Assembly (NCBI GenBank): GCA_947492865.1
Contig: CANLOR010001096.1
Location: forward strand, 1 to 61,563
DNA from: Aurantiphycus algarum
Lineage (GTDB): Bacteria; Bacteroidota; Bacteroidia; Cytophagales; Cyclobacteriaceae
DNA length: 61,563 nucleotides
Direction: 5' to 3'
Part shown: piece after piece, positions 1 to 61,563 of the stretch
How positions within the stretch are numbered: position 1 is the first letter of the stretch
Layout of the letters: each line of letters starts with the position of its first letter
The notes under the pieces: generated by a model
Databases searched by the model: none
Seen by the model: only the letters and a program-made list of their open reading frames with translations
What the model was told of the DNA's origin: nothing
Made by a program: the position numbers and the translations under genes

Positions 1-198
1 CTATCCCGAGGATGGTCAACGCAGAGTGAAACAAAATGAACAGGAAGATATGCGATAGTTAAAAGCTAAGTTTGTATTATATGCTCATCACGATTTCTAT
101 CCATCAATTTGGGTTGAACCCGGATCATGCATTAGCCCTTCTATTGCGGTATTAAATAGCTTTAAATCAACATAAAATAGCATTATCATAAGCCTTTC

Positions 199-1818
199 TT
201 ACCCAATTTCCTCTACCACTTGCTTATCATAGAGCAGTTCTTTTTCACCGAACAGCCTCTCCGCTGTTATTCCCTTGCTCTGACACTCCGCCACCAATCT
301 ATCAGACTGAAGGATAGGATTGGATTCATCGGTATATTTCACACTGCTTATAAATTCGACCCAAGGTTCCTGCCCCATAGCATATACATAAGCCTCTTTG
401 GGATTAAAGATATTGACCAGGGACATCCCTTTTTCACAATCGGAACCGGCCAGTCTTCTACTGCCATCTTTGTCCCTGGAAAGCTCTTCGGTACGCAATG
501 GTCCGTATAACCATGTCAGTGGCGCTCCGTCGCATTCCATACCCAGAAATATGACATCGATATCTCCTACCTGCCGGTGGACATGCTCATACAGCCTAGG
601 TTCCATCACTCTGGAATCTGCTACGAAAAGCAGTGAAAACTCATCGATTTTTACATGAAAACAAGCTTTGGCCTGAATATTCAGATCACTGTGCTCACCC
701 GTAAAAGGCAGGCCCGTGACTTTGGTATCTCCGAAAGAAATGGTTTCCATCTCGTCGATTTCGATGATATTGTCAAATCCTATACGGTTGAACATCAACT
801 TTAGGTTAGGATCCTGTAGCACATTGGTATTGGTCCTGGGCACGATGATGTTTTTTACCTTGTGTCTCAAGGGGAGCAGTGTTTCGAACAGGATATGGTC
901 CTGGTGATTATGGGTAATCAATATGTAGTCTATCGTATCGGGCAGATCTAGGTCCGAAAAATGGTTGACGTTGGAGTGGTATCCATAATAACTGATGAGC
1001 GGGTCAACGAGAATACTTACTTCTTTGGTTTCGATAAGTATACAAGCGTGGCCAAAGTACCGCATTCGGATTTTATCCCCACTGTACTTTTCATAGCCTG
1101 GGTAGGGTGTTGTGGTAAAAAGGTTTTCCAGCAACGTTTCCTGCTGGCCGTCCAAGTCGAAGAACGATTTTATGTGTTCTATCGTCTGCGGTGTTCGCCT
1201 CATCTTACTGATTTCATCTATGCCGGGGTGGTCAAAAGGTATTCTCAGGTGCAAGACGTCCGGTTCTTCGAGTTTAGGGGTACTCAGACAAAATGGTCGA
1301 TGGTCATTATCGGTAATCCAGAAGGCAATACTCTGTGTTTGGGGTTTGTAGTACTTACTTTCATAGAGCAAGGACTCGAATACTCTGAAAGAGGCGTTGT
1401 CGTTGAGGTCATAGGTCAGTTCTACGTATCCTTTGAGGATTTCGGGAACTTCTTCATATAGAGGCTCTAATGAAAAACCTTTTGGGTGATTTTTAAGTAT
1501 GGTGTCGAGTTCCTTGATAGCTTCTGCCAGTGCTATCATGTCAGCTTGATCCCGCAAGGTATTTTCTTTGAGCGATTTCACATCGTCCACTCTTTTACCT
1601 TCAAAATCCATAAAAGGCCCACCCAACATTTTAGGATTCTTTACCGCAGCGGCATGTATCTGTGGAGCCTGGATATAGGAATTCATTATCTTTAAGTGAC
1701 GTCCTGTGATGTTCATCGCAGCTGTAGCCGGTGATATGAGATGGGCCCATGCATACCATCCTTCAACTAGTGGTTCGATGACTACATTGGGTTTGAGGTA
1801 AACTGATCTTTCACTCAT
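199..1818 (-). CDS. CmlA-like non-heme di-iron beta-hydroxylase (N-terminal domain + metallo-beta-lactamase fold), probably acting on a carrier-protein-bound amino acid
   Basis: Track ORF of 539 aa with ATG at 1816-1818. The MBL-fold metal motif HxHxDH reads as 'ITHNHQDHI'. Size and two-domain layout resemble CmlA-type beta-hydroxylases. It is the last gene of the NRPS operon. The function rests on family resemblance read by eye. Confidence 0.6.
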   Translation of the reverse strand: MSERSVYLKPNVVIEPLVEGWYAWAHLISPATAAMNITGRHLKIMNSYIQAPQIHAAAVKNPKMLGGPFMDFEGKRVDDVKSLKENTLRDQADMIALAEAIKELDTILKNHPKGFSLEPLYEEVPEILKGYVELTYDLNDNASFRVFESLLYESKYYKPQTQSIAFWITDNDHRPFCLSTPKLEEPDVLHLRIPFDHPGIDEISKMRRTPQTIEHIKSFFDLDGQQETLLENLFTTTPYPGYEKYSGDKIRMRYFGHACILIETKEVSILVDPLISYYGYHSNVNHFSDLDLPDTIDYILITHNHQDHILFETLLPLRHKVKNIIVPRTNTNVLQDPNLKLMFNRIGFDNIIEIDEMETISFGDTKVTGLPFTGEHSDLNIQAKACFHVKIDEFSLLFVADSRVMEPRLYEHVHRQVGDIDVIFLGMECDGAPLTWLYGPLRTEELSRDKDGSRRLAGSDCEKGMSLVNIFNPKEAYVYAMGQEPWVEFISSVKYTDESNPILQSDRLVAECQSKGITAERLFGEKELLYDKQVVEEIG

Positions 1819-1911
1819 GGTTGTTGTTCTATGATTAATAATGGATTGATTTTATTAGGTATTGACAATACTTCTTCTATTCTATTTTCCCTAAGGAAAT
1901 CGACCATATGG

Positions 1912-3573
1912 CTACTCCTGACGGAGCATGGCCTTTTTAACTACAGGTCTATCTTTCAGAATTTTCCCAAAACCAAAATCGATGACCCTATCGGCGCAGT
2001 TATAATAGTCATCATCATGTGTGACCGCAATAATGGTTTTTCCCATTTGTTTGAGCTTTGGCACAAACTCCCGGTAGAAATAGGCCCTAAAGCGGGGGTC
2101 CTGTTCTGCGGCCCATTCATCCAGTACGATAATCGACTTCTGCTCCAATAAGCTGTAGATCATCGCCAAACGCTTCTGCTGCCCTTTTGATAACCTGCTG
2201 TCGATTTTGTTATTTTCATAATCGACCTTCACTATTTCTTCGAGGTCCATCATTTGGATATAATCCTTTAGTACAACGACCTCTTTGGACAGATCGAAAC
2301 CATAGAAGTTTTCGTTGAATAGGTAATGATTCGTGAAGATAGCGGACATGCTGTCACTGTATCTTGGATAATCTTTGCTGGAAAGGACCTGCCCGTCGAT
2401 ATCGATACTGCCTCCTGAGGGTCTGTAAAGTCCCGTGAGGATATTTATAAACGTACTTTTACCACTCCCGTTTCCACCCGTTATGAATATAACCTCCCCT
2501 TTGGATATGGTCAGATCAATCGGACCAAGGGAGAAAACTTTGTGGTCATCATTATAGTAATCATAAGTAATGTCGTTGAAATTCATCTGATGAAAGTCTC
2601 CTGTTATAAAAGGGGGACTTTTCGGGTCGATGTAATCCGTCGTGAAGGATTTCAGGTCTTTTTCTATTCTGTATATCCTACTTAGGGCAATTTTCACATC
2701 CGTATAAAAGGGTAGGAACATAATGAGTCTCGCTATGGGCGCCATTAGAAAAAGAATGACGGCAATAAATGTAGTCGTCTGGACAGGATCAAAGGACAGT
2801 ATCTGAGGAAGAAGAAAAATAATGACACCGAGTACAACGTACCAACTATAGGTACCCACCAATTCGTTGTCCACATACTTTTTAGAGGCCCTTACTCCGA
2901 GAGCCTTGCCTTGTTGACGGTTCTCTTTAATGTAATTGTTGAACAGGTTATCATTTCTTGTGCTGCTCATTTTTATTTCCTTGAACCCATAGAGTAGCTC
3001 TCGTAGATAGCCATAGTAATGGTCGTGCAGATCTCTTATCTCGCTCAAGTCCCTTTCGATTCCTTTATTTCTCAAAAGATAAACCGTCAAAAGAATGCCC
3101 ATCACGGTCAGCACACTGACTCCTCCTATAGGAGAAATCCAGAACAAGTAACCTAATCCACATACGGTAATCACGGTCGAATTGATTGCATTGACGAAAC
3201 CCTCGGGCACCCTGGCCAGTACTCTAGTATCACTGATGGCCGTATAAAACCGCTGAGAACCCAATTTCTCGAAATTCTCAAAAGCTGTATGCCGGAGTTT
3301 ATCTACAATCGATAGCTCCAGCCCATACAGGATTTCATTGGTGACATTGACCATGTAGTTCTGAAACACCTTGCTCATGACAAATGAGAACACGATCAGT
3401 CCCGAAAAAATCAGCCAGTCATACTCTGGATATGGACCGATGGACTCTCCACTAATGGTATTATTGAGAAATACCAGTATGGAACTGTACACAAAACTGC
3501 TCACACCTCCCAGAAGTATAATGTAGATATAAAACAATCTGGATTTTTGCTGAAATATTTTAAAAACGTTCAC
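1912..3573 (-). CDS. Fused TMD-NBD ABC exporter of the cyclic-peptide transporter type (SyrD/PvdE/YojI-like)
   Basis: Track ORF of 553 aa with an apparent GTG start at 3571-3573. The N-terminal half is hydrophobic. Walker A reads 'GGNGSGKST', the ABC signature 'LSKGQQKRLA' and Walker B 'IIVLDEWAAEQD'. It starts 31 nt downstream of the TE-containing NRPS gene. Confidence 0.85.
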   Translation of the reverse strand: MNVFKIFQQKSRLFYIYIILLGGVSSFVYSSILVFLNNTISGESIGPYPEYDWLIFSGLIVFSFVMSKVFQNYMVNVTNEILYGLELSIVDKLRHTAFENFEKLGSQRFYTAISDTRVLARVPEGFVNAINSTVITVCGLGYLFWISPIGGVSVLTVMGILLTVYLLRNKGIERDLSEIRDLHDHYYGYLRELLYGFKEIKMSSTRNDNLFNNYIKENRQQGKALGVRASKKYVDNELVGTYSWYVVLGVIIFLLPQILSFDPVQTTTFIAVILFLMAPIARLIMFLPFYTDVKIALSRIYRIEKDLKSFTTDYIDPKSPPFITGDFHQMNFNDITYDYYNDDHKVFSLGPIDLTISKGEVIFITGGNGSGKSTFINILTGLYRPSGGSIDIDGQVLSSKDYPRYSDSMSAIFTNHYLFNENFYGFDLSKEVVVLKDYIQMMDLEEIVKVDYENNKIDSRLSKGQQKRLAMIYSLLEQKSIIVLDEWAAEQDPRFRAYFYREFVPKLKQMGKTIIAVTHDDDYYNCADRVIDFGFGKILKDRPVVKKAMLRQE

Positions 3574-3604
3574 TTTTCTTCTTTTTGGTTTGATGATTAA
3601 TTTT

Positions 3605-6600
3605 TTAAACCGTTTCGACTGATCTGATATTCATTATCTTGTCAGTGAGGGACAGTATATTTTCCTTGTTCAGGATTCCATAATGGTCTCCTTCAGTCTC
3701 TTGGACAAAACATCTTGCTTGGGTCAGCCGGTCCCACTCTTGCATATCAGTTGCACAAGGGTTGTCACGGGCTTCTATAGCGTAAATGTTCCCTTTTACC
3801 TGCCCTGTAGGTGTATAGTTATGGAGTGCGAGGAGGTTGGAGTGCAGGACCCGTCTCATAGTTTCAATATGTGATTCGGAAAGGACCGCCATCCAGTGCC
3901 TTAGCTCTGTATCGATTATATTTTCCAACTCATTGGTATCCATACTCTTTTGTGCTGTGCCCGGCACTTCCTTATCCACTAGTATCAGTGTTACCGTATA
4001 GCCTCTATTTTCGGCTTTTTTGGCCATCTCAAAAGCTATTGCGGCCCCCATGGAGTACCCAAAAAGGGTTACCTCCTTCGTATTCTGAGTTTTGAGTACT
4101 TGGCTCAATAAGGAGTCGGATATCGCATCGATACTGGTATCGGGCCGTTCTCCTTCATTATATCCTTTGTACTGCAAGCCCATACACTGATATCTGCCCT
4201 GAAGGAAGGAAGACAATCCTTTGAATATCAAAGGAGTACCGATAACAGGCGGAACCATATACAATTTTTCCGTTTTCCCTTCTTCCGCTTCATTGAGGGA
4301 TATCAATAAATCATCATCACGTTCTCCCTCTATATATGTTGCCAAGGATTGTATGGTAGGATGGTTGTAAATGTCCTTTAGTGTTACCTTTTCTCCTGTT
4401 TCGGTAAAAATTTGGGTAACGAGGGAAGCTGCTTTTAATGATTGTCCTCCTGATTTGAAGAAATTGTCCGTGATGCCGGGAGCGGTTTGTTCGAGTACCT
4501 TCGCCCAGGCTTTTTGGAGTTTTTGCTCTAGATCAGTACTAGCAGTGCTATATTCCTGTACTTGTTTGTTGGCATTGGGCAATTGGGTACTATCTATTTT
4601 ACCATTGGCCGTCAGTGGATAATGCTCTAGAAATACAAAGCTCTCGGGCACCATATATATCGGGAGCAGTCCTTCTACAGCTGATTTCAACTCCACTTCT
4701 GTACAGTGTTGAGCAGGGATTATGTAAGCCGCTAGGTACTTTGACCTCTCCTCTCCTATCACTACTACTTTAGCGGATTTTACCTTTTCATGACTCAATA
4801 GTACGCTTTCTATTTCTCCGAGTTCGATCCTATTGCCCATGATCTTTACTTGATCATCTTTTCTGCCCATGAACCGGATATTACCATCGGGCATCCACAT
4901 ACCCAAGTCTCCCGTGCGGTACCATCTGCTGTTTTCCACAAACAGATCATCCACAAAATTTTTGGCCGTGACGTCTTCATTATTGACATAACCCTCCGAA
5001 AGGCCCATGCCCGATATCAATAGCTCCCCTACCACACCGATACCGCATAGCTTATCACCCTCATCGACAATGTACACTTTCATGTTGGAGATGGGTCTAC
5101 CTATCGGAATATCGGAATTATTGATGTTTTCAAGTCTGAGGGACGTAGCTACCACTGTTGCTTCCGTAGGTCCATAATTATTGACCAAGCGAAAGCCGGG
5201 ATTATCCACTATAGCTAACTTATCACCACCTGTGAGAAGCAGTACGCTGGTGTTTAGAGGTACTTCCTTAACGAAGTTTTCACAAACGGGGGTGGGCAAA
5301 AAAGTATGTGTGATACCATTGAACGCTATATACTTACCTATAGCCAGTACATCCAGTTTCGCATTATCTTCGATAATATGTAGCTCTCCACCCGCTATCA
5401 AACAGGGCCATATCTCCCAGACCGCCGCATCAAATCCGATACCGGCGTACTGGGTCGTCTTACTTTCCTGCCCCACGTCAAATTCCGCATTATGCCATAA
5501 ACAAAGGTTCAATAGGCTTTTATGATTGACCATGACCCCCTTTGGCCGGCCCGTAGAACCCGAGGTGAATATAGTATAGGCCAGGTCGCCTTGTGCATAG
5601 TCGATGTCGAGGTTTTCAGCGGGAGACAGGAAATGTCTTTCCACGATATCCTGTAAAGCCATCGTACTTCGGGCTCCAAGCCTTTCGGGGTGCCTATCCC
5701 AGTATTTATCTACAATCAAAGTACTCAGTTCAGCATCAGCGATGATGTTCTTTATCCTGTCTTTTGGGTACGATGGATCTATAGGGACATAAGCTGCACC
5801 TGCTTTCATTATCCCAAGCATGGCTGTTATCGCATGGACATCCCTATAGGTGACAAGCCCTATCCGTTCGCCTCTTTTGAAAGGAACATTTCGCAGAAGA
5901 TCGCGAGCAAACTGGTTAGCCCTACGGTTCAGCTCGTCATAAGTAATATGTTCTTCCCCGCAATACACCGCCACACCCTGCTGTTTTAGGGAGGCCTGTT
6001 CTTCGAACAGTTGTATTACTGTTCTTGATGTGGGCAGGTGGAGTTCCGTAGCATTGAAATCTTCGCGTATCAGACGCTCTTCCGACTCATCGATATAGCT
6101 GATTTCCTTTATAGGGGCAGTGTCTCTTTCCACTAAGGCCGTCAGTAAGTTTTTAAAATGGGCCATGAGCCTATCGATACGGTATTTCCCGAATAGGTCC
6201 GTATTGTAATTCAGGTTCAGGTAAAGCTTATCGCTGACATTCTGAAAGGAAAAAGTGAGGTCAAACTTACTTGTACCGGTATCACTTGTTACCGCCTCGA
6301 CCTGAAGTGACTCCATACCAAACTCTTGCTCATCTATATTGCTTTCCTGCATCGTTACCATGACACCGAACAAGGGCGACCGGCTCATATCCTGTGGAAG
6401 ACCGAGTTCTTCTATCAGCTTATCAAATGGGTAGACCTGATGTTCGAAAGCATCTATCATGGTATCCCTGACCGATTCAATCAAATGAACAAAGCCTTTT
6501 TCAGCATCGATTTTTGACCTTAAGGCCAGTGTATTCACATAAAAACCGATCTGTTCCTCTAGGCCCGGATGATTTCTACCGGCAATGGGCGTACCTATAA

Positions 6601-9600
6601 TGATATCGTTTTGATGGGTGTACTTATATAATAAGGCTTTGGTAGAAGCCAATAGTACCATAAAAAGACTGGCCTTGTATTTTTTGCCAAGCCCCTCCAA
6701 ATCCTGTTTAAGCTCGCGACCAATGAGTATACTTTCAGTACTACCATTGTAGGTCTGAATAGCGGGCCTCACCCTGTCCATGGGTAGTTTCAGCACAGGT
6801 AGTTCTCCCTCAAACTGTTTCAACCAGTACGCCCTATGCCCATGCGTATCACCCTCATTATCTGACAGTTCTAGAACCTGCCAATGCGCATAATCCTTAT
6901 AGTGAAAAGGTAATGGTTCCAACTTGTGGGAAATACCGGAAGAACAGTAGTTGTAAAACAAAACCAAATCTCTGATCAGCAATTCCATGGACCAGCCATC
7001 AGAGATGATATGATGCATACCAAGAACAAGGACATGCTCCTCCGCGCTCAATTCCACTAATCTTAGCCTGATCAGTATACCTGCCTCCAAATCAAAATAT
7101 TCCGAAGTATAGTCATGGATCATGGAGGACAACCGATCTTCGTCCCATTCCCGATCACTGACATCGGTCTGTTCCAAGTGATAGTCATCTACAGAACGAA
7201 CATACTGTTTCAGGACTCCATCGATGGTCTTAAATCCCGTCCTGAGCACTTCATGCCGATAGAGAAGGTGCTTGAAACTTTCCGAAAGGGCCCTTACCTC
7301 CAATCGTCCCTTTATCCTATACACTTCGGACATATTATAGGCTCTTGCCTCCTTGCCTTCCAACTGATGCAAGATCCACAATCTTTTCTGGCCATGGGAC
7401 ACATCATAGTATTCTGATAAAGGAACTTTGGCAATTTCTCTTTGTATCTTGCCCTTTGACCCATCGATAATTTCACTCAAACCACCCAGTGTCGGTGTAG
7501 TAAAGATATCTCTTAGCTTGAGTTCTACACTCAGCTGTCGGTAGACCATGGAGATCATGCGCATGGCACTGAGCGAATGTCCCCCCAAGGAGAAAAAGTC
7601 ATCATCAAGGCCTACGCGCTCCACGGAGAGCAGATTCTCCCATATACCCGCCAGTTGTTTTTCCAGAGCAGTCCGGGCAGGGCTATGAGCAGTATACCCC
7701 ACGACTCCTTTAGAAGGTATGGGCAAAGACTTTATGTCCACTTTACCGCTTGTGTTCAGAGGGAATTCTTCCATCATTATGAACCGACTTGGGAGCATAT
7801 ATTCGGGAAGTACCTCACGAAGATGAGCTATCAACGTATCCTCTTCGGTCTCGCGGACCGTTTTACAATAGGCAGTAAGGTGCTCTACATGTCCATCATT
7901 CAACACGGGCAGCACTACGGCACCTTCTACTGCCGGATGACTTTCCAATTGGTGTTCTATTTCGCCAAGCTCAATACGGTAGCCCCGAAGTTTCACTTGG
8001 CTGTCCTTCCTACCGAGAAAGTCTATACGTCCGTCGGGCAGCCAGCGGGCCATGTCGCCCGAGCGGTACAGTTTCTCCCCAAGTACAAAAGGACTGTCGG
8101 TGAAGCGTTCCTCAGTAAGTTCGGGAAGGTTCAGGTAGCCTCTGGCCAGGCCCGCACCGGAGATGCACAGTTCTCCGGGCACACCGATAGGCTGTAGACG
8201 GAGGCCCTTATTGACGATATGGACCTTCGCATTTGGTATCGGGCCACCGATGGTAATGGAGTCATTTTTAGAGAGCTCGGTAAAAGTCGTGTCCACTGTC
8301 GCCTCCGTGGGGCCGTACACGTTGATCAGTCTACCCTCTGGGACAAGTTCATGGAAACGCTGTACCAGTGTTGTACGGAGGGGTTCTCCTCCTACCAGCA
8401 CGTAGCTTATACCCGATAGGGCTTCGACTTCTGCCGACTGTAGCAAGATTTCCAGAAAAGAGGGGGTAAGATCCACTATATCCGTCCTGTACCTTTCCAG
8501 AAAACCTAGGTACTCCCGTGCTGACTGTTTTACCGATGCCGGACTGACCACAAGTCTGGCCCCGTGTAGCAGAGGGGCGAACAGTTGCTGGACCGAAGCA
8601 TCAAAGCTGAACGATGCCGTCAACATTACCGACAAACCCTTCTCTCCGTACAGCATCCCCGCCAGCCAGCCAGTAAGGTTGACCACCGCACCGTGCTCTA
8701 CCATGACCCCTTTGGGACGGCCCGTCGAACCAGAGGTATAGATAACGTAGGCCAGATCAGTGGCGGATACCGAGACTGGAGGGCCGACCTCCTTGGGGGT
8801 CTCCAGATTGCAGGAACCGATATCAAGGACGGCACAAGGGCCGGAAATCGATACAGCTGGCCGAGCGCCCACCATCAGCAACAGGGATACACCCGAATCC
8901 TCCACTATATGATCGGTCCTTGATTGGGGGTAGTCGGGGTCCAAAGGTATGTAATGGGCCCCTGCCTTCAGCGTGGCCAGAATCGCCATAACGGTATCCA
9001 CCGAACGGTCAGTGGAAATCGCCACAGGATGACCTTTACCGACACCGCGTTCCCTCAATAGGTGCGCCAGTGCCGTGGACCGGTCATCGAGTTCTCGGTA
9101 GGTCAGCGAACGGTGGCCATCGGCTACCGCCTCCATGTCCGGGGTCTCCCCTGCCTGACGTACGAAAAGCCCGTGAAGAGTATCTTTAGGGGAGAGTTCT
9201 TGTGGCGTACCGCTACCGAAGTCCTCCAAGAGCAGCTTCTTCTCCTCGGAAGACAGCATATCGAGGCTCTCGAGTGCGGCATCGGGGGAGGCTATGACCG
9301 AGGCCACTAGCAGTTCGTAGTGCGACAGCATACGAGACACTGTATCGCGGGAGAACAGGTCCGTGCTGTAGTTGATACCGAGGTAAAGCCCCCGTTCGCC
9401 CTCCTCGAAGTTGAAGGTGAGGTCGAACTTGCTCCGGTCCATACCGGTACCCAGAGGCTCCACGGAGATGCCTTCCAGCTCCATGGCACCACCGATGACA
9501 CCCTCGGACCGCTGGAGGCTCACCATCACATCGAAAAGAGGGGACCTGCCCATGTCCCTGTCCAGCGAGAGACGGTCCACGAGTCTATCGAAAGGAAAGA

Positions 9601-12600
9601 TACCGTGCCGCAGCGCAGAGAGTACGTCCTCTCTTTCCTGCTCCATTAGAGTCCCGAAACCGGCTCCCCCGTCAAGTACGGACCGTAGGGCCAAGGTGTT
9701 CACGTAGAAGCCCGTCTGTCCCTCTAGGTCGGGGTGCTCTCTGCCTGCTGTGGGCGTACCGATGATGGTGTCCTCCTGACCGCTGTAACGGTACAACAGT
9801 ACCCTCACCGTGGCAAGTACCGTCATGAAAAGGCTCGCGCCGTACAGTGCGGAGAGCGATCTCAGTCCTTCCACTGTGGTTCTGGAGAGTTCCATACCCA
9901 CCGTATCGCCCTTATAGGTCTTCACTCTGGGACGAGGATGGTCCGTGGGAAGGTCAAGGACGGGAATATCTCCCTTGAACCGGCCCAGCCAATAGCTTTC
10001 ATGTTCATTGCCATGCGCGTCCAGTTGCTCTTGCTGCCAAGAAGAATAGTCCCTGTACTGTATCCGCAGTGGCTCACGATAAAGGTCGCTACCACTGGCA
10101 AGGGCATTGTAAACGGCAGTAACCTCACTGAGAAAAATGTCCATCGACCAGCCGTCGGAGATGATGTGGTGAAGGGTCAGTAGGAGGACATGCTCCTCAC
10201 CGGAGAGCCTCAGCAGGCCGGCCCGTAACAGTGGTCCTTTTTCAAGGTCGAAGGGAAGCAGTGCCTCCTCTTCGGCAAGCTCAAGGGCCCTTGCCTCTGG
10301 ATTGGCTTCCTCACGGAGGTCTCTCAGGTCCATCCCGAAGCCATGGAAGGCGCCGACCGTTTGCCTCACCTCACCATCGACCATACGGAAGGTCGTCCTC
10401 AGTGACTCATGACGGGACACGGAACGGCTAAAACCCTCTGACAGCGCCTCTATGTCGAGAGTCCCTCTGAGACGATAGGCGCGGGGCATGTTATAGGCCA
10501 CACTGGCTCCGTCTTCAAGTTCGTGCAGGACCCAGAGCCTCTTCTGTCCGTGGGATACACCGTAGTACTCCGAATTCGGAACGGGGGATATCATAGCGAA
10601 GCTGCTCCTATCGGCAGCCGATAGGACAGCGGCCAGGCCATCAAGGGTCGGGTTACGGAATACCTGTCGCAGCGTAAGTGCCACGCCCAGTTGTCCATAG
10701 ACCATGGATATCATGCGCATGGCACTGAGCGAATGCCCCCCTAGGGAGAAAAAGTCATCATCAAGGCCCACACGCTCCACAGAGAGCAGATTCTCCCATA
10801 TATCCGCCAGTTGTTTTTCCAGAGCAGTCCGAGGGGCCACGTAGACAGTTCCCGTAACATCGGACACTGCGGAGGGGGAAGGGAGCGCATCTATGTCCAC
10901 CTTGCCATTAGCAGTCAGTGGGAATTCCTTCAAAAAGAAGAAGCGCCCGGGAACCATATACTCGGGAAGAAGCTCTTCCAGATACGATGCTATTGACTTT
11001 AAAGATAAATCTTCTCTAGTTTTCAAGTATCCGACAAGACTCACTGTCATACCTTCCTTAAGTATGGGCATGACAACGGATTTTTCTACCTGTGGATACT
11101 CTTCCAATAATCTTTCTATTTCTCCAAGTTCAACTCTATACCCTCTCAGTTTCACTTGTCTGTCCTTTCTACCGATATATTCTATATGGCCATCGGGTAG
11201 CCAGCGGCCGACATCTCCCGACCTATATAGCTTTTCCCCTTTCCTGAAAGGGCTATCCACGAACTTTTCCTCAGTAAGCTTAGGACGGTTGAGATAACCT
11301 TTTGCCAAACCTGCTCCCGCTATACAGATTTCCCCCGGTACGCCTATAGGTTGTAATTGAAGGCTGTCATTGACTATATATATTCCTACGTTCGGCAAAG
11401 GCTTCCCTATGGTGACGGTATCCTCAAGCTCCACCCATGTGGCCGTAGCATCCACTGTGGCTTCGGTGGGGCCATACATGTTGAGAAGTCGACCATCGGG
11501 TACCCTATCATAAAATAGTCTGACCAAGCCCTCTTTTAGCGGCTCTCCTCCCAGTAGAACCGATTTGAGGTTTAGAAAAGTACTGCTTGACTCTGCGTAT
11601 TGAAGGATGACTTCCAGGAAAGAGGGTGTAAAATCAACGGTATCGACTTTGTTATCGATGATCAGTTTCAGATAGGACGCGGGAGACTGCTTGGACTCTT
11701 GTGTGCTGATCACCACTGTGGCCCCATGATACAGCGGAGCGAACAATTGCTTTACGGACATATCAAAACTAAAGGAAGAGGTATGCAATGCTACCATTCC
11801 GGTACGGTCGTACAAGAGTTCTCCAAGCCATTTGGAAAAATTGACTACAGAGCGGTGACGGACCATTACTCCTTTCGGGGTACCTGTTGATCCGGAGGTA
11901 TAGATTACATAGGCCAAGCTGTCAGAGCTTACTTTTACTTCATCAGGTTCGCTGAAGGCCATTTTTTCAAAATCAAGATCGTCAAACCTTATCACATTGA
12001 GCGCTATGATTTCCCGAACTTTTTTTGGGAGATCTCGATCGGTCAATAGCTGTCCTACATTGGAATCTTTCAAAATATAGGTTATTCTTGATGCAGGGTA
12101 TTCTGGATCTATAGGGATGTAATAGGCTCCTGACTTCAAGACGGCCAATATGCTGATGACCATTTCTGTAGAACGACCGACATATATGCCCACGGGATGT
12201 CCGGCTTTTGTACCCTTTGCCCGTAACATGTTCGCTAGCTTTGTTGTCTTTTCATCCAAAGACCTGTAAGTAATCGAACCGAACTCATCGACAAGGGCGG
12301 TCAGGCCCGGGGTTCTACTCACTTGGTCTTCAAACAAATCTTGTAGCGTTATGTCCTTGAAAAGTGTGGTATCGGTAGTGCTATTATTAAACGTATCCGA
12401 CAAAACGAGTCTTTCTTTCTCCGGTAGTATCGACAAAGTACTCAGGGGCCGCGATGGATCAAGGGTGAGTGAAAGTACCAATGTTTCATATTGGGCCAAC
12501 ATACGTTCGATGGTTTGATGTAGGAAAATATCCCTATTATAGTTGAGCCACAAATACAATCCTTCTTCTACTTCTTCAAAGTTAAAGGTCAAATCAAATT

Positions 12601-15600
12601 TGGCATGTGTGGCTTCTGCACTGAAGGTCTTCACGTGCAATTCTTCCATTTCTTTACTTCCCCCTACAATTCCGGATGTATTTTGCAGAATGACCATCAC
12701 ATCGAATAATGATGCCCTGCTCATTTCACGTTCTAAGGAGAGGGAGTCTATCAAAGCATCAAACGGATACATTTGATGTTCGAAAGCTTCAAAAGTTCTT
12801 TCGGTGACATTTTCCAAGAGTCTATCAAATCCCTCTTCTCCACTGAACTGGGTTCTTAGTGCTAGGGTATTGATATAAAAGCCGATTTGATCTTCAAGGT
12901 CGGGGTGATTTCTTCCAGCAATGGGAGTACCCAATACAATATCCTGCTGCCCCGTATAGCGATACAAAAAAGCGTTTACAGTAGCCAGTATCGTCATAAA
13001 TAAGCTGGCCTCATGCTGTAGTGCGAGCGTATTCAAAGCTTCTGTTACTTCGCTGGAAAGTAGGATACCGGCCATCTCTCCTTTGTAGGTTTTTACAGGG
13101 GGCCGGATAAAATCTGTAGGTATATCGAGTATGGGGGGACCATCTTCAAACTGTTCCACCCAAAACTTTTCGGCTACGGATATCTCCCCATCGGGAAATT
13201 GGTCTTTTTGCCATAAGGCATAATCTTTGTATTGGATTCTCAGTGCGGCCGGGCTAGGATTTTTCCCGTTTTTATAAGCGTTATAAAAATCGGCCACTTC
13301 GTTGAAAAGTATTTCCAAAGACCACCCGTCTGAAATAATGTGATGTAAGGTAAGGAGAAATACATATTTATGTGCTGACAACTTAATCAGTTTTGCCCTG
13401 ATGAGCGGCCCTTCTTCCAAATCGAATGGTACTCTGGCCTCTTCGTTGGCCATGCTCTTGGCCTTATCTTCCGATGCTTCGATTTCACTCAGGTCCGTAT
13501 AGGGTATATCAAGATTTTTCCATGGGCGGATTATTTGTTTTACCTGACCTTCTACCAGTGTAAACGTAGTGCGCAATATTTCATGACGCTCGATCAATTG
13601 ATCAAAGCTTGCCTTCAGTGCTTTGATGTCCAAAGGGCCTTCAAAAAGGTATGCCGCCGGCATGTTGTAGGCCGAGGCCGCTTCACCTTCCAGTTGTTGT
13701 AGTATCCATAAGCGTTTCTGACCGTGGGATACATCATAATACTCGGCGCTTGGAACACGACCTATGGGCTCAAAAGTTTGTTTTTGGGATTTGTCCAGTA
13801 CAATGGCCAGCTCTGCTATGGTCGGCGTTTCGAATATTTGCTTAAAGGTCAGTTCTACATCAAAAACCTTACTGATACCCGTGATTACCCGGATGGCTTT
13901 TAGTGAGTGTCCTCCTATTTCAAAGAAATTATCCTGGATTCCTATACGCTCTTTCTGTAGTACATCTTGCCATATTTCTACAAGCCTTTCTTCTACGGCA
14001 TTTCCAGGAGCCTCGTATGTTTTCCTGATGGTCGCCTTGTCAGGTCTTGGAAGACTACCTACATCGATTTTGCCGTTTACAGTAAGTGGAAGGGATGTCA
14101 ACTCTATATAATCCGTAGGAATCATATAGACAGGCAGTAATTTTTCCAAAGACCTTTTCAGTGTCAGGGCATCCGTTTCTTTGGCATCACTTGTTTTAAC
14201 AAAATAGGCACATAAAGACTTCTCATTTTCCTCATTACCCCATGCCATCACTTTGACTTTCTCTAGGTTAGGATTCTGGAGCAGAGTACATTCAATCTCA
14301 CTGGGTTCTATTCTGAACCCTCGAATCTTCACCTGATCATCTACCCTGCCCATAAACGATATCAAGCCATCAGAGCGCCATTGTGCTTTGTCTCCCGTTT
14401 GGTAAAGAGTGCCTTTGGCAAAAGGTTTTTCAACAAACTTTGCTTTGGTCAGTTGATGGTCGCCCAGATAGCCGCGGGCCACTCCCTCACCTCCCAAATA
14501 CAATTCTCCGGAAACTCCCGTAGGGCATATATTGCCCCACCGGTCCACAATATAGGCAGTGGTATTGCTTATCGGTTTGCCTATAGGGATGTTGACTTCA
14601 TGTTTTTTATCGATAGTATAACAAAGGGAAAATGTGGTGTTTTCCGTAGGCCCATAACCGTTGACCAATTTCAGTTTCGGAAACCTGTCCCTTACTTCGT
14701 TGATGTGATGGGGTGACAGTGCCTCTCCTCCCACCAATAGCCAGGACAGAGAGGAGAAGACTTCAATATCGTGATCTACTACCTGATTGAACCAAGAGGA
14801 GGTCATCCACATCGTCGATATTCTGCTCTCTATCAGTTTTTGTTTCAGTGAGTCGGTTTTCAGTAGTTCTTCCTGTGGTAGGATATGAAGTTCGCCCCCA
14901 TTCAATAAAGCTCCCCAATATTCAAAGGTGGTGGCATCAAAGGATATGGATCCGGTCTGTAAGATTTTTGTCTGACTATCCAGCTCGACATAATTAGTGT
15001 TTTTCACCAGTCGAATGACATTTCTATGTTCTACCATGACACCTTTGGGCTTGCCCGTAGTCCCGGATGTGTAAGCAATATAGGCTAGGTCAGAAGGCAT
15101 AATCGTACTTGGGGGATTGTCCGATATCTCCGCATACACCTCTTCACTGTCGAGCATCAGTAGTTCGACACTTCCCAGTTGTTGTTCTTCCAAGAGCTTT
15201 AAAACGGTATCGTTCAACGTGACCAATAACAAGTTCATTTTACTATTGGACAAAACGTAGCCTATTCGGTCGCTCGGAAAGTCAATATCTATCGGCAAAT
15301 AAGCTCCGCCTGCTTTGAGGATACCCAGTATCCCTATGATCAGTTCTTGGGATTTGTCCAATAACAGCCCGACGGGGGTACCCTTGGCCAACCCTTTGTT
15401 CTTTAGTGTATGGGCCAGCCTATTGGCTTTCTCATTTAGTTCGGTATAGGTCAATGCCACATCATCATAGACCAGTGCCACACTCTGGGGACTGTTCTGT
15501 ACCTGTTGTTCAAATAGTCTCGGAATATTGTCCGTATCAGGAAGGGGTACCCTTGTGTCGTTATAATCGATGAGCCACTGATTTCGTTCTTCTTTTGTGA

Positions 15601-18600
15601 GCAATTCTATATCCGAGAGTAATCTTTCGGGACTACCGATGATTTCCTTTAAAAGGAATGTATAGTGTCCGAGCATCCTTTCTGCGGTACTTTTTAAAAA
15701 CAGTTCGGTACTATATTCCAGTCCAAGTCGTATACCGTCGTCATATTCGACACAGTGTAATGTCAGGTCAAATTTAGAACTCTGTTGTCCCTCCAATTCA
15801 TACGGTTCTATATGACTTTCCTGCAATTGATCATTGGACTCTTCTTCGTTATGGTAGGAAATCATCACATCGAACAATGGACGTCTTCCTGCTTTCGTAT
15901 CCAAGTGGAGAGCTTCCACCAAATCGTTAAACTGAAAGTCCTGATTTTCAAAAGCTTCTACACTGATAGCTTTTACCTCGTTGAAGAACGTTTTTATCAT
16001 TTTATCTCCTTTGGGCCTTGCCCTAAGGGCAATCGTGTTGACCATCATACCAATGACCGAGCGAAAGGCCGGGTTTTGTCTTCCAGAAGTAACGGTACCG
16101 ATGATAATGTCCTCTTGGTTCGAATATTTGCTCAAAAACAGGTAGTAGGCGGTCAGCATAAACATAAACAGGGTAACCCCTTGTTCTTCGCAGTAATCCT
16201 TCAAAGTCCTTAATTGGTATTTATCAAATACAATCGATACGTTGTCTCCTGAACCTGTAATCGAATCCGGCCTGATATGATCTGTGGGAAGTTCCAGTTG
16301 GGGGATATCATTTTCAAACTGTGCCAGCCAGTAGTTTTTCTGGCTGATCAGGGTATCGCTGTCATTGAGTTTTTGTTGCCATAGGGCATAATCCCTATAT
16401 TTTGTTTCAACCTTTGGTAACTCAAAACCGGAATAGAGCTGCGAGAATTCATAACTGATGAGGTCTTCCGATATACCGTCTATGATGATGTGATGCTTAT
16501 CGATAAGTATTAGGTATAGCTCTTGGTCTACTTCTCTCAGTTCAATGATTTTTATCCTTAATAGCGGCCCTGAACTAATATCGAATGGTTTTATGAAATG
16601 ACGTATCTCCTGTAGTACTTCCTTCCCGTTCAGCTTCCAATCGAAACTTTCTACATGCTCTATTTCAAAATCCCATTCATCGGAAATAACCTGAACGGGT
16701 GTCCCTCCCTCTGACCTGAATGAAGTCCTGAATATCTCATGTCTAGCAATCAAGGTATCGAATATCCCCCTCAAATGGTCTATGTCCACTTTACAACGAA
16801 TGAGCAATGCTTGAGGCATATTATATACCAGACTTTTGGGATTCAGTTGGTATAGGGCATAAAGACGGAGCTGCGCGGAAGATAGGGGGTATACTGAATT
16901 TTCTGTTTCCTCGGTTTCTTTAATGACAATACTTTCTTCACTTGCTTTTTCCATTGTGGCAAGTAGGCATTTTGCCAATTCGGAGATTGTAGGGTGCTGG
17001 AAAATCTGTTTTATGGATAGGCTGACCTGAAATGCCTTATTGATAGCTCCTATGAGCCGAATAGCTTTTAGAGAATGCCCCCCTAACTTAAAAAAATGAT
17101 GCCGAATACCTACTTCCTCGATATTCAATATCTTTTCCCATAGTGCCACCAACTGTTTTTCGGTTTCATTTCTAGGTGGTTCATAACTGAGCGAATTCTC
17201 CACGGCATTCGGTTTGGGCAAGGATTTTCTATCCACCTTACCATTGACGGTCAGCGGCATTTTTTCCAATACCACAAAGTGCTGGGGTACCATATATTCC
17301 GGGACTCTTTCAGTAACAAACTGCCTGATTTCTTCACTAACGGTTACTCTTAAAATGTTTGCAGGAGTATAGTAAGCACAAATAAACCTGTCGTTGACAT
17401 CGTCCTTACCTGTCAGGACCAGTACGACTGCCTCTTTGACTTCCGGACTCTCCAACAATACCTGTTCGATTTCGTCCAGCTCGATTCTATAGCCTCTGAT
17501 TTTTACCTGATTGTCCTTTCTGCCCAAAAATTCGACTTGGCCATCGGGCAGCCATTTGGCGGTATCTCCTGTCAGGTACATCACCCCTCCATTAAAAGGG
17601 TCTTTCACGAACCTTTCATCAGTTAGGTTTTTTTTATTCAAATAACCTCTCGCTACGCCTGTCCCTGCTATGCACAACTCCCCTACCAGACCTTCGGCAA
17701 CAAATTGCCTGTTTTTGTCCAATATATAGAACTTGGTATTGGCCATCGGCTTTCCGATAGGTACATAAGGAATATCCTCTACCTGATCGACACTGGATAC
17801 CTCATAAAATGAGGAGTCAATAGTGGTCTCGGTAGTACCATAACTGTTGATTATCCGTATATCCGCACCATGCCTGGCCAGTAATGTCTTGAAGTCCCCT
17901 ACCGGACAGCTATCCGAGCCCAATATCAGCATATTCAACCAAGATATATCCAGTTCCTTATCGAAAATATAACTCATCAAGGGTACCGCATAAGAGGGTG
18001 TCACCTCTAAAACACTGACTTGGTGTTTTTCCATGATACCAAAGAGTCCCGCAGGGTCCAGTCGAGCCTCATCGGGGCAGAGTACGAGCTTTCCACCGGA
18101 CAGTAGACTTCTACATAGGTCCCCACAGAAAACATCGAATGAGAAACTTGCCATCTGTAAAACTGTGGTCTTATCGCTTAGACCATACTCTTCTATCCAG
18201 CATTGTGCTATGTTGACCAAGGAACGATGGGTGACCATTACTCCCTTTGGCTTACCTGTTGTTCCTGAGGTATAGATTACATAGGCTAGGTTATCCTCGT
18301 CATGGGAGATTTGGGGATTCGAAATGTCCTTACTGTATGTGTCCTCATTGTTCAGGTCCAACACTCCTCCTACGCTCAGGTCTTGGATTGTTTCCTTCCC
18401 TGTATTGAACAATAGCAGGTTTATATCAGCATCCTCGATGATATATCTGATACGCTCGGCAGGGTAAGTATAATCTATCGGTAGGTAGCCGGCACCGCTT
18501 TTTAGTACTGCCAGCACTGCTACTATCATCTCCGGGGACCGCTCTGCCATGATTCCGACCAGCACTTCCGGTCCACAACCTTCTGCTATAAGACGGTGAG

Positions 18601-21600
18601 CCAATCGATTGGCCCTCTCGTTGAGCCGGTTATAGGTGAGTCGCTCTTCACCGAATACTACTGCTGTTCCAGTTCCATAAAATGCCACTTTTTCCTCAAA
18701 AAGGGTAATCATCGTTTTTCCTTTTTGATAATCCTTAAAGGTATTATTATAGGTTTCCAGAAAAAGTGATTCTTCCTCCTCGCTCAGGTACTTTAGGTAG
18801 TCCAAAGGTTTTGTAGGGTTGGAAATGGCATCTCTCAAGATATGTTCTATATGAGTAGACATCCGTTCCATTCTATGGCCCCCGAAAAGATCCGAATTGT
18901 ATGAAATGGCAAGAAATAGCTCCCCATCGTCCTCGGGGGTAAAATCTATGGAAAGGTCGAACATGCTGGTACTCACATCTCCTTCCAGCATAGCAGAAGA
19001 AAGACCTTCTAATTTCAGGTCGTCAATGGACACCTCATTTAGGTTTTGTAATGAAACCATGATGTCAAATATGGGGGACCGGCTCAGGTCCCTTTCCAAA
19101 TCAAGATTGTCCACCAACATATCAAAGGGATAGTCTTGATGGTCATAAGCTTTTACTAAGTTTTCCTTCACTTTTTGCAGTAGGGACCCGAAACCTTCAC
19201 CCCCCGAGAACCTTGTCCTCAGGGCCAGTGTGTTGACATAAAAGCCTATCTGATTCTCTAGATCACTGCGATTCCTTCCTGCAGAAGGGCTACCGATGAC
19301 AATATCATCCTGACCTGTATACCGATATAGCAATGCCTTAGTGGCAGCTACCAGTACCATGTACAAGCTCAACCCTTGCCTTTTGGCAAAATCATGTACT
19401 TGTTCTGAAAGTCCTTTCCCGAGCGACCTGTGAAAGCTACCTCCATTATAGGTTTTGACAATGGGCCTTTTATAGTCTGTCGGCAATTGCAGGACAGGAA
19501 CCTCACCAGAGAATTGCTCAAGCCAATAATTTTTACTTGATGTAAAGACTGCTCCATCAAGTTGATTGTACTGCCAAGCAGCATAATCCTTATATTGAAT
19601 TGCTAAGGGAGGAATATCAGCGTCTTGACCTTGTAGGTACGCATTGTAATAGTTACACAGCTCTGACATCAACACCTGCATGGACCAACCATCTACGATA
19701 ATGTGATGTACAGTAAGCAAAAACAGGTGTTCGTTGTCCGCTATCCGGTATAGTTTAACCCTTAACAAAGGGCCTTCAGACAGGTCAAAGGGCTGCACTG
19801 CTTCTTTTTCGGCAAGTTGTTTTAGGGAGTTTCTATCCACATGGCTATCCCGAAGGTCAACATATCCCAGATCAAAGTCCGTGTCTTCAGGGCTTTTGAC
19901 TATCTGCACGGGCTGTTCATCGATACTACCGAAAGTAGTACGAAGTATTTCATGTCTTGCGATGCTCTTTTCGAAAGCAATACGGAGCACTTCCCGATTC
20001 AGGTCTCCCGTTAAGAGAACTGCCAAAGGTATGTTATAGGCTACTTGGTCTTCTTCCAATTGGTCCAGTATCCAAAGCCGTCTTTGCGCATGCGATATGG
20101 CGAAACCTTTCCCGAGAGTATCGTTTTTCACGCTTTCAATGGGTTGATAACGGGAAGAAGTCTTGTTTTCAAGGATCTTGGACAATGCAACAATGGTAGG
20201 GTTTTGGAACACTTCTTCCAAACTTGGTTTTATTGCCAGTTCCTGATGGATTTTCGAAACCAGTTGGGCTACTTTTAGCGAATGCCCACCTACCTCAAAG
20301 AAATTATCATTTACTCCTACCTTTTTCAGGCCCAATATTTCCTGCCATATGTCAACCAGACTTTTTTCTATAGCGGTCGATGCTTCCCTGTACTCCTGCC
20401 TTGTTGCCCTACGCTCTTCATACAGGTGCATCAATGCTTTTCTATCTATTTTCTGATTAGGGTTCAATGGCCACTCCCTTAGCGCTACAAAAAACGCGGG
20501 AACCATATACTCGGGCAGGTATTGTTTTAAGGTACCCTGAAAAGCGCGAGGGTCAGTTTCTCCGCCGATGTAGAAAGCTATAATGTACTTGGACCCTTCA
20601 CTATCCTCATGCGCGAGCACACATACATCCTCCAAATCGGTATATTCCAATAAACGGCTCTCGATTTCACCGAGTTCTATTCTATACCCTCTTATTTTGA
20701 CCTGAAAATCGTCTCTTCCCGAAAACCTGACCTGTCCCATGCTGTCCCACATCCCAATATCCCCTGTTCTGTAGAGGATATCCTCTTTTTGAAAAGGGTT
20801 ATCCACAAACTTTGTGGCACTAAGCTCTCCTCTATTGTGATAACCAAGGGTGACACCGCTTCCACCGATACAGATTTCTCCCTTTACACCCTCTGGAACC
20901 AAGTTATTCTCTTTATCCAATAGGTAAATATCAGTACCGGGCATGGGGCGACCGATGATACTGCCACTGACACTTGATTTGCTAAAAGTATCATTGGAAT
21001 AGGTAATGGCAGTGCAAAACACTGTCGCCTCGGTCGGTCCATAGGTAACTGATATACTCGCTTTCGGAAAGGCATCCGATAGCATAATCAATAATCGGTC
21101 GGGGACACTATCTCCACCGATAAACAGGTGTACTATATGCTCAAATTCTTTTTGAGCATTGTTTTCCAAGATATAAGTGGCCACTTGTCGGTACACAGCG
21201 GGTACCGTATCCACCACCGTTGCCTCTTTTATCCGGCCCACGAAGTTGGCGATATCCAATACTACTTCCGGCATCAATATATCTACGGTACCTCCCTGCA
21301 CCAAAGGGAGAAAGACTTGAAACATCGCGATATCAAAGGCATTGGATGCAATAAAAGGCATTATCAATGGTCGATGCCATGTAAAATGGGATTGTACATG
21401 ACTCAAAAAACCATTTAGATTCCGATAACTCACCTTGACTCCTTTGGGTTTTCCGGTAGAGCCGGAAGTATAGAGGATATAGGCTATATCCCTCGGGAAA
21501 TACGTAGGTTCAAACTTAGACGAAAGCCCCTCAAGTCCCTCCCACACTTCCTCCTGATAAAGATATGGAGTAGTGCCGGGTTTATAGGTTTGATTCCGGT

Positions 21601-22687
21601 CGATGATCATCATGGTGGGGACGGCATCCGCTTCGACCAAGGGCAGTCTTGCTTTGGCATGTGCTACATCGACAGGAATGTAAATGGCCCCTAGTTTCAA
21701 AATGGCCAATAGGCTGAAAATCAAACGTTCGTCTTTTTCGACACAAAGTACCACTTTGTCACCGCTGGAGAGGCCGTGGGTTTTGGAGTAGTAGTTGGCC
21801 AATTGATTCGAGGTCTCTTCCAGTTCTCGGTAGTTGATATTTCTATCTCCACACTTCAGGGCTATGGCCTTAGGTGTGTTCTCTGCGTATTTTCCTATCT
21901 TGTCGATAAAGTTGGCTCCACCTTGCTGAGAGACGCTACCTCTGCCCATTTGTAGCAACACTTTCTTTTCTTCTTTACTGAGAAGAGTGAGGTTCCGTAA
22001 CTTTATATCAACGTTATCAACACACTGACCTATCAAATGAACATAGTGCCCGATAAGGTTTTTGAGCAACAGCCCCGTCCTGAGGTGGCCTTTGGCTTCG
22101 ATATCGATTTTATCCTCAGTAGTGGTAAAGTGTAGTTGTAGGGAGGCTACGGAACGAGAGTTTACAACAGTACCATGAAGCGCATCCGAGGAAAGTAACA
22201 CCGTAGGTTCGGGAATCTTTTCCAGTCCAAACTCCTTATAGACTCTATCCAATGGGTAGTTCCCATATCGCTTGGACTTTACCAAAGTCTGCTGAAAGGA
22301 AATCAACCATTCCCTAAAGGTCGTTTCACTATTCATATGCTTCCGGAAAGGAAGAAAAGTGTTGATAGGGCTTCCTTCGGCACTTTGGAAAGGTGGGGAA
22401 TAGGTCAGTAGTGCCCTTTCGCCTGTGTAGCGACTTAGGAGTATATGGAAGGTAGCTTGCAAAAAAATGTATACTGCGAGGTCATTTTGCTTACAGAGAC
22501 CCATTACCTTTTTGGAAGTCTCTACGTCCACTATACCGGCATGAGTGGTAATGGCCTCCGATACATCCACTATTTCAATACGCTCATTAAAATCGGCTCC
22601 CTTTAATACTTCTTGCCAAAACCGATGCCCTTCCACAAATCCCCTTTGTGTCAACAGTAACTTCTCTTCTAAACTATTTTTACTCAT
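3605..22687 (-). CDS. Six-module NRPS with terminal thioesterase: halfC-A-T-C-A-T-C-A-T-C-A-T-C-A-T-C-A-T-TE
   Basis: Track ORF of 6360 aa with ATG at 22685-22687. A3 motifs (YTSG[ST]TGxPKG) lie at about 21.46, 18.27, 15.06, 11.89, 8.73 and 5.55 kb, a spacing of roughly 3.2 kb. T-domain GG[HQ]SL motifs lie at about 20.29, 17.09, 13.91, 10.74, 7.58 and 4.45 kb. C-domain HHxxxDG motifs lie at about 19.70, 16.49, 13.34, 10.16 and 7.00 kb. The TE has 'GYSMG'. The N-terminal 250 aa or so align only to the C-terminal lobe of a C domain and have no HHxxxDG. Confidence 0.97.
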   Translation of the reverse strand: MSKNSLEEKLLLTQRGFVEGHRFWQEVLKGADFNERIEIVDVSEAITTHAGIVDVETSKKVMGLCKQNDLAVYIFLQATFHILLSRYTGERALLTYSPPFQSAEGSPINTFLPFRKHMNSETTFREWLISFQQTLVKSKRYGNYPLDRVYKEFGLEKIPEPTVLLSSDALHGTVVNSRSVASLQLHFTTTEDKIDIEAKGHLRTGLLLKNLIGHYVHLIGQCVDNVDIKLRNLTLLSKEEKKVLLQMGRGSVSQQGGANFIDKIGKYAENTPKAIALKCGDRNINYRELEETSNQLANYYSKTHGLSSGDKVVLCVEKDERLIFSLLAILKLGAIYIPVDVAHAKARLPLVEADAVPTMMIIDRNQTYKPGTTPYLYQEEVWEGLEGLSSKFEPTYFPRDIAYILYTSGSTGKPKGVKVSYRNLNGFLSHVQSHFTWHRPLIMPFIASNAFDIAMFQVFLPLVQGGTVDILMPEVVLDIANFVGRIKEATVVDTVPAVYRQVATYILENNAQKEFEHIVHLFIGGDSVPDRLLIMLSDAFPKASISVTYGPTEATVFCTAITYSNDTFSKSSVSGSIIGRPMPGTDIYLLDKENNLVPEGVKGEICIGGSGVTLGYHNRGELSATKFVDNPFQKEDILYRTGDIGMWDSMGQVRFSGRDDFQVKIRGYRIELGEIESRLLEYTDLEDVCVLAHEDSEGSKYIIAFYIGGETDPRAFQGTLKQYLPEYMVPAFFVALREWPLNPNQKIDRKALMHLYEERRATRQEYREASTAIEKSLVDIWQEILGLKKVGVNDNFFEVGGHSLKVAQLVSKIHQELAIKPSLEEVFQNPTIVALSKILENKTSSRYQPIESVKNDTLGKGFAISHAQRRLWILDQLEEDQVAYNIPLAVLLTGDLNREVLRIAFEKSIARHEILRTTFGSIDEQPVQIVKSPEDTDFDLGYVDLRDSHVDRNSLKQLAEKEAVQPFDLSEGPLLRVKLYRIADNEHLFLLTVHHIIVDGWSMQVLMSELCNYYNAYLQGQDADIPPLAIQYKDYAAWQYNQLDGAVFTSSKNYWLEQFSGEVPVLQLPTDYKRPIVKTYNGGSFHRSLGKGLSEQVHDFAKRQGLSLYMVLVAATKALLYRYTGQDDIVIGSPSAGRNRSDLENQIGFYVNTLALRTRFSGGEGFGSLLQKVKENLVKAYDHQDYPFDMLVDNLDLERDLSRSPIFDIMVSLQNLNEVSIDDLKLEGLSSAMLEGDVSTSMFDLSIDFTPEDDGELFLAISYNSDLFGGHRMERMSTHIEHILRDAISNPTKPLDYLKYLSEEEESLFLETYNNTFKDYQKGKTMITLFEEKVAFYGTGTAVVFGEERLTYNRLNERANRLAHRLIAEGCGPEVLVGIMAERSPEMIVAVLAVLKSGAGYLPIDYTYPAERIRYIIEDADINLLLFNTGKETIQDLSVGGVLDLNNEDTYSKDISNPQISHDEDNLAYVIYTSGTTGKPKGVMVTHRSLVNIAQCWIEEYGLSDKTTVLQMASFSFDVFCGDLCRSLLSGGKLVLCPDEARLDPAGLFGIMEKHQVSVLEVTPSYAVPLMSYIFDKELDISWLNMLILGSDSCPVGDFKTLLARHGADIRIINSYGTTETTIDSSFYEVSSVDQVEDIPYVPIGKPMANTKFYILDKNRQFVAEGLVGELCIAGTGVARGYLNKKNLTDERFVKDPFNGGVMYLTGDTAKWLPDGQVEFLGRKDNQVKIRGYRIELDEIEQVLLESPEVKEAVVLVLTGKDDVNDRFICAYYTPANILRVTVSEEIRQFVTERVPEYMVPQHFVVLEKMPLTVNGKVDRKSLPKPNAVENSLSYEPPRNETEKQLVALWEKILNIEEVGIRHHFFKLGGHSLKAIRLIGAINKAFQVSLSIKQIFQHPTISELAKCLLATMEKASEESIVIKETEETENSVYPLSSAQLRLYALYQLNPKSLVYNMPQALLIRCKVDIDHLRGIFDTLIARHEIFRTSFRSEGGTPVQVISDEWDFEIEHVESFDWKLNGKEVLQEIRHFIKPFDISSGPLLRIKIIELREVDQELYLILIDKHHIIIDGISEDLISYEFSQLYSGFELPKVETKYRDYALWQQKLNDSDTLISQKNYWLAQFENDIPQLELPTDHIRPDSITGSGDNVSIVFDKYQLRTLKDYCEEQGVTLFMFMLTAYYLFLSKYSNQEDIIIGTVTSGRQNPAFRSVIGMMVNTIALRARPKGDKMIKTFFNEVKAISVEAFENQDFQFNDLVEALHLDTKAGRRPLFDVMISYHNEEESNDQLQESHIEPYELEGQQSSKFDLTLHCVEYDDGIRLGLEYSTELFLKSTAERMLGHYTFLLKEIIGSPERLLSDIELLTKEERNQWLIDYNDTRVPLPDTDNIPRLFEQQVQNSPQSVALVYDDVALTYTELNEKANRLAHTLKNKGLAKGTPVGLLLDKSQELIIGILGILKAGGAYLPIDIDFPSDRIGYVLSNSKMNLLLVTLNDTVLKLLEEQQLGSVELLMLDSEEVYAEISDNPPSTIMPSDLAYIAYTSGTTGKPKGVMVEHRNVIRLVKNTNYVELDSQTKILQTGSISFDATTFEYWGALLNGGELHILPQEELLKTDSLKQKLIESRISTMWMTSSWFNQVVDHDIEVFSSLSWLLVGGEALSPHHINEVRDRFPKLKLVNGYGPTENTTFSLCYTIDKKHEVNIPIGKPISNTTAYIVDRWGNICPTGVSGELYLGGEGVARGYLGDHQLTKAKFVEKPFAKGTLYQTGDKAQWRSDGLISFMGRVDDQVKIRGFRIEPSEIECTLLQNPNLEKVKVMAWGNEENEKSLCAYFVKTSDAKETDALTLKRSLEKLLPVYMIPTDYIELTSLPLTVNGKIDVGSLPRPDKATIRKTYEAPGNAVEERLVEIWQDVLQKERIGIQDNFFEIGGHSLKAIRVITGISKVFDVELTFKQIFETPTIAELAIVLDKSQKQTFEPIGRVPSAEYYDVSHGQKRLWILQQLEGEAASAYNMPAAYLFEGPLDIKALKASFDQLIERHEILRTTFTLVEGQVKQIIRPWKNLDIPYTDLSEIEASEDKAKSMANEEARVPFDLEEGPLIRAKLIKLSAHKYVFLLTLHHIISDGWSLEILFNEVADFYNAYKNGKNPSPAALRIQYKDYALWQKDQFPDGEISVAEKFWVEQFEDGPPILDIPTDFIRPPVKTYKGEMAGILLSSEVTEALNTLALQHEASLFMTILATVNAFLYRYTGQQDIVLGTPIAGRNHPDLEDQIGFYINTLALRTQFSGEEGFDRLLENVTERTFEAFEHQMYPFDALIDSLSLEREMSRASLFDVMVILQNTSGIVGGSKEMEELHVKTFSAEATHAKFDLTFNFEEVEEGLYLWLNYNRDIFLHQTIERMLAQYETLVLSLTLDPSRPLSTLSILPEKERLVLSDTFNNSTTDTTLFKDITLQDLFEDQVSRTPGLTALVDEFGSITYRSLDEKTTKLANMLRAKGTKAGHPVGIYVGRSTEMVISILAVLKSGAYYIPIDPEYPASRITYILKDSNVGQLLTDRDLPKKVREIIALNVIRFDDLDFEKMAFSEPDEVKVSSDSLAYVIYTSGSTGTPKGVMVRHRSVVNFSKWLGELLYDRTGMVALHTSSFSFDMSVKQLFAPLYHGATVVISTQESKQSPASYLKLIIDNKVDTVDFTPSFLEVILQYAESSSTFLNLKSVLLGGEPLKEGLVRLFYDRVPDGRLLNMYGPTEATVDATATWVELEDTVTIGKPLPNVGIYIVNDSLQLQPIGVPGEICIAGAGLAKGYLNRPKLTEEKFVDSPFRKGEKLYRSGDVGRWLPDGHIEYIGRKDRQVKLRGYRVELGEIERLLEEYPQVEKSVVMPILKEGMTVSLVGYLKTREDLSLKSIASYLEELLPEYMVPGRFFFLKEFPLTANGKVDIDALPSPSAVSDVTGTVYVAPRTALEKQLADIWENLLSVERVGLDDDFFSLGGHSLSAMRMISMVYGQLGVALTLRQVFRNPTLDGLAAVLSAADRSSFAMISPVPNSEYYGVSHGQKRLWVLHELEDGASVAYNMPRAYRLRGTLDIEALSEGFSRSVSRHESLRTTFRMVDGEVRQTVGAFHGFGMDLRDLREEANPEARALELAEEEALLPFDLEKGPLLRAGLLRLSGEEHVLLLTLHHIISDGWSMDIFLSEVTAVYNALASGSDLYREPLRIQYRDYSSWQQEQLDAHGNEHESYWLGRFKGDIPVLDLPTDHPRPRVKTYKGDTVGMELSRTTVEGLRSLSALYGASLFMTVLATVRVLLYRYSGQEDTIIGTPTAGREHPDLEGQTGFYVNTLALRSVLDGGAGFGTLMEQEREDVLSALRHGIFPFDRLVDRLSLDRDMGRSPLFDVMVSLQRSEGVIGGAMELEGISVEPLGTGMDRSKFDLTFNFEEGERGLYLGINYSTDLFSRDTVSRMLSHYELLVASVIASPDAALESLDMLSSEEKKLLLEDFGSGTPQELSPKDTLHGLFVRQAGETPDMEAVADGHRSLTYRELDDRSTALAHLLRERGVGKGHPVAISTDRSVDTVMAILATLKAGAHYIPLDPDYPQSRTDHIVEDSGVSLLLMVGARPAVSISGPCAVLDIGSCNLETPKEVGPPVSVSATDLAYVIYTSGSTGRPKGVMVEHGAVVNLTGWLAGMLYGEKGLSVMLTASFSFDASVQQLFAPLLHGARLVVSPASVKQSAREYLGFLERYRTDIVDLTPSFLEILLQSAEVEALSGISYVLVGGEPLRTTLVQRFHELVPEGRLINVYGPTEATVDTTFTELSKNDSITIGGPIPNAKVHIVNKGLRLQPIGVPGELCISGAGLARGYLNLPELTEERFTDSPFVLGEKLYRSGDMARWLPDGRIDFLGRKDSQVKLRGYRIELGEIEHQLESHPAVEGAVVLPVLNDGHVEHLTAYCKTVRETEEDTLIAHLREVLPEYMLPSRFIMMEEFPLNTSGKVDIKSLPIPSKGVVGYTAHSPARTALEKQLAGIWENLLSVERVGLDDDFFSLGGHSLSAMRMISMVYRQLSVELKLRDIFTTPTLGGLSEIIDGSKGKIQREIAKVPLSEYYDVSHGQKRLWILHQLEGKEARAYNMSEVYRIKGRLEVRALSESFKHLLYRHEVLRTGFKTIDGVLKQYVRSVDDYHLEQTDVSDREWDEDRLSSMIHDYTSEYFDLEAGILIRLRLVELSAEEHVLVLGMHHIISDGWSMELLIRDLVLFYNYCSSGISHKLEPLPFHYKDYAHWQVLELSDNEGDTHGHRAYWLKQFEGELPVLKLPMDRVRPAIQTYNGSTESILIGRELKQDLEGLGKKYKASLFMVLLASTKALLYKYTHQNDIIIGTPIAGRNHPGLEEQIGFYVNTLALRSKIDAEKGFVHLIESVRDTMIDAFEHQVYPFDKLIEELGLPQDMSRSPLFGVMVTMQESNIDEQEFGMESLQVEAVTSDTGTSKFDLTFSFQNVSDKLYLNLNYNTDLFGKYRIDRLMAHFKNLLTALVERDTAPIKEISYIDESEERLIREDFNATELHLPTSRTVIQLFEEQASLKQQGVAVYCGEEHITYDELNRRANQFARDLLRNVPFKRGERIGLVTYRDVHAITAMLGIMKAGAAYVPIDPSYPKDRIKNIIADAELSTLIVDKYWDRHPERLGARSTMALQDIVERHFLSPAENLDIDYAQGDLAYTIFTSGSTGRPKGVMVNHKSLLNLCLWHNAEFDVGQESKTTQYAGIGFDAAVWEIWPCLIAGGELHIIEDNAKLDVLAIGKYIAFNGITHTFLPTPVCENFVKEVPLNTSVLLLTGGDKLAIVDNPGFRLVNNYGPTEATVVATSLRLENINNSDIPIGRPISNMKVYIVDEGDKLCGIGVVGELLISGMGLSEGYVNNEDVTAKNFVDDLFVENSRWYRTGDLGMWMPDGNIRFMGRKDDQVKIMGNRIELGEIESVLLSHEKVKSAKVVVIGEERSKYLAAYIIPAQHCTEVELKSAVEGLLPIYMVPESFVFLEHYPLTANGKIDSTQLPNANKQVQEYSTASTDLEQKLQKAWAKVLEQTAPGITDNFFKSGGQSLKAASLVTQIFTETGEKVTLKDIYNHPTIQSLATYIEGERDDDLLISLNEAEEGKTEKLYMVPPVIGTPLIFKGLSSFLQGRYQCMGLQYKGYNEGERPDTSIDAISDSLLSQVLKTQNTKEVTLFGYSMGAAIAFEMAKKAENRGYTVTLILVDKEVPGTAQKSMDTNELENIIDTELRHWMAVLSESHIETMRRVLHSNLLALHNYTPTGQVKGNIYAIEARDNPCATDMQEWDRLTQARCFVQETEGDHYGILNKENILSLTDKIMNIRSVETV
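3608..4315 (-). other. Thioesterase (TE) domain, the chain-release domain of the assembly line
   Basis: These are the last 236 aa or so of the 6360-aa protein. The GxSxG nucleophile is 'GYSMG' (Ser codon about 4052-4054). Candidate Asp ('ILVDKE') and His ('EGDHYG') lie downstream. It directly follows the last T domain. Confidence 0.85.
7542..7675. repeat. Direct repeat copy A (134 nt), N-terminal half of the module-5 T domain
   Basis: My hand alignment to 10698-10831 shows 8 mismatches in 134 nt. The offset is 3156 nt, so the copies are in frame. This copy encodes RTALEKQLAGIWENLLSVERVGLDDDFFSLGGHSLSAMRMISMVY. Confidence 0.9.
10698..10831. repeat. Direct repeat copy B (134 nt), N-terminal half of the module-4 T domain
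   Basis: Partner of 7542-7675. The encoded peptide is identical except for one residue (LAD versus LAG). Confidence 0.9.
21983..22645 (-). other. N-terminal half condensation domain (C-terminal lobe only, no HHxxxDG) of the 6360-aa NRPS
   Basis: The residues align to the second half of a C domain. 'HRFWQEVL' matches the YWxxxL region, 'AVYIFLQATFHILLSRYTGERALLTYSP' the C5 region, 'INTFLPFR' the C6 region and 'YGNYPLDRVYKEFGL' the C7 region. Nothing upstream corresponds to C1-C3. Confidence 0.75.
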
Positions 22688-22774
22688 AATCTGTCATTAG
22701 TAATCATTGGACCAGCTTCGATTATTAAATCCACACAAACAAATGTGGGTCGGCAGGTCGAAAAGATTGTTCTT

Positions 22775-25700
22775 TTAAAAATTAAATACTTCACCTTCAT
22801 CAAACATATCGGTCTCCGATACAGCGGGTTTGTGGTCCATCCTATCGGTACTCAGTTCTAGGTCGATGAGGCTTTGATTCATATCAGTGGACATCATAGA
22901 GATGACTTTTTGAAAATGTCCGACGAACAGTACCATTTCAGCTCGATGGAATCTTCCCACAGGATAGGTTAGGGTTCCCGTCAATCCGCCTCTCGGATTT
23001 TCGAATATCATGATATCCACATCAAAATCACTCGGTACCTTACCGGCTATATCCGGGCTGATCGATACCCCGGACAGGGTATTTTCCATACCATCATTCT
23101 TTTCGTAGGAAAACAGTATATTGAACAGAGGGCGTTGATGGGGGTTGTTTTCTGCCCCCAATATTCTTACCAATTCATCGAAAGGGTATTCCTGATGATC
23201 CCATGCAGCGTATACATTATTCCTTACTTTGGACAATAGGCTCCCTAGCGTATCTTCTTCGGCCAACAATGTCCTTATAGCCAATACGTTGACATAGCAT
23301 CCTATCTGATGTAAGATGTCCGGATGATCTCTACCCGATATGAGACTACCAATAATGATATCTGTATCTCCGGTATACCGGTATACAAGGGTTTTTAAAC
23401 AGGATAGTAATAGGACAAACATTGTAGAATTTTTTTCCGAACCGATCTTATCAAGCCGATCTGCCTGCTCCTTTGGTATGGAAAAATCCAATACATCAGC
23501 ACCTTCCGTACTATTGTCCCCTTTGGAACCGAAGGGCAGGGATACCCATTGTCTGGGTGCCTTCAGGTATTCCATCCAAAAAGCCTTGTGCTGTGCCATT
23601 TTGTCAGAATTCATCCATTGATTCTGCCATTCGGCATACTCTTTATACTGTAGAGTCAATGGTGCCGGTCTGTATTCCTCATTTTTTATATCAGCATTGT
23701 AACTATCACCTATTTCACTGACAATCAACTTTAAAGACCATGCATCTGATATGATATGGTGCATCGATAAGGCCAATCGATATTTATCCTCTCTTAACTG
23801 CACTAGTAATACCCTGAACAAAGGCCCCTTCTCAAGGTCGAAGTCCGTATTTACTTCTTTTTTGATCAAAGCATGTACTTCTTCGCCTGCATCTTCCTTG
23901 CCTCTAAAGTCATGGTAGGTTACAGCAAAACCGCATTCTTCTGCTGTATCGATTTTCTGCACGGGCAGTCCATCCAACGTTGGGAAGGTGGTCCTCAATA
24001 TTTCATGTCTTTTCACAATACCATCAAAAGCTTTTATAAAACTGCCGACCTCTAGGTATCCATTAAGAATATAGCCGCCCGAAATCGCATAGTCTGTACC
24101 ACCACCTTCTCTTTGGGACAAAAGCCACATTCTACGTTGGGCCGGTGAGAGTTCATAATAGGCTCTTTCTTCGAGTGGTGCAATGGGAGCGTAATTCTTC
24201 TGCTGTTGAGAAAGGAGAAATCCAGCAAGAGAGGCAACGGTCGGGTACTGTAGGACACTACTTATCTCGATGCTATAATGGAGCTGTTTCTTGATTTTGC
24301 CGACCAAGCGGGTGGCTATCAAGGAGTGTCCTCCCAGTTCAAAAAAGTTATCGTCAATACCTACTGGCCGCACTTCGAGTAGTTCTTCCCAAATAGGACA
24401 CAGCTGTTCTTCCAATTGATTTCCGGGAGCTGAAAATAACGTAAGGGGCTGCACTGGTACACTTCGCTCGAGCAGTGCTTTACGGTCGGCCTTTCCACTG
24501 GACAATAGAGGCATAGCCTCTAGTTCGACCCATATTCGGGGAATCATGTACCTTGGCAATTTCGATGCTAGGTACATTTCTGTCCTTGCCCTGTCCAATA
24601 CTCCTATTTTGACAACATAACCTATCAGCTGACCATCTCCATTCCTTTCTGATTTAATACAGACTGCTTGACTGATTTCCGGTATTTCAAGTAAAACCTG
24701 TTCGATTTCGCCCAGTTCGATACGGTATCCTCTCAGCTTTACCTGGCCATCCTGCCTACCCAAGAACTCAATAGTACCATTGGGCAACCACCGTCCCATG
24801 TCTCCTGTCCTGTATACCTTTTCTGTAGAATAGATAGGATGAGAAAGGAACCTCTCCTCGGACATTGACCCTTGGTTCAGATATCCCCTTGCCACCCCAT
24901 CACCACCGATGTAGATTTCGCCCTTTACATTCAAGGGACATAGGTTTCCGGTCTTGTCCAGAATCAATACATGCTCACCTTTCAGTGGCCTACCAATGGA
25001 CAAGCTATCCTCTCGCCCTATATCCAAGCTCGTACTCCATAGGGTCGTTTCCGTAGGGCCATATACATTGAATACCTTTGTGTCACCCAACTCTTTCAAA
25101 CGACCATACTGATAGGGGCTTAGCACCTCTCCTCCTACCAGCAAGACTTTGAGCTGGCGCAAACACGTTATCTCTCCATCCTTCAACTCCAGCAGTTGAC
25201 TCAATCGGGAGGGCGTAAGTTGTAACGCATCTATTTCGCCTTTGTCGATGTGCGCCAGCATGGTTCGTGGATCCTCATCCATTATCAAGGTGTGCATGCC
25301 ATTGGCCAAGGTACCCAACAGCTCCATGACGGAGACATCAAAAGAGTAATTGGTAATAGCACCGAAGGTCATACTGGGCAGTAAGTGGAAATTACTCTCC
25401 ATATTTTTGAAAAAGGCCACCACATTTTTATGCTCGACCATCACTCCTTTAGGTACGCCCGTAGAACCGGATGTGTAGAGGACATAGGCAAGGTCAAAAG
25501 GCCTGCTCACCAAATCAGGGTTATCTTTAGTGTATTTGGAGGCCGTATCCACCAACTTTTGCAGCGCTTTGGTATCAATGACAGAACAGCAGCCACTCTC
25601 GGACAATAGCCTATCGATACGGTCTTGTGGCCAATCGTTTTCCAAAGGTAGGTAGGCGGCACCCGTCTTGAGAATACCCAGTATCGTTACTACGGTCCAA

Positions 25701-28618
25701 TGACTTCTATCCAGTTGGATAGCCACAATATCTCCTGCTTGAACATAAAGTTCTCTTTTAAGGTATTCTGCACATTGGTTTGCCTGCTCGTTCAGCATTT
25801 GATAGGATAGGGAAGTATCCTTGAAGGTGAGTGCCCTCCTGTAGGGATACCTCTCTACCTGCTCTTCAAAGAGACTTACAATAGTACCGGTGGTGGATAT
25901 GGAAAGCGTGTCCTGTGTATTGAAACTGTTCTTTAAAACCGTCAATCTTTCCAAGCTGTCCATAGTAGCTTGATAATCCACTCCAAAGTCTGTCAGACAG
26001 GCAATCTCATCAACTCCAATTTCAGAAGCTGCTTTCAGCTGACGCCGACAGGTTGCCTCGGTACCTATCAAAGCGGTGTTTTCCACATGCCATTCGAAGG
26101 AATGCTCCAACATATCGCTGAGATCTTCTTTACTGTAGTCTTGTAAAGAAATGTCCGCATTCGTACTTTGCCCCAACTTATCGGAAAGCTGGAGTGATTG
26201 TAAGAGATACTTCATGAGGGGTTCTTTGGTGACGCTATACGCCTGCTCTTCGTCTTTGCCCAGATAAGTATGCATCATCAGTGCCACTTTTGCCTTTCCG
26301 ACGGGATGACCGTTCTCTGCATATGCCTCTCGGTAAGCATCTATCTTCGGTCTCAAGGATTCCGGTGTGGTGTTCAATAGGCCCGTTAAGATATTCATTC
26401 CCAGATGACCTGCCTTTTTGAAATTATCGATATTACCACTTATGGTCATCCATATGGGCAGTGTTTTACGGTATGGTTTTGGAAAAATCTCGCAGGCTTG
26501 TATTACTCCATTGCCATCTTTAAAGGATACTGTATCGCCTCTCCATAATTTTTCTATATACTGGATGTTTTGATACATGATATCATGACGCCCATCGAAG
26601 CTATCGGGAGAAAGGACAAAATCATTGGCATTCCATCCAGGTGCACAGGCAATACCCACCCTGCCCTGAGACAAATGGTCCACCACTGCCCACTCTTCGG
26701 CCACTCGTAGTGGGTGATGCAGTGGAAGGACCACACTTCCTGCCCGAATACCAATAGTCTCGGTAATGGCCGCTATCGCGGCACCGAGTACCGAAGGGTT
26801 AGGGTAAGGGCCTCCAAACGGGTGAAAATGGCGCTCGGGGGTCCATATGGCCGAATACCCGTGCCTATCAGCGTACCTTGCCCCTTCCATCAAAAACCGA
26901 TAGCCATCGCTTTCCATACCTTCACTTCCAAAATACAGGAGACTAAAGTCCATTTTAGCCGCTCTTGAACCACTAGGTGGAGGTATATGATGGCTGGCTC
27001 TAGGGGACAAAGGTCTTGTATGCTCCAGTGCACCGAATTCCAATAGTTGCTTTTTCTCTGTTTCTGTCAAGAAGTTCAGTGAGCTGATAGGCTGATGAGG
27101 TTTTTTCAGTACCTGTTCCATCATTTGGATCAGGTGTTCGAAGAATCTACTAACGGTACTTTGGTCATAGATGTCACAGTTGTATTCCAATCCGGTCTTC
27201 AGACCTTCAGCTGTTTCGGATAGGTTTATGATAAGGTCAAAAGCACAATAGGGAACCCCCGCCCCCTCATAGCCCCGTACTTCCAATCCATCCAGTGCTT
27301 CCCGCACTAGATCCGGTTCGAAATCGGTCTCTTGGGACTTTTGCAAAATCAAGAATACATCGAACAAAACACTTCTCTCCAAGTTACGGGCAGGATTCAG
27401 TTTGTTTATCAGCATATCAAAAGGATACTGTCGGTGTTCGTAAGCCTCCAATGTACTACTTTTCGCCAGTTCCAGTAGTTCCGTAAAAGAAAAAGATCCG
27501 TCGAATCGTGTCCTCAAGGCCAGTGTGGCCGCATAGAAACCTATCTGATCTTTTAGATCGGGATGATCTCTATCCGCTATAGGAAAGCCGATAACCGTAT
27601 CTTCTTGTTGCGTATAGCGGTAAAACACCGTATTGAGCACCGCTATAAGTCCCATAAAAAGGGTTCCTCCCCGCTCACGACAGAAAAGCTTAAACCGCTG
27701 GAGTAATTCTTTGTCAATATACCGATGTATGGCTTCTGCATTATAGGTTTTTATGGCCGGTCTCTTTTTCTTTGTAGGCAGTTCCAATACGGGTATTTCA
27801 CCCTCAAATTTCTTTAGCCAATACGCCTCGTCTTCTTTGAGCTGTCTGCCTTTCAGCTGGGCAAGCTTCCATAGCGTATAGTCCTTGTAATGTATCCTCA
27901 ATGGCTTCAAGGGCTTTGTGTTTCCTTGGGTAGCTGCCTTGTAAAATAGTAGCAATTCATCTTTTAGAATGTTCATCGACCAGCTATCTCCAGTGATGTG
28001 ATGGAGCACATTGACCAGCACCCATTTGTGATCTGTCATCCAATAGAGTGAGGCGCGCAAAACCGGCCCCGTGGACAAATCAAAGGGCTTCCCGACCTCT
28101 TCTCGCAACAGACTGTCCAGTTCTTCTTTTTCCTTATTTTCCGAACGAAGGTCCACTTGGGATAATCGGAAGCCTGCCTGCTTCCCGGAAAGTATGAACT
28201 GTCTTACCTCTTCACCTTGTCCCATACGATATACCGTACGTAAGCTCTCATGACGCTCGATGAGCCCTTCAAAGGCAAAAATCAATGCATCGATATCCAG
28301 ATTTCCTTCGAATATGGCAACTTGGTTCATGTTATAGGCCACACTGCTTTTTTCGCTTTGGCTTATGATCCAAGACCTTCGCTGTGATGGTGATAGTGGA
28401 TAACCGAACTCACTGACGGGTGCGGGAAGTATACACGGACCATCCACATGTTGCTTTTGCTGCAAATAGCTAACAATAGCTTGTTTATGCTGTGCTATCT
28501 CCTCCAGAACCATCTCCGATATTTCATTGTCCGGGTAATTTACCTCTAGGTCCGTTCCGGAGAGTGCGATGTTAATATCACTACCGGCAAGACGTTCGAT
28601 CAAGCTCTCTGTATTCAT
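22775..28618 (-). CDS. NRPS: docking domain-C-LLM(monooxygenase)-A-T-C
   Basis: Track ORF of 1947 aa whose start overlaps the PKS stop by 4 nt. The first C domain has 'LHHITGDSWS' (about 27.99 kb). A luciferase-like domain follows ('MDFSLLYFG...GYSAIWTPERHF...RVAEEWAVVDHLSQGRVGIA'). The A3 motif 'YVLYTSGSTGVPKGV' is at about 25.47 kb and the T motif 'FFELGGHSLIATRL' at about 24.33 kb. The terminal C domain has 'MHHIISDAWS' (about 23.75 kb). The protein ends in an acidic tail '...DMFDEGEVFNF'. Confidence 0.95.
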   Translation of the reverse strand: MNTESLIERLAGSDINIALSGTDLEVNYPDNEISEMVLEEIAQHKQAIVSYLQQKQHVDGPCILPAPVSEFGYPLSPSQRRSWIISQSEKSSVAYNMNQVAIFEGNLDIDALIFAFEGLIERHESLRTVYRMGQGEEVRQFILSGKQAGFRLSQVDLRSENKEKEELDSLLREEVGKPFDLSTGPVLRASLYWMTDHKWVLVNVLHHITGDSWSMNILKDELLLFYKAATQGNTKPLKPLRIHYKDYTLWKLAQLKGRQLKEDEAYWLKKFEGEIPVLELPTKKKRPAIKTYNAEAIHRYIDKELLQRFKLFCRERGGTLFMGLIAVLNTVFYRYTQQEDTVIGFPIADRDHPDLKDQIGFYAATLALRTRFDGSFSFTELLELAKSSTLEAYEHRQYPFDMLINKLNPARNLERSVLFDVFLILQKSQETDFEPDLVREALDGLEVRGYEGAGVPYCAFDLIINLSETAEGLKTGLEYNCDIYDQSTVSRFFEHLIQMMEQVLKKPHQPISSLNFLTETEKKQLLEFGALEHTRPLSPRASHHIPPPSGSRAAKMDFSLLYFGSEGMESDGYRFLMEGARYADRHGYSAIWTPERHFHPFGGPYPNPSVLGAAIAAITETIGIRAGSVVLPLHHPLRVAEEWAVVDHLSQGRVGIACAPGWNANDFVLSPDSFDGRHDIMYQNIQYIEKLWRGDTVSFKDGNGVIQACEIFPKPYRKTLPIWMTISGNIDNFKKAGHLGMNILTGLLNTTPESLRPKIDAYREAYAENGHPVGKAKVALMMHTYLGKDEEQAYSVTKEPLMKYLLQSLQLSDKLGQSTNADISLQDYSKEDLSDMLEHSFEWHVENTALIGTEATCRRQLKAASEIGVDEIACLTDFGVDYQATMDSLERLTVLKNSFNTQDTLSISTTGTIVSLFEEQVERYPYRRALTFKDTSLSYQMLNEQANQCAEYLKRELYVQAGDIVAIQLDRSHWTVVTILGILKTGAAYLPLENDWPQDRIDRLLSESGCCSVIDTKALQKLVDTASKYTKDNPDLVSRPFDLAYVLYTSGSTGVPKGVMVEHKNVVAFFKNMESNFHLLPSMTFGAITNYSFDVSVMELLGTLANGMHTLIMDEDPRTMLAHIDKGEIDALQLTPSRLSQLLELKDGEITCLRQLKVLLVGGEVLSPYQYGRLKELGDTKVFNVYGPTETTLWSTSLDIGREDSLSIGRPLKGEHVLILDKTGNLCPLNVKGEIYIGGDGVARGYLNQGSMSEERFLSHPIYSTEKVYRTGDMGRWLPNGTIEFLGRQDGQVKLRGYRIELGEIEQVLLEIPEISQAVCIKSERNGDGQLIGYVVKIGVLDRARTEMYLASKLPRYMIPRIWVELEAMPLLSSGKADRKALLERSVPVQPLTLFSAPGNQLEEQLCPIWEELLEVRPVGIDDNFFELGGHSLIATRLVGKIKKQLHYSIEISSVLQYPTVASLAGFLLSQQQKNYAPIAPLEERAYYELSPAQRRMWLLSQREGGGTDYAISGGYILNGYLEVGSFIKAFDGIVKRHEILRTTFPTLDGLPVQKIDTAEECGFAVTYHDFRGKEDAGEEVHALIKKEVNTDFDLEKGPLFRVLLVQLREDKYRLALSMHHIISDAWSLKLIVSEIGDSYNADIKNEEYRPAPLTLQYKEYAEWQNQWMNSDKMAQHKAFWMEYLKAPRQWVSLPFGSKGDNSTEGADVLDFSIPKEQADRLDKIGSEKNSTMFVLLLSCLKTLVYRYTGDTDIIIGSLISGRDHPDILHQIGCYVNVLAIRTLLAEEDTLGSLLSKVRNNVYAAWDHQEYPFDELVRILGAENNPHQRPLFNILFSYEKNDGMENTLSGVSISPDIAGKVPSDFDVDIMIFENPRGGLTGTLTYPVGRFHRAEMVLFVGHFQKVISMMSTDMNQSLIDLELSTDRMDHKPAVSETDMFDEGEVFNF
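25931..26953 (-). other. Luciferase-like (flavin-dependent) monooxygenase domain embedded in the C-A linker
   Basis: It covers about aa 556-896 of the 1947-aa protein. It begins right after the normal C-A linker ('LTETEKKQLLEFG') and ends just before the pre-A1 region ('IVSLFEEQVERYPYRRAL'). The sequence pattern is typical of the natural-product LLM domain family (MupA / MtaG-MOx-like). Confidence 0.8.
28454..28609 (-). other. TubC-type N-terminal docking domain
   Basis: Residues 4-55, 'ESLIERLAGSDINIALSGTDLEVNYPDNEISEMVLEEIAQHKQAIVSYLQQ', follow the L..L...G..L...G..L.v..P......l...l..HK..i...L pattern of TubC-like docking domains. The domain sits at the N-terminus of the protein that must receive the chain from the PKS. 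Confidence 0.55.
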
Positions 28619-31600
28619 ATTTTGACCGTTTTCCTTTCGATGAGATTCTTTTTTACCTTGGAGATCTTGATCTGGTCCACCAAGGTCGCTAATTTTCGAA
28701 TGGTTGATTTTTCAAAAAAGTCCTTAAGTTTCAGTTCGACCTCTGTATCGTTTCTGATGGTGTTGACCAATATCATTCCATTGAGTGAGTCCCCTCCTAT
28801 CTCTAAGAATTCATCATCAATGCCAATATTTTCATTGCCAAAAAAGGTTTGGTATATACGTCTTAGTGTCTCCTCGGTTGGGGTACCCTGGTACTTTCCA
28901 AAATCACTATCATGCTGTACTTGGCCAGTGCTGTCCGCTGGTGTATTCCGCTTATTTTCAGTCTCCTTATTCGGTGCATTTTTTTCAAAATCCGTGAAGG
29001 GATCGACCTGGACGGGATACGGAGTCTGTGCAAATGCATAGGTAGGTAGAGGGACCTTAGTTCTTTTTTCTTGTTGATAATAGCGGTTCCAATCGACTTC
29101 TATTCCTTCGGACCAGATATTTCCCAGACAGTTGGCAAAGAACTCCCCATCGTTGATGGTCTCCCTTTTTCCTTTTACGGGATTTAGGGGCGATTGCGAA
29201 TGGGCCATTTGTTCATTCGCAAGAGAGGTCAGTGTATTGCCCGCACCTATTTCTATAAACAGGGCATTTTCATGCTCCTGTACGCTAGTCGCTATGCTCC
29301 TAGAAAACTGCACCGTTTCCCTCATCTGTCGGACCCAGTACAGAACGGAAGTTGCCTCCTCATCGCGAATGAACTCACCTGTTACACTGGATATAAAGGG
29401 AATATTGGGCTTATGGAGTTCGACTCTCTCTACTGTTTCATGGTACTTTTCTTTGATAGGATCTTGTATGCCCGAGTGGAATGCATGAGAGGACCTTAGT
29501 GTCAGGTGCATAACCTCTGTATCGTCCAAGGCCGCTCTCAATGCTGAAATAGCAGACGGTGTTCCCGAGAAGACAAGTTGTGATGGGCTGTTTATTGCTG
29601 CCAGATACACACCTTCGTTCAGGTATGGAGCAGCAGCTTCCTCAGTTAGGGAGGCACTGACCATACTACCGCGCTCCAAGCCATCCATCAGCTCTCCCCG
29701 TTTGACCATGAGCCACAGTGCATCTTCTAAAGCGAACACTCCGCTCAAGCATGCTGCCACATACTCTCCGAGGCTATGTCCGATCATAAGATCAGGCTCG
29801 ATACCATAGGACATCATCAATTTGGCCAAGGCATATTCCATCATGAAAATGATAGGTTGAGTATATAAGGTTCTGTTGATATCATTATCAATCCCATCTT
29901 CCGTGAAGAGTACTTTTTTGAAGTCCTTCCCCGTGAACTTTTCGATAGTAGCAAAGCCCTCATCCATCTCTTGTCGGAATACCCACTCGCTTCCATATAG
30001 TTTTCGGGACATATTGAGGTATTGTGTGCCTTGCCCTGGAAACATGAAGACCACGGGCCTTTTATCCTTTCTCTGTGTTTTCTGTTGCTCCTTTGAGTTA
30101 GCGACCTCTAGAAAACGTATGAGATCCTCCTTGTTCGTACATACTCTATGTTGTCTATATTCGAAGTGCTCCCGACCTGTCAGTAAAGTATAGCACATAT
30201 CCGCAAGGTTTACTTCATGCTCTTCTTTGATGAACTGAGCCAATCTACACTTGTAATCGACCAGTGATTTCTCCGATTTGGCTGAGATGGTCAATAAGTG
30301 AAACTCCTTTCCCAAGCTACTCTCCATAGGCTTCGGTGCCTCTTCTAAAATAGCATGGGCATTGGTCCCGCCCACTCCAAACGAACTGACCGCCGCACGA
30401 AGTGGGGCATGATCGTCACTCTCCCAGTGGGTCAGTGCTGTATTGACATAAAAAGGGCCGGCCTCAAAGTCTATCTCAGGGTTGGGCCTATCATAATTTA
30501 TGCTGGGGGGTATTTTCCTATACTTTAGGCACAGTGCGGTTTTTATCAATCCTGCTATGCCAGCTGCCGAATCGGAATGGCCTATGTTCGATTTTACAGA
30601 GCCGATAGCACAGCTATGATGGATAGTATTGCCAAAAGCCATGTTCAAGGCTCCTACTTCAATAGGATCTCCCAAACGGGTACCCGTACCGTGCGCTTCT
30701 ACATAACCGATACTTTCCGGCTTTACCCCAGCTATATTTTGGGCTTTCTTGATGCAGGCTACCTGTCCATCCATGGAAGGGGCAGCATAGCCTACTTTTG
30801 CATTGCCATCGTTATTGGTTGCGCTACCTTTGATTACCGCATAGAGATGGTCGCCATCATCGATAGCCTCTCGGAGTCTTTTCAGAACGACAGCGCCCAC
30901 TCCCTCGCTGCCTACCGAACCACTTGCCTGCGTGTCAAAGGCCCGACAGTGTCCATCCGATGATTTTATAGAACCTTCTTCGTAGAAGTACCCTTCTTTT
31001 TGTCGGGTGTTGACAGATACGCCTCCCGCGATGGCTATTTTCGCTTCTCCCATAAGTAGTCCCTTACAAGCGAGGTCTACCGCTGATAGGGCACTGGAGC
31101 ATGCTGTATTTATGAAAAATGAGGGTCCTTGTAAATTCAATTTATGAGAAACCAGCGTGGTGAGGTGGTCCTTTTCGCTCAAAAAACCCAATGCGATATC
31201 ATGTTGCCTCCGTTTTTGATTTCCGAGCATTACATGGGCCTTCCAGTTGGAGTCATCCCCTGCGCCTGCATATAAACTGATTTTCCCATTCACAGCCGAA
31301 GGTACGTAACCCGCATCTTCCAGTGCTTCCCAAACACACTCATGGAACTGACGGTGGATAGGGTTCAACACTTCTGCCTCATACTGGCCATAGCCAAAAA
31401 AAGAAGCATCGAAGGTGTCTTTGCCCTTCATTGTGGCCCTGACCTTGACAAAGTCTTTGCGATTTATGCTTTCTTCGTCCCATCCTTGTGCCTTCAGTTC
31501 ATCATCGGAAATCCTGTGGAGGGCTTCTTTTCCTTGAATCAGGTTATCCCAGTATTCTCTCCAGTTGGCAGCATCGGGAAAACGGCATGCCATTCCCACA

Positions 31601-31647
31601 ATGGCAATTTCCAATCCGGTATAGTCAGGGTATGCTTCAGTTTTCAT
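28615..31647 (-). CDS. Type I PKS module KS-AT-CP with no reductive domains; malonyl-type AT
   Basis: Track ORF of 1010 aa. The KS has active-site Cys 'TACSSAL' (Cys codon about 31099-31101) plus 'EAHGTGT' and 'KSNIGHS'. The AT has 'FPGQGTQY', 'GHSLGEY' (Ser about 29773-29775) and 'HAFHS' (about 29476-29487, a malonyl-type motif). The carrier protein has 'EIGGDSL' (Ser about 28786-28788). No KR, DH or ER sequence is present. The gene overlaps the upstream gene by 11 nt and the downstream gene by 4 nt. Confidence 0.95.
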   Translation of the reverse strand: MKTEAYPDYTGLEIAIVGMACRFPDAANWREYWDNLIQGKEALHRISDDELKAQGWDEESINRKDFVKVRATMKGKDTFDASFFGYGQYEAEVLNPIHRQFHECVWEALEDAGYVPSAVNGKISLYAGAGDDSNWKAHVMLGNQKRRQHDIALGFLSEKDHLTTLVSHKLNLQGPSFFINTACSSALSAVDLACKGLLMGEAKIAIAGGVSVNTRQKEGYFYEEGSIKSSDGHCRAFDTQASGSVGSEGVGAVVLKRLREAIDDGDHLYAVIKGSATNNDGNAKVGYAAPSMDGQVACIKKAQNIAGVKPESIGYVEAHGTGTRLGDPIEVGALNMAFGNTIHHSCAIGSVKSNIGHSDSAAGIAGLIKTALCLKYRKIPPSINYDRPNPEIDFEAGPFYVNTALTHWESDDHAPLRAAVSSFGVGGTNAHAILEEAPKPMESSLGKEFHLLTISAKSEKSLVDYKCRLAQFIKEEHEVNLADMCYTLLTGREHFEYRQHRVCTNKEDLIRFLEVANSKEQQKTQRKDKRPVVFMFPGQGTQYLNMSRKLYGSEWVFRQEMDEGFATIEKFTGKDFKKVLFTEDGIDNDINRTLYTQPIIFMMEYALAKLMMSYGIEPDLMIGHSLGEYVAACLSGVFALEDALWLMVKRGELMDGLERGSMVSASLTEEAAAPYLNEGVYLAAINSPSQLVFSGTPSAISALRAALDDTEVMHLTLRSSHAFHSGIQDPIKEKYHETVERVELHKPNIPFISSVTGEFIRDEEATSVLYWVRQMRETVQFSRSIATSVQEHENALFIEIGAGNTLTSLANEQMAHSQSPLNPVKGKRETINDGEFFANCLGNIWSEGIEVDWNRYYQQEKRTKVPLPTYAFAQTPYPVQVDPFTDFEKNAPNKETENKRNTPADSTGQVQHDSDFGKYQGTPTEETLRRIYQTFFGNENIGIDDEFLEIGGDSLNGMILVNTIRNDTEVELKLKDFFEKSTIRKLATLVDQIKISKVKKNLIERKTVKI

Positions 31648-34258
31648 GGCTATTTTCGTTGATCAGTTTAATGGTATTTTTCATCAGGGCCGTCGAAGCC
31701 TCGATATCCCCTGTTGATTCTTGAAGGTTTTTCTTTGTTATTTTCAGAATATAATCCGATAGTGCAGAAACATTGGAGTACTTGAATGCCGACAGAATGG
31801 GCAGTTTCAATCCCAGCTCTTCGTTTATCCGGTTGATCAGGATAGCTATTCTGATAGAGTTTCCCCCAGAACTGAAAAAGCTATCTTTTACACCTACTTG
31901 CTCGGTAACCAGTATCTGCTGCCAAATCTTGAGCAGCCTTTGTTCCATCTGTTTTGTGGACGGGGTACCCTTGTACACACCTTTGGCTTGTGGTCTTTTT
32001 TGAACGGATAAGGCTTTTTCGTCTATTTTACCGTTTTGGTTTAAGGGCATTCGCTGTCGCTGCTCGATAAATACGGGTATCATATAGGTTGGCAGGCACT
32101 CCATCAGGTGACTATGAACATACTCGGTTTCCAGAGTTTCCTTACTGACAAAAAATGCGGCTATAGCCTTTTCCTGTTCCTTGTTTACTGTTAAGGTGGC
32201 AATTGCTTCATCGATTTCAGGAAGTAGGAGCATAGTATTTTCTATTTCTCCCAGTTCTATTCGGTAGCCTCTGACCTTCACTTGTCTATCTCGGCGGCCC
32301 AGAAACTCCAGCATTCCTTTTTCGGTCAGCCTAGCGGTATCTCCCGTTCTGTACAATCGGTCGTTTTCCGATAAGGGGTTATCGATGAATTGTTTCGATG
32401 TCAGTCCCGGTCGGTTCAGATAGCCTTGGCTAACACCACCTCCTGAAATGTAGATTTCTCCTACACTCCCTTCTTCCACGGGTTTGAGTGCTTTATCCAT
32501 GATAAAAATAGAGGTATTGGGCATAGGACGACCGACGATATTACCTTTTGCCGGACATTGCCCTAAATCCCTACTTTGATAGGTGATAGCAGTACAGAAC
32601 ACAGTAGCTTCGGTAGGTCCGTAGGTGACCGTAATAGTGGCCTTAGGAAACGCAATGGCCATAGAGCGAAGTAGTTTATCCGATATAGTATCTCCTCCTA
32701 TAAAAAGTGATTGTATATGTTTGTAATCTTTCTCGCTGCCATGGTTTATGATCTCATCGACAACCTGCCTGTAGAGTGAAGGTACAGCATCCATGATGTT
32801 GACCTGTTTCAGTTGGTTCACTAGGTTCCCTATATCCATGATATCGGTACTGGAAAACAAATCGACAGTACCCTTGGTCGTAAGGGGCAGTAATAACTGA
32901 AACATAAAGATATCAAAAGCATTGGAAGCTATCAGCGGCATTATGGGTGTCCGTACCCAAGGAAATGCGGTGTGCAGACTATCTACAAATGAGCTGAGGT
33001 TTGCCTCACTGACCTGGACACCTTTTGGTTTTCCGGTTGAACCTGAGGTGTAGATGATATAGGCGATATTCTGCGGAATAGAACGGTATTCGAATCTTGG
33101 ATTGCCCATCGTGATGATGGTCTTCCAGACTTCGTCGATATTGATACATTTTGAGGTCTTGGGCCGAAAAATGGTATGACCTTCCTTGAGTATATACAAG
33201 GGCCGAGCATCTTTCTCTATAAAGGGAAGTCTCGAATCTGCATGAAGGATATCGACGGGCAGGTATACCACATTGGCTTTCATCAAAGCCAGTAGGCAAA
33301 AAATCATACGTTCCGTTCTTTCCATACAGAGTATCACCCGATCGCCTGCCAAAAGCTGCAAATCGGCTCGAAAATAATTGGCCAATTTATTGGAGACGGT
33401 TTCCAGATCATCATATGTAAATGAGCTGCCCGACGTTTTCAGTGCTATCTTGGATGGAGACTCCTTTGCCGTTGCACTTATGATTTCCAGAAAATGCCGG
33501 TTGCCACATTCCCTATCGGGCAGGTTTATTTTTTTGGTCATATCGGACAAGTATAGACCGATATCCTCTATTCTAACATGAGGCCAGTGCAGACATAGCC
33601 TTGCAATAGCGTTAAAATTATCAACAAGGTCCATTAGAAAATCCCTATCTCCCTTCCCCTTCAACTGTAGCGATAGCTTTGATCTGTGAATATGGTAGCT
33701 ACAACAAATGCTATAGGAATCGATGATTTCAGTGTCAAACTTATGCAGCGCTTCGGAGTAGAGGATAATTTCAGGATTACGGACAGGCTGTCTACCCAAC
33801 GACTGATAAACCGTTTCCAATAAGTGGTCTTGGTACTTCCTACATTTTTCGGTCTGTTTTTGAGTGGCGGCAAGTACTGTCCTGAACGTTTGCCCCGACT
33901 TCATTTTACCTGTTAAGGGGAGCAGTGCATTTCCGGGTACCGTCTTCTCTTTTTCACAAAAAGGAGGACAGTATAAGGTTATATCAGCGATACCCAAACA
34001 CTCTGAAAAGGTAATTTTCAGTATCGTCTGAAATAGTATAAATAGGGCAAAATCACTCTTTTTACATACCGAGAACATCTTTTTGGATGTTTCCAAAGGC
34101 AAGTCCACCGTTATACTCTCCATGTTGCCCACGTTGCGCAAACCAAGACGTTCTTCATGGTTACCTTCGGCCAGCACTATAGTCCAAAATCGATCCGCCT
34201 CTTTATAGCTCGGCTGCCTCAACAGGTACTGATCATCCATTTTATTTTCCTCCGGCAT
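31637..34258 (-). CDS. Single-module NRPS: halfC-A-T
   Basis: Track ORF of 873 aa. The N-terminal 245 aa or so are homologous to the N-terminus of the 6360-aa protein ('DRFWTIVL', 'ALFILFQTILKITFSECLG') and have no HHxxxDG. The A3 motif 'YIIYTSGSTGKPKGV' is at about 33.04 kb and the T motif 'FFSSGGNSIRIAIL' at about 31.86 kb. Confidence 0.93.
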   Translation of the reverse strand: MPEENKMDDQYLLRQPSYKEADRFWTIVLAEGNHEERLGLRNVGNMESITVDLPLETSKKMFSVCKKSDFALFILFQTILKITFSECLGIADITLYCPPFCEKEKTVPGNALLPLTGKMKSGQTFRTVLAATQKQTEKCRKYQDHLLETVYQSLGRQPVRNPEIILYSEALHKFDTEIIDSYSICCSYHIHRSKLSLQLKGKGDRDFLMDLVDNFNAIARLCLHWPHVRIEDIGLYLSDMTKKINLPDRECGNRHFLEIISATAKESPSKIALKTSGSSFTYDDLETVSNKLANYFRADLQLLAGDRVILCMERTERMIFCLLALMKANVVYLPVDILHADSRLPFIEKDARPLYILKEGHTIFRPKTSKCINIDEVWKTIITMGNPRFEYRSIPQNIAYIIYTSGSTGKPKGVQVSEANLSSFVDSLHTAFPWVRTPIMPLIASNAFDIFMFQLLLPLTTKGTVDLFSSTDIMDIGNLVNQLKQVNIMDAVPSLYRQVVDEIINHGSEKDYKHIQSLFIGGDTISDKLLRSMAIAFPKATITVTYGPTEATVFCTAITYQSRDLGQCPAKGNIVGRPMPNTSIFIMDKALKPVEEGSVGEIYISGGGVSQGYLNRPGLTSKQFIDNPLSENDRLYRTGDTARLTEKGMLEFLGRRDRQVKVRGYRIELGEIENTMLLLPEIDEAIATLTVNKEQEKAIAAFFVSKETLETEYVHSHLMECLPTYMIPVFIEQRQRMPLNQNGKIDEKALSVQKRPQAKGVYKGTPSTKQMEQRLLKIWQQILVTEQVGVKDSFFSSGGNSIRIAILINRINEELGLKLPILSAFKYSNVSALSDYILKITKKNLQESTGDIEASTALMKNTIKLINENSHEN
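33524..34216 (-). other. N-terminal half condensation domain (C-terminal lobe only) of the 873-aa NRPS
   Basis: It has the same layout as 21983-22645 and visible sequence similarity to it. The catalytic His motif is absent. Confidence 0.7.
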
Positions 34259-34263
34259 AAGGG

Positions 34264-35787
34264 TTATTTGTTAAAGATTTTTCCGGGATTGAGTATGTGG
34301 TTCGGGTCAAACACTTTTTTGATGCCTTCCATGACCCGTATCTGTGTTTCGGAAAGTGCGAGCGGCAGGTAGTCTTTTTGAAGTTCTCCTATACCGTGTT
34401 CGCCCGAAATAGTACCGCCAAAAGCAACCGCTGACCGATAGATTTCTTGAAGGGCTTTATCGATTACCTCTTCAGGTCTGCGCTCCTGCTTATAGACCAG
34501 CATCGTATGTAGATTACCATCCTTTGCATGTCCGAAACTGCATACCTCCAGCGCATGTTTTTCCATAATGGTATTGACCGCTACCATAAATTGGAAAAGG
34601 TGCGTCACGGGAACAGAGGCATCCACATCCCTATAGGTCAGACCATTGGATGTCATCGCCTCTCCGATACTGGTCCTCAGCTCCCATAACCTTTCTTTCT
34701 CCCTGACATTGGTCGCTACCAGAGGTTCCTGAAATGTGAAAGGGCTTATGGTGGCGTATACCCTTTCGAGATCCCTACAGAGTACCTCTTCGCTATGCGC
34801 ATCCAATTCTATGATTACCTGTGCCTTGACGGATTCATTACCGATAAATGGAGCATTCTTCGATACAAAGGGTCGGGTCAGCCTTATGGCATTTTCGGAA
34901 ATCAGTTCCACACAAGCTGGGTCAAGAGAGGTTCCCGATATCGCAGTAACGGCTTCACAGGCCTTTTTATCCGATGCAAAAGCCGCTAATACCGTTAGCT
35001 CATGAGTCGGTAGGGGCAATAGCTTTAGCAGTACTTTAGTAATAATACCGAGTGTTCCCTCACTACCTACCAAAAGTTCATTGAGATTGAATCCTGTGGC
35101 ATTTTTATAGACATTGGCCCCGGTAAACATGATTTCTCCTGTGGGCAATACTACCTCCATATTCAATACATACTGTTTGATGGTCCCATATTTTGCGGAC
35201 TTGGGACTACCTGCCGAAGTAGCAATATTACCACCTATCATACTACTACCACCACTCCCCGGAAGGACAGGATAGTACAGGCCATGACTTTTCACTGTAG
35301 TAAAAAGTGTCTCCGTGATAACACCCGCTTCTACCCAGACCCATTTGTTGATGCTATCTACCTGATGTATCCTATTCAGCCTTTCCAATGAGAGGACCAA
35401 GCCATTTTCTACAGGTATACTCCCCCTGACCACACCTGTTGCTCCGGAACTTGGACTTAAGGGTATTTTGTGCTGATGACATAAGCGCAGTAGGGAGGCA
35501 ACTTCCGCCGTATTTCCCGGTTTTACCAGTACGTCGGCATCACCTAGTATGCTTTCCCTATCTGTCCCATCACATTCATCGACATCCGAAGCGGTAATGA
35601 CATACCGGTCTCCCACTATAGTCGTAAAGTCGGTAATATACTGCCTTGCAAGACCATAATTATCCGCTGTTATTGTAGGTCGCAAATCCATTTCCATCAC
35701 TTCTTTTTGTTTAGTACAAAGGATACGTAATACACGTTTTGGTTTCGGATACTGGTGTAGCGCCACGCGCATCATATCACTTCCCAA
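34264..35787 (-). CDS. FAD-linked oxidase/dehydrogenase of the GlcD / D-lactate dehydrogenase family
   Basis: Track ORF of 507 aa. The FAD_binding_4-like N-terminal half reads 'VLVKPGNTAEVASLLRLCHQHKIPLSPSSGATGVVRGSIPVENGLVLSLERLNRI'. The C-terminal half is of the FAD-oxidase_C type ('GTISGEHGIGELQKDYL'). The track start at 35787 is a TTG. A more plausible ATG is at 35695-35697 ('MEMDLRP...'), which would lengthen the upstream gap. Confidence 0.85.
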   Translation of the reverse strand: MGSDMMRVALHQYPKPKRVLRILCTKQKEVMEMDLRPTITADNYGLARQYITDFTTIVGDRYVITASDVDECDGTDRESILGDADVLVKPGNTAEVASLLRLCHQHKIPLSPSSGATGVVRGSIPVENGLVLSLERLNRIHQVDSINKWVWVEAGVITETLFTTVKSHGLYYPVLPGSGGSSMIGGNIATSAGSPKSAKYGTIKQYVLNMEVVLPTGEIMFTGANVYKNATGFNLNELLVGSEGTLGIITKVLLKLLPLPTHELTVLAAFASDKKACEAVTAISGTSLDPACVELISENAIRLTRPFVSKNAPFIGNESVKAQVIIELDAHSEEVLCRDLERVYATISPFTFQEPLVATNVREKERLWELRTSIGEAMTSNGLTYRDVDASVPVTHLFQFMVAVNTIMEKHALEVCSFGHAKDGNLHTMLVYKQERRPEEVIDKALQEIYRSAVAFGGTISGEHGIGELQKDYLPLALSETQIRVMEGIKKVFDPNHILNPGKIFNK

Positions 35788-36011
35788 GAAATAGGCTTCT
35801 CATAATCGGGAAGGAGTAGCCTGTTACAATGCCCCGAACATGGGTACTCATCCTGGGATTTTCATTCCATGGTAAAATAAAACCACCAAATATCGAATGC
35901 CGGACCATTACTTCATCTTCGGGTACAGCGCATTTGACCAGCGGTTTATAACTTTATAAATTACTTCAAGGCCAAGAAAATGGGTTCCATAAATGCCATG
36001 GGCTCCGAATA

Positions 36012-37112
36012 TCAAGTTTCGGCCATGGCGTTATATTTCATGATCTGTCGTTCTTCTGCTTTTTTAAGAACATTGATATTCTTGAGTGCGAAACCGGTGT
36101 AGCCATTGACCCGCTGTACCAGCTCGTAGAAGAAGAAGGGCCTATCACCAAAGGGTTTGATGAATTTCTGCAATAGGTAGCCGTCACCTTCTTTGTCGAT
36201 CAAGATGCCCTGTTCTTCGAGTTCATCGATATCGAAACCTTTCAGATCTTCATTTTCTCTTAGCAGGTCATAGTAAGTAGGTGGAAATTGAACAAAGTCT
36301 ATACTGTTCTTTCTCAGCTTTTTTACTGTTTCTACCAAATCATCGGTGGCAAAGGCTACATGATGTATACCAGGACCAAAGTTGTCGATATTCTGCTGGA
36401 CTTTTGAGTTAGGAGCATGACTGTTGGGTTCTGCCATTACAAAGGTCATACGCTTGTCCGGTGATTGATTGATGTTCAGCACCAGACCCGTCTTATTGTC
36501 CTCGCTCTTACTGATACCCTGTATCATCTGGGTACCCAAGGTATCTTTCAGATAGGATGTCCAAAAATCGATTTGGTTTATTCTGAGTTCACTGGCGATG
36601 TGGTCTACTGAGGTGAAGCCGTTGTCAAACGTCGCCTTACTCTCTACTACCTTCTCATAACCAGGTCGGAAAATGCCCTCATAGTTATCTCTATTGGAAA
36701 ATACGATTTCATTCTGGTCATAGAGCCTGATGGAGGCTTCTTCTATATATCCTTTTTCATCCTCGGTAGTGACGGGGAATCTAATGGGGATACCTCCTGC
36801 TGCTACAGCATGATCGAAAGCACTACTTACATCATCAGTAGCTATGACCACTCTTTTCATCCCCAGGGAATTGGTATTGACAAATGAAAGTACCTCGGCG
36901 GCATCCGTAGAGTTAGCGGAGGTCAGTGCCGCAGTTATAACCAGTTTTATCTCTCCTTTTTCCAGTAGATAAGAGACCACTCCTTTCGTCCCATTTTCAG
37001 GACTTTTATAGCCTATTATATCAAAGCCCAGAGCATTACTATGCCAGTATACCAAGGGTTTGGCCATGGATACGAATAGTTCTATATAATCTATATGATG
37101 GTTGGTCTTCAT
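36012..37112 (-). CDS. 4-hydroxyphenylpyruvate dioxygenase family enzyme (HPPD or 4-hydroxymandelate synthase, HmaS-like)
   Basis: Track ORF of 366 aa with a two-VOC-domain layout. Family motifs are 'GIHHVAF', 'GYLLQKFIKPFGDRPFFFYELVQR' and 'GFALKNINVLKKAEE'. Its start overlaps the stop of the upstream fusion gene by 4 nt. I cannot separate HPPD from HmaS by eye. Confidence 0.85.
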   Translation of the reverse strand: MKTNHHIDYIELFVSMAKPLVYWHSNALGFDIIGYKSPENGTKGVVSYLLEKGEIKLVITAALTSANSTDAAEVLSFVNTNSLGMKRVVIATDDVSSAFDHAVAAGGIPIRFPVTTEDEKGYIEEASIRLYDQNEIVFSNRDNYEGIFRPGYEKVVESKATFDNGFTSVDHIASELRINQIDFWTSYLKDTLGTQMIQGISKSEDNKTGLVLNINQSPDKRMTFVMAEPNSHAPNSKVQQNIDNFGPGIHHVAFATDDLVETVKKLRKNSIDFVQFPPTYYDLLRENEDLKGFDIDELEEQGILIDKEGDGYLLQKFIKPFGDRPFFFYELVQRVNGYTGFALKNINVLKKAEERQIMKYNAMAET

Positions 37113-39196
37113 ACCATTTCTGCTTTTAGGTTTGCATATTTTTTATCGTTGATCGATACTTTATCCTTCAGGTATTCTGCGAAACTTCTTATTCCTATTT
37201 CTATTTGCTCCAGAGAGAGGTTGGAAAAGGTCAGCCTTATCTCGTGCTGCCCCCCTTCACCCAGATAGAAATAGGTCATCGGGAAGTAGATTACTCCATA
37301 TTTATCCGCACACAAAGCGACCTCCTCTTCGGTCACCTCGAACGGTACTGTCATCTTTAGGAAAAAACCGCCTTTGGGCTCGTTCCAGATAATGTCCGCT
37401 GCCCATTCGTCTTTGAAGGCTCCTACGTAGGTATCCAGGGCGGAAATGATTTTGTCTCTTTTGATTTTATAGGTTTCGTATTTTTCCTGATTGAGCTTAC
37501 TCAGCGAATAATCCTGATCGATCAGTATACCGGCAAGAATGGCCTGTGTTATGGAAGGGGTGTTGTTTGAAAACAAGGCCTTGACCTTGGCCATCTCATC
37601 ACTCAGGGCACTGACTTTTCCCGGTGTGTACTCCACCTCTTGCCCCGCTGCGATGATGCCCGCTCTTATCCCGGGAAACAATGATTTGGAAAATGAACCA
37701 ACATAAATAACCCGTTTGCCTCTATCCAAGGATTTTAGTGTTGGGTTTCTCTTTTCTTCATAGGTAAAACTATTGTATACACCATCCTCTATAATATAGA
37801 AGTTATGATCGTTCGCCATCTGTAGCAATTTCAATCTGTTTTCTACGGGCATACAGCAACCGGAGGGGTTCTGGTAGTCAGGAATCACATAGACCAGTTT
37901 GACATTGGCCCCACTATGATTGACCGAAATGACTTTGTCCTTCAATTCATCCAAGTCGATGCCGTTCTGGTCCGTACTTACCGCTCGGGTGTCGTATCCA
38001 AAAACTTTCGCAAAGCTGCTAACACCTATATAACTGGGGTTTTCCAACAGTACGACATCCTGTCCTCTATTGCATAGGGTAGAAACGATTACCGCAAAAG
38101 CTTCCTGCGCACCCAAAGTCACCAATATGTCTTCGGGCTTGACCTTGATACCTTCGTCTTTTTTCAGGTACTCGGCGATGACCTCATTGATGATGCCCTT
38201 GGTTTTGTTATACTGCCCCAAGCCATCGATCAGTTCCCGTCGGCTCTTATGACTGTCTTTTTTCTCCAAGTAGTCGATATAGGTATGGAATTTATCCATA
38301 TGGCTTTCGATATTGAAAAAGCGCTGGTCCGGTTGCCCTGCTGCGAATGAAATACTGTTAGGGAACCTGAATTGAATATCGTTCAAGAAGCCAATCACAT
38401 TGTTAAAGCCGTTCGTTAGCGTGGAGTTCACCGATAGTTTAGCAGGCTCTAGGTCTACTTCATCTTCAGCTGCCTGTTGTAAGTTGGCGATAAGGTAGTC
38501 TTCCAGGTCTTTCAGACAATCGAACAGATCATCAAAAGAATCAATGACAAAATATTCTTTTTGCAACTTATAGTTATCATAGGGCGTATTAAGGATCTTG
38601 CTAATGTCAAAAGCATGCTTGGGAATATCGGGGTTCTTAACGTTGGTTATTTCACTATCGGAAGTAATGATGGCACCACCATAGGGCTTCATTTCTCCAC
38701 TCTCCCAAATCACCCCCATCTCAAATGTGAACCAATACAAACGTCCTAAAAATTCAACTGCTTTTTCATTCTCCACATACTTTAGTGCAATAATGCTGAA
38801 CTCGGTCAGAAAGCGATAGAACCGCTCATTGGTCAAAAGTGGTATATGCCCATAGATATCATGAAAAATATCAGGGTCTTCACTAAAGTCGAGTTCATGC
38901 AGCTTTCGTACGGGAACAGTTATGGGATACTTTTTATTGATCAGCATGAAGAAAAAATCTCTGGTAGGGATGAGTCCCGAAACAGGAATCAAAGACCAAC
39001 CCGAAACCTTTTTCAGGCGGTCACTCAGCTCCTCTATCTTAATTACCTTAGACGAGTCCAAGGACAGTATGTCAAAGCCCTTCTGGTACTCAATAGAGGC
39101 TTTTTTATAGTTTAGGCTCATTTGGCGGTCGTTTAGCTTAGACCATGTCAGATGGTCTTCTGCTGTATAGGCATCATAGTCTTGAGAAATAATCAT
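37109..39196 (-). CDS. Fusion protein: pterin-dependent aromatic amino acid (Phe) hydroxylase domain + class I/II PLP aminotransferase domain
   Basis: Track ORF of 695 aa. The N-terminal 240 aa or so (about 38477-39196) match bacterial PhhA-type hydroxylases ('EDPDIFHDIYGHIPLL', 'LYWFTFEMGVI', 'PYGGAIITSDSE', 'YFVIDSFDDLF'). The C-terminal 430 aa or so (about 37112-38413) are aminotransferase-like and carry the PLP-lysine motif 'SFSKSLFPGIRAG'. Confidence 0.85.
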   Translation of the reverse strand: MIISQDYDAYTAEDHLTWSKLNDRQMSLNYKKASIEYQKGFDILSLDSSKVIKIEELSDRLKKVSGWSLIPVSGLIPTRDFFFMLINKKYPITVPVRKLHELDFSEDPDIFHDIYGHIPLLTNERFYRFLTEFSIIALKYVENEKAVEFLGRLYWFTFEMGVIWESGEMKPYGGAIITSDSEITNVKNPDIPKHAFDISKILNTPYDNYKLQKEYFVIDSFDDLFDCLKDLEDYLIANLQQAAEDEVDLEPAKLSVNSTLTNGFNNVIGFLNDIQFRFPNSISFAAGQPDQRFFNIESHMDKFHTYIDYLEKKDSHKSRRELIDGLGQYNKTKGIINEVIAEYLKKDEGIKVKPEDILVTLGAQEAFAVIVSTLCNRGQDVVLLENPSYIGVSSFAKVFGYDTRAVSTDQNGIDLDELKDKVISVNHSGANVKLVYVIPDYQNPSGCCMPVENRLKLLQMANDHNFYIIEDGVYNSFTYEEKRNPTLKSLDRGKRVIYVGSFSKSLFPGIRAGIIAAGQEVEYTPGKVSALSDEMAKVKALFSNNTPSITQAILAGILIDQDYSLSKLNQEKYETYKIKRDKIISALDTYVGAFKDEWAADIIWNEPKGGFFLKMTVPFEVTEEEVALCADKYGVIYFPMTYFYLGEGGQHEIRLTFSNLSLEQIEIGIRSFAEYLKDKVSINDKKYANLKAEMV

Positions 39197-39226
39197 AGTA
39201 TGATATTTTTTGGTGTGCTTAAGTTC

Positions 39227-42200
39227 TTAAAAGTTAAATAATGGTTCATCTTCACTTAATCCTTCGGAAGTTGTCTGTTGGTCGCTGACCATCTCTATAT
39301 CTATGAGGTCGGTATCCATTTGATGAGTTTGATAATGAATTATCTTTAGAAGATGATCTTTGAAATCAACCATGGTATTTGTGTCGAACACTCCTACTTT
39401 ATAATTTACGGAGCATAGAATCTCACTTCCATCGGCACGTTCCATAAACATGATATCCAAATCAAAGTCACCTTTATCCTGTTCTTCGAACTGTGATTTG
39501 ATTTTTATTCCCTCTAGGTCATTTTCACTTGTACTTTGGTCCTCTTTGGTATAAGATATCATGACATTGAACAGTTTCCCTTCGATCAGCTGACCCGTCC
39601 GATGTAGGTCTCTTATGATTTCATCATAAGGATATGCCTGATGCTTCCATGCACTGAACACACTGTCCCTAACCGTCTGAAGTAGCGTTTTTAGGGTGTC
39701 ATCGTTTTTGAAAGTGGTTCGTATAGGGAGTGTGTTCACATAGAACCCGATTTGGTTTTCAAGATCGGGATGTATCCTTCCGGATACAGGAGTACCTACG
39801 ATGATATCATTTTCCCCCGTGTACCTATACAGTAATACTTTCAGTGCTGTCAGTAAAACGATGAACACAGTGCTACCGGAATCAAGACTGAGTTTTTTCA
39901 GGTTGTCGGTCACCTGAGTGGGTATGGACAGTGTATAAGTACCCTTTTCCTCAGTGCCACCCACGGTAAGGGCCGAATAAAACTCAGATTGTGGAGGCAG
40001 TTCTTGTAACGTCGACTCCCAATACTGCTTGTGCGAAAGCAGTTTCTTTTGCTGTAGGAGTTCCTCATACCAGACGACATAATCTTTGTATTGAATTTTC
40101 AAGGGAGTTGTTTTTTCGACTTCAGTATCGAAGGATGTGCTGTAATGCTGTAACAGATCCTTTATCAGTACCTTCATGGACCAGCCATCGGCGATAATAT
40201 GATGGAGAGTAAGGATAAAGATGAAATGTTCCTCCGAGACGTGTACCAGTATCCCTCTGAGCAATGGCGGTTTTTCCAAATCAAAAACATGATTGGACTC
40301 CTCTCTGATAATGACCTGCGCTTTCTCGGCACTGGTGTCCTCGTTTCGGTAATCCAGATAGACCATTTTAAAATCAGATTTTTCCACATCCAATATCCGT
40401 TGTTTGGGCATGCCTTCTATATTGACGATGACACTTCTGAGTATCTCATGACGTACGAACAGGGCATCAAACGCTTTGCGGAAAGCTTCGACGTTTAGTT
40501 TTCCATAGAGGTGATGAGCTCCCGAAATGTTATACTGCGTGCCCAGAGGGTCGAGCTGGTTCAGAAACCACATCCGTTTCTGGGCATTGGATACTTCATA
40601 GTAAGATTTTTCATCAATAGGTATTATAGGCAGGTAATTGTCCCGTTGCTGAGACTCGATATGTGTTGCCATCAGCTCTGGTGTAGGAAATTTGAATATG
40701 GCCACCAAATCCAACTGGATACCCAATATCTTGTATAATCTTGTCACTAAGCGCGTAGCTTTCAGGGAGTGTCCCCCAAGTTCAAAGAAGTTATCGCTCG
40801 GTCCAATGTTCTTTTTCCCTAAAATATCTTCCCAGATACCTACAATCTGTTTCTCCAATTTTGACATTGGCCCTGTTTCCACTGCATCTAGGTCCGTGGA
40901 CCGGCCGGTAGGAATAGGTAGCTTCTTTCTGTCCACCTTGCCACTATTGTTCAGTGGGAAACTGTCTAGCTGAACAATAGTCGAGGGTATCATATAAGCA
41001 GGGAGCACTTGCCTTAGGTATCCGCGCAGTGCGCTTTCATCGACTGGTACATTTCCTACCACAAAAGCGACCAATGACTTATCCCGAAAAGTATCCTCTT
41101 TTACCAGTACTACCGCTTCGTTGACTTCTTGGTATTTTTCCAAAGCCCGTTCGATTTCTCCGATTTCAATCCTATATCCCCTCAGTTTTATCTGGTCATC
41201 CTGTCGGCCAAGAAACATAACATTTCCATCAGGCAAGTATTTGGCCCTATCTCCTGTCCTGTACATCCTGCTATAGTGGTCCTGTGCCTGTTTTGCAAAG
41301 GTCTTTCTACCCGAAAAGCTCCAAATCGTATACTCCTGTATACCGTCGCGGCTGGATACAATCAATTGGAAGTTTCTGATGACGATATCCCTTGCCCCAA
41401 GATCATAGAATACCTGAACCATCTTCAGTTTGTCTTCTTCCATATTCTTTCCAAGACATATCCGGTCTTGATTCTGGGTATAGACTATTTTCTCTTCTAC
41501 ACCTCCATCGTCTTCCGGCACAATAGGTAGCAGTGTCTGAAGGGCAAACCGCCCGTCTTCTTTAAGAACCCCGAGAAGATTTTTGATTAGATTTTGAGGG
41601 TATTCGACCCTGTCCAATAACAATGTGGAAAGAGAAAAGTCCTTACTGCCCGGTAGTAGGTCATGTGCGGTACAAAATTCTTCGAATGGCAAGTCTACTT
41701 CTGCCAAGTATGCTTCCAATCCTATATCTCTGGCTCTTTGGATGAAAAATGGACTGAGTTCGAAACCTATTACCTCAGCACCCAGTTCTTGGAGTATACT
41801 CAGTACTTCAGCATTGCCAAAACCTAGTTCCACTCCTTTTTTTCCTGTGAAATCATCCAATGCAAATAATTGCTTGACCACAGAAGCATCCATACCCACC
41901 GAAGCGTAACTATTGTGATAGCCTTCTAAAAAGTACCTGCTGAACCCCTCGTATTTGACAGGGTTACCTTGGTGTTTGTCCAAGAAGGCTTTAGTGCCGA
42001 CTACTATGTCAGCATCAAGGTTTTGGGTCAAGTCATACAGTTTGGATATATCTTGAATGGCCTCATTGGTTATCGGAGGCTGTTTTTGTGCCTTTTTTCT
42101 AAAATCCTGCACCTGCTGCTTCCAGGCTTTGGCCTGTAGTCGACCTCGGTCTTCGTACTTATCGGATAGGAAGAATGGATTGGGCAGAAACTTTTCCAAT

Positions 42201-45200
42201 GTAGCGACGGTATTGTGAAGGTATCCTTCAGCCATGCCGAGACCGGAGAGATAAAGATCTCCTTCAACGCCAGTGCTCACGGGGTTTCCATCATTGTCCA
42301 AGATATAGGAGTCCGTATTGGAGATAGGTTTACCTATCGCTACAGGACTATCGCCCTGTAGCGATAGCATTTGGTAATCTACTTCGTGCAAATGCGAATA
42401 GACGGAATATTCTGTGGGTCCGTAGGCATTCATGAACCTACACTGTGCCGACCATTTTCGGGCCAGACTCGGTGGACATACTTCACCTACCGATACTACG
42501 GACATCTTATCTATGTGCTTTATGGCCTCAGGGGACATCTGGTGAAGCAGTGACGGAACGAATACCCCAACCGATATCTGTTGCTCATTGATAAAGTCTA
42601 CCATACCTTCCGGTGTCAAGTACTCCGAGTACATACACAGGGTAGCCCCATTGAGCATGGCCATGAACGTTTCCCCAATGGCACCGTCAAAACTGTAGGA
42701 AAAGTGCTGTAATACCCTGCTCTCAGTACCTATTGTAAAGTTTTTTTGCTGCCAATTTGTAAGGTTGACCACACCTCTGTGAGGAACCAAAACCCCTTTG
42801 GGCTGTCCTGTCGATCCAGAGGTATAGATGATATAGGCCGGGTCGGCATCATTTGATCTCACCTTAGGGTTATTGATACGTGCCGGAGCATCTTCGACAC
42901 TATCCACAACTTTTACCTTGGTACCGTTCCAGCCCGACAGTACCCCCTCCGCTGTATGATTCTCCTTATACAGTAGCACACTCAGCTGGGTATCTTTGAG
43001 TATATAAGCTATCCGTTCAGCGGGAAGTGATGGATCTATAGGGACATATACCGCTCCTGCTTTGAGTACTGCCAGCAAGCTGATGATCAGCATAGGAGAC
43101 TTCTCCATGACTATACCGACAAAATCTTGTGGGCAGACGTTTTGGTCTGTGATCAATTGATGTGCCAATTGATTGGCCCGTTCATTGATAGAATTGTAGG
43201 TCAGCCGTTGATTTCCAAAGATAATGCCTATTTGTTCGGGCCTTTGAGCCACTTGTTGTTCGAAGGCCTCCACAATCGTTTGACCATAGGGGTATGCTGA
43301 TCTGGAGTCGTTGAACACTTGAATGATTTCGGTATACTCCTGATGGGACAAGTAATCGATATCTTTGATCTTTGCATCAAACTCACCCGATACAGCCTTG
43401 GCTATGTTTCGATAATGCTCCAAGGCCCGTTCCATTCGATCTTTGTTGAACAAAGCCGTACTGTAGGTGATTTCCAATCTGATTGTCCCATTTTTGGTAA
43501 GGTGAAAGTTGAATGTAATATCGAATTTGCTGCTCACACTTTTGACCTCTAATGGTCTAATATGCTCATTGTCCACTAGTTCATGGTCGCTCGCATGCAG
43601 TGCAACCATGACATCAAATAGTGGTGATCGGCTCAGATCACGCCGCAGGTCGAGGCTCTCGACCAGCAAATCGAAAGGATAGGATTGATGTTCATAGGCT
43701 TTTAAGGTATTGGATTTTACGTTCTCCAATACCTCACTGAATCGGTCATCAGCAGAAAGTTGGTTTCTCAAAGGCAAGGTATTTACATAAAAACCTATTT
43801 GTTCTTCGAGATCGGGATGCTCCCTGCCCGCCACTGGAGTACCGATTACAATATCTCCCTGTCCGGAATATTTATATAATAGCACATTGACCGATGCTAT
43901 CAAAAACATGAACAGGCTTGACTCTGCTGTAGTAGATAGAGAGATTATCGCCTGGGACAGCTCCCTCTCCAGAGTAATACTCACGGCATCGCCGGCAAAA
44001 CTTTGCAGCAAAGGGCGCTGCCTATCGAGTGGCAGGTCCAACATAGGGATATCGCTATCGTATAGCTTCTCCCAGAAGTCCTTATGTGCTGTGTACACTG
44101 GTTCCTGGATAGTTTTACGCTGCCAAGCTGCATAGTCCTTATAGTGTATGGCCAGTGGAGTTTTGAAATACGTTTTTTCTTCTTGATAGCAATTGTAAGC
44201 TTCCATAACCTCTGTTATCAAAACGTTCATGGACCAGGCATCGGAGATGATATGATGAATGGTAAAGAGCAATACATATTGTTGTTCGGCCAGCTCCAGT
44301 AGTTTCGCCCTCAATAGTGGTCCTTGCTCTAGGTCGAATGGTTCCTCAGCCTCTTTGAACATCCATTGATAGGCCTCTTCCATCGGATTTTCGCTATCCT
44401 TTAGGTCGATGCCTTCCAGCTCAAATTCCATTTTCTCATGCACTTTTTGCCTGAGTTCCCCGTCTACTTGCAGAAATGTTGTTCTCAGTATCTCATGCCT
44501 ATCGATCAAACTGTTGAAGCCCGAACACAAAGCCACACTGTCCAGCTGTCTATCGATCCGATAGGCTCCAGGGATATTGTAGGATGCCTTCTGTCCCTCC
44601 ATCTGGTGAAGTATCCATAAACGTTTCTGCCCTAGAGATACCTCATAATACGCTGCTTGATTGATGGGACTGATGGGTTCGTAGACCAACCCACCTTGTT
44701 TTTTGAGCTGTATAGCAAGTTCTTTGACCGTGGGATACCTAAAAAGTGAGGTAATATTGGTATCGATACCAATACTTTTGAGTATTTTGGAAACTACTTT
44801 TGTCGCTTTCAATGAGTGACCTCCCAGCTCGAAAAAGTTACTGTTGACTCCTATTGGGCTTATTTCCAATACTTCCTCCCAAATAGTTATGAGGGATTCC
44901 TGTAGGTATCCCTTTGGTGCTTCGTAGGTTTCTGAACTCGCACCCTGAAATGAATAGTCACTCAAAAGTTCCTTTTTGTCGATTTTTCCGTTGCTGTTCA
45001 GTGGGAAGGCTTCCAATTGGACAAAGTCCGCAGGAATCATATACTCTGGGAGCTTATTTCTCAAATAGGAACGCAACAGTCCTTTTTCCACGGGTTCTTC
45101 GGCAATAAAGAAAACGCAGATCAGTTTTTCATTGGTATTGCTTTCGAATACGGTAGCTACGGTTTCTTTGACCAAAAACGATGTGGACAGCATCCTTTCT

Positions 45201-48200
45201 ATCTCACCAAGTTCTATGCGATAGCCCCTTACTTTCACTTGATGATCTGCCCTCCCCATAAATTCGAGCTTGCCATCATTGTTCCATCGTGCCAAATCAC
45301 CTGTTCTATATAATTTCCCACTACCATAAGGGTTATCGATAAAACTACTATTGGTCAGTTGAGGCTGTTCAAAGTATCCCGTAGCCACACCGGCCCCGGC
45401 AATACACAACTCTCCGACTACTCCTATGGGTTGCAACTTATTATTTGTGTCCAGGACATGCACTTTTACATTGTCAAGAGGTCTTCCCAAAATGTTGCCC
45501 TTGCGTAGTTCACCATGGTTTGATTTGGGATATTGGATAGAGGTGCAGAATATTGTCCCTTCGGTCGGTCCATAGGTAACTACGATATCGGCATTGGTAA
45601 AGGTCTGAGCCAGTTTTGTCAAAAGATGGTCCGGTATGACATCCCCGCCGACAAATAATCTTTCTATCCCCTGAAAGTCCTCCTCAAGTCCATTTTCGAT
45701 AATATGATCGCATATCCTTTGGTACAGTGCCGGTACCGTATCCAGCATGCTGGCTTTTTTCAACAGTGCCACGAAATGGGGCATTTCCAGCAATGCTTCC
45801 TTTCCAATGATGATGGATTGTCCTCCATTCGTCAGTGGTGCAAGTAATTGAAATAAAGAGATATCAAAAGCGTGAGAGGCAATGAACGGCATTTTCAATC
45901 GATGGTCCGCCCCATAGTTTTCTTTTACGTTCTCCAGGAAATGGGACAGGTTGGCATGGCTTACCCCCACCCCTTTTGGCCTACCTGTAGTACCGGAAGT
46001 ATAGATAATGTAGGCTAGACTATCGTTGTCAAGGAAGTTTTCTTCGAGTAGTGCGATTGACGTATTGTCCGTCTGTGCATTGGCTATGTGGATAACATTG
46101 ACTCCATACCTTTTGGCAGATTGCACATCGCTATCCACTAAAAGTGTCTTCGCTCTACAATCCGATAGAATAAAGCGAATCCGATCGTCCGGATAAGTCG
46201 TATCGATAGGTACGTAACAGGCCTTTACCTTAAAGAGACCAAATAGGGCTGCCACTAATGCTATGGATTTCTCTACCAGTACCCCCACGACATCCCCTTC
46301 CCTGACACCCGCATCATATAACGTTGCGGCTATCTGCACAGATTTATCTTCGAGCATACCATACGTCACTTGCTCGCTGCCCGATATCAGGGCGATTGCC
46401 TTCGGATTTTGAGCAACCTGTTCCTCAAACATTTCCAAAACTGTTCGACTATGACCGTACTGCTTATCGGTAGCATTGAACTCAAGCAATAAGCGATGCT
46501 GTTCTGCCGTTTCCAACCAAGCAATGTCCGTAAGTTTTGTATTGGGCTCAGAGAGTGTATTGGTCAGTAATTGTCGGTACCTTCCTACCATGACACTGAT
46601 GGTCCGCTCGGAAAACATATCCGTATTGAATTCCACCTCCAGTGACAGTGTCTCAGTACTTTCTATAAACCGAAACGAAAGGTCAAATTGACTGATATGA
46701 ACATCGAGGGGAAAAGGTGAAATCTCCACCTCACCGAACGTGTTCAATCCATCTCCATGCAACTCCTCATTTTCATGAGAAACAATAATGTCAAATAACG
46801 GTGACCGGCTCAGGTCTCTTTTCAGGTCAAGTTTCTCTACCAAGTAATCAAACGGTAAGGACTGATGGTCATAGGCCTCCACGGTGGTTTTTTTCACCCC
46901 TTGCAATAAGTCATGGAAGGTAATGTTTTTATCGAATCGCGTACGTAAAGCGATCGTATTGATGTAAACTCCTATCTGTCCTTCCAAGTCAATGTGATCT
47001 CTACCCAGAACAGGGGTACCCAGTGTGATATCGTTCTGATCGGTATATTTGTAGATCATCAGTTTGAGTACCGTGATCAAAAGCATGAAAGAGCTGACAT
47101 CATTGGAACGGGCATACTTTCTGAGTGATACTAGCAGTGCTCGGGGAATGGTGTACTCCATTTTGCTGCCATTGAAGCTTTTCAATGGTGGTCTACCGTA
47201 GTCCGAAGGTAAATTAATGGGAGTAGGCTGTTCCTGAAATTGTTGTAGCCAAAACTCCTTATGCTTTTCCATGGCCGGTCCTTTCAGTAATTTTCCGTGC
47301 CAGTTGGCATAGTCTTTATAGTTTACCTTCAATGGTTTCGGGCGGGGAACCCTGCCCTGACTAAATGTCTCGTAAGCGTGAACTACTTCCTCTACAAGTA
47401 CCTTTGTAGACCATCCATCGGAGATAATATGGTGCATAGCGAACAACAACACAAAGCTATCTACCTCTACCTGTAGCAAAGTAACTTTCATCAGAGGGTC
47501 CGATTTTAAATCGAAGACCGTTCTTATGGTTTTTTCGGCATAGGTAGAAAGTACCTTCTCTTGATGGGAGTGTCCACATAGATCGATATGTTCCATAGGA
47601 AAGACATAAGTATCGACATCCTTTACTTGTTGTACGAGCTTGTCTCCTTGTAGATAAAAATTGGTCCTGAGTATCTCATGGCGCGAAACCAATAACTGGA
47701 ATGATCTGCTGAGCGCATCGATGTCCAGTTTACCTTTTATGCGGTGAGCACCGCATATGTTGTAAGCATTGCCGGTATCGTCCAGTTCTGACAAGAGCCA
47801 GATTCTTTTCTGAGCGTGGGATAGCTCGTAATGGGACTGTTCCCTTATGATTTCGATAGATTCAAAACGGTGTTTTTCCGTATTTTCTATTATCCGGGCG
47901 ATTTCCCGTACCGTAGGACACTTGAAAATAGCCCCTATCTCCACCTCTACATCGAACTGTTGTGCCAGTCTGGAAATAAATCTTGTTGCTTTGAGCGAAT
48001 GTCCTCCAAGCTCAAAAAAGTTATCGTTCTTGCTGACCCGCTCCCTATCAAGTATCTCCATCCATAGGCGAGCGACCATTTTTTCATGAGGTGTTTCCGG
48101 AGCTTCATATGTTGTCTCCGAAAAGCTGTCATTCTCATAGCCCAACAGTGCCGACCGATCGACTTTGCCACTGGTATTGAGTGGCATACTTTCCAATAGG

Positions 48201-51200
48201 GCAATTGTACTGGGTATCATATAATAAGGCAAAAGCGTTTTCAAATAGGCCTTTACTTCATCTTTACTGATAGGGCTTCCTGTAGTAAGGTAGGCATGTA
48301 GGCTTTTATCACCGACATTGTCTGCTTTGACCATAACCACAGCCTCCTCTATGGATGCATGCTTTTCCAAGGTCCTTTCGATTTCCCCTAGCTCTATCCT
48401 GTAACCCCTCAGTTTGACCTGATCATCGCTTCTACCAATAAAGTCAATATTTCCGTCCGGAAGGTATTTGGCCATATCTCCAGTCTTGTACATTCTACTA
48501 AAATGGATTTGCGGATCGAAAACAAATGTTTTGGTACCGCTAAAGCTCCAAAGGGTATACTCTTGGATACCATCCCTACTGGCTACTACATAAGGTATAG
48601 GTACTATCCTGATATCCCTCGCACCCAGATGGTAGAGTACCTGTACCAGTCTGAGCTTATCGTCAGCTTCATTTTGTCCCATGCATACCCAATGCTTTTC
48701 TTGGGAGTACACTATCTTATTTTCCACGTCGCCATCATCTATCGGTACTACGGGAAGTAGTGTTTGAAGTGCAAAACGCCCTCCTTCTTTTAAAACGCCG
48801 AGTAGATTGCCTATCAAATTATGTGGTTTTTCTACCCTGTCCAACAACAGTGTGGACAGGGCGAAGTCCTTGCTTCCTATTTCCATACCGTATGCCGATC
48901 GGAAAGCATTAAACTCCACATCTACCACACCATGTTGTACCGAAAGCCCTTGTTGTCGGGCATATTGTACCGAATAGGGACTCAGCTCCAAACCGTGTAT
49001 GTCCGCATCCATAGACCGGAGGACATTCATGATTTCGGCATTACCAAAACCCAGTTCGACACCTTTTTTTCCGCTAAGGCCATCTTCAAAAGGAAAGAGA
49101 TAGTTGAGTACCTCTTCATTGATACCTACCGAGGCATAACTATGATAAAGTCCTTCAAAAAAGTAGCGGCAGAAACAATCGTATTTTACCTTATTGTCCC
49201 TATGATTTTCAATATAGCCAATAGTGGATAGCCGAATGTCTTCATCCAGTGCGGACAGCTTCTCCGACAATGCTTCGATGTCATTGATTTCATAGGCTTC
49301 CTGATTTTTCTCCGGTACTGCCAGTGGGAATCCCGAAGACCTGAAGTCTTCGATTTCTTTTTTGCTGCCTTCAAACTGCACATCGTGGATGAGCTCATAT
49401 TTATCGGAAAGGAAGTATGGGTTGGGTACAAATTTCGACAAAGTAGCTACGTTGTTGTTTAGGTAGCCCCTAGCTATACCCGGCCCGGATAAATACATCT
49501 CTCCTTCGATGTTGTAGGCTACCGGTTTTTGAAACTTGTCCAAAATATAGCTGTGGGTATTGAAAATCGGCTCCCCAACGGGAACGGTACCCTTAGCCTG
49601 GTATCGAGATTGTTCTATTTCATAGAGATGAGAATAAACAGTATACTCCGTAGGCCCATAGGCATTCATAAAGCGGCACTCGGCAGACCACTTTTTTGCT
49701 AGGTCCTGTGAACACACCTCACCGACAGATACGATGGACATCCTGTGGATATGCTCGATTTGAGAAGGCTCCAGTTGACGGAGCATCGAGGGTACAAATA
49801 CTCCTACGTCCACCTGATACCGATTGATGAAAGCAATAAGCTGTTCGGCGGTCAGTTCTTTGCTATACATACACAGGGTAGCGCCATTGAGCAATGCCAT
49901 AAATGTTTCTCCTACGGCACCATCGAAGCTGTAGGAGAAGTTCTGGAAAATGTTGCTTTCTTCCGAAAGTCGGAAATTGACCTTTTGCCACTGGGTGAGG
50001 TTGATGACGCCATGGTGTTCGATCAGTACTCCTTTCGGCCGGCCGGTAGACCCGGAGGTGTAGATCACATAGGCCAAGTCGTCCGGAGTATTGATTCTTT
50101 TTGGATTCACATCTGATGTGTCGATCAAGTCCATCTGTATATCAAGAGCAAAGAGGTTACCGTTCCACCCTTCAAGGCTGAACATACTTTCTGAATCCGT
50201 AAGTAAAGAGTGGAGTCCTGTATCTTCCAGAATGTAGTTGATTCTTTCCTTTGGTAGGTCAGGGTCGATAGGCACATAGGCACCTCCCGCTTTTACTATT
50301 GCCAGAATGCTCACGGCCACCTGCTCAGAGCGGTGAAGCATGATTCCTACGAGGGTATTTCTCTCTACTTCAAATTCCTGTCTTAGGTAATGCGCCAGCC
50401 TATTCGCCCTTTCATTCAACTCCTTGTAAGTAATGGATACCTCTTTGAAGACAATGGCCACAGCCTCGGGGTGTGCGGCGACATGATCTTCAAATACCTC
50501 CACAATAGTCCTCTCGTAGTCATTCTGTTGAAGGGTATCATTGAAATCGCTCAGTATAATATCTCTCTCCTCAATCTGCATATACTCGATAGCCGTCAAG
50601 GGTTCTTGATGTTTTGTGACGATTTCTTCCAGCAGATTTTCATAGTGTGCTATAAATGTAGTAATCCACCTTTCGTCAAACAGGTCGGTACTGTACTCTA
50701 CGACAAAATCTATGCCTTCGTCCTTTTCGATACCGAATAGCCATATATCGGTTTGTGCAAAACGATACCCCGCATCCATGGCTTCGATTGTTAGTTGAGT
50801 ATCAAGACTATCAAAGTAGTCATGCCGTTTTCCATGCCAGGTGAAGCCTACGTCATACAATAGTGACCTGCTGAAATCCCGCTTTAGCTGTAGATCCTCT
50901 ACGAGATATTCCAGTGGGTAGTTTTTATGCTTATCGGCCTCAAGTAAGACCTCTTTGGTGCTTTTCAACAGTTCATCGAAAGGTGCGGTGGCATCAAAGG
51001 TGAGCCTTAAGGGTACATTACAGATAAAATATCCGATTTGCTCCTGTAATTCCGCCCGGTCTCTATTGGCAATCGGGGTGCCTATGACCATATCCGTTTG
51101 TGCTGAATATTTATGGTAAACTATCGCCTGTGTTGCCAGTAATACCATGTAAAGGCTGGCTTCATTTTGTTGGGCTATCTCTTTGAGTCTATTCTTAAGC

Positions 51201-54200
51201 GTTTTATCAATACTAAACTTCTTTTGATCACCATAGAAGGTCTTCCGGGCAGGACGTATACTTTCGGTGGGGAGATTCAGTAGAGGGACCCCATCGGCAA
51301 ACGTTGCTTTCCAATAGGAACGGTTCTCTTCCTCCTCCTCTCGGAGGACTTGATTGTACCATGCTGCATATTCTTTATGTTGGACTTCCAGTAATGGCAG
51401 TGCATGCGTCCGCCCATCTATATCGGCTGCGTACAGGGACAATACCTCCCTGATCAGTATCTCTATGGACCAGCCATCGGCTATGATGTGGTGCATGGTA
51501 AATAAGAAAACGTATTCGCTGGTATGCATCCGTATAAGCTGCGCACGGACCAGCGGGCCATTCATTAGGTCAAAAGGACATTTCGATTCCTCTTCTATCC
51601 TCTGGGCCAGTTCCCTGTTAGGATTATTATCTTTGCTCAGGTCGATTTTCTCTATTTTGAATCCGAGATTACCATTTTCTATCACTTGCCTGACTTCTCC
51701 ATCAATGGTTCTGAACCTAGTCCTAAAACTCTCGTGCCTTTGAATGAGCATATCAAAGGCTCGGGCAAACGCCCTTTCATCCAAATCCCCACTCAAGCGA
51801 TGTACTGCGGGCATAGTATAGACCAGTTTCTCCTCCATTTGGTCCAGCATCCAGAACTGCTTTTGCGAAGGAGTGACCTCATAATGTTCCTGTAGAGGTA
51901 AGGTAGGGATTTTCTGTAGGGTGCGATGGTCTTTATTCTCGATCAGTCTTGCCTGTTCGGCAATCGTCGAATGGACGAACACATCTTCCAACACTATTTT
52001 GATACCGAACTCCCTTTCGATGGCAGAGATCAACCGAATGGCGCGTAGCGAATGTCCGCCCACTTCAAAAAAGCTCTGCCGAGTGCCCACTTCATCTATC
52101 GCTAGGACAGTCGTCCATACTTGGCAAAGTCGGTATTCCGTCTTGCTTTGAGGAGTAGTAATGGAGTTTCCGTTTTTCTCGTTTTTCACTGGCAAAGGCA
52201 ATACCTTTTTGTCCAATTTTCCGCTTGGGGTCATCGGTAGGTGATGATCGATGTTCACCATATGAGTAGGGACCATGTAACTGGGCAGTACCGTCGATAG
52301 GTAACTTCTTAGTTCCGTGGACATCACATCTTTGTCCGCTACATAATAGGATACGAGTTCGTACTCACCCCTTTCATTGGGAATGGCCAGCGTAGCAGCC
52401 TCCTTGATCTGTTCATGCCCTCGGAGCACACTGTCAATCTCTCCGGGTTCTATTCTATGGCCTCTTACTTTCACCTGATCGTCCACCCTACTCAGGTACT
52501 CCAAACTACCATCGGGAAGCCACCGTACAATATCTCCTGTTTGATAGCAGCGTTTGCCTACGAGCGGCAATACCTTGAACCGCTCTTTGGTGAGTTCGGG
52601 TTTGTTCAAATAGCCTTGGGCCAGTCCATCTCCGTCAAGATACAACTCTCCATAAACCCCTATGGGCACCATTTGCCCTAATGTGTCCACAACATAAGCT
52701 CCTGTATTGTGAATCGGCTTACCGATAGGCGCATGGTTAAGTCCAGAAACCTCAGCGCATGTGGCCCAAACGGTAGTTTCGGTAGGGCCGTACATATTCC
52801 ATACTTCTTTTGCCCTCTCAGACAAGCGTTCATTCAAATCATCGCTCAATCGCTCCCCACCTGTCAGTACCCTGAGGTCCTTTCTTCCCTTCCAACCGCT
52901 CTCCATCAGTAATGACCACATACTGGGTGTGGCCTGCATCATGGTCACTTGTTCTTCTTCTATGATTCGCTGTAAGCTTTCGGTATTCGTGGTATCCGCA
53001 CTGGCCACGACGACAACCTGTCCTCCACAAATGAGAGGAAGGAACATTTCCATAATGGATATGTCAAAGACATAAGTAGTGATGGCTATCAATCGATCTT
53101 CCTTCGTAAATCCCGGAAAGGATTTCATACTCAGCAGGAAATTGGTCAATCCTACATGACCTACCTCCACCCCTTTTGGCTTACCCGTAGATCCGGAAGT
53201 ATAAAGTACATAGGCCATGTACCCTTCACTGTCCTTCAATGGGTACATCTCTTTTAGAGACTGTTCCTCCATACCCGTATTCTCTGAATATGAGTCAGTT
53301 GTTATCACCCGAACAGAAGGACTCACTTTTTCCAAGAGAGGAAGGTACTTACCGACCGTGACCAATAATTCCAATCCGGTATCCTCCAAAATATAGTTCA
53401 TCCGCTCTATAGGATGCTGCGGATCTATGGGAACATACCTGGCCCCCAGCTTCCAGATAGCAAGTATCGTTACGATAACCTTTTCTGAACGACCGAGCAG
53501 TATACCTATGGTATCATTAGGCAGAACTGCAAAGTCGGCCTTCATTTGAGCAGCCAAACCATCTACCTTCTTATCGATATCGGCATAGGTAAATGCCTTT
53601 TCCCGAAATACCACGGAAGTGTCCTGTGGGCATTTTTCGACCTGCTCTTTGAACAAGTGATATACATTTTTGTCCTTTGGGTAGTCCTGTCTCTTCGGGT
53701 TAAACGTTTTCAGCAGCTGTTCCTTTTCAACAGTAGGTAGATAGTCAATGGCGGCAATAGCTGTCCCTTCGTTACTGAGTGCATACCTAAGGATTTCCAT
53801 CAGATGACCTCCCATTCTTAGAGCGGTACTCTCTGCAAATAGACTACAATCATATTCCAACCTCAAGGCCATCCCCCTAGGACTTTCCTCAAAGTAAAAG
53901 GTCAGGTCATATTTACTGGCCGATTTGCTCTTTGCACGCCGTTGCAGGGTCAGGTTTCCCAGCTGATAGGCATCAATATTCTGTTCCGTGCTTTGATAAC
54001 TGACCATAACATCAAACAATGGAGCACGGCTCAGGTCCCTACGTAGTCCCAATGACTCTACCAACAGGTCGAAAGGGTAATCCTGATGTTCCAGAGCTTC
54101 GAAAACCATATGTTTTATCCGCTGGAGCAGTCCTTTGAAGCTCTCGCCTCCTTTTAGCTTAGAGCGCAATGGCAGTGTATTGATATACATACCCAACTGC

Positions 54201-57200
54201 TCATCCAAACCAGGGTGATTCCTTCCCGCTACTGCCGTACCTATGATGAGGTCTGACTGGTGACTGTAGCGATAGATAAGTACATTCAGTGCTGTCAGTA
54301 AAGTCGCGAAAGTACTGACCTGTTGACTTTTGCTAAAGGTCTTGACCTGATTGACGAGCTCCTTATCAAAGAGAAAGTGACTGATGGCACCTTCATGAAG
54401 CTTTTTATGGGGTCGTTTGTAATCTGTGGGCAGATTCAGGACAGGCAGTTCTCCTGACAGCCTGTTCAACCAGTAATTCTTATCGTTTTCCAAAAGCCCG
54501 GAAGATAAGCTATTATTGTTCCAGAGGGCATAGTCGCGGTATTGTAGGCGCAGTTCCCCGAGAGGAGAGGGTTTGTTTTCCAATGCAGCGCTATACAGGG
54601 TAAGCAGCTCCTGCATCAGTATTTTACCTGACCAATCATCAGTGATGATATGATGCAAGGCAATGAAAAGTACGTGGCTATTCGCAGCCACCTTTTTGAT
54701 GTCTACTTTTAACAAGGGGCCACTCTCTAGATCAAATGCAGTGGTCAGCATTGTATCTACCTGTTCGCTCAATTTTTGCGCTATATGCTCACTATTTTGA
54801 ATATCGGTATACCCGATTTCGAATCCATATTCCCAAAGCGCGTTTATTTTCTGCCTAGGTTCTCCATCCACGGATACAAAAGTTGTTCTTAGTACTTGGT
54901 GGCGCTGGAGCAAGGCAGTAAAGGCCGACTTTAAACTGTCCATATCCAGATGACCTTCCAGCTCATAGGACTCATACTCGTTATAGGCCAAGGTACCATG
55001 CCCTAAATGGCTCAGTACCCATAATCTTTTTTGTGCATTGGAAACTTCATAGAATTCCTGCTCGGGTTGCTGTGGAATCTCCTTGTACATTTCCTGTTTG
55101 GACAGCTCTATGGCACTGACCAAGTCCTTGACGGTAGGGTTCAGGAAAATATCTTTTATCGATACCTTGACCTTCAAGTCTCTGGACAATACAGCTATCA
55201 ATTGGGTCGCTTTGATAGAGTTGCCACCATACTCAAAAAAATCATCTTCAGCCCTTAACTCATTTATATCAAGCACTTTTGACCAGGATTCCAGTATTTT
55301 CACTCCCAGATCACTGAGCGGTGCTTCCTCATACTGTTGCTCATCATCATCTGCCTTCGTTTGCAGTAGGCCCTTTCTATCCACTTTACCCATCGTGGTA
55401 AGTGGAAAGGCACTTAGACCAACAAACTTGGAAGGTATCATGTAATAAGGGAGATAAGTACTCAGATAATTCCGTAACTCCTTTTTTGTCAATGATTTGC
55501 TACTGACCAAGTAGGCATGTAACTGCCCTGATTCCGTGGTCATGGCGACGACATCGGAAATCAGCTCATGGCGCATCAGTACTTTCTCTATTTCTTCCAG
55601 CTCTACTCTATACCCTCCTATTTTTACCTGAAAATCCTTTCTACCTAAAAATTCTATTTTACCGCCAGTGGTCCACCTTCCCAAATCTCCCGTGAGGTAC
55701 ATTTTCTCATCGGGACGATAGGGGTCGTCCACAAATTTTTCCTCGGTAAGTTCCGGTCTGTTAAAATAACCGCTGGCCAGGCCCGCGCCTCCAATGGCTA
55801 TTTCACCCACGCCTCCTTCGATTTTCAGGCGGTGGTTTTCGTCGAGGAGATAAATTTGATGATGAGCAATGGGAGTCCCTATTATCTCAGCATCCTCCGG
55901 TTTTTCTATCTCGTTGAAGGTTACGCATACAGTGGTTTCCGAAGGACCATAAGTATTAAATAGTCTCCAGGTTCCCCACAAGTTGGAGATGTAGCTGGGC
56001 AGGAGTTTATCCCCACCGCTGATTATCGCTCTGAGACTGCTGAGGCTTTCGGCATGTTGGTTCAGTTCCTTGATGACCAGCGGTGTGGTACTAAGGACAG
56101 TAGCACGATGTTTTTGTATTACTTCCAGCAGCTCATCGGTATTTTTACCGCCTTCTTCGGCGATGACCAGCTTTCCCCCCACACTAAGCACAGGAAACAC
56201 TTCTTCCACGAATGTATCGAAGGCTATGGAGGATTGTTGGATAATGGCATCTTTCTCGTCAATCTGAAAGTAGGCCTTGAACGTAGCTACGTAGTCGCTC
56301 ATAGCGCTATGGGGTATCATCACACCTTTCGGGTCACCTGTAGTAGCGGAGGTGTAGATAATATAGGCCAAGTGAGTGTTTTCTACTCTCTCATTGCTAT
56401 CAATGGGGGACAGTTCTGCGATGCTGCTTTGGAAAAGCGCACTATCTACAATGATGACCTCATGCTGCACTTCGATGAGGCCTTCGGCACTGGCAGTATC
56501 TGTCAATAACAGGGAGACTTTACTATCATGGAGGATATAGTTTACCCTTGCTTCCGGAAAGTCCGGATCTATCGGCACATACGTAGCCCCTGTTTTCAGC
56601 ACAGCGAATATCGTGGGGATCAATAAAGCGGACCTTCCCATCATTATGCCTATCCTATCTCCTACGCTCACAGCAGACCTTTCTTTGATACCCCGAGCTA
56701 TTTGGTTTGCTTTCTCGTTGATTTGCTGATAGGTGAACCGTCTTTCTCCACATACAATAGCTTCGTGGCGAGGAGTCTGTGCGGCTTGTTTTTCGAATGA
56801 AACATGGACAGGTTCCAATGAGATATGGTCCTCTGACCTAGATCGGGAGTAGGCTATCAATTGTCGTCGCTCCTCGGACAGTAGGATGTCCAGTTCCGAC
56901 AAACGTACCTCGGGTCGGCCCATGACCTGATGTATCAAATAGTTGAGATGACGGATGAGCTTTTCGATCTGCATAGCACTAAAGCGGTCCGTGTTATAAC
57001 GAATATCCAATTGCAACTGCTCCTTTTTAGGAATAAAATCGAACTGCAAATCCACAATACTGACGTGATGCTGTACGCTATAATCCTCTATGGTCAGGTT
57101 TTCCATTTTATTCTTCCAACCCGAATGGTCGAAATTCTGAAACAGCACAAGGATATCGAATAGTGGTGATCGATTTATGGTAGATTTCAATCCTAGGTCC

Positions 57201-60187
57201 TCCAGTATCGAATCATAGGAATAATCTTGGTGCTCAAACCCTGCCAGCACCTTGTTTTTCACATGGGTCAACAGTTGAAGAAAGCTATCCGAGGACCTGA
57301 ATTTTGTTCTGATACAAAGTGTTTTCAGAAAGTACCCCAACTGATTTTCCATCTCCTTTGTGTCCCTTCCGGCAATATCGGTACCGATAATCACGTCTTC
57401 TTGGCTCGAATATTTGTAGACCAGTGCATTCACCGCTGCCAATAATGTCATAAAATCAGTGACACCATGGTATCTTGAAAACTCCCTTATCGTACGGGTC
57501 TCTTTTTCCGAGAAGGTAAAGCTCAATAGATTGCCATTGAAAGTAGGATGGGGGAAAAGGTTTGATTTTCCATACAAATCCAGTATGGGGAGTTCACCTC
57601 CAAGTTCTTCCCGCCAATATTCTTTGCTCTCTTGAACCTTATCCAAGGACTGCGTATCTGACCGCCAAGCCATACAGTCTTTATAGTGGACAGTGAGTGG
57701 TGTCGGTTCTGAACTATCAGCAATACTCTGTTGCCTATAAAAAGCAGCCAACTCACTCAGCAATAAAGAAATGGAGTACCCATCGGTAATGATATGATGA
57801 ATAGTCAATGAAAAAAGATGGATTCTATCCGATAATCGAAGCAGTACGGCTCTGAACAAGGGCCCTTTTCCCAGATCGAAAGTGCTTCCAGCATATTCGT
57901 TGACGATGCTCTGCGCTTTTTCCGGTGATCTGGAAATGTCCTGAAAGCAAACCTTGAAATCAATATCCTCAGAAGAGAGGATTTTTTGATGAGGAATATC
58001 TTCACTGATGACAAAAATGGTCCTCAGTATTTCATACTTATCGACCAGCTGTTCGAATGCTTTTTCGAAAGTATGAATATCGAGTATCCCTTCCATCCGA
58101 TAGGCTAACGCTACATTGTAGGCATCTTTTCTATCACTTATCCCGTCCATTACCCATAAGCGTTGCTGTGCAGGGGAAAGTGTATAGCAGGTTTTTGAGG
58201 GCAAAGGGCGAATCGTTTCGGTTTTCTCTTTAGGCCGTTCATCGATTATCTTGATAAGTGAGGCCACGCTTGGGGTCTCGAATACGTCTCTAATAGTGAG
58301 TTTCACTTCCAGGGCTGCATTCAACCTACCGATCAACTGCATCGCCATTAAACTGTTCATGCCCAAATCCCGCAGTGCTGTATCTCCATCGATATCTTCT
58401 AGGGCCGTGAGCGACTTCAGCTCTTGTTGTACTACCTGCAAGGTCTCGCCACTGCGATAGTCACTTTTGTGATGACTCAACTGGGCCAGCACCTCATCAA
58501 ATGCACCGTTTCTATAATCGGAAAGAAGTTTATAGTGCTGTACCTTTCCACTGGTCGTTTTGGGTACTTTTCTTATCGGTATGACCAAGTCTACGGTAAG
58601 GCCTATTTTTTCCAGTACTGCTCTTTTGATACTGTCTCTTACAAAATGGAACTTCTCCAGCATTCCCTTATAAAGGGTCAGAATAATCAGCTGCTCTATA
58701 GCGGCATCCTCAGACCTATCACCGATAGCCACCACTTTGCCCAAATCTATCCCTACTTCGTCTTGGATGACTTGTTCGATGTCTTGAGGGTAATAGTTCT
58801 GCCCATTGATGATAATTACATTTTTATGTCGCCCAGTGACTATTAGCCTGCCTTTACTCGTAAATCCTAGGTCACCAGTGCGCAGCCAGCCATCTTCGGT
58901 AAACAGTTTTTCGGTAGCTTTTGGATTTTGATAATAGGCCTTCGTCACATTCTCCCCTTTTATCTGAATATGGCCTACGGTATCATCAGTCATCACTCGG
59001 TTTTGGTCATCGCTGATCCTGACTTGGGTATGATCGATGGGTCTTCCCACTTCCACAAAAGATACACTATCCTTATCCAGAGCCTTAGCCCTGACCACCG
59101 AGCTGCCAATAGTCAAATCTACTCTTTTAACAATATGTTCAGTAAGTGGGTCTCCCGGGTCCGGTAGAGTGACTGCTACCGAAGCCTCAGCCAAACCATA
59201 CCCCGGAAATACCACGTTTTCCCTTAATCCATAGATTTGCATTTTTTCCTCAAATTGGGCGCAGAGGGTTTTGGAAATAGGTTCTGCCCCATTATAGATA
59301 AGTCTAAGGTGACTAAGGTCCCAATCGGTGGCATCTCTCCCATCTATGGCCGAAAGAAAATATTTCAGACCGAAATTAGGCGAGTATAAGAGGCTTATTT
59401 TGTGCTGAGCGGCTTTTTCCATCCATAATATTGGCCTCCGAATAAAAAGAGATGTAGGCATTATGAACTGATTCACACCACTGAAAACACCTGATAAATG
59501 AAAGCATATCAATCCCATATCATGGGTCAGTGGCATCCAACTGAGCATGGAGTCTTCCTTGGTGATTTCTGAACGTGAACATATATCCATAACGTTCGTA
59601 ACTAGATTGCCATGAGTAAGTTCCACCCCTTTTGGGTCACCGGTAGAACCTGATGAAAATTGTATATATGCAGTGTCTGAGGAAGAAGGCATTTCCTGTT
59701 CATAGGTCAGCTCAAAATCCCAGCCTTCTTCAATAGCAAGTAGCTCCTCTACCAATATCAGATTATCGTTTACTTGTTCTCCGAACCGGTTCAGCCTATT
59801 TTTATCGGCATACCCCCTTACCTTTCGAACCTGCGCTGTCTCTGTTACATAGATAGGATTTTTCAAAGTAGACCATACCTTCACCAATTTGAGCAAGTGG
59901 TCCTCTTGATTGCCAAGTGCTAGAGGAACGGGAATCATTTTTCCCAGTAATCCTGCCCAGAAAAGAACGACAAAAGACTCATTGTCACTCACCTGAAGTA
60001 CCATCTCATCCCCTGCCTTGGCCCCCTTACTACGTAGCTTTTCCCATACTGAGCCGGCCCTATACAATAAGTCTTTATAGGATACAAAATTCTCAGTATG
60101 GCTATCCGATATAAAAGTAACTCCTTTGTTTTTGCCTGTTGCCGCTGCCTCTAAAAACGAAATTAAATCCACTTTATTATACAACAT
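39227..60187 (-). CDS. Lipo-initiation NRPS: FAAL-ACP-C-A-T-C-A-T-C-A(MT-like insert)-T-C-A-T-C-A(MT-like insert)-T-C
   Basis: Track ORF of 6986 aa with ATG at 60185-60187. FAAL motifs are 'IQFSSGSTGDPKGV' (about 59.65 kb), 'WMPLTHDMGL' and 'GRHKNVIIINGQNYYPQDIE'. The ACP motif 'LGMNSL' is at about 58.36 kb. C-domain HHxxxD motifs lie at about 57.79, 54.64, 51.48, 47.42, 44.24 and 40.19 kb. A3 motifs lie at about 56.35, 53.19, 50.06, 45.99 and 42.82 kb. T motifs lie at about 55.22, 52.05, 48.00, 44.82 and 40.77 kb. The protein ends with a full C domain and the tail '...SEDEPLFNF'. Confidence 0.97.
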   Translation of the reverse strand: MLYNKVDLISFLEAAATGKNKGVTFISDSHTENFVSYKDLLYRAGSVWEKLRSKGAKAGDEMVLQVSDNESFVVLFWAGLLGKMIPVPLALGNQEDHLLKLVKVWSTLKNPIYVTETAQVRKVRGYADKNRLNRFGEQVNDNLILVEELLAIEEGWDFELTYEQEMPSSSDTAYIQFSSGSTGDPKGVELTHGNLVTNVMDICSRSEITKEDSMLSWMPLTHDMGLICFHLSGVFSGVNQFIMPTSLFIRRPILWMEKAAQHKISLLYSPNFGLKYFLSAIDGRDATDWDLSHLRLIYNGAEPISKTLCAQFEEKMQIYGLRENVVFPGYGLAEASVAVTLPDPGDPLTEHIVKRVDLTIGSSVVRAKALDKDSVSFVEVGRPIDHTQVRISDDQNRVMTDDTVGHIQIKGENVTKAYYQNPKATEKLFTEDGWLRTGDLGFTSKGRLIVTGRHKNVIIINGQNYYPQDIEQVIQDEVGIDLGKVVAIGDRSEDAAIEQLIILTLYKGMLEKFHFVRDSIKRAVLEKIGLTVDLVIPIRKVPKTTSGKVQHYKLLSDYRNGAFDEVLAQLSHHKSDYRSGETLQVVQQELKSLTALEDIDGDTALRDLGMNSLMAMQLIGRLNAALEVKLTIRDVFETPSVASLIKIIDERPKEKTETIRPLPSKTCYTLSPAQQRLWVMDGISDRKDAYNVALAYRMEGILDIHTFEKAFEQLVDKYEILRTIFVISEDIPHQKILSSEDIDFKVCFQDISRSPEKAQSIVNEYAGSTFDLGKGPLFRAVLLRLSDRIHLFSLTIHHIITDGYSISLLLSELAAFYRQQSIADSSEPTPLTVHYKDCMAWRSDTQSLDKVQESKEYWREELGGELPILDLYGKSNLFPHPTFNGNLLSFTFSEKETRTIREFSRYHGVTDFMTLLAAVNALVYKYSSQEDVIIGTDIAGRDTKEMENQLGYFLKTLCIRTKFRSSDSFLQLLTHVKNKVLAGFEHQDYSYDSILEDLGLKSTINRSPLFDILVLFQNFDHSGWKNKMENLTIEDYSVQHHVSIVDLQFDFIPKKEQLQLDIRYNTDRFSAMQIEKLIRHLNYLIHQVMGRPEVRLSELDILLSEERRQLIAYSRSRSEDHISLEPVHVSFEKQAAQTPRHEAIVCGERRFTYQQINEKANQIARGIKERSAVSVGDRIGIMMGRSALLIPTIFAVLKTGATYVPIDPDFPEARVNYILHDSKVSLLLTDTASAEGLIEVQHEVIIVDSALFQSSIAELSPIDSNERVENTHLAYIIYTSATTGDPKGVMIPHSAMSDYVATFKAYFQIDEKDAIIQQSSIAFDTFVEEVFPVLSVGGKLVIAEEGGKNTDELLEVIQKHRATVLSTTPLVIKELNQHAESLSSLRAIISGGDKLLPSYISNLWGTWRLFNTYGPSETTVCVTFNEIEKPEDAEIIGTPIAHHQIYLLDENHRLKIEGGVGEIAIGGAGLASGYFNRPELTEEKFVDDPYRPDEKMYLTGDLGRWTTGGKIEFLGRKDFQVKIGGYRVELEEIEKVLMRHELISDVVAMTTESGQLHAYLVSSKSLTKKELRNYLSTYLPYYMIPSKFVGLSAFPLTTMGKVDRKGLLQTKADDDEQQYEEAPLSDLGVKILESWSKVLDINELRAEDDFFEYGGNSIKATQLIAVLSRDLKVKVSIKDIFLNPTVKDLVSAIELSKQEMYKEIPQQPEQEFYEVSNAQKRLWVLSHLGHGTLAYNEYESYELEGHLDMDSLKSAFTALLQRHQVLRTTFVSVDGEPRQKINALWEYGFEIGYTDIQNSEHIAQKLSEQVDTMLTTAFDLESGPLLKVDIKKVAANSHVLFIALHHIITDDWSGKILMQELLTLYSAALENKPSPLGELRLQYRDYALWNNNSLSSGLLENDKNYWLNRLSGELPVLNLPTDYKRPHKKLHEGAISHFLFDKELVNQVKTFSKSQQVSTFATLLTALNVLIYRYSHQSDLIIGTAVAGRNHPGLDEQLGMYINTLPLRSKLKGGESFKGLLQRIKHMVFEALEHQDYPFDLLVESLGLRRDLSRAPLFDVMVSYQSTEQNIDAYQLGNLTLQRRAKSKSASKYDLTFYFEESPRGMALRLEYDCSLFAESTALRMGGHLMEILRYALSNEGTAIAAIDYLPTVEKEQLLKTFNPKRQDYPKDKNVYHLFKEQVEKCPQDTSVVFREKAFTYADIDKKVDGLAAQMKADFAVLPNDTIGILLGRSEKVIVTILAIWKLGARYVPIDPQHPIERMNYILEDTGLELLVTVGKYLPLLEKVSPSVRVITTDSYSENTGMEEQSLKEMYPLKDSEGYMAYVLYTSGSTGKPKGVEVGHVGLTNFLLSMKSFPGFTKEDRLIAITTYVFDISIMEMFLPLICGGQVVVVASADTTNTESLQRIIEEEQVTMMQATPSMWSLLMESGWKGRKDLRVLTGGERLSDDLNERLSERAKEVWNMYGPTETTVWATCAEVSGLNHAPIGKPIHNTGAYVVDTLGQMVPIGVYGELYLDGDGLAQGYLNKPELTKERFKVLPLVGKRCYQTGDIVRWLPDGSLEYLSRVDDQVKVRGHRIEPGEIDSVLRGHEQIKEAATLAIPNERGEYELVSYYVADKDVMSTELRSYLSTVLPSYMVPTHMVNIDHHLPMTPSGKLDKKVLPLPVKNEKNGNSITTPQSKTEYRLCQVWTTVLAIDEVGTRQSFFEVGGHSLRAIRLISAIEREFGIKIVLEDVFVHSTIAEQARLIENKDHRTLQKIPTLPLQEHYEVTPSQKQFWMLDQMEEKLVYTMPAVHRLSGDLDERAFARAFDMLIQRHESFRTRFRTIDGEVRQVIENGNLGFKIEKIDLSKDNNPNRELAQRIEEESKCPFDLMNGPLVRAQLIRMHTSEYVFLFTMHHIIADGWSIEILIREVLSLYAADIDGRTHALPLLEVQHKEYAAWYNQVLREEEEENRSYWKATFADGVPLLNLPTESIRPARKTFYGDQKKFSIDKTLKNRLKEIAQQNEASLYMVLLATQAIVYHKYSAQTDMVIGTPIANRDRAELQEQIGYFICNVPLRLTFDATAPFDELLKSTKEVLLEADKHKNYPLEYLVEDLQLKRDFSRSLLYDVGFTWHGKRHDYFDSLDTQLTIEAMDAGYRFAQTDIWLFGIEKDEGIDFVVEYSTDLFDERWITTFIAHYENLLEEIVTKHQEPLTAIEYMQIEERDIILSDFNDTLQQNDYERTIVEVFEDHVAAHPEAVAIVFKEVSITYKELNERANRLAHYLRQEFEVERNTLVGIMLHRSEQVAVSILAIVKAGGAYVPIDPDLPKERINYILEDTGLHSLLTDSESMFSLEGWNGNLFALDIQMDLIDTSDVNPKRINTPDDLAYVIYTSGSTGRPKGVLIEHHGVINLTQWQKVNFRLSEESNIFQNFSYSFDGAVGETFMALLNGATLCMYSKELTAEQLIAFINRYQVDVGVFVPSMLRQLEPSQIEHIHRMSIVSVGEVCSQDLAKKWSAECRFMNAYGPTEYTVYSHLYEIEQSRYQAKGTVPVGEPIFNTHSYILDKFQKPVAYNIEGEMYLSGPGIARGYLNNNVATLSKFVPNPYFLSDKYELIHDVQFEGSKKEIEDFRSSGFPLAVPEKNQEAYEINDIEALSEKLSALDEDIRLSTIGYIENHRDNKVKYDCFCRYFFEGLYHSYASVGINEEVLNYLFPFEDGLSGKKGVELGFGNAEIMNVLRSMDADIHGLELSPYSVQYARQQGLSVQHGVVDVEFNAFRSAYGMEIGSKDFALSTLLLDRVEKPHNLIGNLLGVLKEGGRFALQTLLPVVPIDDGDVENKIVYSQEKHWVCMGQNEADDKLRLVQVLYHLGARDIRIVPIPYVVASRDGIQEYTLWSFSGTKTFVFDPQIHFSRMYKTGDMAKYLPDGNIDFIGRSDDQVKLRGYRIELGEIERTLEKHASIEEAVVMVKADNVGDKSLHAYLTTGSPISKDEVKAYLKTLLPYYMIPSTIALLESMPLNTSGKVDRSALLGYENDSFSETTYEAPETPHEKMVARLWMEILDRERVSKNDNFFELGGHSLKATRFISRLAQQFDVEVEIGAIFKCPTVREIARIIENTEKHRFESIEIIREQSHYELSHAQKRIWLLSELDDTGNAYNICGAHRIKGKLDIDALSRSFQLLVSRHEILRTNFYLQGDKLVQQVKDVDTYVFPMEHIDLCGHSHQEKVLSTYAEKTIRTVFDLKSDPLMKVTLLQVEVDSFVLLFAMHHIISDGWSTKVLVEEVVHAYETFSQGRVPRPKPLKVNYKDYANWHGKLLKGPAMEKHKEFWLQQFQEQPTPINLPSDYGRPPLKSFNGSKMEYTIPRALLVSLRKYARSNDVSSFMLLITVLKLMIYKYTDQNDITLGTPVLGRDHIDLEGQIGVYINTIALRTRFDKNITFHDLLQGVKKTTVEAYDHQSLPFDYLVEKLDLKRDLSRSPLFDIIVSHENEELHGDGLNTFGEVEISPFPLDVHISQFDLSFRFIESTETLSLEVEFNTDMFSERTISVMVGRYRQLLTNTLSEPNTKLTDIAWLETAEQHRLLLEFNATDKQYGHSRTVLEMFEEQVAQNPKAIALISGSEQVTYGMLEDKSVQIAATLYDAGVREGDVVGVLVEKSIALVAALFGLFKVKACYVPIDTTYPDDRIRFILSDCRAKTLLVDSDVQSAKRYGVNVIHIANAQTDNTSIALLEENFLDNDSLAYIIYTSGTTGRPKGVGVSHANLSHFLENVKENYGADHRLKMPFIASHAFDISLFQLLAPLTNGGQSIIIGKEALLEMPHFVALLKKASMLDTVPALYQRICDHIIENGLEEDFQGIERLFVGGDVIPDHLLTKLAQTFTNADIVVTYGPTEGTIFCTSIQYPKSNHGELRKGNILGRPLDNVKVHVLDTNNKLQPIGVVGELCIAGAGVATGYFEQPQLTNSSFIDNPYGSGKLYRTGDLARWNNDGKLEFMGRADHQVKVRGYRIELGEIERMLSTSFLVKETVATVFESNTNEKLICVFFIAEEPVEKGLLRSYLRNKLPEYMIPADFVQLEAFPLNSNGKIDKKELLSDYSFQGASSETYEAPKGYLQESLITIWEEVLEISPIGVNSNFFELGGHSLKATKVVSKILKSIGIDTNITSLFRYPTVKELAIQLKKQGGLVYEPISPINQAAYYEVSLGQKRLWILHQMEGQKASYNIPGAYRIDRQLDSVALCSGFNSLIDRHEILRTTFLQVDGELRQKVHEKMEFELEGIDLKDSENPMEEAYQWMFKEAEEPFDLEQGPLLRAKLLELAEQQYVLLFTIHHIISDAWSMNVLITEVMEAYNCYQEEKTYFKTPLAIHYKDYAAWQRKTIQEPVYTAHKDFWEKLYDSDIPMLDLPLDRQRPLLQSFAGDAVSITLERELSQAIISLSTTAESSLFMFLIASVNVLLYKYSGQGDIVIGTPVAGREHPDLEEQIGFYVNTLPLRNQLSADDRFSEVLENVKSNTLKAYEHQSYPFDLLVESLDLRRDLSRSPLFDVMVALHASDHELVDNEHIRPLEVKSVSSKFDITFNFHLTKNGTIRLEITYSTALFNKDRMERALEHYRNIAKAVSGEFDAKIKDIDYLSHQEYTEIIQVFNDSRSAYPYGQTIVEAFEQQVAQRPEQIGIIFGNQRLTYNSINERANQLAHQLITDQNVCPQDFVGIVMEKSPMLIISLLAVLKAGAVYVPIDPSLPAERIAYILKDTQLSVLLYKENHTAEGVLSGWNGTKVKVVDSVEDAPARINNPKVRSNDADPAYIIYTSGSTGQPKGVLVPHRGVVNLTNWQQKNFTIGTESRVLQHFSYSFDGAIGETFMAMLNGATLCMYSEYLTPEGMVDFINEQQISVGVFVPSLLHQMSPEAIKHIDKMSVVSVGEVCPPSLARKWSAQCRFMNAYGPTEYSVYSHLHEVDYQMLSLQGDSPVAIGKPISNTDSYILDNDGNPVSTGVEGDLYLSGLGMAEGYLHNTVATLEKFLPNPFFLSDKYEDRGRLQAKAWKQQVQDFRKKAQKQPPITNEAIQDISKLYDLTQNLDADIVVGTKAFLDKHQGNPVKYEGFSRYFLEGYHNSYASVGMDASVVKQLFALDDFTGKKGVELGFGNAEVLSILQELGAEVIGFELSPFFIQRARDIGLEAYLAEVDLPFEEFCTAHDLLPGSKDFSLSTLLLDRVEYPQNLIKNLLGVLKEDGRFALQTLLPIVPEDDGGVEEKIVYTQNQDRICLGKNMEEDKLKMVQVFYDLGARDIVIRNFQLIVSSRDGIQEYTIWSFSGRKTFAKQAQDHYSRMYRTGDRAKYLPDGNVMFLGRQDDQIKLRGYRIEIGEIERALEKYQEVNEAVVLVKEDTFRDKSLVAFVVGNVPVDESALRGYLRQVLPAYMIPSTIVQLDSFPLNNSGKVDRKKLPIPTGRSTDLDAVETGPMSKLEKQIVGIWEDILGKKNIGPSDNFFELGGHSLKATRLVTRLYKILGIQLDLVAIFKFPTPELMATHIESQQRDNYLPIIPIDEKSYYEVSNAQKRMWFLNQLDPLGTQYNISGAHHLYGKLNVEAFRKAFDALFVRHEILRSVIVNIEGMPKQRILDVEKSDFKMVYLDYRNEDTSAEKAQVIIREESNHVFDLEKPPLLRGILVHVSEEHFIFILTLHHIIADGWSMKVLIKDLLQHYSTSFDTEVEKTTPLKIQYKDYVVWYEELLQQKKLLSHKQYWESTLQELPPQSEFYSALTVGGTEEKGTYTLSIPTQVTDNLKKLSLDSGSTVFIVLLTALKVLLYRYTGENDIIVGTPVSGRIHPDLENQIGFYVNTLPIRTTFKNDDTLKTLLQTVRDSVFSAWKHQAYPYDEIIRDLHRTGQLIEGKLFNVMISYTKEDQSTSENDLEGIKIKSQFEEQDKGDFDLDIMFMERADGSEILCSVNYKVGVFDTNTMVDFKDHLLKIIHYQTHQMDTDLIDIEMVSDQQTTSEGLSEDEPLFNF
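41270..42169 (-). other. Class I SAM-methyltransferase-like domain inserted between A6 and A7 of A domain 5 (6986-aa NRPS)
   Basis: The flanks are '...GMAEGYLHNTVATLEKFLPNPFF' (A6) and 'SRMYRTGD' (A7). The insert of about 300 aa contains motif I 'GKKGVELGFGNAEVLSILQELGAEVIGFELSP', 'DFSLSTLLLDRVEYP' and 'LLGVLKEDGRFALQ'. Confidence 0.75.
48497..49411 (-). other. Class I SAM-methyltransferase-like domain inserted between A6 and A7 of A domain 3 (6986-aa NRPS)
   Basis: The flanks are '...GIARGYLNNNVATLSKFVPNPYF' (A6) and 'SRMYKTGD' (A7). The insert of about 305 aa contains 'GKKGVELGFGNAEIMNVLRSMDADIHGLELSP', 'DFALSTLLLDRVEKP' and 'LLGVLKEGGRFALQ'. It is clearly paralogous to 41270-42169. Confidence 0.75.
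58245..58443 (-). other. Loading acyl carrier protein domain
   Basis: 'DIDGDTALRDLGMNSLMAMQLIGRLN' lies between the FAAL domain and the first C domain. Confidence 0.8.
58500..60187 (-). other. Fatty acyl-AMP ligase (FAAL) loading domain
   Basis: FAAL-type core motifs are listed under the parent CDS. The domain ends near 'TSGKVQHYKL' (about 58.52-58.56 kb). Confidence 0.8.
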
Positions 60188-60241
60188 ATTTTAGCGTATA
60201 GTTTATATTTTATTCAAACACAAGAATTCCATGAAGGCTGT

Positions 60242-60249
60242 CAAATGTA
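60242..60249 (-). promoter_or_regulatory. Candidate Bacteroidota-type -7 promoter element (TAnnTTTG) upstream of the first NRPS gene
   Basis: The minus strand reads 'TACATTTG' about 55-62 nt upstream of the ATG at 60187. I found no convincing -33 TTG at the expected spacing, and chance matches are likely in DNA this AT-rich. Confidence 0.2.
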
Positions 60250-60619
60250 CTTCAATAACTCATTGTCTATCCGAAGGTTCTGTACATATTGGTTCTATGT
60301 ACCTTAAAACAGATAACAAGTTTATAAATATTGATTCGTAAATAAAATACTAATATTGTGCTATAATTGTATTTATAGTACAGTAGTAACTTGTTTTTTT
60401 TATGAAATTAAATATCACATGTGCAATCAACTGTAAATCAATACAATAAACACTAAATATAACTTTATTTATCATAAATTGTATATTAAGCAAAAAAATC
60501 GAATCTGACTTATAATTTTACCCGTAACAATAAAGTCAATTTAATGTCATTAATTTACTATTAAAAAAAAGACTAATGACTGGGAGATTGAACTCTTGGA
60601 TTTCCTGAAATGCACCAAG

Positions 60620-60639
60620 GCAGATATCCACATATCTGC
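60620..60639. repeat. Perfect 8-bp inverted repeat with 4-nt spacer (gcagatat-ccac-atatctgc)
   Basis: Read directly from the sequence. It lies about 430 nt upstream of the cluster start codon, and a 14-bp palindrome follows 13 nt later. Confidence 0.85.
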
Positions 60640-60651
60640 AAATAACTTGTT

Positions 60652-60665
60652 TTCAAATATTTGAA
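60652..60665. repeat. Perfect 14-bp palindrome ttcaaatatttgaa
   Basis: Read directly from the sequence. It is AT-only apart from one c/g pair, so a chance occurrence is plausible. Confidence 0.8.
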
Positions 60666-61043
60666 TCAAAATATTGTAAAAAGAATATATCGCTTCAGGT
60701 ACAGGTCAGCGAGACAGCCTATTTTTAGAACGACATATACTTATAAAAAAAACAGCAATATTTAAATAGCCATTTCTTGGTATTTACATTTTCCACAAAG
60801 TTTTTTACCCGCTAACCCAAAGTATAACTTTTCTAATATAGCAATGGTCGTTCAAGAGAAAGTCATTTCACTTAAACCATCAAAATAAATGACTACTATT
60901 CCGCATCGTAAAATGAAAAAGGTAAGATTAGCATTAAAATATTAAAAAAATCAATATTCATTACATGAGTATTGGATTGTAGTTCAAAATCAAAAGTCTA
61001 CTTTGTGATGAAAGTAAGTGCTGACAAGCATTCATGTTTTATG

Positions 61044-61084
61044 AAAAAAAATATTATCAATGTCTATTAAAAGACATTGATAAT
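61044..61084 (-). repeat. 13-bp perfect inverted repeat (attatcaatgtct / agacattgataat, 6-nt loop), followed on the minus strand by a T8 run; shaped like an intrinsic terminator
   Basis: The stem is 61053-61065 / 61072-61084. The A8 run at 61044-51 on the plus strand becomes a T8 run downstream of the hairpin on the minus strand. The stem is AT-rich, and no minus-strand ORF of 60 aa or more lies upstream of it in the window. Confidence 0.4.
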
Positions 61085-61563
61085 TAAGTCGAATATTTAT
61101 AAATCCGTTCGCACAAAATCAAGAATCTATAATTAATGCACTAAATATCAATTAGTTAAATGCAAATCATTTTTCCTGACAAAAATGTAGCCATATTGAA
61201 TGAGATAATATATTGGGTGGGTGAGTATGTTATGTAAGGTTACCTTCATTATTTTTTTGTGAAAAACTTAAATGAGCCTACAACCCTCTATTTCATGGAA
61301 AGTAAGTATTCCCATGTTTTATCTTAATACTGTAGTCTACACTACAAATGTCTACGAATAGAAATAGTGGGATGATATCATTTAGTAGAGTGCATTGCTA
61401 AGGATACGCTTATCTCCAAAAAGAAATCCGTTTACCCTGAACGAATAGCCTTTAACCCAGAATGTTCGTTGGAACTTCGTCATGAAGACTTAAATGGCAA
61501 TACATCAGTGCGTTTTCTTGGATTCAGCGTAGCACCGCTACGGTTAATTCAAAAGACGCATTC

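Follow-up and report, generated by a model that had tools for sequence, protein, structure and literature searches.

Described lipopeptide systems offer precedents for several parts of the locus reported here. In the puwainaphycin/minutissamide (puw) cluster, a 2-hydroxy group is attributed to PuwE, which comes after a PKS module lacking reducing domains (PMC4219810), and in myxoglucamide (mxg) biosynthesis a gamma-amino acid extended by a PKS is oxidised at its alpha position by MxgE, a C-Ox didomain (PMC13638107). Interrupted A domains of family 6 have the order A6-M(type VI)-A7, with a published insert of 300 ± 4 aa (Lundy et al., 2020; PMC8341866), and O-methylation of a hydroxylated aromatic has been proposed, as a prediction, for type VI M domains (PMC8341866). 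Characterised Hms yields (S)-mandelate (PMC3720870).

We analysed a window of 61,563 nt (the whole stretch of DNA considered here), which holds a real, intact 60-kb orphan cluster. The original prediction had listed MT-interrupted A domains, an LLM domain between C and A, an arylglycine-type cassette and a CmlA-like hydroxylase as non-standard parts of this cluster; HMM searches and motif checks found all of them, but the label non-standard did not survive, as each is of a kind already described. The same is true of every other kind of part here, and the cluster is not a new type of system. From the encoded domains, we think it reasonably probable that the cluster forms one colinear FAAL-primed hybrid NRPS/PKS line, which would build an acyl-13-mer with one C2 unit, an arylglycine supplied by g2-g4 and a hydroxylation by g10.

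Layout and surroundings of the cluster

Ten ORFs (g1 to g10) span positions 199-60187, and every one lies on the minus strand, as do all features given below; ORFs of at least 150 aa on the plus strand are antisense and fall only inside the ten genes. Overlaps of 4 nt are present at 28615-28618 (g6/g7) and 37109-37112 (g2/g3), with an 11-nt overlap at 31637-31647 (g5/g6) and a 5-nt gap at 34259-34263 (g4/g5); our ORF and junction check thus reproduced exactly the ten genes on one strand and the four overlaps or gaps that had been predicted. Further intergenic gaps measure 30, 87, 31 and 93 nt, and we infer that the genes are co-transcribed. The gap between g3 and g4 is 224 nt, or 314 nt if g4 begins at the later of its two candidate starts (TTG 35787, giving 507 aa, or ATG 35697; gene callers take 477 aa), and this 224-314-nt interval could be the site of an internal promoter.

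Ahead of g1 lies a leader (60188..61563) of 1.4 kb that is non-coding, 29% GC and free of any ORF >47 aa, and that probably holds the cluster promoter. No complete Bacteroidetes -33/-7 pattern was found ahead of g1, where a single -7-like box, TACATTTG, at 60242-60249 (55 nt ahead of the g1 ATG) is weak evidence; sigma-70 promoter scans, which use a model unsuited to Bacteroidota, gave matches no commoner than in shuffled sequence. A 13-bp hairpin with a T-run at 61053-61084 resembles a terminator that would serve some upstream unit, and an Rfam search of the window returned zero RNA families.

Homologue and literature searches found no characterised cluster with a matching gene order; the original prediction had likewise named none. 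The nearest relatives, 42-65% identical, belong to Fulvivirga imtechensis and a Chitinophagales MAG, and the closest homologues (65% identity for g2, 42-44% for g7) all come from uncharacterised genomes or MAGs. Literature searches on Hpg with Bacteroidetes lipopeptides, and on Fulvivirga lipopeptides, returned no matching system. The source genome of the window is itself a MAG, of an uncultured and probably Cytophagales-like Bacteroidota bacterium.

Modules and predicted assembly of the product

The line starts with g1 (39227..60187), a 6986-aa NRPS with the string FAAL-ACP-(C-A-T)x5-C, as read by Pfam searches on seven pieces. The FAAL and its cognate ACP stand at its start (PF00501 and PF00550, aa 22-646). 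The FAAL domain (58493..60187; aa 1-565) joins PF00501 to a DIP2-like C-subdomain, and its best NCBIfam match is the fatty acyl-AMP ligase NF006624 at 332 bits, which is under the full-length cut-off because the query was a single domain; the loading ACP (58217..58432; PF00550) has its Ser in LGMNSL. Module 1 (55109..58084) is C(starter)-A-T with the Lys-like code DTESIGTVCK, module 2 (51941..54934) is C-A-T with the Gly code DIMQLGMVWK, and module 4 (44714..47737) is C-A-T with the non-canonical code DIFDFGTIFK, a candidate for arylglycine. Modules 3 (47891..51784) and 5 (40658..44551) are both C-A(M)-T with the code DGGVVVAVYK and a family-6 interrupted A domain. A terminal full C (39230..40504; PF00668 positions 37-452 of 456) ends the protein with the tail ...SEDEPLFNF.

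The type VI M inserts (48503..49420 in module 3, 41276-42193 in module 5) lie between a6 and a7, and the first matches PF08241/PF13847. In module 3, a6 and a7 stand at aa 3562 and aa 3900; set against the 35-aa spacing of these motifs in uninterrupted domains, this gives an insert of ~303 aa. Motif i reads GVELGFGNA, bearing the published G-to-A variant; motif iii is DFALSTLLLDR in the first insert (found by regex) and the variant DFSLSTLLLDR in the second (by eye); motif iv is GRFALQTLLP; and motif ii is matched in part by HGLELSPYSV (by eye). Compared with the published family 6 (PMC8341866), the g1 A(M) domains share the a6-a7 site, the size, motifs i, iii and iv, part of motif ii and an aromatic-like code, without structural difference. 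A search of the searchable literature gave no characterised a6-a7 M domain and no product assigned to family 6, and a PDB search with the MT insert gave no useful homologue. A second family-6 protein, P0240, is surrounded entirely by NRPS sequence within 10 kb. In our reading, the family-6 M domains of g1 would methylate a T-bound aromatic residue.

Next among the assembly genes are g5 (31637..34258; 873 aa), which is halfC-A-T with the code DIFDFGTVFK, and g6 (28615..31647; 1010 aa), a KS-AT-ACP module. The KS keeps its catalytic residues C183 (in NTACSS), H319 and H357, the AT carries GHSLG and HAFH and is predicted to be malonyl-specific, the ACP carries GGDSL, and no KR, DH or ER was found in g6. 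The 1947-aa product of g7 (22775..28618) has the order TubC_N dock-C-LLM-A-T-C and a Gly-like A code, DVMQLGVLWK, and g8 (3605..22687) encodes a 6360-aa NRPS of the form halfC-A-T-(C-A-T)x5-TE. Its first module, halfC-A-T, has the code DIFDFGTVFK, and its C-A-T modules read Orn (DVGEIGSIDK), Val (DAFWLGGTFK), Glu-like (DMKDLGMVDK), Gln (DAQDLGVVDK) and Leu (DAWFLGNVVK); across the cluster, the codes for Gly, Orn, Val, Gln and Leu are canonical. The TE (3644-4267; GYSMG) is the only one in the cluster. Counted over the whole cluster, a Ser motif is present in all 14 carrier domains and HHxxxD in all 13 full C domains, and the A domains for amino acids number 13. No E domain and no dual E/C motif was found, the N-terminal HH motif of dual E/C being absent, and stereochemistry is therefore not predictable. 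HMM searches and motif checks upheld the predicted FAAL priming, the module count of 5+1+1+6, the PKS module without reductive domains and the terminal C domains serving trans A-T proteins that begin with a half C, and the predicted bookkeeping of 13 amino acids, one malonate and one fatty acid holds on the Pfam domain strings.

A GC-rich block of g8 covering T4-C5-A5 of the Gln module (7838..10990; GC 0.54-0.59 vs ~0.44 elsewhere) is probably an acquired exchange unit; no donor was identified among its best matches, which are ~40% identical. Recent duplication of modules was considered and rejected because direct-repeat analysis gave conserved NRPS motifs only, at 60-75% identity, short segments at 80-84% aside.

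Two genes complete the cluster. The 553-aa product of g9 (1912..3573) is an ABC exporter of the cyclic-peptide-exporter family (TIGR01194, 300 bits against a cut-off of 286.2; PF00005), and g10 (199..1818; 539 aa) encodes a CmlA-type non-haem diiron beta-hydroxylase with CmlA_N (PF18456, 1.7e-97), a metallo-beta-lactamase fold and an HNHQDH motif (HxHxDH type), whose structural matches are PDB 8A90 (E 3e-142) and CmlA itself (4JO0, E 5e-122).

Read as one line, these parts suggest the following assembly. The g1 FAAL would adenylate a fatty acid and load the adjacent ACP, the starter C would N-acylate the Lys-like residue 1, and modules 2-5 would add Gly, an aromatic residue methylated on its T domain, X (the unusual residue of the DIFDFGT[V/I]FK domains) and again a methylated aromatic. 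The terminal C of g1 would join the chain to X on the stand-alone g5, with the half C domain as the probable docking partner of the conserved acidic ...LFNF tail. One malonate would be added by g6, its beta-keto group retained; the C-LLM of g7 would pass the chain to Gly, with its PuwE-like flavin monooxygenase most likely hydroxylating, by analogy, C2 of the ketide unit; and the terminal C of g7 would hand the chain to g8, which would add X-Orn-Val-Glu-Gln-Leu. The TE would release the chain, probably cyclising it, and g9 would export the product. Along the way g10 would beta-hydroxylate one T-bound residue, and g2-g4 would supply an arylglycine, running from Phe through Tyr, 4-HPP, hydroxymandelate and arylglyoxylate to Hpg.

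The proposed arylglycine cassette, the oxidation site and the order of proteins

The actinomycete HmaS/Hmo/HpgT cassette occurs in glycopeptide and CDA clusters; the cassette here consists of g2 (37109..39196; 695 aa), g3 (36012..37112; 366 aa) and g4 (34264..35787; 507 aa from the TTG start). The g2 product fuses a biopterin-dependent phenylalanine hydroxylase (aa 1-240; match to PDB 1LTU, E 3e-48) to an HpgT-like class I/II aminotransferase (aa 300-695; PF00155 at aa 337-671), which at ~30% identity to actinomycete relatives is HpgT-type at family level only. The g3 product is an HPPD-fold Fe(II) dioxygenase with intact metal ligands that differs from S. avermitilis HPPD by P243V, N245A and F364I and has Leu at S230; P243 and N245 are lost, and Ile stands at the F364 position, in 20/20 homologues, and in the alignment this position corresponds to Ile355 in the Hms of S. 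coelicolor (numbering from PMC3720870). Authentic HmaS was sought in actinomycete loci retrieved via the aminotransferase, and none was present within 10 kb; the Hms/HPPD call for g3 therefore rests on the 1T47 alignment and the published residue numbers. The g4 product (PF01565/PF02913) is a 2-hydroxyacid oxidase of the FAD-linked GlcD/D-lactate-dehydrogenase type, not an FMN-dependent Hmo, and could be a non-orthologous replacement for Hmo. Oxidases of the FAD/GlcD type act on D-2-hydroxy acids, whereas the product of characterised Hms is (S)-mandelate, a point that counts against the arylglycine reading. Cassettes of the g2-g4 type adjoin NRPS genes in >20 Bacteroidota loci, and F. imtechensis has the same local synteny as here: a C-tail, then the cassette, then halfC-A(DIFDFGTVFK).

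Three A domains of the cluster carry DIFDFGT[V/I]FK (g1 module 4, g5 and the first of g8) and two carry DGGVVVAVYK. Classical Hpg codes are of the DIFHLGLLCK/DAVHLGLLCK type; neither code here equals them, and DIFDFGTVFK has just D, I, F and K in common with DIFHLGLLCK. We regard an arylglycine from g2-g4 as the best candidate for X, and g3 as a candidate (hydroxy)mandelate synthase. The cassette might instead form a tyrosine/homogentisate-type or other aromatic 2-oxo/2-hydroxy-acid pathway, with DIFDFGTVFK taking an unrelated non-proteinogenic residue and the family-6 A(M) domains taking the cassette product. That g3 is closer to true HPPD (1T47, E 4e-44) than to the solved mandelate synthase (2R5V, E 5e-28) speaks for this, yet it scores only 213 bits against the HPPD equivalog cut-off of 277 and shows the uniform substitutions given above, including the Hms-like Ile. 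The oxidase is not of the Hmo type, DIFDFGTVFK is also found on metagenome contigs without a visible cassette within 8-18 kb, and DIF- and DGG-type codes occur together in an unrelated locus (L103) too; moreover, O-methylation of hydroxylated aromatics is the predicted activity of family-6 M domains, and DGGVVVxVYK is a Phe/Tyr-like code. Against these points, the three genes are kept together in NRPS clusters, a linkage that a catabolic pathway would not need, and homologues of the g2 aminotransferase carry the KEGG-based JGI name (S)-3,5-dihydroxyphenylglycine (Hpg/Dpg) transaminase. We consider a non-arylglycine role unlikely, though deserving of serious attention, and keep arylglycine as the preferred identity of X.

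Doubts of a similar kind attach to where oxidation takes place and to how the proteins are ordered. The g7 LLM domain (25979..26938; luciferase-like flavin monooxygenase, PF00296, 4.5e-51) sits between C and A, with no aminotransferase domain, and follows the non-reducing KS-AT-ACP of g6 ahead of an NRPS module; the Chitinophagales MAG locus (L089) has the same placement, with KS-AT-ACP, then C-LLM-A(Gly) and a CmlA-like gene. MtaG/MelG monooxygenases alpha-hydroxylate T-bound glycine, and their type is defined by an MOx inside a Gly-specific A domain, then PCP-TE, in a terminal-amide module. Were g7 to act in this way, the Gly rather than the ketide would be hydroxylated, giving either a stable alpha-hydroxyglycine or a hemiaminal collapse, in which an N-acyl-hexapeptide-ketide carboxamide would be set free and g8 would be primed by the remaining glyoxylyl unit, hence two shorter products. 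Hydroxylation of Gly is an equally good fit to the A domain after the LLM, which is Gly-type here and canonical Gly (DILQLGVIWK) in the independent L089, and in Flavobacterium and Fluviicola loci an LLM interrupts a Gly-like A, which is the MtaG arrangement. In g7, however, the LLM precedes the A domain instead of lying inside it, and what comes next is not a TE but a C domain and six modules, a point in favour of chain continuation; among characterised homologues the closest is the PuwE Ox (PDB 6KET, E 4.4e-95, 319/320 residues aligned), which acts on a PKS-derived C2 with a Val module next. Hydroxylation of Gly thus seems to us improbable, and we retain the ketide C2 as the most likely oxidation site. 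As to order, g5 begins with a C-lobe remnant (Pfam C positions 186-341) before its A-T, and g8 also starts with one; the two N-terminal regions share 28% identity over ~275 aligned positions. The g1 tail is much like that of g7, ...DEGEVFNF, and is also kept in F. imtechensis and L092; LFNF-type tails facing half-C heads are a conserved feature of both junctions here and of L009 and L092, and the terminal C domain of g1 is most closely related to that of g7, and vice versa (41% identity). Because both junctions have near-identical tail/head pairs, g1 could dock on g8 and skip g5-g7, or the two terminal C domains could release or branch the chain, yielding several products, or as the main one a shorter lipopeptide such as an acyl-11-mer that lacks the ketide. 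One line, however, is what the gene order, the 4-11-nt overlaps and the single TE fit; g6/g7 have a separate TubC_N dock, skipping would make g5-g6-g7 a dead end, and in F. imtechensis, L091 and L092 the tail/head junction occurs once each, joining consecutive NRPS genes. We therefore judge a departure from colinearity very unlikely and favour a single line. A metagenome scan for g5 relatives returned 12 loci only, at ≤32% identity, in which the code and the split junction recur and a link to the cassette was not borne out.

Meaning and comparison with described systems

Bacteroidota are under-explored for non-ribosomal peptides, and in this intact cluster heterologous expression or a synthetic-bioinformatic approach would have a concrete target, although understanding of such systems is unchanged in principle. 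We suggest tentatively, as a possibility rather than our expectation, that its product would be a new Bacteroidota lipopeptide with a mid-chain alpha-oxidised beta-keto gamma-amino acid, the first tied to family-6 A domains and to a Bacteroidota-specific arylglycine pathway (PAH-HpgT fusion, HPPD-derived mandelate synthase and an FAD oxidase for Hmo), made with a so-far undescribed LFNF-tail/half-C docking pair. Two family-6 A domains beside a pathway to a hydroxylated-aromatic amino acid offer a direct way to learn the substrate of this M type, the cassette indicates a widespread, uncharacterised Bacteroidota variant of arylglycine biosynthesis, and the natural T-C-A replacement together with the conserved split-module junction could inform NRPS engineering.

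Among Bacteroidota, the chitinopeptin clusters of Chitinophaga (PMC9248904) direct cyclic lipopeptides of 14-15 residues with CmlA-type beta-hydroxylation; they have classical E domains, and their residues include beta-OH-Asp/Phe/Ile, Dap and N-Me-Val. They were ruled out as a match, having neither an arylglycine nor a mid-chain ketide. Compared with the actinomycete Hpg cassette (PMC3720870), g2-g4 likewise combine an HPPD-fold enzyme with Ile at F364, a 2-hydroxyacid oxidase and an aminotransferase inside an NRPS cluster. They differ in that the oxidase is FAD/GlcD-type whereas Hmo is FMN-dependent, the aminotransferase is fused to phenylalanine hydroxylase, the dioxygenase belongs to a lineage of its own (A/V at N245, L at S230) and the candidate A-domain code departs from the classical Hpg code. 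Myxoglucamide biosynthesis (PMC13638107), likened here by description, is also FAAL-initiated NRPS/PKS with a C domain fused to an FMN-dependent monooxygenase; MxgE, however, stands alone as a didomain and has its HH motif mutated to HP, whereas the g7 C keeps HHxxxD within a full module, and mxg is myxobacterial and makes short glycolipopeptides. The puw cluster of Cylindrospermum alatosporum (PMC4219810) is likewise a FAAL-primed hybrid NRPS/PKS lipopeptide line with an ABC exporter and a terminal TE. Its non-reducing KS-AT-ACP, too, precedes a luciferase-like Ox that in turn precedes an NRPS module, and the two Ox domains are close homologues (6KET, E 4e-95). In puw, which belongs to another phylum and differs in peptide length and residues, the FAAL and ACP are separate, an aminotransferase (AmT) domain is present, the PKS acts on the fatty acid at the start and the Ox lies ahead of C; here, FAAL-ACP forms one protein with the NRPS, AmT is lacking, the PKS acts mid-chain after residue 6 and the Ox lies between C and A.

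Gene layout and assembly line

An ORF scan of the window returned ten large ORFs (g1 to g10), all on the minus strand and equal in length to those of the original prediction, and the junctions also matched it: 4-nt overlaps between g2 (37109-39196) and g3 (36012-37112) and between g6 (28615-31647) and g7 (22775-28618), an 11-nt overlap between g5 (31637-34258) and g6, and a 5-nt gap between g4 (34264-35787) and g5. Three ORFs of at least 150 aa were found on the plus strand, each antisense within these ten genes. The remaining intergenic gaps in the cluster measure 30, 87, 31 and 93 nt, apart from a larger one between g3 and g4, which is the sole within-cluster site with room for an internal promoter. 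Its untranslated length depends on the ambiguous start of g4, being 224 nt with TTG at 35787 (longest ORF, 507 aa) and 314 nt with ATG at 35697 (477 aa, as in public gene calls). The 1.4 kb upstream of g1 (60188-61563) are non-coding (29% GC; largest ORF ≤47 aa) and hold a perfect 13-bp hairpin with a T-run (61053-61084, minus strand). A single Bacteroidetes -7-like box, TACATTTG, precedes the g1 start by 55 nt, and an Rfam search of this leader gave no match.

Domain anatomy was established by Pfam searches and catalytic-motif checks. The NRPS g1 (39227-60187) opens with FAAL-ACP and continues with five C-A-T modules before ending in a full-length C domain; g5 starts with ~260 aa corresponding to the C-terminal lobe of a C domain only (Pfam positions 186-341), followed by A-T. 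The PKS g6 is KS-AT-ACP (Cys183/His319/His357, GHSLG, malonyl-type HAFH), with KR, DH and ER absent by Pfam, while g7 reads TubC_N dock, C, luciferase-like monooxygenase (LLM), A, T, C, and g8 (3605-22687) reads half C, A-T, five C-A-T modules and TE. Since the Ser motif is kept in 14/14 carrier domains and HHxxxD in 13/13 full C domains, the predicted tally of 13 amino acids, one malonate and one fatty acid is correct, assuming colinearity. Neither E domains nor a dual E/C signature were found in the cluster. Downstream, g9 (1912-3573) scores above the cut-off of a cyclic-peptide exporter family, and g10 (199-1818) belongs to the CmlA family of diiron hydroxylases (8A90, E 3e-142; 4JO0, E 5e-122) and has an HNHQDH motif.

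Non-canonical codes, interrupted A domains and a candidate arylglycine cassette

Specificity codes were taken from an alignment of the cluster's 13 A domains, at what we take to be the GrsA anchor positions. They read as Lys-like (DTESIGTVCK) and Gly (DIMQLGMVWK) in g1 modules 1 and 2, Gly-like (DVMQLGVLWK) in g7, and Orn (DVGEIGSIDK), Val (DAFWLGGTFK), Glu-like (DMKDLGMVDK), Gln (DAQDLGVVDK) and Leu (DAWFLGNVVK) in g8 modules 2 to 6. The code of g1 modules 3 and 5, DGGVVVAVYK, is aromatic-like, with no substrate assigned; g1 module 4 (DIFDFGTIFK), g5 and g8 module 1 (both DIFDFGTVFK) specify a residue that we call X. Both types probably stand for non-proteinogenic substrates, because proteinogenic residues, including Tyr and His, show canonical codes in related Bacteroidota loci. 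DIFDFGT[V/I]FK and DGGVVV[A/G]VYK recur unchanged in comparison loci L103 and L091-L093, clusters with proteins only ~30% identical to those of the window, and are present together in L103 (JGI contig Ga0606056_0007). The DIF-type A domain of metagenome contigs L091 and L092 contains a methyltransferase of the a8-a9 type; after it come two Condensation-family matches in a row, the first of which is probably an E domain.

The methyltransferase inserts of g1 (~303 aa) lie between A-domain motifs a6 (aa 3562) and a7 (aa 3900), a spacing that is 35 aa in uninterrupted A domains, and contain the published type VI M-domain motifs; these interrupted domains are the 'family 6' of Lundy et al., 2020 (PMC8341866). 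That family was defined from 14 sequences, with O-methylation of hydroxylated aromatic substrates as its predicted activity and no characterised member (PMC8341866), and our searches of the later literature found none. The metagenome protein P0240, encoded on L103, is a second family-6 protein with a nearly identical code (DGGVVVGVYK), and the cluster around it also has a DIFDFGTVFK domain.

Three genes, g2 to g4, form a candidate arylglycine (Hpg) cassette. The product of g2 is a bacterial phenylalanine hydroxylase (1LTU, E 3e-48; 241 bits against NF008877, just under the cut-off of 247) fused to a class I/II aminotransferase, homologues of which are named Hpg/Dpg transaminase by JGI. The g3 protein is of the HPPD fold and retains its metal ligands (H187, H270, E349, 1T47 numbering), scores below the HPPD equivalog cut-off, and differs from S. 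avermitilis HPPD by P243V, N245A and F364I. This Ile364 is invariant in 20 Bacteroidota homologues; its counterpart in S. coelicolor hydroxymandelate synthase, by constant numbering offset, is the substrate-pocket residue Ile355 (PMC3720870). The g4 product is a FAD oxidase of the GlcD/D-lactate-dehydrogenase type and not Hmo, the FMN-dependent oxidase of the actinomycete-type Hpg pathway. The three genes are kept together adjoining NRPS genes in >20 Bacteroidota loci, where CmlA-like genes and ABC-exporter genes are also frequent. They are most simply read as a putative variant of the Hpg pathway, with the hydroxylase providing the Tyr that would serve as amino donor, if g4 accepts the stereochemistry of the g3 product. 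That the cassette supplies X is suggested by three observations, namely the F. imtechensis synteny, which as in the window runs C-tail, cassette, halfC-A(DIFDFGTVFK), a related code at locus L020, and the threefold use of DIFDFGT[V/I]FK in the window cluster; this link is weakened by contigs that have a DIF-type code and no visible cassette.

Split modules and the LLM domain

The products of g1 and g7 each close with an acidic tail finishing in FNF (39230-39271 and 22778-22810, minus strand; LFNF/VFNF), which comes after a full C domain, and both g5 and g8 start with an ...LL(L)xQ...RFW segment (..LLLTQ..RFW..) and half a C domain (34170-34258 and 22600-22687, minus strand). Tail and head also occur in F. 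imtechensis (SEDEILFNF) and metagenome contig L092 (DDLFNF), the pair being located outside the window at L009 3-806 and in the upstream ORF of L092; L091 has a variant tail, DENDLFDFHSFSH (...DLFDFHSFSH). The downstream protein of L091 and L092 is ~29% identical to g5, yet the code DIFDFGT[I/V]FK is kept. The arrangement looks like a conserved docking junction and a candidate pair for split NRPS modules. Because the g1/g5 and g7/g8 junctions are so closely alike, g1 may also cross-dock to g8, which would depart from the colinear order.

The LLM of g7 matches the oxygenase (Ox) domain of PuwE end to end (PDB 6KET, E 4.4e-95). In puwainaphycin biosynthesis, PuwE combines a non-reducing PKS module, an aminotransferase, the Ox domain and an NRPS module, and the 3-amino-2-hydroxy acyl unit is attributed to it (PMC4219810); in myxoglucamide, a C-Ox didomain was shown to alpha-oxidise a PKS-extended gamma-amino acid (PMC13638107). 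Given these precedents and a Chitinophagales MAG counterpart (L089), in which KS-AT-ACP is likewise followed by C-LLM-A(Gly)-T-C and accompanied by a CmlA-like gene, we favour C2 of the ketide unit as the site of hydroxylation. Hydroxylation of glycine remains a rival, since a Gly-specific A domain follows the LLM in both of these clusters and since the LLM interrupts a Gly-like A domain, in an MtaG-like arrangement, in Flavobacterium and Fluviicola loci. In those loci (L090, Flavobacterium algoritolerans; L019, Fluviicola MAG) the PKS module comes after, not before, the interrupted domain, an arrangement that differs from the C-LLM-A order common to the window and L089.

Base composition, neighbourhood and known relatives

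The cluster has a GC content of ~44%, within which 7838-10990 (g8 aa ~3900-4950, T4-C5-A5 for Gln) is sharply bounded, with GC of 0.54-0.59 and GC3 up to 0.73. In database searches its best matches reach only ~40% identity and belong mostly to high-GC phyla (myxobacteria, Longimicrobium, Planctomycetes), in contrast to g7, whose matches nearly all come from Bacteroidota. Composition and homology suggest a T-C-A exchange unit gained by horizontal transfer. An antisense ORF (7577-8197) overlaps the block and may be its by-product.

Exact protein matches put the window on the 148-kb contig CANLOE010000003.1 of MAG GCA_947492745.1, as well as on ENA and Logan metagenome contigs. On CANLOE010000003.1 (L003 16471-21620), ~8 kb beyond window position 1, lies a second biosynthetic cluster, which encodes a NusG paralogue, a stand-alone acyltransferase and a trans-AT-type PKS of 2712 aa; between it and g10 stand genes for a polysaccharide deacetylase and a TPR protein.

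Homologues of g2, g3, g4, g7 and g10 are almost entirely from Bacteroidota, where we place the cluster because its best homologues come from there, and the GC content fits. The best named homologue is from Fulvivirga imtechensis AK7 (g2, 65% identity), and the closest non-self g7 homologue of like architecture is 42-44% identical. No Bacteroidota lipopeptide that contains an arylglycine or shares this cluster's architecture turned up in the literature searched. The cluster is chiefly valuable as a system in which to test family-6 interrupted A domains and the Bacteroidota arylglycine cassette. By these homology and literature searches it is an orphan, and we class it with known kinds because each of its components is of a kind already described.

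Follow-up and report, generated by a model that had tools for sequence, protein, structure and literature searches.

A G+C-rich T-C-A segment within a six-module NRPS gene points to a probable replacement by recombination with a related, GC-richer line

An in-frame piece of about one module in a 6360-aa NRPS gene differs sharply in G+C content and codon usage from the rest of the gene. That this module-scale unit has a compositional history of its own is well supported by the observations. In our preferred reading, to which we assign a probability of about 0.62, a foreign T-C-Acore segment replaced the resident one via homeologous recombination with a related GC-richer line, accompanied by a T-domain patch. 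We infer the horizontal origin, the type of donor, replacement rather than insertion and the origin of the patch in T5; for the putative horizontal origin composition is the one line of evidence.

It is accepted that NRPS owe their diversity mainly to recombination of modules and subdomains, and the XU, XUC, XUT and Acore-swap engineering rules build on it. Natural events are mostly inferred from phylogenies among relatives of similar G+C. The block described here, from an uncultured and probably Cytophagales-like member of the Bacteroidota, is a new natural example of this already known process, the evolution of NRPS by recombining pieces of related enzymes. Unlike in most natural cases the foreign-type piece can still be recognised from raw composition.

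Architecture of the NRPS gene

The window, i.e. the whole stretch of DNA that was analysed, comprises 61,563 nt (61.5 kb). The gene and its modules were assigned from the ORF list, Pfam hits and a map of the core motifs.

3605..22687, minus strand: 6360-aa NRPS gene
3605..22687, minus strand: six modules, (C-like N-terminus)-A1-T1, C2-A2-T2, C3-A3-T3, C4-A4-T4, C5-A5-T5 and C6-A6-T6-TE

Pfam matches of the protein are Condensation, AMP-binding, PP-binding and Thioesterase. The reading frame is unbroken over 19 kb and all core motifs are intact; as judged from the sequence, the product line remains intact, since the frame and every core motif are kept. Module 5 shows the domain order of a canonical C-A-T elongation module together with HHxxxDG, A3, A8, A10 and GGxS (HHIISDG at aa 4173, SGSTGRPKG at 4652, GRKDSQVKLRG at 4892, PLNTSGKVD at 4976 and LGGHSL at 5034). 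The specificity code of A5, DAQDLGVVDK, is of the Gln type, and Gln is the predicted substrate loaded by this module. An earlier sequence-only reading of this DNA had described the same gene, unbroken frame and domain positions, all of which are borne out.

A block of deviating composition

Fitted to the gene by maximum likelihood, a model with two change points (log-likelihood ratio 81) delimits a block with 57.1% G+C, compared to 44.4% in the remainder of the gene.

7904..10888, minus strand: core high-G+C block, aa 3934-4928, G+C 0.571 (change-point fit, GC1/2/3, codon usage)

In windows of 600 nt the G+C content rises from ~0.44 to 0.54-0.59 between ~7800 and ~10800. The codon-position profile shows that GC1, GC2 and GC3 are all higher in the block, with GC3 ranging from 0.55 to 0.76 against ~0.45 outside. 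Over the whole block GC3 amounts to 0.63, while 130 other windows of 996 codons from the same gene yield 0.458±0.009 with a maximum of 0.481; the 6986-aa gene of the window (0.447-0.512) stays below the block as well. Synonymous codon usage differs strongly between block and rest (chi2 = 209, df 41, p = 2e-24). Moreover, the block is the sole outlier among 1.5-kb windows across the 61.5-kb window (peak z 6.3). The host flank has 38.7% G+C. In G+C, GC3 and synonymous codon usage alike the block thus looks like horizontally acquired DNA. A codon analysis had been named in the sequence-only reading as one possible refutation of the block, and it revealed a massive shift instead.

The encoded protein is shifted accordingly in K (2.2 vs 5.8%), N (1.7 vs 4.1%) and I (3.6 vs 6.9%), which are depleted in the block, and in R (6.9 vs 4.6%), G (9.2 vs 6.5%) and A, which are enriched; enrichment of Arg, Ala and Gly had already been noticed for C5-A5. 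This shift is of the type seen in GC-rich genomes. An artefact of amino-acid composition is ruled out as cause of the block, as a CUSUM on synonymous codons alone recovers the same block and edges. The GC-richer, module-sized in-frame block proposed earlier is thereby confirmed by change-point fit, GC3 and codon usage, whereas the flanks had been counted too low: not 20-24 but ~26-27 G+C per 60 nt, corresponding to ~0.44-0.46. All five plus-strand ORFs listed previously for the block are present. None of the five has a Pfam match, and coding DNA rich in G+C is expected to leave antisense frames open, so real antisense genes were rejected.

One might assume that no transfer took place and that the G+C content of a native module 5 was raised in place by selection on protein or mRNA or by a local mutational bias. 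This would agree with C5 and A5 being nearest to C4 and A4 and with the lack of a known donor. However, synonymous sites are the most strongly shifted, the change is abrupt at motif boundaries and affects T, C and A domains equally while skipping A5sub, and none of the ~12 other modules in the window has a comparable GC3 shift. No mechanism is known by which GC3 within a bacterial gene would climb by 17 points across 3 kb. We regard such a scenario as hardly credible.

Mosaic structure and edges

The boundaries and the segments between them are as follows, in the direction of transcription.

10877..10993, minus strand: 5' boundary zone, aa 3899-3937, with A4 motif A10 (aa 3923) and start of the A4-T4 linker
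10694..10831, minus strand: T4 N-terminal half, aa 3953-3998, helix 1 through FFSLGGHSLSAMRMISMVY, GC3 0.57
10628..10693, minus strand: T4 C-terminal half, aa 3999-4020, foreign-type, G+C 0.62, GC3 0.59
9308..10627, minus strand: C5 condensation domain, aa 4021-4460, GC3 0.67 (motif map, segment composition)
8003..9307, minus strand: A5 core, aa 4461-4895, GC3 0.62 (motif map, specificity code, segment composition)
7898..8047, minus strand: main 3' boundary zone, aa 4881-4930, A8 hinge GRKDSQVKLRG (aa 4892) and residues just beyond
7676..8002, minus strand: A5sub and A-T linker, aa 4896-5004, native-type GC3 0.42-0.47 (segment composition, binomial test)
7538..7675, minus strand: T5 N-terminal half, aa 5005-5050, foreign-type island with GC3 0.63 amid native-type flanks
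7472..7537, minus strand: T5 C-terminal half, aa 5051-5072, native-type GC3 0.36

The foreign-type part hence spans the A-T linker, T4, C5 and A5core (aa 3934-4895). Its edges are readable to a few tens of codons, for which the donor is not required. The 5' edge is given by the support interval of the likelihood profile for total G+C and by a GC3 change after aa 3907, and the CUSUM minimum on synonymous codons at aa 3900-3927 supports it. At the 3' edge the change points lie after aa 4903 (GC3) and 4928 (total G+C), with a CUSUM maximum at aa 4908. The A8 region located there is a repeat conserved at the DNA level among modules (repeat families D1 and D3). Downstream of it A5sub has a GC3 of 0.45 over 109 codons, a value with a binomial P of 4e-5 if the foreign rate applied and of 0.62 if the native rate applied, and one that fits among the native Asub regions with 0.39-0.50. 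Beyond the short island in T5, native composition runs on from the T5 C-half into C6.

The outer limits in the sequence-only reading (7542 and ~10980) agree with the end of the T5 N-half patch at 7538 and with the boundary zone at 10877-10993. The unit proposed between them, T4-C5-A5 plus half of T5, holds as a module-scale in-frame piece with its own compositional history but is not uniform, because native-type A5sub (7676-8002) separates A5core from the 138-nt patch in the T5 N-half.

The T4 and T5 N-halves are direct repeats (copies 1 and 2 of family D4) with 92% nucleotide identity, whereas the C-halves of both domains are just 54% identical. Copy 1 in T4 is continuous with foreign-type sequence on either side. 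The identity of 0.92 is unique in the window, the next best pair of carrier domains reaching 0.63; general concerted evolution of T domains was rejected as source of the repeat, as no other pair exceeds this value. With a dS of 0.29 and a dN of 0.019 the repeat is under purifying selection. Such a dS indicates that at least this part is not very recent, and a module swap "caught in the sequence", as suggested previously, is thus overstated.

The arrangement of the repeats could also mean that a five-module ancestor gained a foreign T-C-A unit with a T N-half as net insertion, the crossovers being at the A10/linker and inside T. Already homogenised T domains of the donor would then have provided both N-halves and the low GC3 of A5sub would be a local fluctuation. 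In line with this, the copies bracket exactly one module with a spacing of 3156 nt, the 3' edge of the repeat lies inside a T domain near the XUT breakpoint region, and the outer coordinates given earlier match such a unit. A uniform foreign tract up to aa 5050 with a locally GC3-poor Asub would, strictly taken, still fit the 3' support interval for total G+C, which is wide and was found to extend from aa 4881 to 5059. The composition of A5sub nevertheless cannot be reconciled with the foreign rate and is what native Asub regions usually show, and the slope of the CUSUM turns at aa ~4908, not 5050. We consider net insertion unlikely, though it is the strongest of the competing explanations.

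Reproducibility across assemblies

Mis-assembly was the other refutation put forward in the sequence-only reading. At the contig level, the same structure is found in the ENA contig, in the contig of MAG GCA_947492745.1 at NCBI and in Logan contigs, which are k-mer-based and stem from two sequencing runs (ERR9287621 and ERR9287624). The junctions are crossed by Logan contigs ERR9287621_955192, ERR9287624_823218 and ERR9287624_40821, so that independent assemblies span both of them. A chimera would arise if assemblers had fused homologous clusters of two co-occurring organisms at conserved motifs; the data are metagenomic, the junctions do lie at conserved motifs, and homologous genes in both organisms would give an in-frame join. 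Against this, the 6 SNPs between MAG and window are scattered inside (3) and outside the block, and the breaks in the Logan contigs fall on the A3 and C3 motifs inside the block rather than on its edges. Exact identity between the flanking repeats extends over 28 nt at most, which is shorter than k = 31. Furthermore, the fine mosaic at the 3' side (native Asub, foreign-type T5 N-half, native T5 C-half) is not produced by a simple two-point mis-join. A chimera is unlikely, and we give it very little weight.

Relatives of C5 and A5

The best match of C5 is C4 of the same gene and that of A5 is A4, with 50% identity each, in agreement with the paralogy of C5-A5 and C4-A4 stated in the sequence-only reading. 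A4 and A5 are sisters in 182 of 200 bootstraps (91%), C4 and C5 group with a bootstrap of only 56-58%. Outside the 138-nt T N-half the units of modules 4 and 5 are 51% identical at the amino-acid level, for which reason a recent tandem duplication of module 4 was rejected. A4sub and A5sub share only ~53%.

Over all searches the best external identity is 36-46%. Homologue searches, with matches limited to proteins of at most ~1.75x the query length, gave nothing above 44% identity for the whole block and nothing above 43% for the variable part of A5; with this length limit the window's own 6360-aa protein was not listed either. An exhaustive search of representatives returned the protein itself and otherwise matches ≤43%, ranked by scores summed over modules such that a close relative of medium length could escape. 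No donor was detected in scans of GTDB genomes (≤41%) and JGI metagenomes (≤46%), and plasmid blastn gave motif-level matches only. An orthologous cluster, with or without module 5, was found neither by the protein, GTDB and JGI searches nor via the downstream exporter. The best matches of this exporter are in Fulvivirga imtechensis (58%) and on a forest metagenome contig, and both contigs end just upstream of the exporter before any NRPS.

Among the sequences covered by these searches, which have blind spots, the block is hence most closely related to C4 and A4 in its own gene; C5 and A5 fall among paralogues of the cluster, not among outside sequences, and phylogenetic discordance is absent. 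Horizontal acquisition as proposed earlier is therefore supported by composition but not by phylogeny, with no donor found.

The same grouping would be expected if gene conversion had copied the block from a second NRPS cluster of the same genome that is richer in G+C, with no separate horizontal step, since C5 and A5 fall into the domain clades of the cluster's own modules and NRPS genes readily recombine with paralogues (PMC8097286). However, all observed sequence of the genome has 39-48% G+C, a second copy is absent from the 61.5-kb window and 8 kb beyond, and a paralogue with 57% G+C in a genome of ~39-44% would need a foreign origin too. An intragenomic source appears improbable.

Proposed history of the block

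In the preferred replacement, the A4-T4 linker, T4, C5 and the A5 core (aa ~3934-4895, ~2.9 kb) would have evolved for long in a genome of ~55-60% G+C and would then have been joined in frame into an assembly line of ~44% G+C with a host flank of ~39%. Recombination would have used a conserved NRPS motif at either end, in module 4 the A10/LPxP-linker junction and in A5 the A8 hinge. These edges coincide with published recombination or fusion sites, namely the A-T linker (10.1101/2022.12.02.518901) and A8 (PMC8097286).

As A5sub is native-type and no recent copy of A4sub, the recipient most likely already had module 5, which makes the event a T-C-Acore replacement (homeologous swap) and not a net gain of a module. 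Given that C4 and A4 of this gene are the closest known relatives of C5 and A5, the segment most likely came from a related assembly line of some GC-richer relative; an unrelated NRPS is less fitting. The 138 nt of the T5 N-half may have arisen by later intragenic gene conversion from the imported T4 N-half, or may have been co-imported as a second donor patch in a single mosaic recombination tract.

A more far-reaching version appears doubtful: a natural, functional T-C-Acore exchange over a G+C gap of ~13-18 points, after which the imported T4 N-half overwrote the T5 N-half. The upstream junction would then be exactly the A10/LPxP to T-linker point that evolution avoids according to comparative work. 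The T5 N-half would be the A-facing half of the downstream carrier domain, and both native-type Asub domains would now face an identical foreign-type carrier surface.

The edge at A10 and the A-T linker breaks the supposed rule of keeping Asub-T native. If the enzyme is active, the block would offer engineers a field-tested T-C-Acore unit tolerant of large distances in G+C and sequence. If the T5 patch is adaptive, serving to match the interface instead of reflecting neutral conversion, hybrid NRPS junctions would seem to follow a natural "repair" rule, and A10/linker to A8 would be a new exchange unit validated by evolution.

Comparison with known NRPS recombination systems

Compositional genomic islands are a classical signature of horizontal transfer. 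The block resembles them in its abrupt break in G+C, GC3 and codon usage against the surroundings. In contrast to islands, it is an in-frame 3-kb piece within one ORF with edges in sequence coding for protein motifs, and mobility genes, tRNA or att-like ends are not involved.

For XUT a natural recombination breakpoint in T domains has been proposed, the A-T linker ("fusion site I") yields T-C-A units, and engineered joins of sequences differing greatly in G+C can work (Bozhüyük et al., bioRxiv 10.1101/2022.12.02.518901). Our block likewise is a module-scale unit of the T-C-A type that begins in the A-T linker and joins very different G+C; the support interval of the upstream junction (aa 3899-3937) comprises A10 and the A-T linker, i.e. 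site I. Its second switch in composition lies inside T5, ~12 residues past the Ppant serine and near the FFxxGGxS breakpoint region. Downstream the picture is divided: the main change occurs at aa ~4903-4928 past A8, yet the T5 patch ends at aa 5050 and the interval reaches 5059. Unlike in XUT, the main 3' edge falls on the A8 hinge within the A domain and not in T; the edge within T is that of a separate 138-nt patch and lies downstream of the core motif (after the MVY of helix 2), not inside FFxxGGxS.

Natural swaps of Acore or its subdomains are described for cyanobacterial and other NRPS, in which the junction between A10/LPxP and T-linker is avoided and the native Asub-T interface is kept (Baunach et al. 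2021, PMC8097286). Common to these swaps and our block are recombination at conserved core motifs of the A domain and the apparent retention of the module's own Asub. In the block, however, C5, the C-A linker and upstream T4 move together with Acore and all three are foreign-type, and the 5' junction is right at the A10/LPxP to T-linker, where native A4sub faces a foreign-type T4.

Didomain or tridomain replacements from T(C)-LCL to T(E)-E-DCL reach from A8 in one module as far as A1 in the following one, and T-C didomain swaps have a breakpoint at A8 (PMC8097286). The block shares with them the use of A8 and a T domain travelling with the downstream C. It differs in having no E domain, in including Acore while the upstream Asub is not exchanged, and in that A8 forms the downstream edge in module 5 rather than the upstream edge in module 4.

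A GC-rich block within the 6360-aa NRPS gene

Most of the window is occupied by a PKS/NRPS hybrid cluster which contains the 6360-aa NRPS gene. Pfam assigns Condensation, AMP-binding and PP-binding domains and a terminal Thioesterase to its product, and a map of the core motifs reveals six modules. Residues are converted by window coordinate = 22687 - 3(aa - 1).

3605-22687, minus strand: ORF of the 6360-aa NRPS
aa 408, 1474, 2541, 3598, 4652, 5709, minus strand: core motifs A3
aa 994, 2065, 3115, 4173, 5225, minus strand: core motifs HHxxxDG

In a 600-nt profile the G+C content rises from ~0.44 to 0.54-0.59 at ~7800-10800. The two-change-point likelihood places the best-fit block within the gene at 7904-10888 (G+C 0.571 inside vs 0.444 outside, LLR 81), with the rise seen at all three codon positions. 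GC3 of the block is 0.63, compared to 0.458±0.009 (maximum 0.481) in 996-codon windows elsewhere in the gene (n = 130) and 0.447-0.512 in the neighbouring 6986-aa NRPS. Moreover, synonymous codon usage deviates (chi2 = 209, df 41, p = 2e-24), and among 1.5-kb windows across the whole window the block is the sole outlier (z = 6.3). The encoded protein contains less K, N and I and more R, G and A; low K/N/I combined with high R/G/A is a signature of proteins which evolved in GC-rich genomes. That composition merely drifted in place is among the least likely explanations.

The high-G+C block of the sequence-only reading is thus confirmed by G+C profile, likelihood fit, GC3 and codon usage. The five plus-strand ORFs reported to mark the same interval all exist; no Pfam matches were found for them, and they are spurious frames of the kind that GC-rich coding DNA commonly yields.

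The cluster as a whole (~44% G+C) lies above the 38.7% of 8 kb host DNA outside the cluster (L003 13574-21662, on the MAG contig past the window end). The genes on this host DNA, for a NusG/UpxY-like antiterminator, a polysaccharide deacetylase and a TPR protein, fit a Bacteroidota host. The lowest 1.5-kb window in the G+C scan (29.9%) probably lies between genes or at the edge of the cluster.

Assembly check

The window sequence corresponds to ENA contig ERZ6864376:c_000001724865, and its structure was compared with three other assemblies. The block is also present in the 148 kb NCBI MAG contig (GCA_947492745.1), which differs from the window by six SNPs in 13.6 kb, three of them in the block and three outside. 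Of the k-mer-based Logan contigs, ERR9287621_955192 (window 120-10171) and ERR9287624_823218 (window 120-8729) cross the 3' edge of the block, while ERR9287624_40821 holds the gene to aa 4662 (calculated window 8700) and hence crosses the 5' edge. Contig breaks coincide with conserved A3 and C3 motifs inside the block, none with its edges: the ERR9287624 contigs are split at motif A3 of A5 (window 8700-8729, 30-nt overlap) and the ERR9287621 contig begins at the HHxxxDG motif of C5 (window 10171). The repeats flanking the block in the carrier domains T4 and T5 share an exact match of at most 28 nt. Taken together, recurrence across assemblies, breaks away from the edges and the short maximum match make an assembly chimera unlikely, and we place it with drift among the least likely explanations. 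Most NRPS entries in databases are short fragments because k-mer assemblies break up at conserved NRPS motifs.

Fine anatomy of the tract

A CUSUM based on synonymous codon choice only has turning points at aa ~3900-3927 and aa ~4908; its slope is intermediate from there to about aa 5055 and native beyond. Likelihood profiles locate the 5' edge at aa 3899-3937, spanning the A10 motif (aa 3923) and the A-T linker, and the main 3' change after aa 4903 (GC3) or aa 4928 (total G+C).

GC3 along the tract. Foreign and native are labels for composition type (GC-rich, or like the rest of the gene); A5core and A5sub are the core and the C-terminal subdomain of the A domain of module 5.
aa 3700-3899, minus strand: A4, GC3 0.42, native
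aa 3934-3952, minus strand: A-T linker, GC3 0.63, foreign
aa 3953-3998, minus strand: T4 N-half, GC3 0.57, foreign
aa 3999-4020, minus strand: T4 C-half, GC3 0.59, foreign
aa 4021-4460, minus strand: C5, GC3 0.67, foreign
aa 4461-4895, minus strand: A5core, GC3 0.62, foreign
aa 4896-5004, minus strand: A5sub, GC3 0.42-0.47, native-like
aa 5005-5050, minus strand: T5 N-half, GC3 0.63, foreign-like
aa 5051-5072, minus strand: T5 C-half, GC3 0.36, native
aa 5073-5500, minus strand: C6 onward, GC3 0.49, native

In the other modules, GC3 is 0.39-0.50 for native Asub regions and 0.35-0.41 for native T N-halves. A5sub agrees with the native rate in its GC3, whereas the foreign rate is rejected (P = 4e-5). 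This makes the tract most probably a mosaic, unlike a uniform T4-C5-A5-half-T5 block.

Relationships and substrate codes

Identity between module units is 0.35-0.43, whereas units 4 and 5 share 0.51. The best match of C5 anywhere is C4 and that of A5core is A4core (50% each), above every database match retrieved. In neighbour-joining trees including the best external sequences, A4 and A5 are sisters in 182/200 bootstraps; C4 and C5 group together in 113-116/200 within a weakly supported in-cluster C clade, C4 being the nearest neighbour of C5 in 150/200 replicates. C2, C4, C5 and C6 have their best external relatives in common (Agaribacillus and other Bacteroidota, 43-48%). A4 has the specificity code DMKDLGMVDK, which is Glu-like, and A5 has DAQDLGVVDK, the canonical Gln code of the Stachelhaus table; the peptide is predicted to end in ...-Glu-like-Gln-Leu. 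A5sub is only ~53% identical to A4sub and hence no recent copy of it.

The T4/T5 N-half repeat

The N-halves of T4 (10694-10831) and T5 (7538-7675) are 92% identical at the nucleotide level with sharp edges on both sides and lie 3156 nt apart, i.e. one module. Of the other pairs of carrier-like sites in the window, none exceeds 0.63. In both copies the core reads FFSLGGHSLSAMRM, which is atypical for a cluster whose norm is FFE[LI]GGHSLKA. Contiguous foreign-type sequence flanks the T4 copy on both sides, whereas the T5 copy is an island with native-type sequence either side. The likeliest origins of the T5 copy are hence gene conversion from T4 or co-import as a second donor patch. Between the copies, dS is 0.29 and dN 0.019, compared to a strain-level divergence of 0.0004 here; they are not very recent, and both are under purifying selection.

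Search for donor and orthologues

No donor or orthologue of the block above 36-46% was found in the 5.8-billion-protein index, GTDB species genomes, JGI metagenomes and plasmids, and the 1.84-billion representative library returned only the protein itself and no closer donor. Since the protein searches can miss long NRPS proteins, the missing donor is weak evidence. The best homologues of the downstream exporter are from Fulvivirga (58%) and Roseivirga (56%), which points to a Cytophagales-like Bacteroidota host; there is no NRPS beside them, as their contigs end before any NRPS.

Next to this cyclic-peptide exporter comes a CmlA_N/metallo-beta-lactamase-fold protein, which is likely a beta-hydroxylase (window 199-3573). 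Synteny of the pair extends to Fulvivirga imtechensis AMZN01000041 and to a forest-soil contig, except that in both an additional type II thioesterase separates the two genes; both contigs end at the NRPS.

Other features of the cluster

The unusual code DIFDFGT[VI]FK occurs in A1 of the 6360-aa gene (21466 region), in an 873-aa stand-alone A-T (31637-34258) and in the 6986-aa gene (39227-60187) at aa ~4731; these three A domains make up a single clade of the A-domain tree. Probably the same uncommon building block is loaded three times in the pathway. Two A domains of the 6986-aa protein (aa ~3378 and ~5790) show DGGVVVAVYN with Asn at the invariant Lys517 position; either they are atypical or interrupted, or the alignment anchoring is off. 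Three tailoring/precursor genes at 34264-39196 encode a 695-aa protein in which a biopterin-dependent aromatic amino-acid hydroxylase domain is fused to an aminotransferase, a glyoxalase-fold protein and a FAD-linked oxidase, which suggests supply of a modified aromatic acid precursor. The 1947-aa NRPS (22775-28618) has a TubC_N-type docking domain (weak match) and a Bac_luciferase-type monooxygenase domain adjoining its A domain.

Origin of the tract and comparison with known systems

The most economical reading is a replacement by recombination with a segment from a GC-richer genome. The linker-T4-C5-A5core segment would have long resided in a genome of about 55-60% G+C and would have entered the gene at the A10/LPxP-linker and the A8 hinge, both sites coding for conserved motifs. 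Because a native-type, non-duplicated A5sub remains, it would have replaced the resident equivalent; the rival here is that a full T-C-A-T(N) unit was inserted as a net gain. A related assembly line was probably the donor, given that C5/A5 are nearest to C4/A4, the competing source being a GC-rich paralogue within the same genome. Under replacement, the T5 N-half patch would be a later intragenic conversion or a piece of a patchy recombination tract. The module swap of the sequence-only reading is thus supported in part: recombinant foreign composition stands, the extent of the unit is revised, and a horizontal donor and a recent date are unproven.

Diversification of NRPS by recombination is well established (PMC8097286), and a T-domain breakpoint as well as T-C-A-type exchange units (XUT) across differing G+C have been proposed and used in engineering (bioRxiv 10.1101/2022.12.02.518901). 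The 5' edge of our tract matches 'fusion site I' of the latter in the A-T linker, while T-C didomain swaps have been described with a breakpoint similar to the main 3' edge at A8. In agreement with Baunach et al. (PMC8097286) the module's own Asub appears to be kept. However, natural events in that study avoid separating Asub from its T, whereas the A10/LPxP 5' junction here splits the native A4sub from T. We regard the tract as a new instance of a known process, though an unusually legible one, and not as a new kind of system.

Follow-up and report, generated by a model that had tools for sequence, protein, structure and literature searches.

Acidic C-terminal tails paired with N-terminal half-condensation domains: a probable docking pair at split nonribosomal peptide synthetase modules

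RESULTS

Organization of the assembly line

The window (the whole analysed stretch of 61,563 nucleotides) encodes a lipopeptide-type NRPS/PKS assembly line, with every gene of the cluster on the minus strand. The domain order is FAAL-T-(C-A-T)x5-C -> half-C-A-T -> KS-AT-T -> dock-C-LLM-A-T-C -> half-C-A-T-(C-A-T)x5-TE. In two modules of this line the protein boundary lies within the module, between C and A. These boundaries involve four NRPSs, labeled here by their lengths in residues: A6986 (39227-60187) and E873 (half-C-A-T, 31637-34258) at one of them, G1947 (22775-28618) and H6360 (starting at 22687) at the other. Their relevant features are collected in Table 1.

Table 1. Features at the protein junctions of the assembly line
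Feature	Position	Strand	Basis
Complete terminal C domain of A6986 (aa 6530-6971, HHIIADGWS)	39275..40600	-	Pfam Condensation 4-452/456, E=3.6e-100
Acidic tail VSDQQTTSEGLSEDEPLFNF of A6986	39230..39289	-	Sequence, alignment to G1947
N-terminal half-C of E873	33509..34258	-	Identity to H6360 half-C
TubC_N beta-hairpin docking domain, N-terminus of G1947 (aa 4-54)	28457..28609	-	Pfam PF18563, E=4.3e-6
Complete terminal C domain of G1947 (aa 1488-1929)	22832..24157	-	Pfam Condensation 4-451/456, E=1.7e-92
Acidic tail TDRMDHKPAVSETDMFDEGEVFNF of G1947 (aa 1924-1947), proposed donor docking motif	22778..22849	-	Sequence, AF2
Spacer G1947/H6360, 87 nt	22688..22774	-	In frame with both genes, 3 in-frame stop codons
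N-terminal half-C of H6360 (aa 1-245), proposed acceptor platform	21953..22687	-	Pfam Condensation
First A domain of H6360 (aa 264-750)	20438..21898	-	Pfam AMP-binding 268-617, domain map

Anatomy of the two junctions

G1947 (C-terminus ...QSLIDLELSTDRMDHKPAVSETDMFDEGEVFNF, stop codon 22775-22777) ends with a complete C domain that has the active-site motif HHIISDAWS and an AF2 model with pLDDT 83. This domain presumably condenses the peptide made upstream with the amino acid that the first module of H6360 loads. For the tail taken alone, AF2 predicts disorder (pLDDT 25-35, without secondary structure). An earlier note on this DNA had placed the tail at about 22778-22852; the tail is real, but only 22778-22849 extends past the folded C domain. 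H6360 begins 87 nt downstream, and its residues 12-165 align only with positions 186-356 of the 456 in the Condensation profile (E=5.5e-12, 45.6 bits; curated cut-off 30.6). This match and an alignment to the C-lobes of the full C domains in the window show that the half-C consists of the C-terminal lobe only, without HHxxxDG and with degenerate C5-C7 motifs. It is joined to the A domain through its own C-A-type linker, and a T domain follows (aa 772-841). Pfam and sequence thus bear out the anatomy described previously: a complete C domain with an acidic ...FNF tail, followed by a protein that starts with the C-lobe alone, fused to an A domain.

The same arrangement had been claimed for the hand-over from A6986 to E873. 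Both the tail and the half-C are indeed there, but the genes are not adjacent: three tailoring genes (34264-39196) separate them, and E873 is assigned as the partner of A6986 by co-linearity. A6986 ends in ...LIDIEMVSDQQTTSEGLSEDEPLFNF followed by the stop codon. Its terminal C domain and tail share 39% identity with those of G1947 and are alignable through to FNF, and both tails are acidic and 20-24 residues long. The half-C of E873 is weak by Pfam alone (positions 186-341, E=0.0024, 17 bits, below the cut-off). It is nevertheless 29% identical to that of H6360 over 251 residues (E=5e-32) and is the second-best match in the half-C profile search. As the earlier note had stated, the tails can be aligned with each other, and the half-C domains too.

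The AF2 model of the H6360 half-C-A region has a mean pLDDT of 81 (43-92 for blocks of the half-C). It superposes on solved C-A didomains with TMq 0.79-0.84, versus about 0.55 for A-only structures. The half-C is accordingly predicted to retain the canonical C-lobe:A-core arrangement, although this packing may be inherited from the cis C-lobe-A sequences that make up the AF2 alignment.

Half-C domains across bacteria

A half-C profile search returned 4754 matches, and the statistics were computed on the best 150. In 96 of these 150 the half-C is N-terminal (from residues 1-60 onward). Its pairing with the tail is found again in many bacterial phyla, well beyond the two copies from which the earlier note had started. 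Across phyla the half-C is kept at 20-50% identity and has invariant positions of its own. It starts 10-20 residues ahead of a 'YW' motif, at the inter-lobe boundary, and lacks the C5 and C7 motif loops that the full C domains of the window have. At 80 genome loci, no more than 50 residues of open frame precede the half-C. One protein (P0054) has a half-C in cis directly after a full C domain (T-C-half-C-A) without the FxF motif, which agrees with the tail being necessary only in trans. The former description of the half-C as a 'relic' is not upheld, given its conservation across phyla, its predicted canonical C-lobe:A-core arrangement and its occurrence in cis.

Distribution of the tail

The C-terminus [FWY]x[FWYLIM] is about tenfold commoner among the best 150 half-C matches (45/150) than among control NRPSs (3/119); for FxF the counts are 33/150 and 1/119. 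The consensus of 139 tails is [ED][DE][EDQ]x[DE]F[GDNE]F-COOH, where x is also given as G, and at the 80 genome loci the ORF directly upstream of the half-C usually ends in ...[DE][DE]xGDF[GDN]F. The tails of the window deviate from this consensus at position -4; that of G1947, which has Val there, agrees with it elsewhere.

Among adjacent same-strand ORF pairs at these loci (L002-L081), a tail precedes a half-C in 57 cases and another start in 29, while pairs without a tail number 13 and 36, respectively (Fisher p=1.3e-5 for the whole table, which is biased because the loci were picked through the half-C). Where a tail precedes another start, the next ORF is mostly a tailoring ORF that is itself tail-ended and stands ahead of a half-C. 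Of 20 metagenome loci sampled from the tail side, 8 have a half-C or half-C-like start directly next and 4 (3 distinct) a tail-bearing radical SAM enzyme. B12-binding radical SAM proteins (identified by Pfam) and a protein of ~400 residues carry the same tail directly ahead of half-C genes.

The pairing is not exclusive. At two related loci (L098, L100) the protein after the tail has a full-C start, and at L048 it begins at the C-A linker, without a half-C. The 13 half-C proteins noted above come after tail-less ORFs, some of which end in a T domain, and some tail-ended proteins (L105, L093-L096) are followed by no NRPS gene. Moreover, tails within one genome are very alike (GDFGF); their final residues by themselves would therefore confer little specificity for subunit order.

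Residues covary within junctions. The two tails of one junction agree at position -2 in 10/20 cases versus 4.7 expected (p=0.002), and the half-C position in 'SDx[R/K]LHMIL' is basic with an acidic tail position -4 in 37/40 versus 10/24 (p=1.5e-5); these statistics ignore relatedness, and the same signal is expected if junctions were duplicated as units. In both pairs of the window the covarying half-C position is Ala and tail -4 is Val or Leu.

DISCUSSION

A proposed docking mechanism and its alternatives

We lean towards a docking reading: where a module is split between C and A, the short disordered tail would attach to a C-lobe that serves as a platform and is itself catalytically dead. 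The catalytic C domain stays on the upstream protein, extended by an acidic tail of about 20-25 residues, predicted to be disordered, that ends in aromatic-x-aromatic-COOH (here FNF). The downstream protein opens with the dead C-lobe, predicted to be seated on the A-domain core as the C-lobe is in a normal C-A-T module. Acting as a short linear docking motif, the tail would most likely bind the half-C, or else the half-C/A platform. The upstream C domain would thereby be tethered, and the downstream T domain would then be near enough to give its aminoacyl thioester to the C acceptor site. Trans-acting tailoring enzymes (B12-radical-SAM and others) with the same tail may be recruited to the same platform. 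The suggestion that the half-C is a docking platform thus gains comparative support from tail portability, covariation and predicted disorder, while the physical contact of tail and half-C and its role in subunit ordering are our inference.

It is possible, if on the whole unlikely, that the half-C is a structural scaffold only: with the C domain located on a different protein, it would keep intact the C-lobe:A-core platform, by which the A domain is stabilised or activated. The binding site of the tail would then lie elsewhere (on the A domain, the T domain, the upstream C domain or some other protein), or the two proteins would be coupled mainly through the interaction of C and T domains. 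The superposition on canonical C-A didomains suits such a scaffold, as do the half-C in cis, where no docking is needed, the 13 half-C starts behind tail-less ORFs, and the tails ahead of the half-C-less A protein and of two full-C starts. It accounts poorly for the strong tail/half-C association at adjacent genes, the tails on radical SAM enzymes directly before half-C genes and the charge covariation between the half-C helix position and tail -4.

We regard it as improbable that both elements are neutral leftovers of gene assembly, neither with a function of its own. Recombination or fission at inter-lobe (XUC-type) and C-A-linker breakpoints could have given the downstream gene a duplicated C-lobe and the upstream one a C-A linker plus A-domain-start stub. 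The inter-lobe start of the half-C and its missing C5 and C7 loops fit this origin, and the tail does sit at the C-A linker position, where MAFFT pairs 'DMFDEGEV' with the A-domain N-terminal 'LFEEQV' helix. Against it speak the conservation and invariant positions of the half-C, the sharp and C-terminal tail consensus, the tenfold enrichment over control NRPSs and the covariation of tails within junctions; besides, radical SAM and other tail-bearing enzymes never had a C-A linker. Least credible is an annotation or assembly artefact, with the N-lobe hidden by a mis-called start, a frameshift or a pseudogene. The window does come from a metagenome assembly, and G1947 and H6360 share a reading frame. 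However, their spacer is unable to encode an N-lobe, because it is too short (29 codons) and blocked by stops; E873 lies just 5 nt from the preceding ORF, leaving no room for one; and the layout is repeated in 96 representative proteins and about 70 independent loci, complete genomes and plasmids included. The artefact reading is effectively refuted, and the earlier note was right that the spacer at 22688-22774 is too short for an N-lobe.

Comparison with known systems

The window offers an internal contrast to the tail/half-C junctions: the junction between the PKS F1010 and G1947 belongs to the known SLiM-betaHD class. F1010 ends in ...IERKTVKI, with no FxF tail ahead of the TubC_N domain of G1947. 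Splitting of a module between C and A has precedent in annotated clusters, such as polymyxin PmxB (PMC3708778). In the docking and structural reviews and the full-text literature searched, we found no description of the tail/half-C pair, in line with the earlier note, which did not recognise it as a described docking class. Tail and half-C probably constitute a new class of NRPS docking pair and, if so, an undescribed means by which assembly-line proteins, and some helper enzymes with them, are connected. Plasmid pBCA1 of Bacillus cereus has the same junction in a cluster that, judged from neighbouring genes, looks like the zwittermicin cluster: an FNF-ended tail (...DFGDFNF-stop) is followed, after 26 nt, by a half-C.

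Two junctions between a complete C domain and a C-lobe-only start

The 1947-aa protein (G1947) ends with a complete C domain (profile positions 4-451 of 456, HHIISDAWS), followed by the tail ...LIDLELSTDRMDHKPAVSETDMFDEGEVFNF. The next protein, of 6360 aa (H6360), begins with a half-C that matches the Pfam Condensation profile at positions 186-356 of 456 only (E=5.5e-12) and leads directly into an A domain. The 87-nt spacer between the two genes contains three in-frame stops and holds no missing N-lobe. The earlier note had described exactly this hand-over, and its description stands. Its second copy, the hand-over from the 6986-aa protein (A6986) to the 873-aa NRPS (E873), proved correct in layout but not in gene adjacency. 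A6986 likewise ends with a complete C domain and the tail ...LIDIEMVSDQQTTSEGLSEDEPLFNF, and the half-C of E873 aligns with that of H6360 (29% identity, E=5e-32), although its own Pfam match (positions 186-341) lies below the curated threshold. The terminal C domains with tails of G1947 and A6986 share 39% identity.

Coverage of the whole profile, a defining feature of C domains, is seen in the upstream terminal domains (4-452 of 456) and is missing from both half-Cs; the match of the Cfull HMM to half-C starts begins at about 182-190. HHxxxDG is also missing from both half-Cs, whereas it is present upstream (HHIIADGWS in A6986). In an alignment with the full C-lobes of the window, the half-Cs retain the 'YW' start, the central helices and the C-A-type linker, and have lost the loops 'AGRxHPxLExQIG' and 'RDxSRxPLFD'. 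On the donor side, both tails (...DEGEVFNF and ...EDEPLFNF) combine an acidic stretch with an aromatic-x-aromatic carboxyl terminus. MAFFT aligned the tail segment 'DMFDEGEV' (22778-22819) with 'LFEEQV', the first helix of cis A domains, and judging by sequence the tail may descend from the C-A linker and the start of the A domain. We also considered that the tail might mimic the C4 motif of the missing N-lobe, or that its 'FN' might replace the degenerate 'FNxT' of the window's own C-A linkers.

The assembly line

Domain mapping with Pfam and local phmmer joined the large ORFs of this contig, which comes from a metagenome assembly, into one hybrid assembly line; all of them lie on the minus strand.

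Genes of the assembly line and their domain architectures
Feature	Position	Strand	Architecture or remark
A6986	39227-60187	-	FAAL-T-(C-A-T)x5-C-tail
Three tailoring genes	34264-39196	-	between the 6986-aa NRPS and its half-C partner E873
Biopterin_H aromatic amino-acid hydroxylase fused to class I/II aminotransferase	within 34264-39196	-	tailoring gene
Glyoxalase/HPPD-like dioxygenase	within 34264-39196	-	tailoring gene
FAD-linked oxidase	within 34264-39196	-	tailoring gene
E873	31637-34258	-	half-C-A-T
F1010 (1010-aa PKS)	end at 28615-	-	KS-AT-T PKS module without KR
G1947	22775-28618	-	TubC_N dock-C-luciferase-like monooxygenase-A-T-C-tail
H6360	3605-22687	-	half-C-A-T-(C-A-T)x5-TE
ABC transporter			after H6360 in gene order
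CmlA_N-type diiron beta-hydroxylase	199-1818	-	metallo-beta-lactamase fold, E=1.7e-97

The three tailoring genes together resemble a route to a non-proteinogenic aromatic amino acid, perhaps one of the hydroxyphenylglycine type. The CmlA-type hydroxylase, which lacks an FxF tail, presumably acts in trans on a carrier-bound amino acid. The Bac_luciferase monooxygenase domain of G1947 (E=4.5e-51) is inserted between the first C domain and the A domain (aa 568-871, window 25000-27000), and comes directly after the PKS module without KR. A homologue, P0199, bears the name 'MupA/Atu3671 family FMN-dependent luciferase-like monooxygenase'.

The closest relatives of E873 share 33-36% identity with it, none exceeding 36%; among the named ones, the best whose match extends over the half-C region comes from Fulvivirga (Bacteroidota). 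Two signatures, 'MPFIASxAFDIxxFQ' and 'VTYGPTEATVFCT', recur in the A domain following each half-C and in that of module 4 of A6986 (20588-22687, 32159-34258 and 45122-47296, all on the minus strand). The cluster's remaining A domains lack them, suggesting that the three belong to one A-domain subfamily or substrate class.

Distribution of half-C starts and tails among proteins

A profile of the two window half-Cs produced 4754 matches among 1.84 billion representative proteins. Within the 150 best matches, 96 aligned at the protein N-terminus with profile positions of at least 150, and are therefore half-C starts. C-termini of the form [FWY]x[FWYLIM] were found in 45 of these 150 proteins compared to 3 of 119 control NRPSs, which had been retrieved via the A-T part of E873; for FxF the corresponding numbers are 33 and 1. 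Of the 45 proteins ending in [FWY]x[FWYLIM], 37 are themselves half-C-start proteins. The consensus of 139 distinct tails is [ED][DE][EDQ]G[DE]-F-[GDNE]-F-COOH; their last 12 residues carry a net charge of -2.6 on average. The window tails agree with this consensus apart from position -4, where they have V or L instead of D or E. The half-C alone gave no match in a word-indexed protein search, and a regular-expression search for read-through fusions retaining the tail matched only the normal C4 motif 'YKDFAxW'. A Nostoc protein (P0194), chosen for its high query coverage, was rejected as a half-C start since its N-terminus is a full C domain. In the related subfamily, some A domains have an insertion, 'FLRGSRGQF(F/L)QKEPPGRRRLY', directly before 'TGDL' (P0022, ~640-670; L034, 5001-7097).

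The 5423-aa protein P0054 contains three cis units T-C-half-C-A-T (residues 935-1663, 2255-2980 and 3573-4303), in which a full C domain runs directly into a second C-lobe and the FxF motif is absent from the connection. Gene splitting alone therefore does not account for half-C, and the tail is seen only when the two partners are distinct proteins. The term 'relic', used for half-C in the earlier note, is at odds with these cis units.

Genomic context

The genome scan used the conserved, larger half-C subfamily (alignment A4) as the query, so that the context statistics come from relatives ~20-25% identical to the window half-Cs. It yielded 80 half-C loci from Aminicenantes/Acidobacteriota, Omnitrophota, Halanaerobiales, Clostridia, Deferrimicrobium, Nostoc, Wukongibacter and Clostridium frigidicarnis, and the arrangement that the earlier note proposed to look for in other genomes is common among them. 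The upstream ORF, ending 10-80 nt before the half-C, typically terminates in ...GDFGF, DFDF, DFNF or EFAF. The open frame upstream of the half-C spans at most 50 codons in all 78 loci with a locatable in-frame stop; in the other two the match is too near the contig end.

Counting neighbouring same-strand ORF pairs in these loci, we found 57 in which a tail precedes a half-C and 29 in which it precedes another start. Upstream ORFs without the tail were followed by a half-C in 13 pairs and by another start or a full C domain in 36 (full C in 6 of them), and no pair combined a tail with a downstream full C domain (Fisher p=1.3e-5, for loci selected through the half-C). We also approached the pairing from the tail side, using 20 metagenome loci selected through the end of the C domain. 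Directly next was a half-C or half-C-like start in eight, a tail-bearing radical SAM enzyme in four (three distinct) and a full C domain in two (related loci), the remainder being unrelated genes. Exceptions to the pairing include tails that precede a full C domain or an A-start lacking half-C, half-C starts preceded by a T-domain end, and proteins that end in a tail but have no NRPS partner nearby. At three loci, the ORFs upstream of half-C NRPSs have T-domain ends with other terminal motifs (...ELIDILDKF in L073 and L077, ...EEEEIIL in L012), and no C domain is visible there for the condensation step at the junction. In L089 (2409-6419), a half-C-like N-terminus (KEMKYWLDKFSGEL) is followed by a complete C domain at residue ~213 and not by an A domain.

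Individual contigs display the same order. On a Bacteroidota-like contig, a protein ending ...EDWDFEF precedes half-C-A-T-C-...FDFNF. On the Bacillus cereus plasmid pBCA1, a 'type I PKS' ends T-C-...DFGDFNF, and an NRPS starting with half-C follows 26 nt later. The neighbours (GNAT, ACP, acyl-CoA dehydrogenase, acyltransferase and hydroxyacyl-CoA dehydrogenase) led us to take this cluster for the zwittermicin cluster; its ZmaA/ZmaB-like pair has the same C/A split map as the window, with tail and half-C. The window junctions exemplify a conserved type that is found widely at modules whose C and A domains lie on separate proteins.

Tails on tailoring enzymes and covariation with half-C

Most pairs in which the tail precedes something other than a half-C involve a ~570-aa B12-binding radical SAM protein (Pfam Radical_SAM and B12-binding), and some a ~400-aa protein. 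Both carry the tail at their own end and have the half-C gene next, giving the recurrent order NRPS(...C-tail), tailoring enzyme(s) with tail, half-C-A-T. A C-A linker was never part of these enzymes, so the tail cannot be just what is left of one. The position of the radical SAM gene between the C-tail NRPS and the half-C NRPS implies a tailoring step on the carrier-bound substrate at this point. The radical SAM protein, ending ...EGDFGF, is encoded in L018 (3194-4924), L020 (3093-4940), L033 (3151-4899), L074 (3243-4955) and many other loci. A ~350-400-aa protein with the 'CTRCVLPETYPGI' motif is found between tail-ending NRPSs and radical SAM or half-C genes (L009, 1873-3078; L069, 9217-10422; L044, 7821-8858), and two of the three copies end ...DDDFSF.

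Two tails belonging to one junction share the residue at the variable position -2 in 10 of 20 cases; shuffling predicts 4.7 (p=0.002, ancestry being ignored by the statistic). Rare variants are matched as well (DFSF/DFSF, EFNF/EFNF and DFNI/DFNL). Mutual information between tail and half-C over 64 pairs, calculated without regard to phylogeny, singled out one column (z=6.8), the others being near background. The column corresponds to the residue that follows 'SDx' and opens the 'LHMIL' helix of half-C. With Arg or Lys there, tail position -4 is Asp or Glu in 37 of 40 pairs, compared to 10 of 24 with a non-basic residue (p=1.5e-5, shared ancestry ignored). Both window pairs have Ala at the half-C column and Val or Leu at tail -4.

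Structure predictions

The half-C-A model of H6360 (residues 1-700; mean pLDDT 81, pTM 0.78) superimposes on solved C-A didomains (Txo1/2, LgrA, McyB, SrfA-C and EntF) with query-normalised TM-scores of 0.79-0.84, compared to ~0.55 for A-only structures. Half-C is thereby predicted to occupy the normal C-lobe site on the A core, a placement that the model alignment, made of cis C-lobe-A sequences from the window, may favour. A PDB sequence search found no natural half-C-A start among solved structures. In the model of the terminal C domain with its tail, the C domain is well-defined (pLDDT 83) and the last 24 residues have pLDDT of 25-35 and no secondary structure, as would be expected for a linear motif.

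Interpretation and significance

The mechanism that these data support best, and which we somewhat favour, is docking: the disordered, acidic FxF-COOH tail would bind an inactive C-lobe that forms a platform at the start of the next protein. Docking would tether the catalytic C domain beside the downstream A-T and, in relatives, tailoring enzymes as well. The main rival treats half-C as a scaffold of the A domain only, with the tail binding elsewhere. The predicted seat of half-C on the A core and the cis units of P0054, which have no FxF motif, fit this account; the tail/half-C adjacency and the covarying column of the 'LHMIL' helix fit docking on half-C better, and we judge the scaffold-only account rather improbable. 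That half-C and tail are a neutral relic is unlikely: losses such as those of the two half-C motif loops would be at home there, and set against them are the cis units and the matched tail variants. An annotation or assembly artefact, conceivable for a metagenome contig, is likewise unlikely in view of the in-frame stops both in the window and in 78 of the 80 loci.

Docking of the tail on half-C can be extended to a broader, more tentative proposal, to which we give somewhat less than even credence. The N-terminal half-C, a one-lobe dead condensation fold on the A domain, may serve generally as a recruitment hub and represent a docking class not described so far. It would capture the acidic aromatic-x-aromatic-COOH tails of the preceding NRPS/PKS subunit and of trans-acting tailoring enzymes (B12-radical-SAM and others). 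Pairing would follow a readable code, for instance Arg/Lys of the half-C helix with Asp/Glu at tail -4, and Ala with Val/Leu in the window. If so, natural C/A junctions would offer a plug, both portable and open to engineering, for subunits as well as tailoring enzymes.

Docking elements set the working order of multi-protein assembly lines and are prime tools for engineering new peptides. A docking pair at the C/A boundary within a module would account for the working of naturally split modules, among them those of polymyxin- and zwittermicin-type systems of clinical or agricultural relevance. It would also offer a natural, compact alternative to synthetic zippers at XU/XUC breakpoints and would point to a mechanism by which radical SAM and other tailoring enzymes are recruited to carrier-bound substrates. 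In genome mining, the sequence rule (an FxF-ending tail, then a C-lobe start) could improve the prediction of subunit order.

Comparison with known systems

A 2021 docking review names COM and PAX as the only NRPS-exclusive classes, treats beta-hairpin docks apart, and describes junctions between modules (PMC9113145). A 2023 structural review, which mentions COM, docking domains and the X domain, contains no pair like tail/half-C (PMC10510592). In the synthetic-zipper paper, NRPSs are cut artificially at the C-A linker and no natural equivalent is cited (PMC8362031); a zwittermicin paper says nothing of the junction. No description of tail/half-C was found in the open full-text literature, and an earlier one may exist in subscription-only papers.

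SLiM/beta-hairpin pairs (TubC_N, PF18563; reviewed in PMC9113145) likewise combine a short, acidic, disordered C-terminal motif with a folded domain at the downstream N-terminus. However, their donor follows a carrier protein, whereas both tails here follow a C domain. Their acceptor is an alpha-beta-beta-alpha-alpha hairpin of ~50 aa instead of a ~245-aa condensation C-lobe, their junction lies between modules and not inside one, between C and A, and the FxF-COOH end is particular to the tail/half-C pair. PF18563 has no match in H6360 or E873, in their first 260 aa even at E<=10, while the positive control, G1947, matches at aa 4-54. This TubC_N dock forms the junction between the T domain of the F1010 PKS and the C domain of G1947 (28457-28609, minus strand), so that two docking types occur side by side in one assembly line.

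COM domains of Bacillus-type NRPSs (Hahn & Stachelhaus 2004, cited in PMC9113145 and PMC12402864) are likewise terminal elements for subunit hand-over with a C-family domain on the acceptor side. Their donor, a helix, comes behind an E (or T) domain, whereas the tail follows a C domain and is predicted to be unstructured; their acceptor is the N-terminal part (N-lobe side) of a full C domain, precisely what half-C lacks. In the window, the upstream HHxxxDG-type domain is followed by no further domain, and the whole N-lobe is missing from the acceptor. PAX pairs consist of a T-domain-attached C-terminal dock and a small helical N-terminal dock before C, while the order here is C-tail, half-C-A.

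The X domain of glycopeptide NRPSs is C-like and inactive, and recruits trans-acting oxygenases (PMC10510592). Half-C, as proposed, would resemble such a domain in using a dead condensation fold as a recruitment platform. The interface (I) domain of siderophore NRPSs, also inactive and C-like, reportedly recruits trans-acting oxygenases as well (Reitz et al. 2019). Judging by gene order, tail-bearing radical SAM enzymes appear to be recruited at half-C in relatives of the locus. X and I domains are full-length, two-lobe domains inside a protein, unlike the N-terminal, one-lobe half-C, and they recruit through the surfaces of folded partners and not through a C-terminal FxF tail.

Modules split between C and A are known from polymyxin and zwittermicin synthetases, where, as here, the upstream protein ends in C and A-T of that module is found on the downstream protein. 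The papers examined present domain organisation only, and neither describe a tail or a half-C nor assign them a function. XUC exchange units (C-acceptor-subdomain-A-T-C-donor-subdomain) were reportedly introduced as a concept for NRPS engineering by Bozhüyük et al. in 2019; a related concept, XU, is presented in PMC8362031. The downstream proteins of the window start at the inter-lobe boundary that defines the XUC, which makes half-C-A-T a natural XUC-like unit. However, an XUC joins two half domains so as to restore a single active C domain, whereas in the window the upstream protein already has its whole C domain and half-C adds one further, inactive lobe. By analogy, the tail/half-C junction would work like SLiM/beta-hairpin docking and like X/I-type recruitment, yet it departs from the defining features of each.

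Follow-up and report, generated by a model that had tools for sequence, protein, structure and literature searches.

The window analysed here, a 61,563-nt stretch of Aurantiphycus algarum DNA (GCA_947492865.1, CANLOR010001096.1:1-61563), carries a minus-strand open reading frame at 22775-28618 that encodes a 1947-aa protein, part of the lipopeptide assembly line of a Bacteroidota-like bacterium that is uncultured. According to Pfam and NCBIfam profile searches, its domain order is TubC-type docking domain, condensation (C) domain, luciferase-like monooxygenase (LLM), complete adenylation (A) domain, thiolation (T) domain and a second C domain, all on the minus strand. The TubC_N-type N-terminal docking domain (residues 4-54; 28457-28609) matches PF18563 at 27 bits against a cutoff of 26. 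The first C domain (residues 73-526; 27041-28402) has an intact canonical HHITGDS motif (27983-28003), and a Pro/Ser-rich linker (EFGALEHTRPLSPRASHHIPPPSGSRAAKMD; 26948-27040) joins it to the FMN-dependent LLM (residues 558-895; 25934-26947), which was assigned by TIGR04020, a match to PDB 6KET and an AF2 model. A second linker with a normal C-A linker motif (KNSFNTQDT...; 25871-25933) leads into the A domain (residues 917-1376; 24491-25870), whose code, extracted by our own motif anchoring rather than by a dedicated predictor, is the glycine-like DVMQLGVLWK. The T domain (PP-binding residues 1405-1468; 24215-24406) and a terminal C domain (HHIISDA; 22859-24157), which hands the chain to a 6360-aa NRPS, complete the protein.

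A sequence-only reading of this DNA had placed an LLM at 25931-26953 between a complete C domain and a complete A domain, outside the A domain in which the oxygenase of MtaG/MelG sits, and both the boundaries and the placement stand. The insertion lies in the C-A linker, just ahead of the usual FNxT motif (...QLLEFG[ALEHT...LLM...LKNS]FNTQDT...LFEEQV). The A domain that follows is complete: the AMP-binding match at residues 917-1247 spans profile positions 1-384 of 384 and is accompanied by AMP-binding_C. In the A-inserted class, by contrast, the LLM lies between motifs A4 and A5, at A-domain position ~214 in 117/117 hits. The layout is not an assembly chimera, since an identical LLM protein is found on five contigs, among them one in ENA assembly ERZ6864376 and two that Logan assembled from different sequencing runs (ERR9287621 and ERR9287624).

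The LLM protein directly follows the carrier protein of a PKS module (28615-31647, minus strand; 1010 aa) that Pfam, NCBIfam and motif searches resolve as KS-AT(malonyl)-ACP with no KR, DH or ER, in agreement with the non-reducing module described earlier. Its motifs are KS Cys183/His319/His356, a malonyl-specific AT (GHSLG and HAFH) and an ACP with GGDSL, and the gene, with its end at 28615, overlaps the beginning of the LLM reading frame, which runs to 28618. A docking pair is present between the two proteins, the PKS tail (...IERKTVKI) presumably docking to the next protein. Pfam detected no aminotransferase domain in the PKS or the LLM protein, unlike the PuwE-type AMT-OX cassette. The amino acid extended by the PKS is supplied by a module split from its C domain (31637-34258, minus strand; Pfam and code), which consists of a ~250-aa half-C-like N-terminal domain, an A domain with code DIFDFGTVFK, possibly for an arylglycine, and a T domain. 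Further upstream, a domain search resolved a megasynthetase (39227-60187, minus strand) of FAAL-T, five C-A-T modules (two of them N-methylating) and a terminal C domain. Because module 1 is the fatty acyl-AMP ligase, the LLM module contributes amino acid 7, the number given to it before. Beyond its T domain come a C domain and then the six modules of the 6360-aa NRPS (3605-22687, minus strand; domain search and codes), which adds amino acids 8-13 and ends in a TE; the LLM module is thus not a terminal TE module, unlike MtaG/MelG, which end in a TE.

Residues 558-895 of the LLM protein match TIGR04020 ('MupA/Atu3671 family FMN-dependent LLM') over profile positions 1-340 of 341 (445.5 bits, cutoff 244.45), which bears out the family assignment proposed for the domain, and residues 568-871 match PF00296 (Bac_luciferase) at 174.5 bits. 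The domain aligns to the PuwE OX domain (6KET) at 335 bits and ~45% identity; its AF2 model (pLDDT 90.8) is a TIM barrel with 6KET as best PDB match (TM 0.91). Type II Baeyer-Villiger monooxygenases have the same fold, as seen by structure comparison. Loss of conserved LLM residues, which the sequence-only reading had named as grounds for rejecting its proposal, was not seen: the domain has all 58 columns that are invariant across a 28-sequence family alignment, although it shares them by construction, being one of the 28 sequences. These columns include E38-R39-H40-F41, and His40 (protein His597; 26828-26830, minus strand), part of a PERHFH motif where strand beta2 ends, aligns to the active-site His region of luciferase. 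We infer that the histidine mutated in MxgE (H548A), a protein outside this alignment, is the equivalent residue. No flavin reductase gene lies within the 61,563-nt window, so the LLM must draw its reduced flavin from a reductase encoded elsewhere.

Placement of the LLM in the C-A linker is rare. In a survey of some 160 related loci and 240 database proteins, the LLM almost always interrupted a glycine A domain, as in MtaG, stood alone, or was fused behind an ACP. We found one further, independent C-LLM-A protein (P0277, GCA_025989125.1, locus L167, probably Chitinophaga nivalis), and more may exist, as the search among representative proteins was flooded by ordinary multi-A NRPSs. P0277 has the order dock-C-LLM-A-T... 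and comes directly behind a 1017-aa non-reducing KS-AT(HAFH)-ACP, which has 51% identity to the PKS in the window and the same C-terminal tail. The A domain after its LLM has the code DILDFGSIFK, which is not that of glycine. With the same PKS and a non-glycine A domain, this single homologue indicates that the conserved partner of the LLM is the PKS and not the amino acid. Retention of the C-LLM-A layout in a second genome at only 55% identity implies selection. The two proteins define the C-A linker as a fourth placement of the LLM domain, tied in both genomes to a non-reducing PKS module. What is new is the arrangement; the kind of enzyme and its chemistry are familiar.

Position 189 of the domain appears to separate glycine- or aminoacyl-acting LLMs, with His, from polyketide-acting LLMs, with a small residue, a sequence-derived rule that is correlative. 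His occupies this position in 116/121 A-inserted glycine-module LLMs, in 3/3 free LLMs that follow glycine A-T modules and in 5/5 that follow other NRPS modules, that is, in 124/129 aminoacyl-acting LLMs with 5 exceptions. Among PKS-coupled LLMs it occurs in 0/23, with Ser, Asn, Ala or Gly instead. These PKS-coupled LLMs form several separate groups in the trees: cyanobacterial free, puwainaphycin-type fused, ACP-LLM fused, myxobacterial ACP-C-LLM-C, MxgE-like C-LLM, and P0277. The LLM in the window has Gly189 (protein Gly746; 26381-26383, minus strand), as does a free LLM after KS-AT-T (L151), whereas PuwE has Asn. Alignment and the AF2 model place Gly189 as the last residue of strand beta6, opposite LuxA Trp194; its putative active-site role follows from the luciferase alignment, the luciferase literature and the AF2 secondary-structure assignment. 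Position 169 is Ile in the window, a residue confined to PKS-coupled LLMs and seen in 0/121 of the A-inserted class.

Together these patterns suggest that the LLM is probably an active FMNH2/O2-dependent alpha-hydroxylase serving the PKS-to-NRPS hand-over, most likely oxidising C2 of the incoming beta-ketoacyl chain, which is flanked by two carbonyls. Besides the intact LLM, this reading draws on the functional, malonyl-specific KS-AT-ACP directly upstream, which has no KR. The sequence-only reading had named two possible targets, the beta-ketoacyl unit at its C2 and the alpha-carbon of residue 7. The former is favoured because the Chitinophaga homologue combines a non-glycine A domain with the same PKS partner, and because the window lacks the active-site His189 of aminoacyl-acting LLMs.

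The less favoured substrate, the module's own T-bound glycine, would make the LLM a positional variant of MtaG/MelG and SolF modules, with alpha-hydroxyglycine either staying within the chain, as it does in solanimycin B and skyllamycin, or collapsing. We consider this unlikely, though it has several points in its favour. The code in the window resembles the class consensus of A-inserted LLM modules (DILQ[LM]GM[IV]WK), glycine is the amino acid of about 93/96 database modules with an integrated LLM, which is thought to hydroxylate Gly C-alpha in them, and free LLMs occur directly after glycine A-T modules (L105, L141, L143). MtaG/MelG and the large C-A(Gly)-LLM-A-T class share the LLM family and the glycine-type A domain with the window, and in myxothiazol the preceding PKS module is likewise non-reducing and leaves C3 oxidised, within a terminal-amide logic (PMC11411415, PMC10204066). 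Mid-line precedents are module 4 of SolF (solanimycin), with an integrated flavin monooxygenase, and skyllamycin, with a free one; in both, the chain is elongated further with its alpha-hydroxyglycine intact (PMC10204066). SolF differs from the window in having its oxygenase between A8 and A9 and in acting on Gly rather than on the substrate favoured here. A glycine module follows 0/12 of the PKS-coupled LLMs examined, so the window is atypical for that class too. The A domain is closer to the split A domains of Bacteroidota Gly-LLM modules (370 bits) than to any A domain of its own cluster (best 291); however, its closest relatives are intact LLM-free dock-C-A(Gly)-T modules (450-474 bits), which weakens the argument that it derives from an MtaG-type module. 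The first C domain carries no specific signal, being about equally similar to C domains of Bacteroidota Gly-LLM modules (358-399 bits) and to ordinary Bacteroidota C domains (up to 454; best own-cluster C 343). Nor does phylogeny settle the substrate, as the LLM sits on a long branch within a clade of Bacteroidota LLMs, some of them A-inserted and others free. Collapse of the hydroxyglycine would split the chain: its upstream part would leave as a lipopeptide with a beta-keto primary amide, and the last six modules would start from a glyoxylyl unit. No TE or hydrolase follows the T domain, however, and such mid-line cleavage is the least supported of the earlier suggestions.

Other peroxyflavin chemistry on the beta-keto unit is a still more remote prospect. 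It would comprise double oxidation and then C1-C2 cleavage to an alpha-keto-beta-amino acid (an alpha-ketoamide; compare myxoprincomide, the jahnellamides and the cyclotheonamides) or a Baeyer-Villiger insertion, for which the fold has its counterpart in the type II enzymes. Proposals for myxoprincomide and jahnellamide reportedly invoke a PKS module with an MOx domain. Alpha-keto-beta-amino acids do occur in nonribosomal peptides (PMC9811515), and three myxobacterial loci (L055, L082, L073) run from an NRPS through a non-reducing KS-AT-ACP to C-LLM-C-A-T. The window, unlike these, has a single canonical C domain before its A domain; loss of C1 would require an additional step, and no text confirming the mechanism was found in the open literature. 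Least probable of all, with almost no weight in our view, is a catalytically silent insert: the absence of the His189 typical of its closest relatives and the long branch might suggest a relic, but the full-length TIGR04020 match, the invariant residues including the ERHF His, the confident barrel model and the recurrence of the layout in Chitinophaga all argue against decay.

Oxidation of C2 by the LLM would have precedents in the literature. PuwE OX and the cyanobacterial AMT/OX modules belong to the same LLM family, and PuwE-type OX domains, located between non-reducing PKS and NRPS modules, are assigned C2 hydroxylation of the PKS-built unit (PMC4219810, PMC13252402), that of PuwE making a 2-hydroxy group next to the PKS module (PMC4219810). 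PuwE, however, is KS-AT-ACP-AMT-OX-C-A-T in one protein, with the LLM before the C domain and paired with an aminotransferase, whereas the window has ACP / dock-C-LLM-A-T, no AMT and a retained beta-keto group. In the myxoglucamide pathway, the C-Ox didomain of MxgE hydroxylates the alpha-carbon of a PKS-extended amino acid and then oxidises it to an alpha-keto group, and mutagenesis shows that it is needed for the alpha-hydroxy/alpha-keto amide (PMC13638107). MxgE resembles the window in the direct fusion of a C domain to an FMN-dependent monooxygenase, and similar C-LLM didomains follow KS-AT-T in three surveyed loci (L150, L144, L066). It differs in being free-standing with a non-canonical C domain (HPxxxD), while that of the window is HHxxxD and the only C domain of its module, and the MxgC PKS is reducing (DH), leaving no beta-keto group.

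From the domain content and order, the motifs and the comparative patterns, we infer the following sequence of events. Amino acid 6 is probably an arylglycine, supplied by the HmaS-like, oxidase and aminotransferase genes of the cluster. It would be acylated with the lipopentapeptide, and KS-AT-ACP would add malonate to give a 4-amino-3-oxoacyl-S-ACP without ketoreduction. Once the PKS tail had docked onto the TubC-type domain, the ACP would present the chain at the C domain, and the adjacent LLM would oxygenate the doubly activated C2, or might do so just after condensation. The C domain would couple the chain to Gly-S-T, and six more modules and the TE would complete a 13-residue lipopeptide. 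The product would likely contain a 2-hydroxy-3-oxo-4-aminoacyl-Gly (alpha-hydroxy-beta-keto) unit or, if a second oxidation occurred as reported for MxgE, a vicinal tricarbonyl (or the hydrate of one), in the form of a 2,3-dioxo gamma-amino acyl unit joined to Gly by an amide bond. YM-47141 and YM-47142 from Flexibacter sp. (Bacteroidota) are peptides with such a tricarbonyl (PMC7291377), the structure expected when a unit built from an amino acid and malonate is amidated after two oxidations at C2. Their source belongs to a related phylum, and they are much smaller depsipeptides than the product predicted here. A bolder proposal, and a doubtful one, is that the C-LLM-A junction is a warhead device, in which two oxidations at C2 and amidation by the C domain would place a 4-amino-2,3-dioxoacyl-Gly in the lipopeptide. 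The junction would then provide the first genetic and enzymatic basis for YM-47141-type Bacteroidota tricarbonyl peptides, with His or non-His at position 189 as a general predictor of substrate class. No gene cluster for YM-47141/YM-47142 was found in the searchable literature, and the link to the window is one of chemical analogy only.

Integrated LLM (MOx/OX) domains are alpha-hydroxylases of hybrid assembly lines. To our knowledge, annotation tools are at present unable to tell which carrier-bound substrate such a domain acts on, and position 189 (His versus a small residue) may offer a simple sequence marker of substrate class, drawn from comparison. Should the predicted alpha-oxidised beta-keto-gamma-amino acid exist, it would give the product a strongly electrophilic group, either a hydroxy-ketone or a tricarbonyl, such as protease inhibitors employ.

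The luciferase-like FMN-dependent monooxygenase (LLM) domain of the Aurantiphycus algarum assembly line occupies the linker between a C domain and a complete A domain, which is a new architectural arrangement of a known LLM domain type. Its 1947-aa host protein (22775-28618, minus strand) comprises a TubC_N docking domain (residues 4-54), a C domain with the motif HHITGDS (residues 73-526), the LLM domain (residues 558-895; window 25934-26947), the A domain (residues 917-1376) and a T domain (residues 1405-1468) followed by a second C domain. The coordinates agree with the C-A linker position reported in the sequence-only reading, and the insertion point lies directly ahead of the usual FNxT motif. 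Profile HMM comparison confirms the proposed family: the domain clearly belongs to TIGR04020, matched across the whole profile at 445.5 bits (cutoff 244). The non-reducing PKS module described immediately upstream is likewise present, as a KS-AT-ACP protein (28615-31647, minus strand) whose KS triad is intact, whose AT is of the malonyl type (GHSLG, HAFH) and whose ACP has the motif GGDSL, and which lacks a KR. An identical LLM protein is encoded on five contigs, among them ones from an ENA metagenome assembly and from two runs sequenced separately, which excludes an assembly artefact as the source of the layout; the GC profile does not indicate a recent insertion.

One hybrid assembly line accounts for all large ORFs of the window, each of them on the minus strand. 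The first synthetase (39227-60187) consists of FAAL-T, five C-A-T modules, two of which carry an inserted N-methyltransferase, and a terminal C domain; the ~1.4 kb upstream of the FAAL start (60188-61563) contains no ORF of at least 60 aa on either strand and is presumably the operon promoter/regulatory region. Three tailoring genes (34264-39196) resemble an arylglycine-type cassette with non-standard parts: a Phe-4-hydroxylase-aminotransferase fusion, an HPPD/HmaS-like protein and, where an FMN mandelate oxidase would normally stand, a GlcD-like FAD oxidase. The three A domains for amino acids 4, 6 and 8 have one code in common, DIFDFGT[IV]FK. The amino acid 6 module (31637-34258), a ~250-aa half-C-like domain followed by A-T, precedes the PKS and LLM-bearing proteins, and a six-module NRPS with a TE at its end (3605-22687) follows them. 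At the end of the cluster lie genes for a CmlA-like diiron beta-hydroxylase and for a cyclic-peptide ABC exporter (199-1818 and 1912-3573), and the former probably places a beta-hydroxy amino acid in the product as well. The window shows no gene for a flavin reductase, MbtH-like protein or PPTase. Two modules are split alike, in an unusual manner: the upstream partner ends in a full C domain and an acidic tail terminating in ...FNF (39227-39400 and 22775-22900), while the next protein begins with homologous ~250-aa half-C-like domains (33505-34258 and 21938-22687; Pfam Condensation profile ~186-356) ahead of A, an arrangement that may serve specifically for C|A docking.

The C-LLM-A layout has been seen twice so far. 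Searches with the LLM domain alone and scans of genomes and metagenomes found no relative above 56% identity; the best matches of the LLM-only search were free-standing LLMs, some with a TubC-type dock, chiefly from Chitinophaga and metagenomes. A query spanning the C end, LLM and A start recovered more than 100 proteins with all three domains, and mapping with the window's own domains placed the LLM inside A in every one. The break in A falls at ~214, with motif A4 before it and A5 after it, as in MtaG/MelG. Among 160 loci retrieved with the LLM alignment (80 genome, 80 metagenome), ~120 carried A-inserted modules, many followed by KS-AT-T and not TE, ~30 carried free LLMs, and a few carried ACP-LLM fusions or puwainaphycin-type KS-AT-(AMT)-LLM-C-A-T; nine had C-LLM (myxobacterial ACP-C-LLM-C-A-T and MxgE-like C-LLM didomains whose motif is HPxxxD), and in none did a complete A domain come after C-LLM. 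The one further case, P0277 (3591 aa; GCA_025989125.1, probably Chitinophaga nivalis), reads dock-C-LLM-A-T-C-A-T-C-A-T and came, like the window's own protein, from a representative-protein search with the LLM-A junction, whose list was flooded by ordinary multi-A NRPSs. Its locus also holds aminotransferase and HPPD-like genes homologous to those of the window's cassette.

The same survey showed MtaG-like C-A(Gly)-LLM-A-T modules to be mostly non-terminal: dozens of loci across Acidobacteriota, Myxococcota, Gemmatimonadota, Bacteroidota and Actinomycetota have them feeding KS-AT-T or, with no C domain, as apparent starters (L004, L005, L010, L012, L014, L015, L018, L019, L024, L087, L092, L098, L101, L103, L119, L121 and others), which implies chemistry beyond terminal-amide release. 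Free LLMs with their own TubC_N dock (P0001-P0013; L002/L003, gene 3340-4683) follow a terminal C-A-T whose A code, DAMHVGGITK, is non-Gly, in clusters that also hold CmlA-like, ABC, type II TE and SbnA/SbnB-like genes.

The LLM domain is unlikely to be a relic, judging from sequence and a structural model. Loss of conserved LLM residues was looked for and not seen: a 28-sequence alignment that includes the window, and whose 58 invariant columns are therefore shared by construction, has the PERHFH His at the end of beta2 among those columns. We infer that this His (LLM His40; protein His597) is the counterpart of MxgE His548, whose mutation (H548A) abolished alpha-oxidation (PMC13638107). The domain also matches the PuwE OX crystal structure 6KET (335 bits; TM 0.91 for the AF2 model), and the layout is kept in a second organism at 55% LLM identity (window versus P0277).

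One clue to which carbon the LLM oxidizes is position 189 (protein Gly746; 26381-26383), found by scanning loci L001-L167 for columns that discriminate LLM classes. His occupies this position in 124 of 129 LLMs tied to NRPS aminoacyl carriers: 116/121 A-inserted domains (the exceptions, L059, L079, L109, L134 and L159, have Asn), 3/3 free LLMs after Gly modules and 5/5 after other NRPS modules. It occurs in 0/23 PKS-coupled LLMs, all of which have Ser, Asn, Ala or Gly; these span several separate tree groups and include P0277 (Asn). Outside the 23, a Chitinophaga free LLM of the Bacteroidota clade, adjoining a FAAL-KS-AT-ACP-AMT synthetase, has Asn189. The window LLM has Gly, as does a free LLM after KS-AT-T (L151). 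Position 169 is Ile in the window, a residue limited to PKS-coupled domains among the LLMs compared. In the HMMER alignment, positions 189 and 169 lie opposite LuxA Trp194 and Val173; in the AF2 model (pLDDT 90.8), residue 189 closes strand beta6 at its C-terminus and residue 169 comes just past beta5, on the predicted catalytic face of the TIM barrel. Position 189 is thus a candidate predictor of LLM substrate class.

These patterns suggest that the substrate is probably the upstream beta-ketoacyl unit. In the Chitinophaga locus, a KS-AT(HAFH)-ACP protein (1017 aa, no KR, 51% identity to the window's PKS) again precedes the C-LLM-A protein, and both PKSs end in ...RKT(V/I)(K/T)I; the A domain after the LLM has the code DILDFGSIFK, which is not glycine, so the conserved feature is the non-reducing PKS. 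Alternatively, the LLM could hydroxylate the glycine alpha-carbon of its own module, a model in line with the glycine-type code of the window's A domain (DVMQLGVLWK) and the association of integrated LLMs with Gly: ~93/96 A-inserted modules carry the glycine code DILQ[LM]GM[IV]WK, and free LLMs directly following Gly A-T modules exist. Glycine alpha-hydroxylation also has precedents that are terminal and amide-forming (MtaG/MelG), mid-line with the product retained (solanimycin SolF) or in trans (skyllamycin) (PMC10204066, PMC11411415). The position-189 pattern, with Gly instead of His, and the non-Gly Chitinophaga homologue downgrade this model, which we regard as doubtful. Descent from an MtaG-type module is similarly weakened: the window's A domain has its closest matches in LLM-free, intact dock-C-A(Gly)-T modules (450-474 bits), ahead of split Gly-LLM A domains (370 bits), and the module accordingly resembles an ordinary Gly module whose linker gained an LLM. 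A neighbor-joining LLM tree followed taxonomy more than architecture, with the window's LLM as a long basal branch of a Bacteroidota clade whose architectures are mixed.

With the beta-ketoacyl unit as substrate, the first synthetase's terminal C domain would condense a lipopentapeptide onto amino acid 6, and KS-AT-ACP would add malonate to give a 4-amino-3-oxoacyl thioester. Once the PKS tail has docked onto the TubC-type domain, the LLM would hydroxylate C2 with O2 and FMNH2 from an unlinked reductase, and may carry the oxidation on to a ketone, the course proposed for MxgE; the canonical C domain would then amidate the chain with Gly-S-T, and assembly would proceed through six modules to the TE. 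The expected motif is an alpha-hydroxy-beta-keto or 2,3-dioxo (vicinal tricarbonyl) amide. A minor alternative is an alpha-ketoamide formed by loss of C1, as reportedly occurs for the alpha-keto-beta-amino acid of myxoprincomide or jahnellamides, though the literature searched yielded no open text on this mechanism. Of the outcomes considered, oxidative cleavage in mid-line, also raised in the sequence-only reading, has the least support. Flexibacter, which belongs to the Bacteroidota, is a known source of tricarbonyl peptides (PMC7291377), for which the literature searched gave no gene cluster.

Sequence comparison suggests that the window LLM works like the PKS-coupled alpha-hydroxylases of the PuwE/MupA/MxgE class, although it differs from them in its position, in having no AMT partner and in the canonical HHxxxD C domain in front. 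Of the four features that define the MtaG/MelG module, it lacks three: the insertion site, the terminal TE and His189. The chief value of the C-LLM-A arrangement lies in offering a testable route to alpha-oxidized beta-keto-gamma-amino acid warheads and in having yielded a candidate sequence marker by which the substrate class of LLMs might be told.
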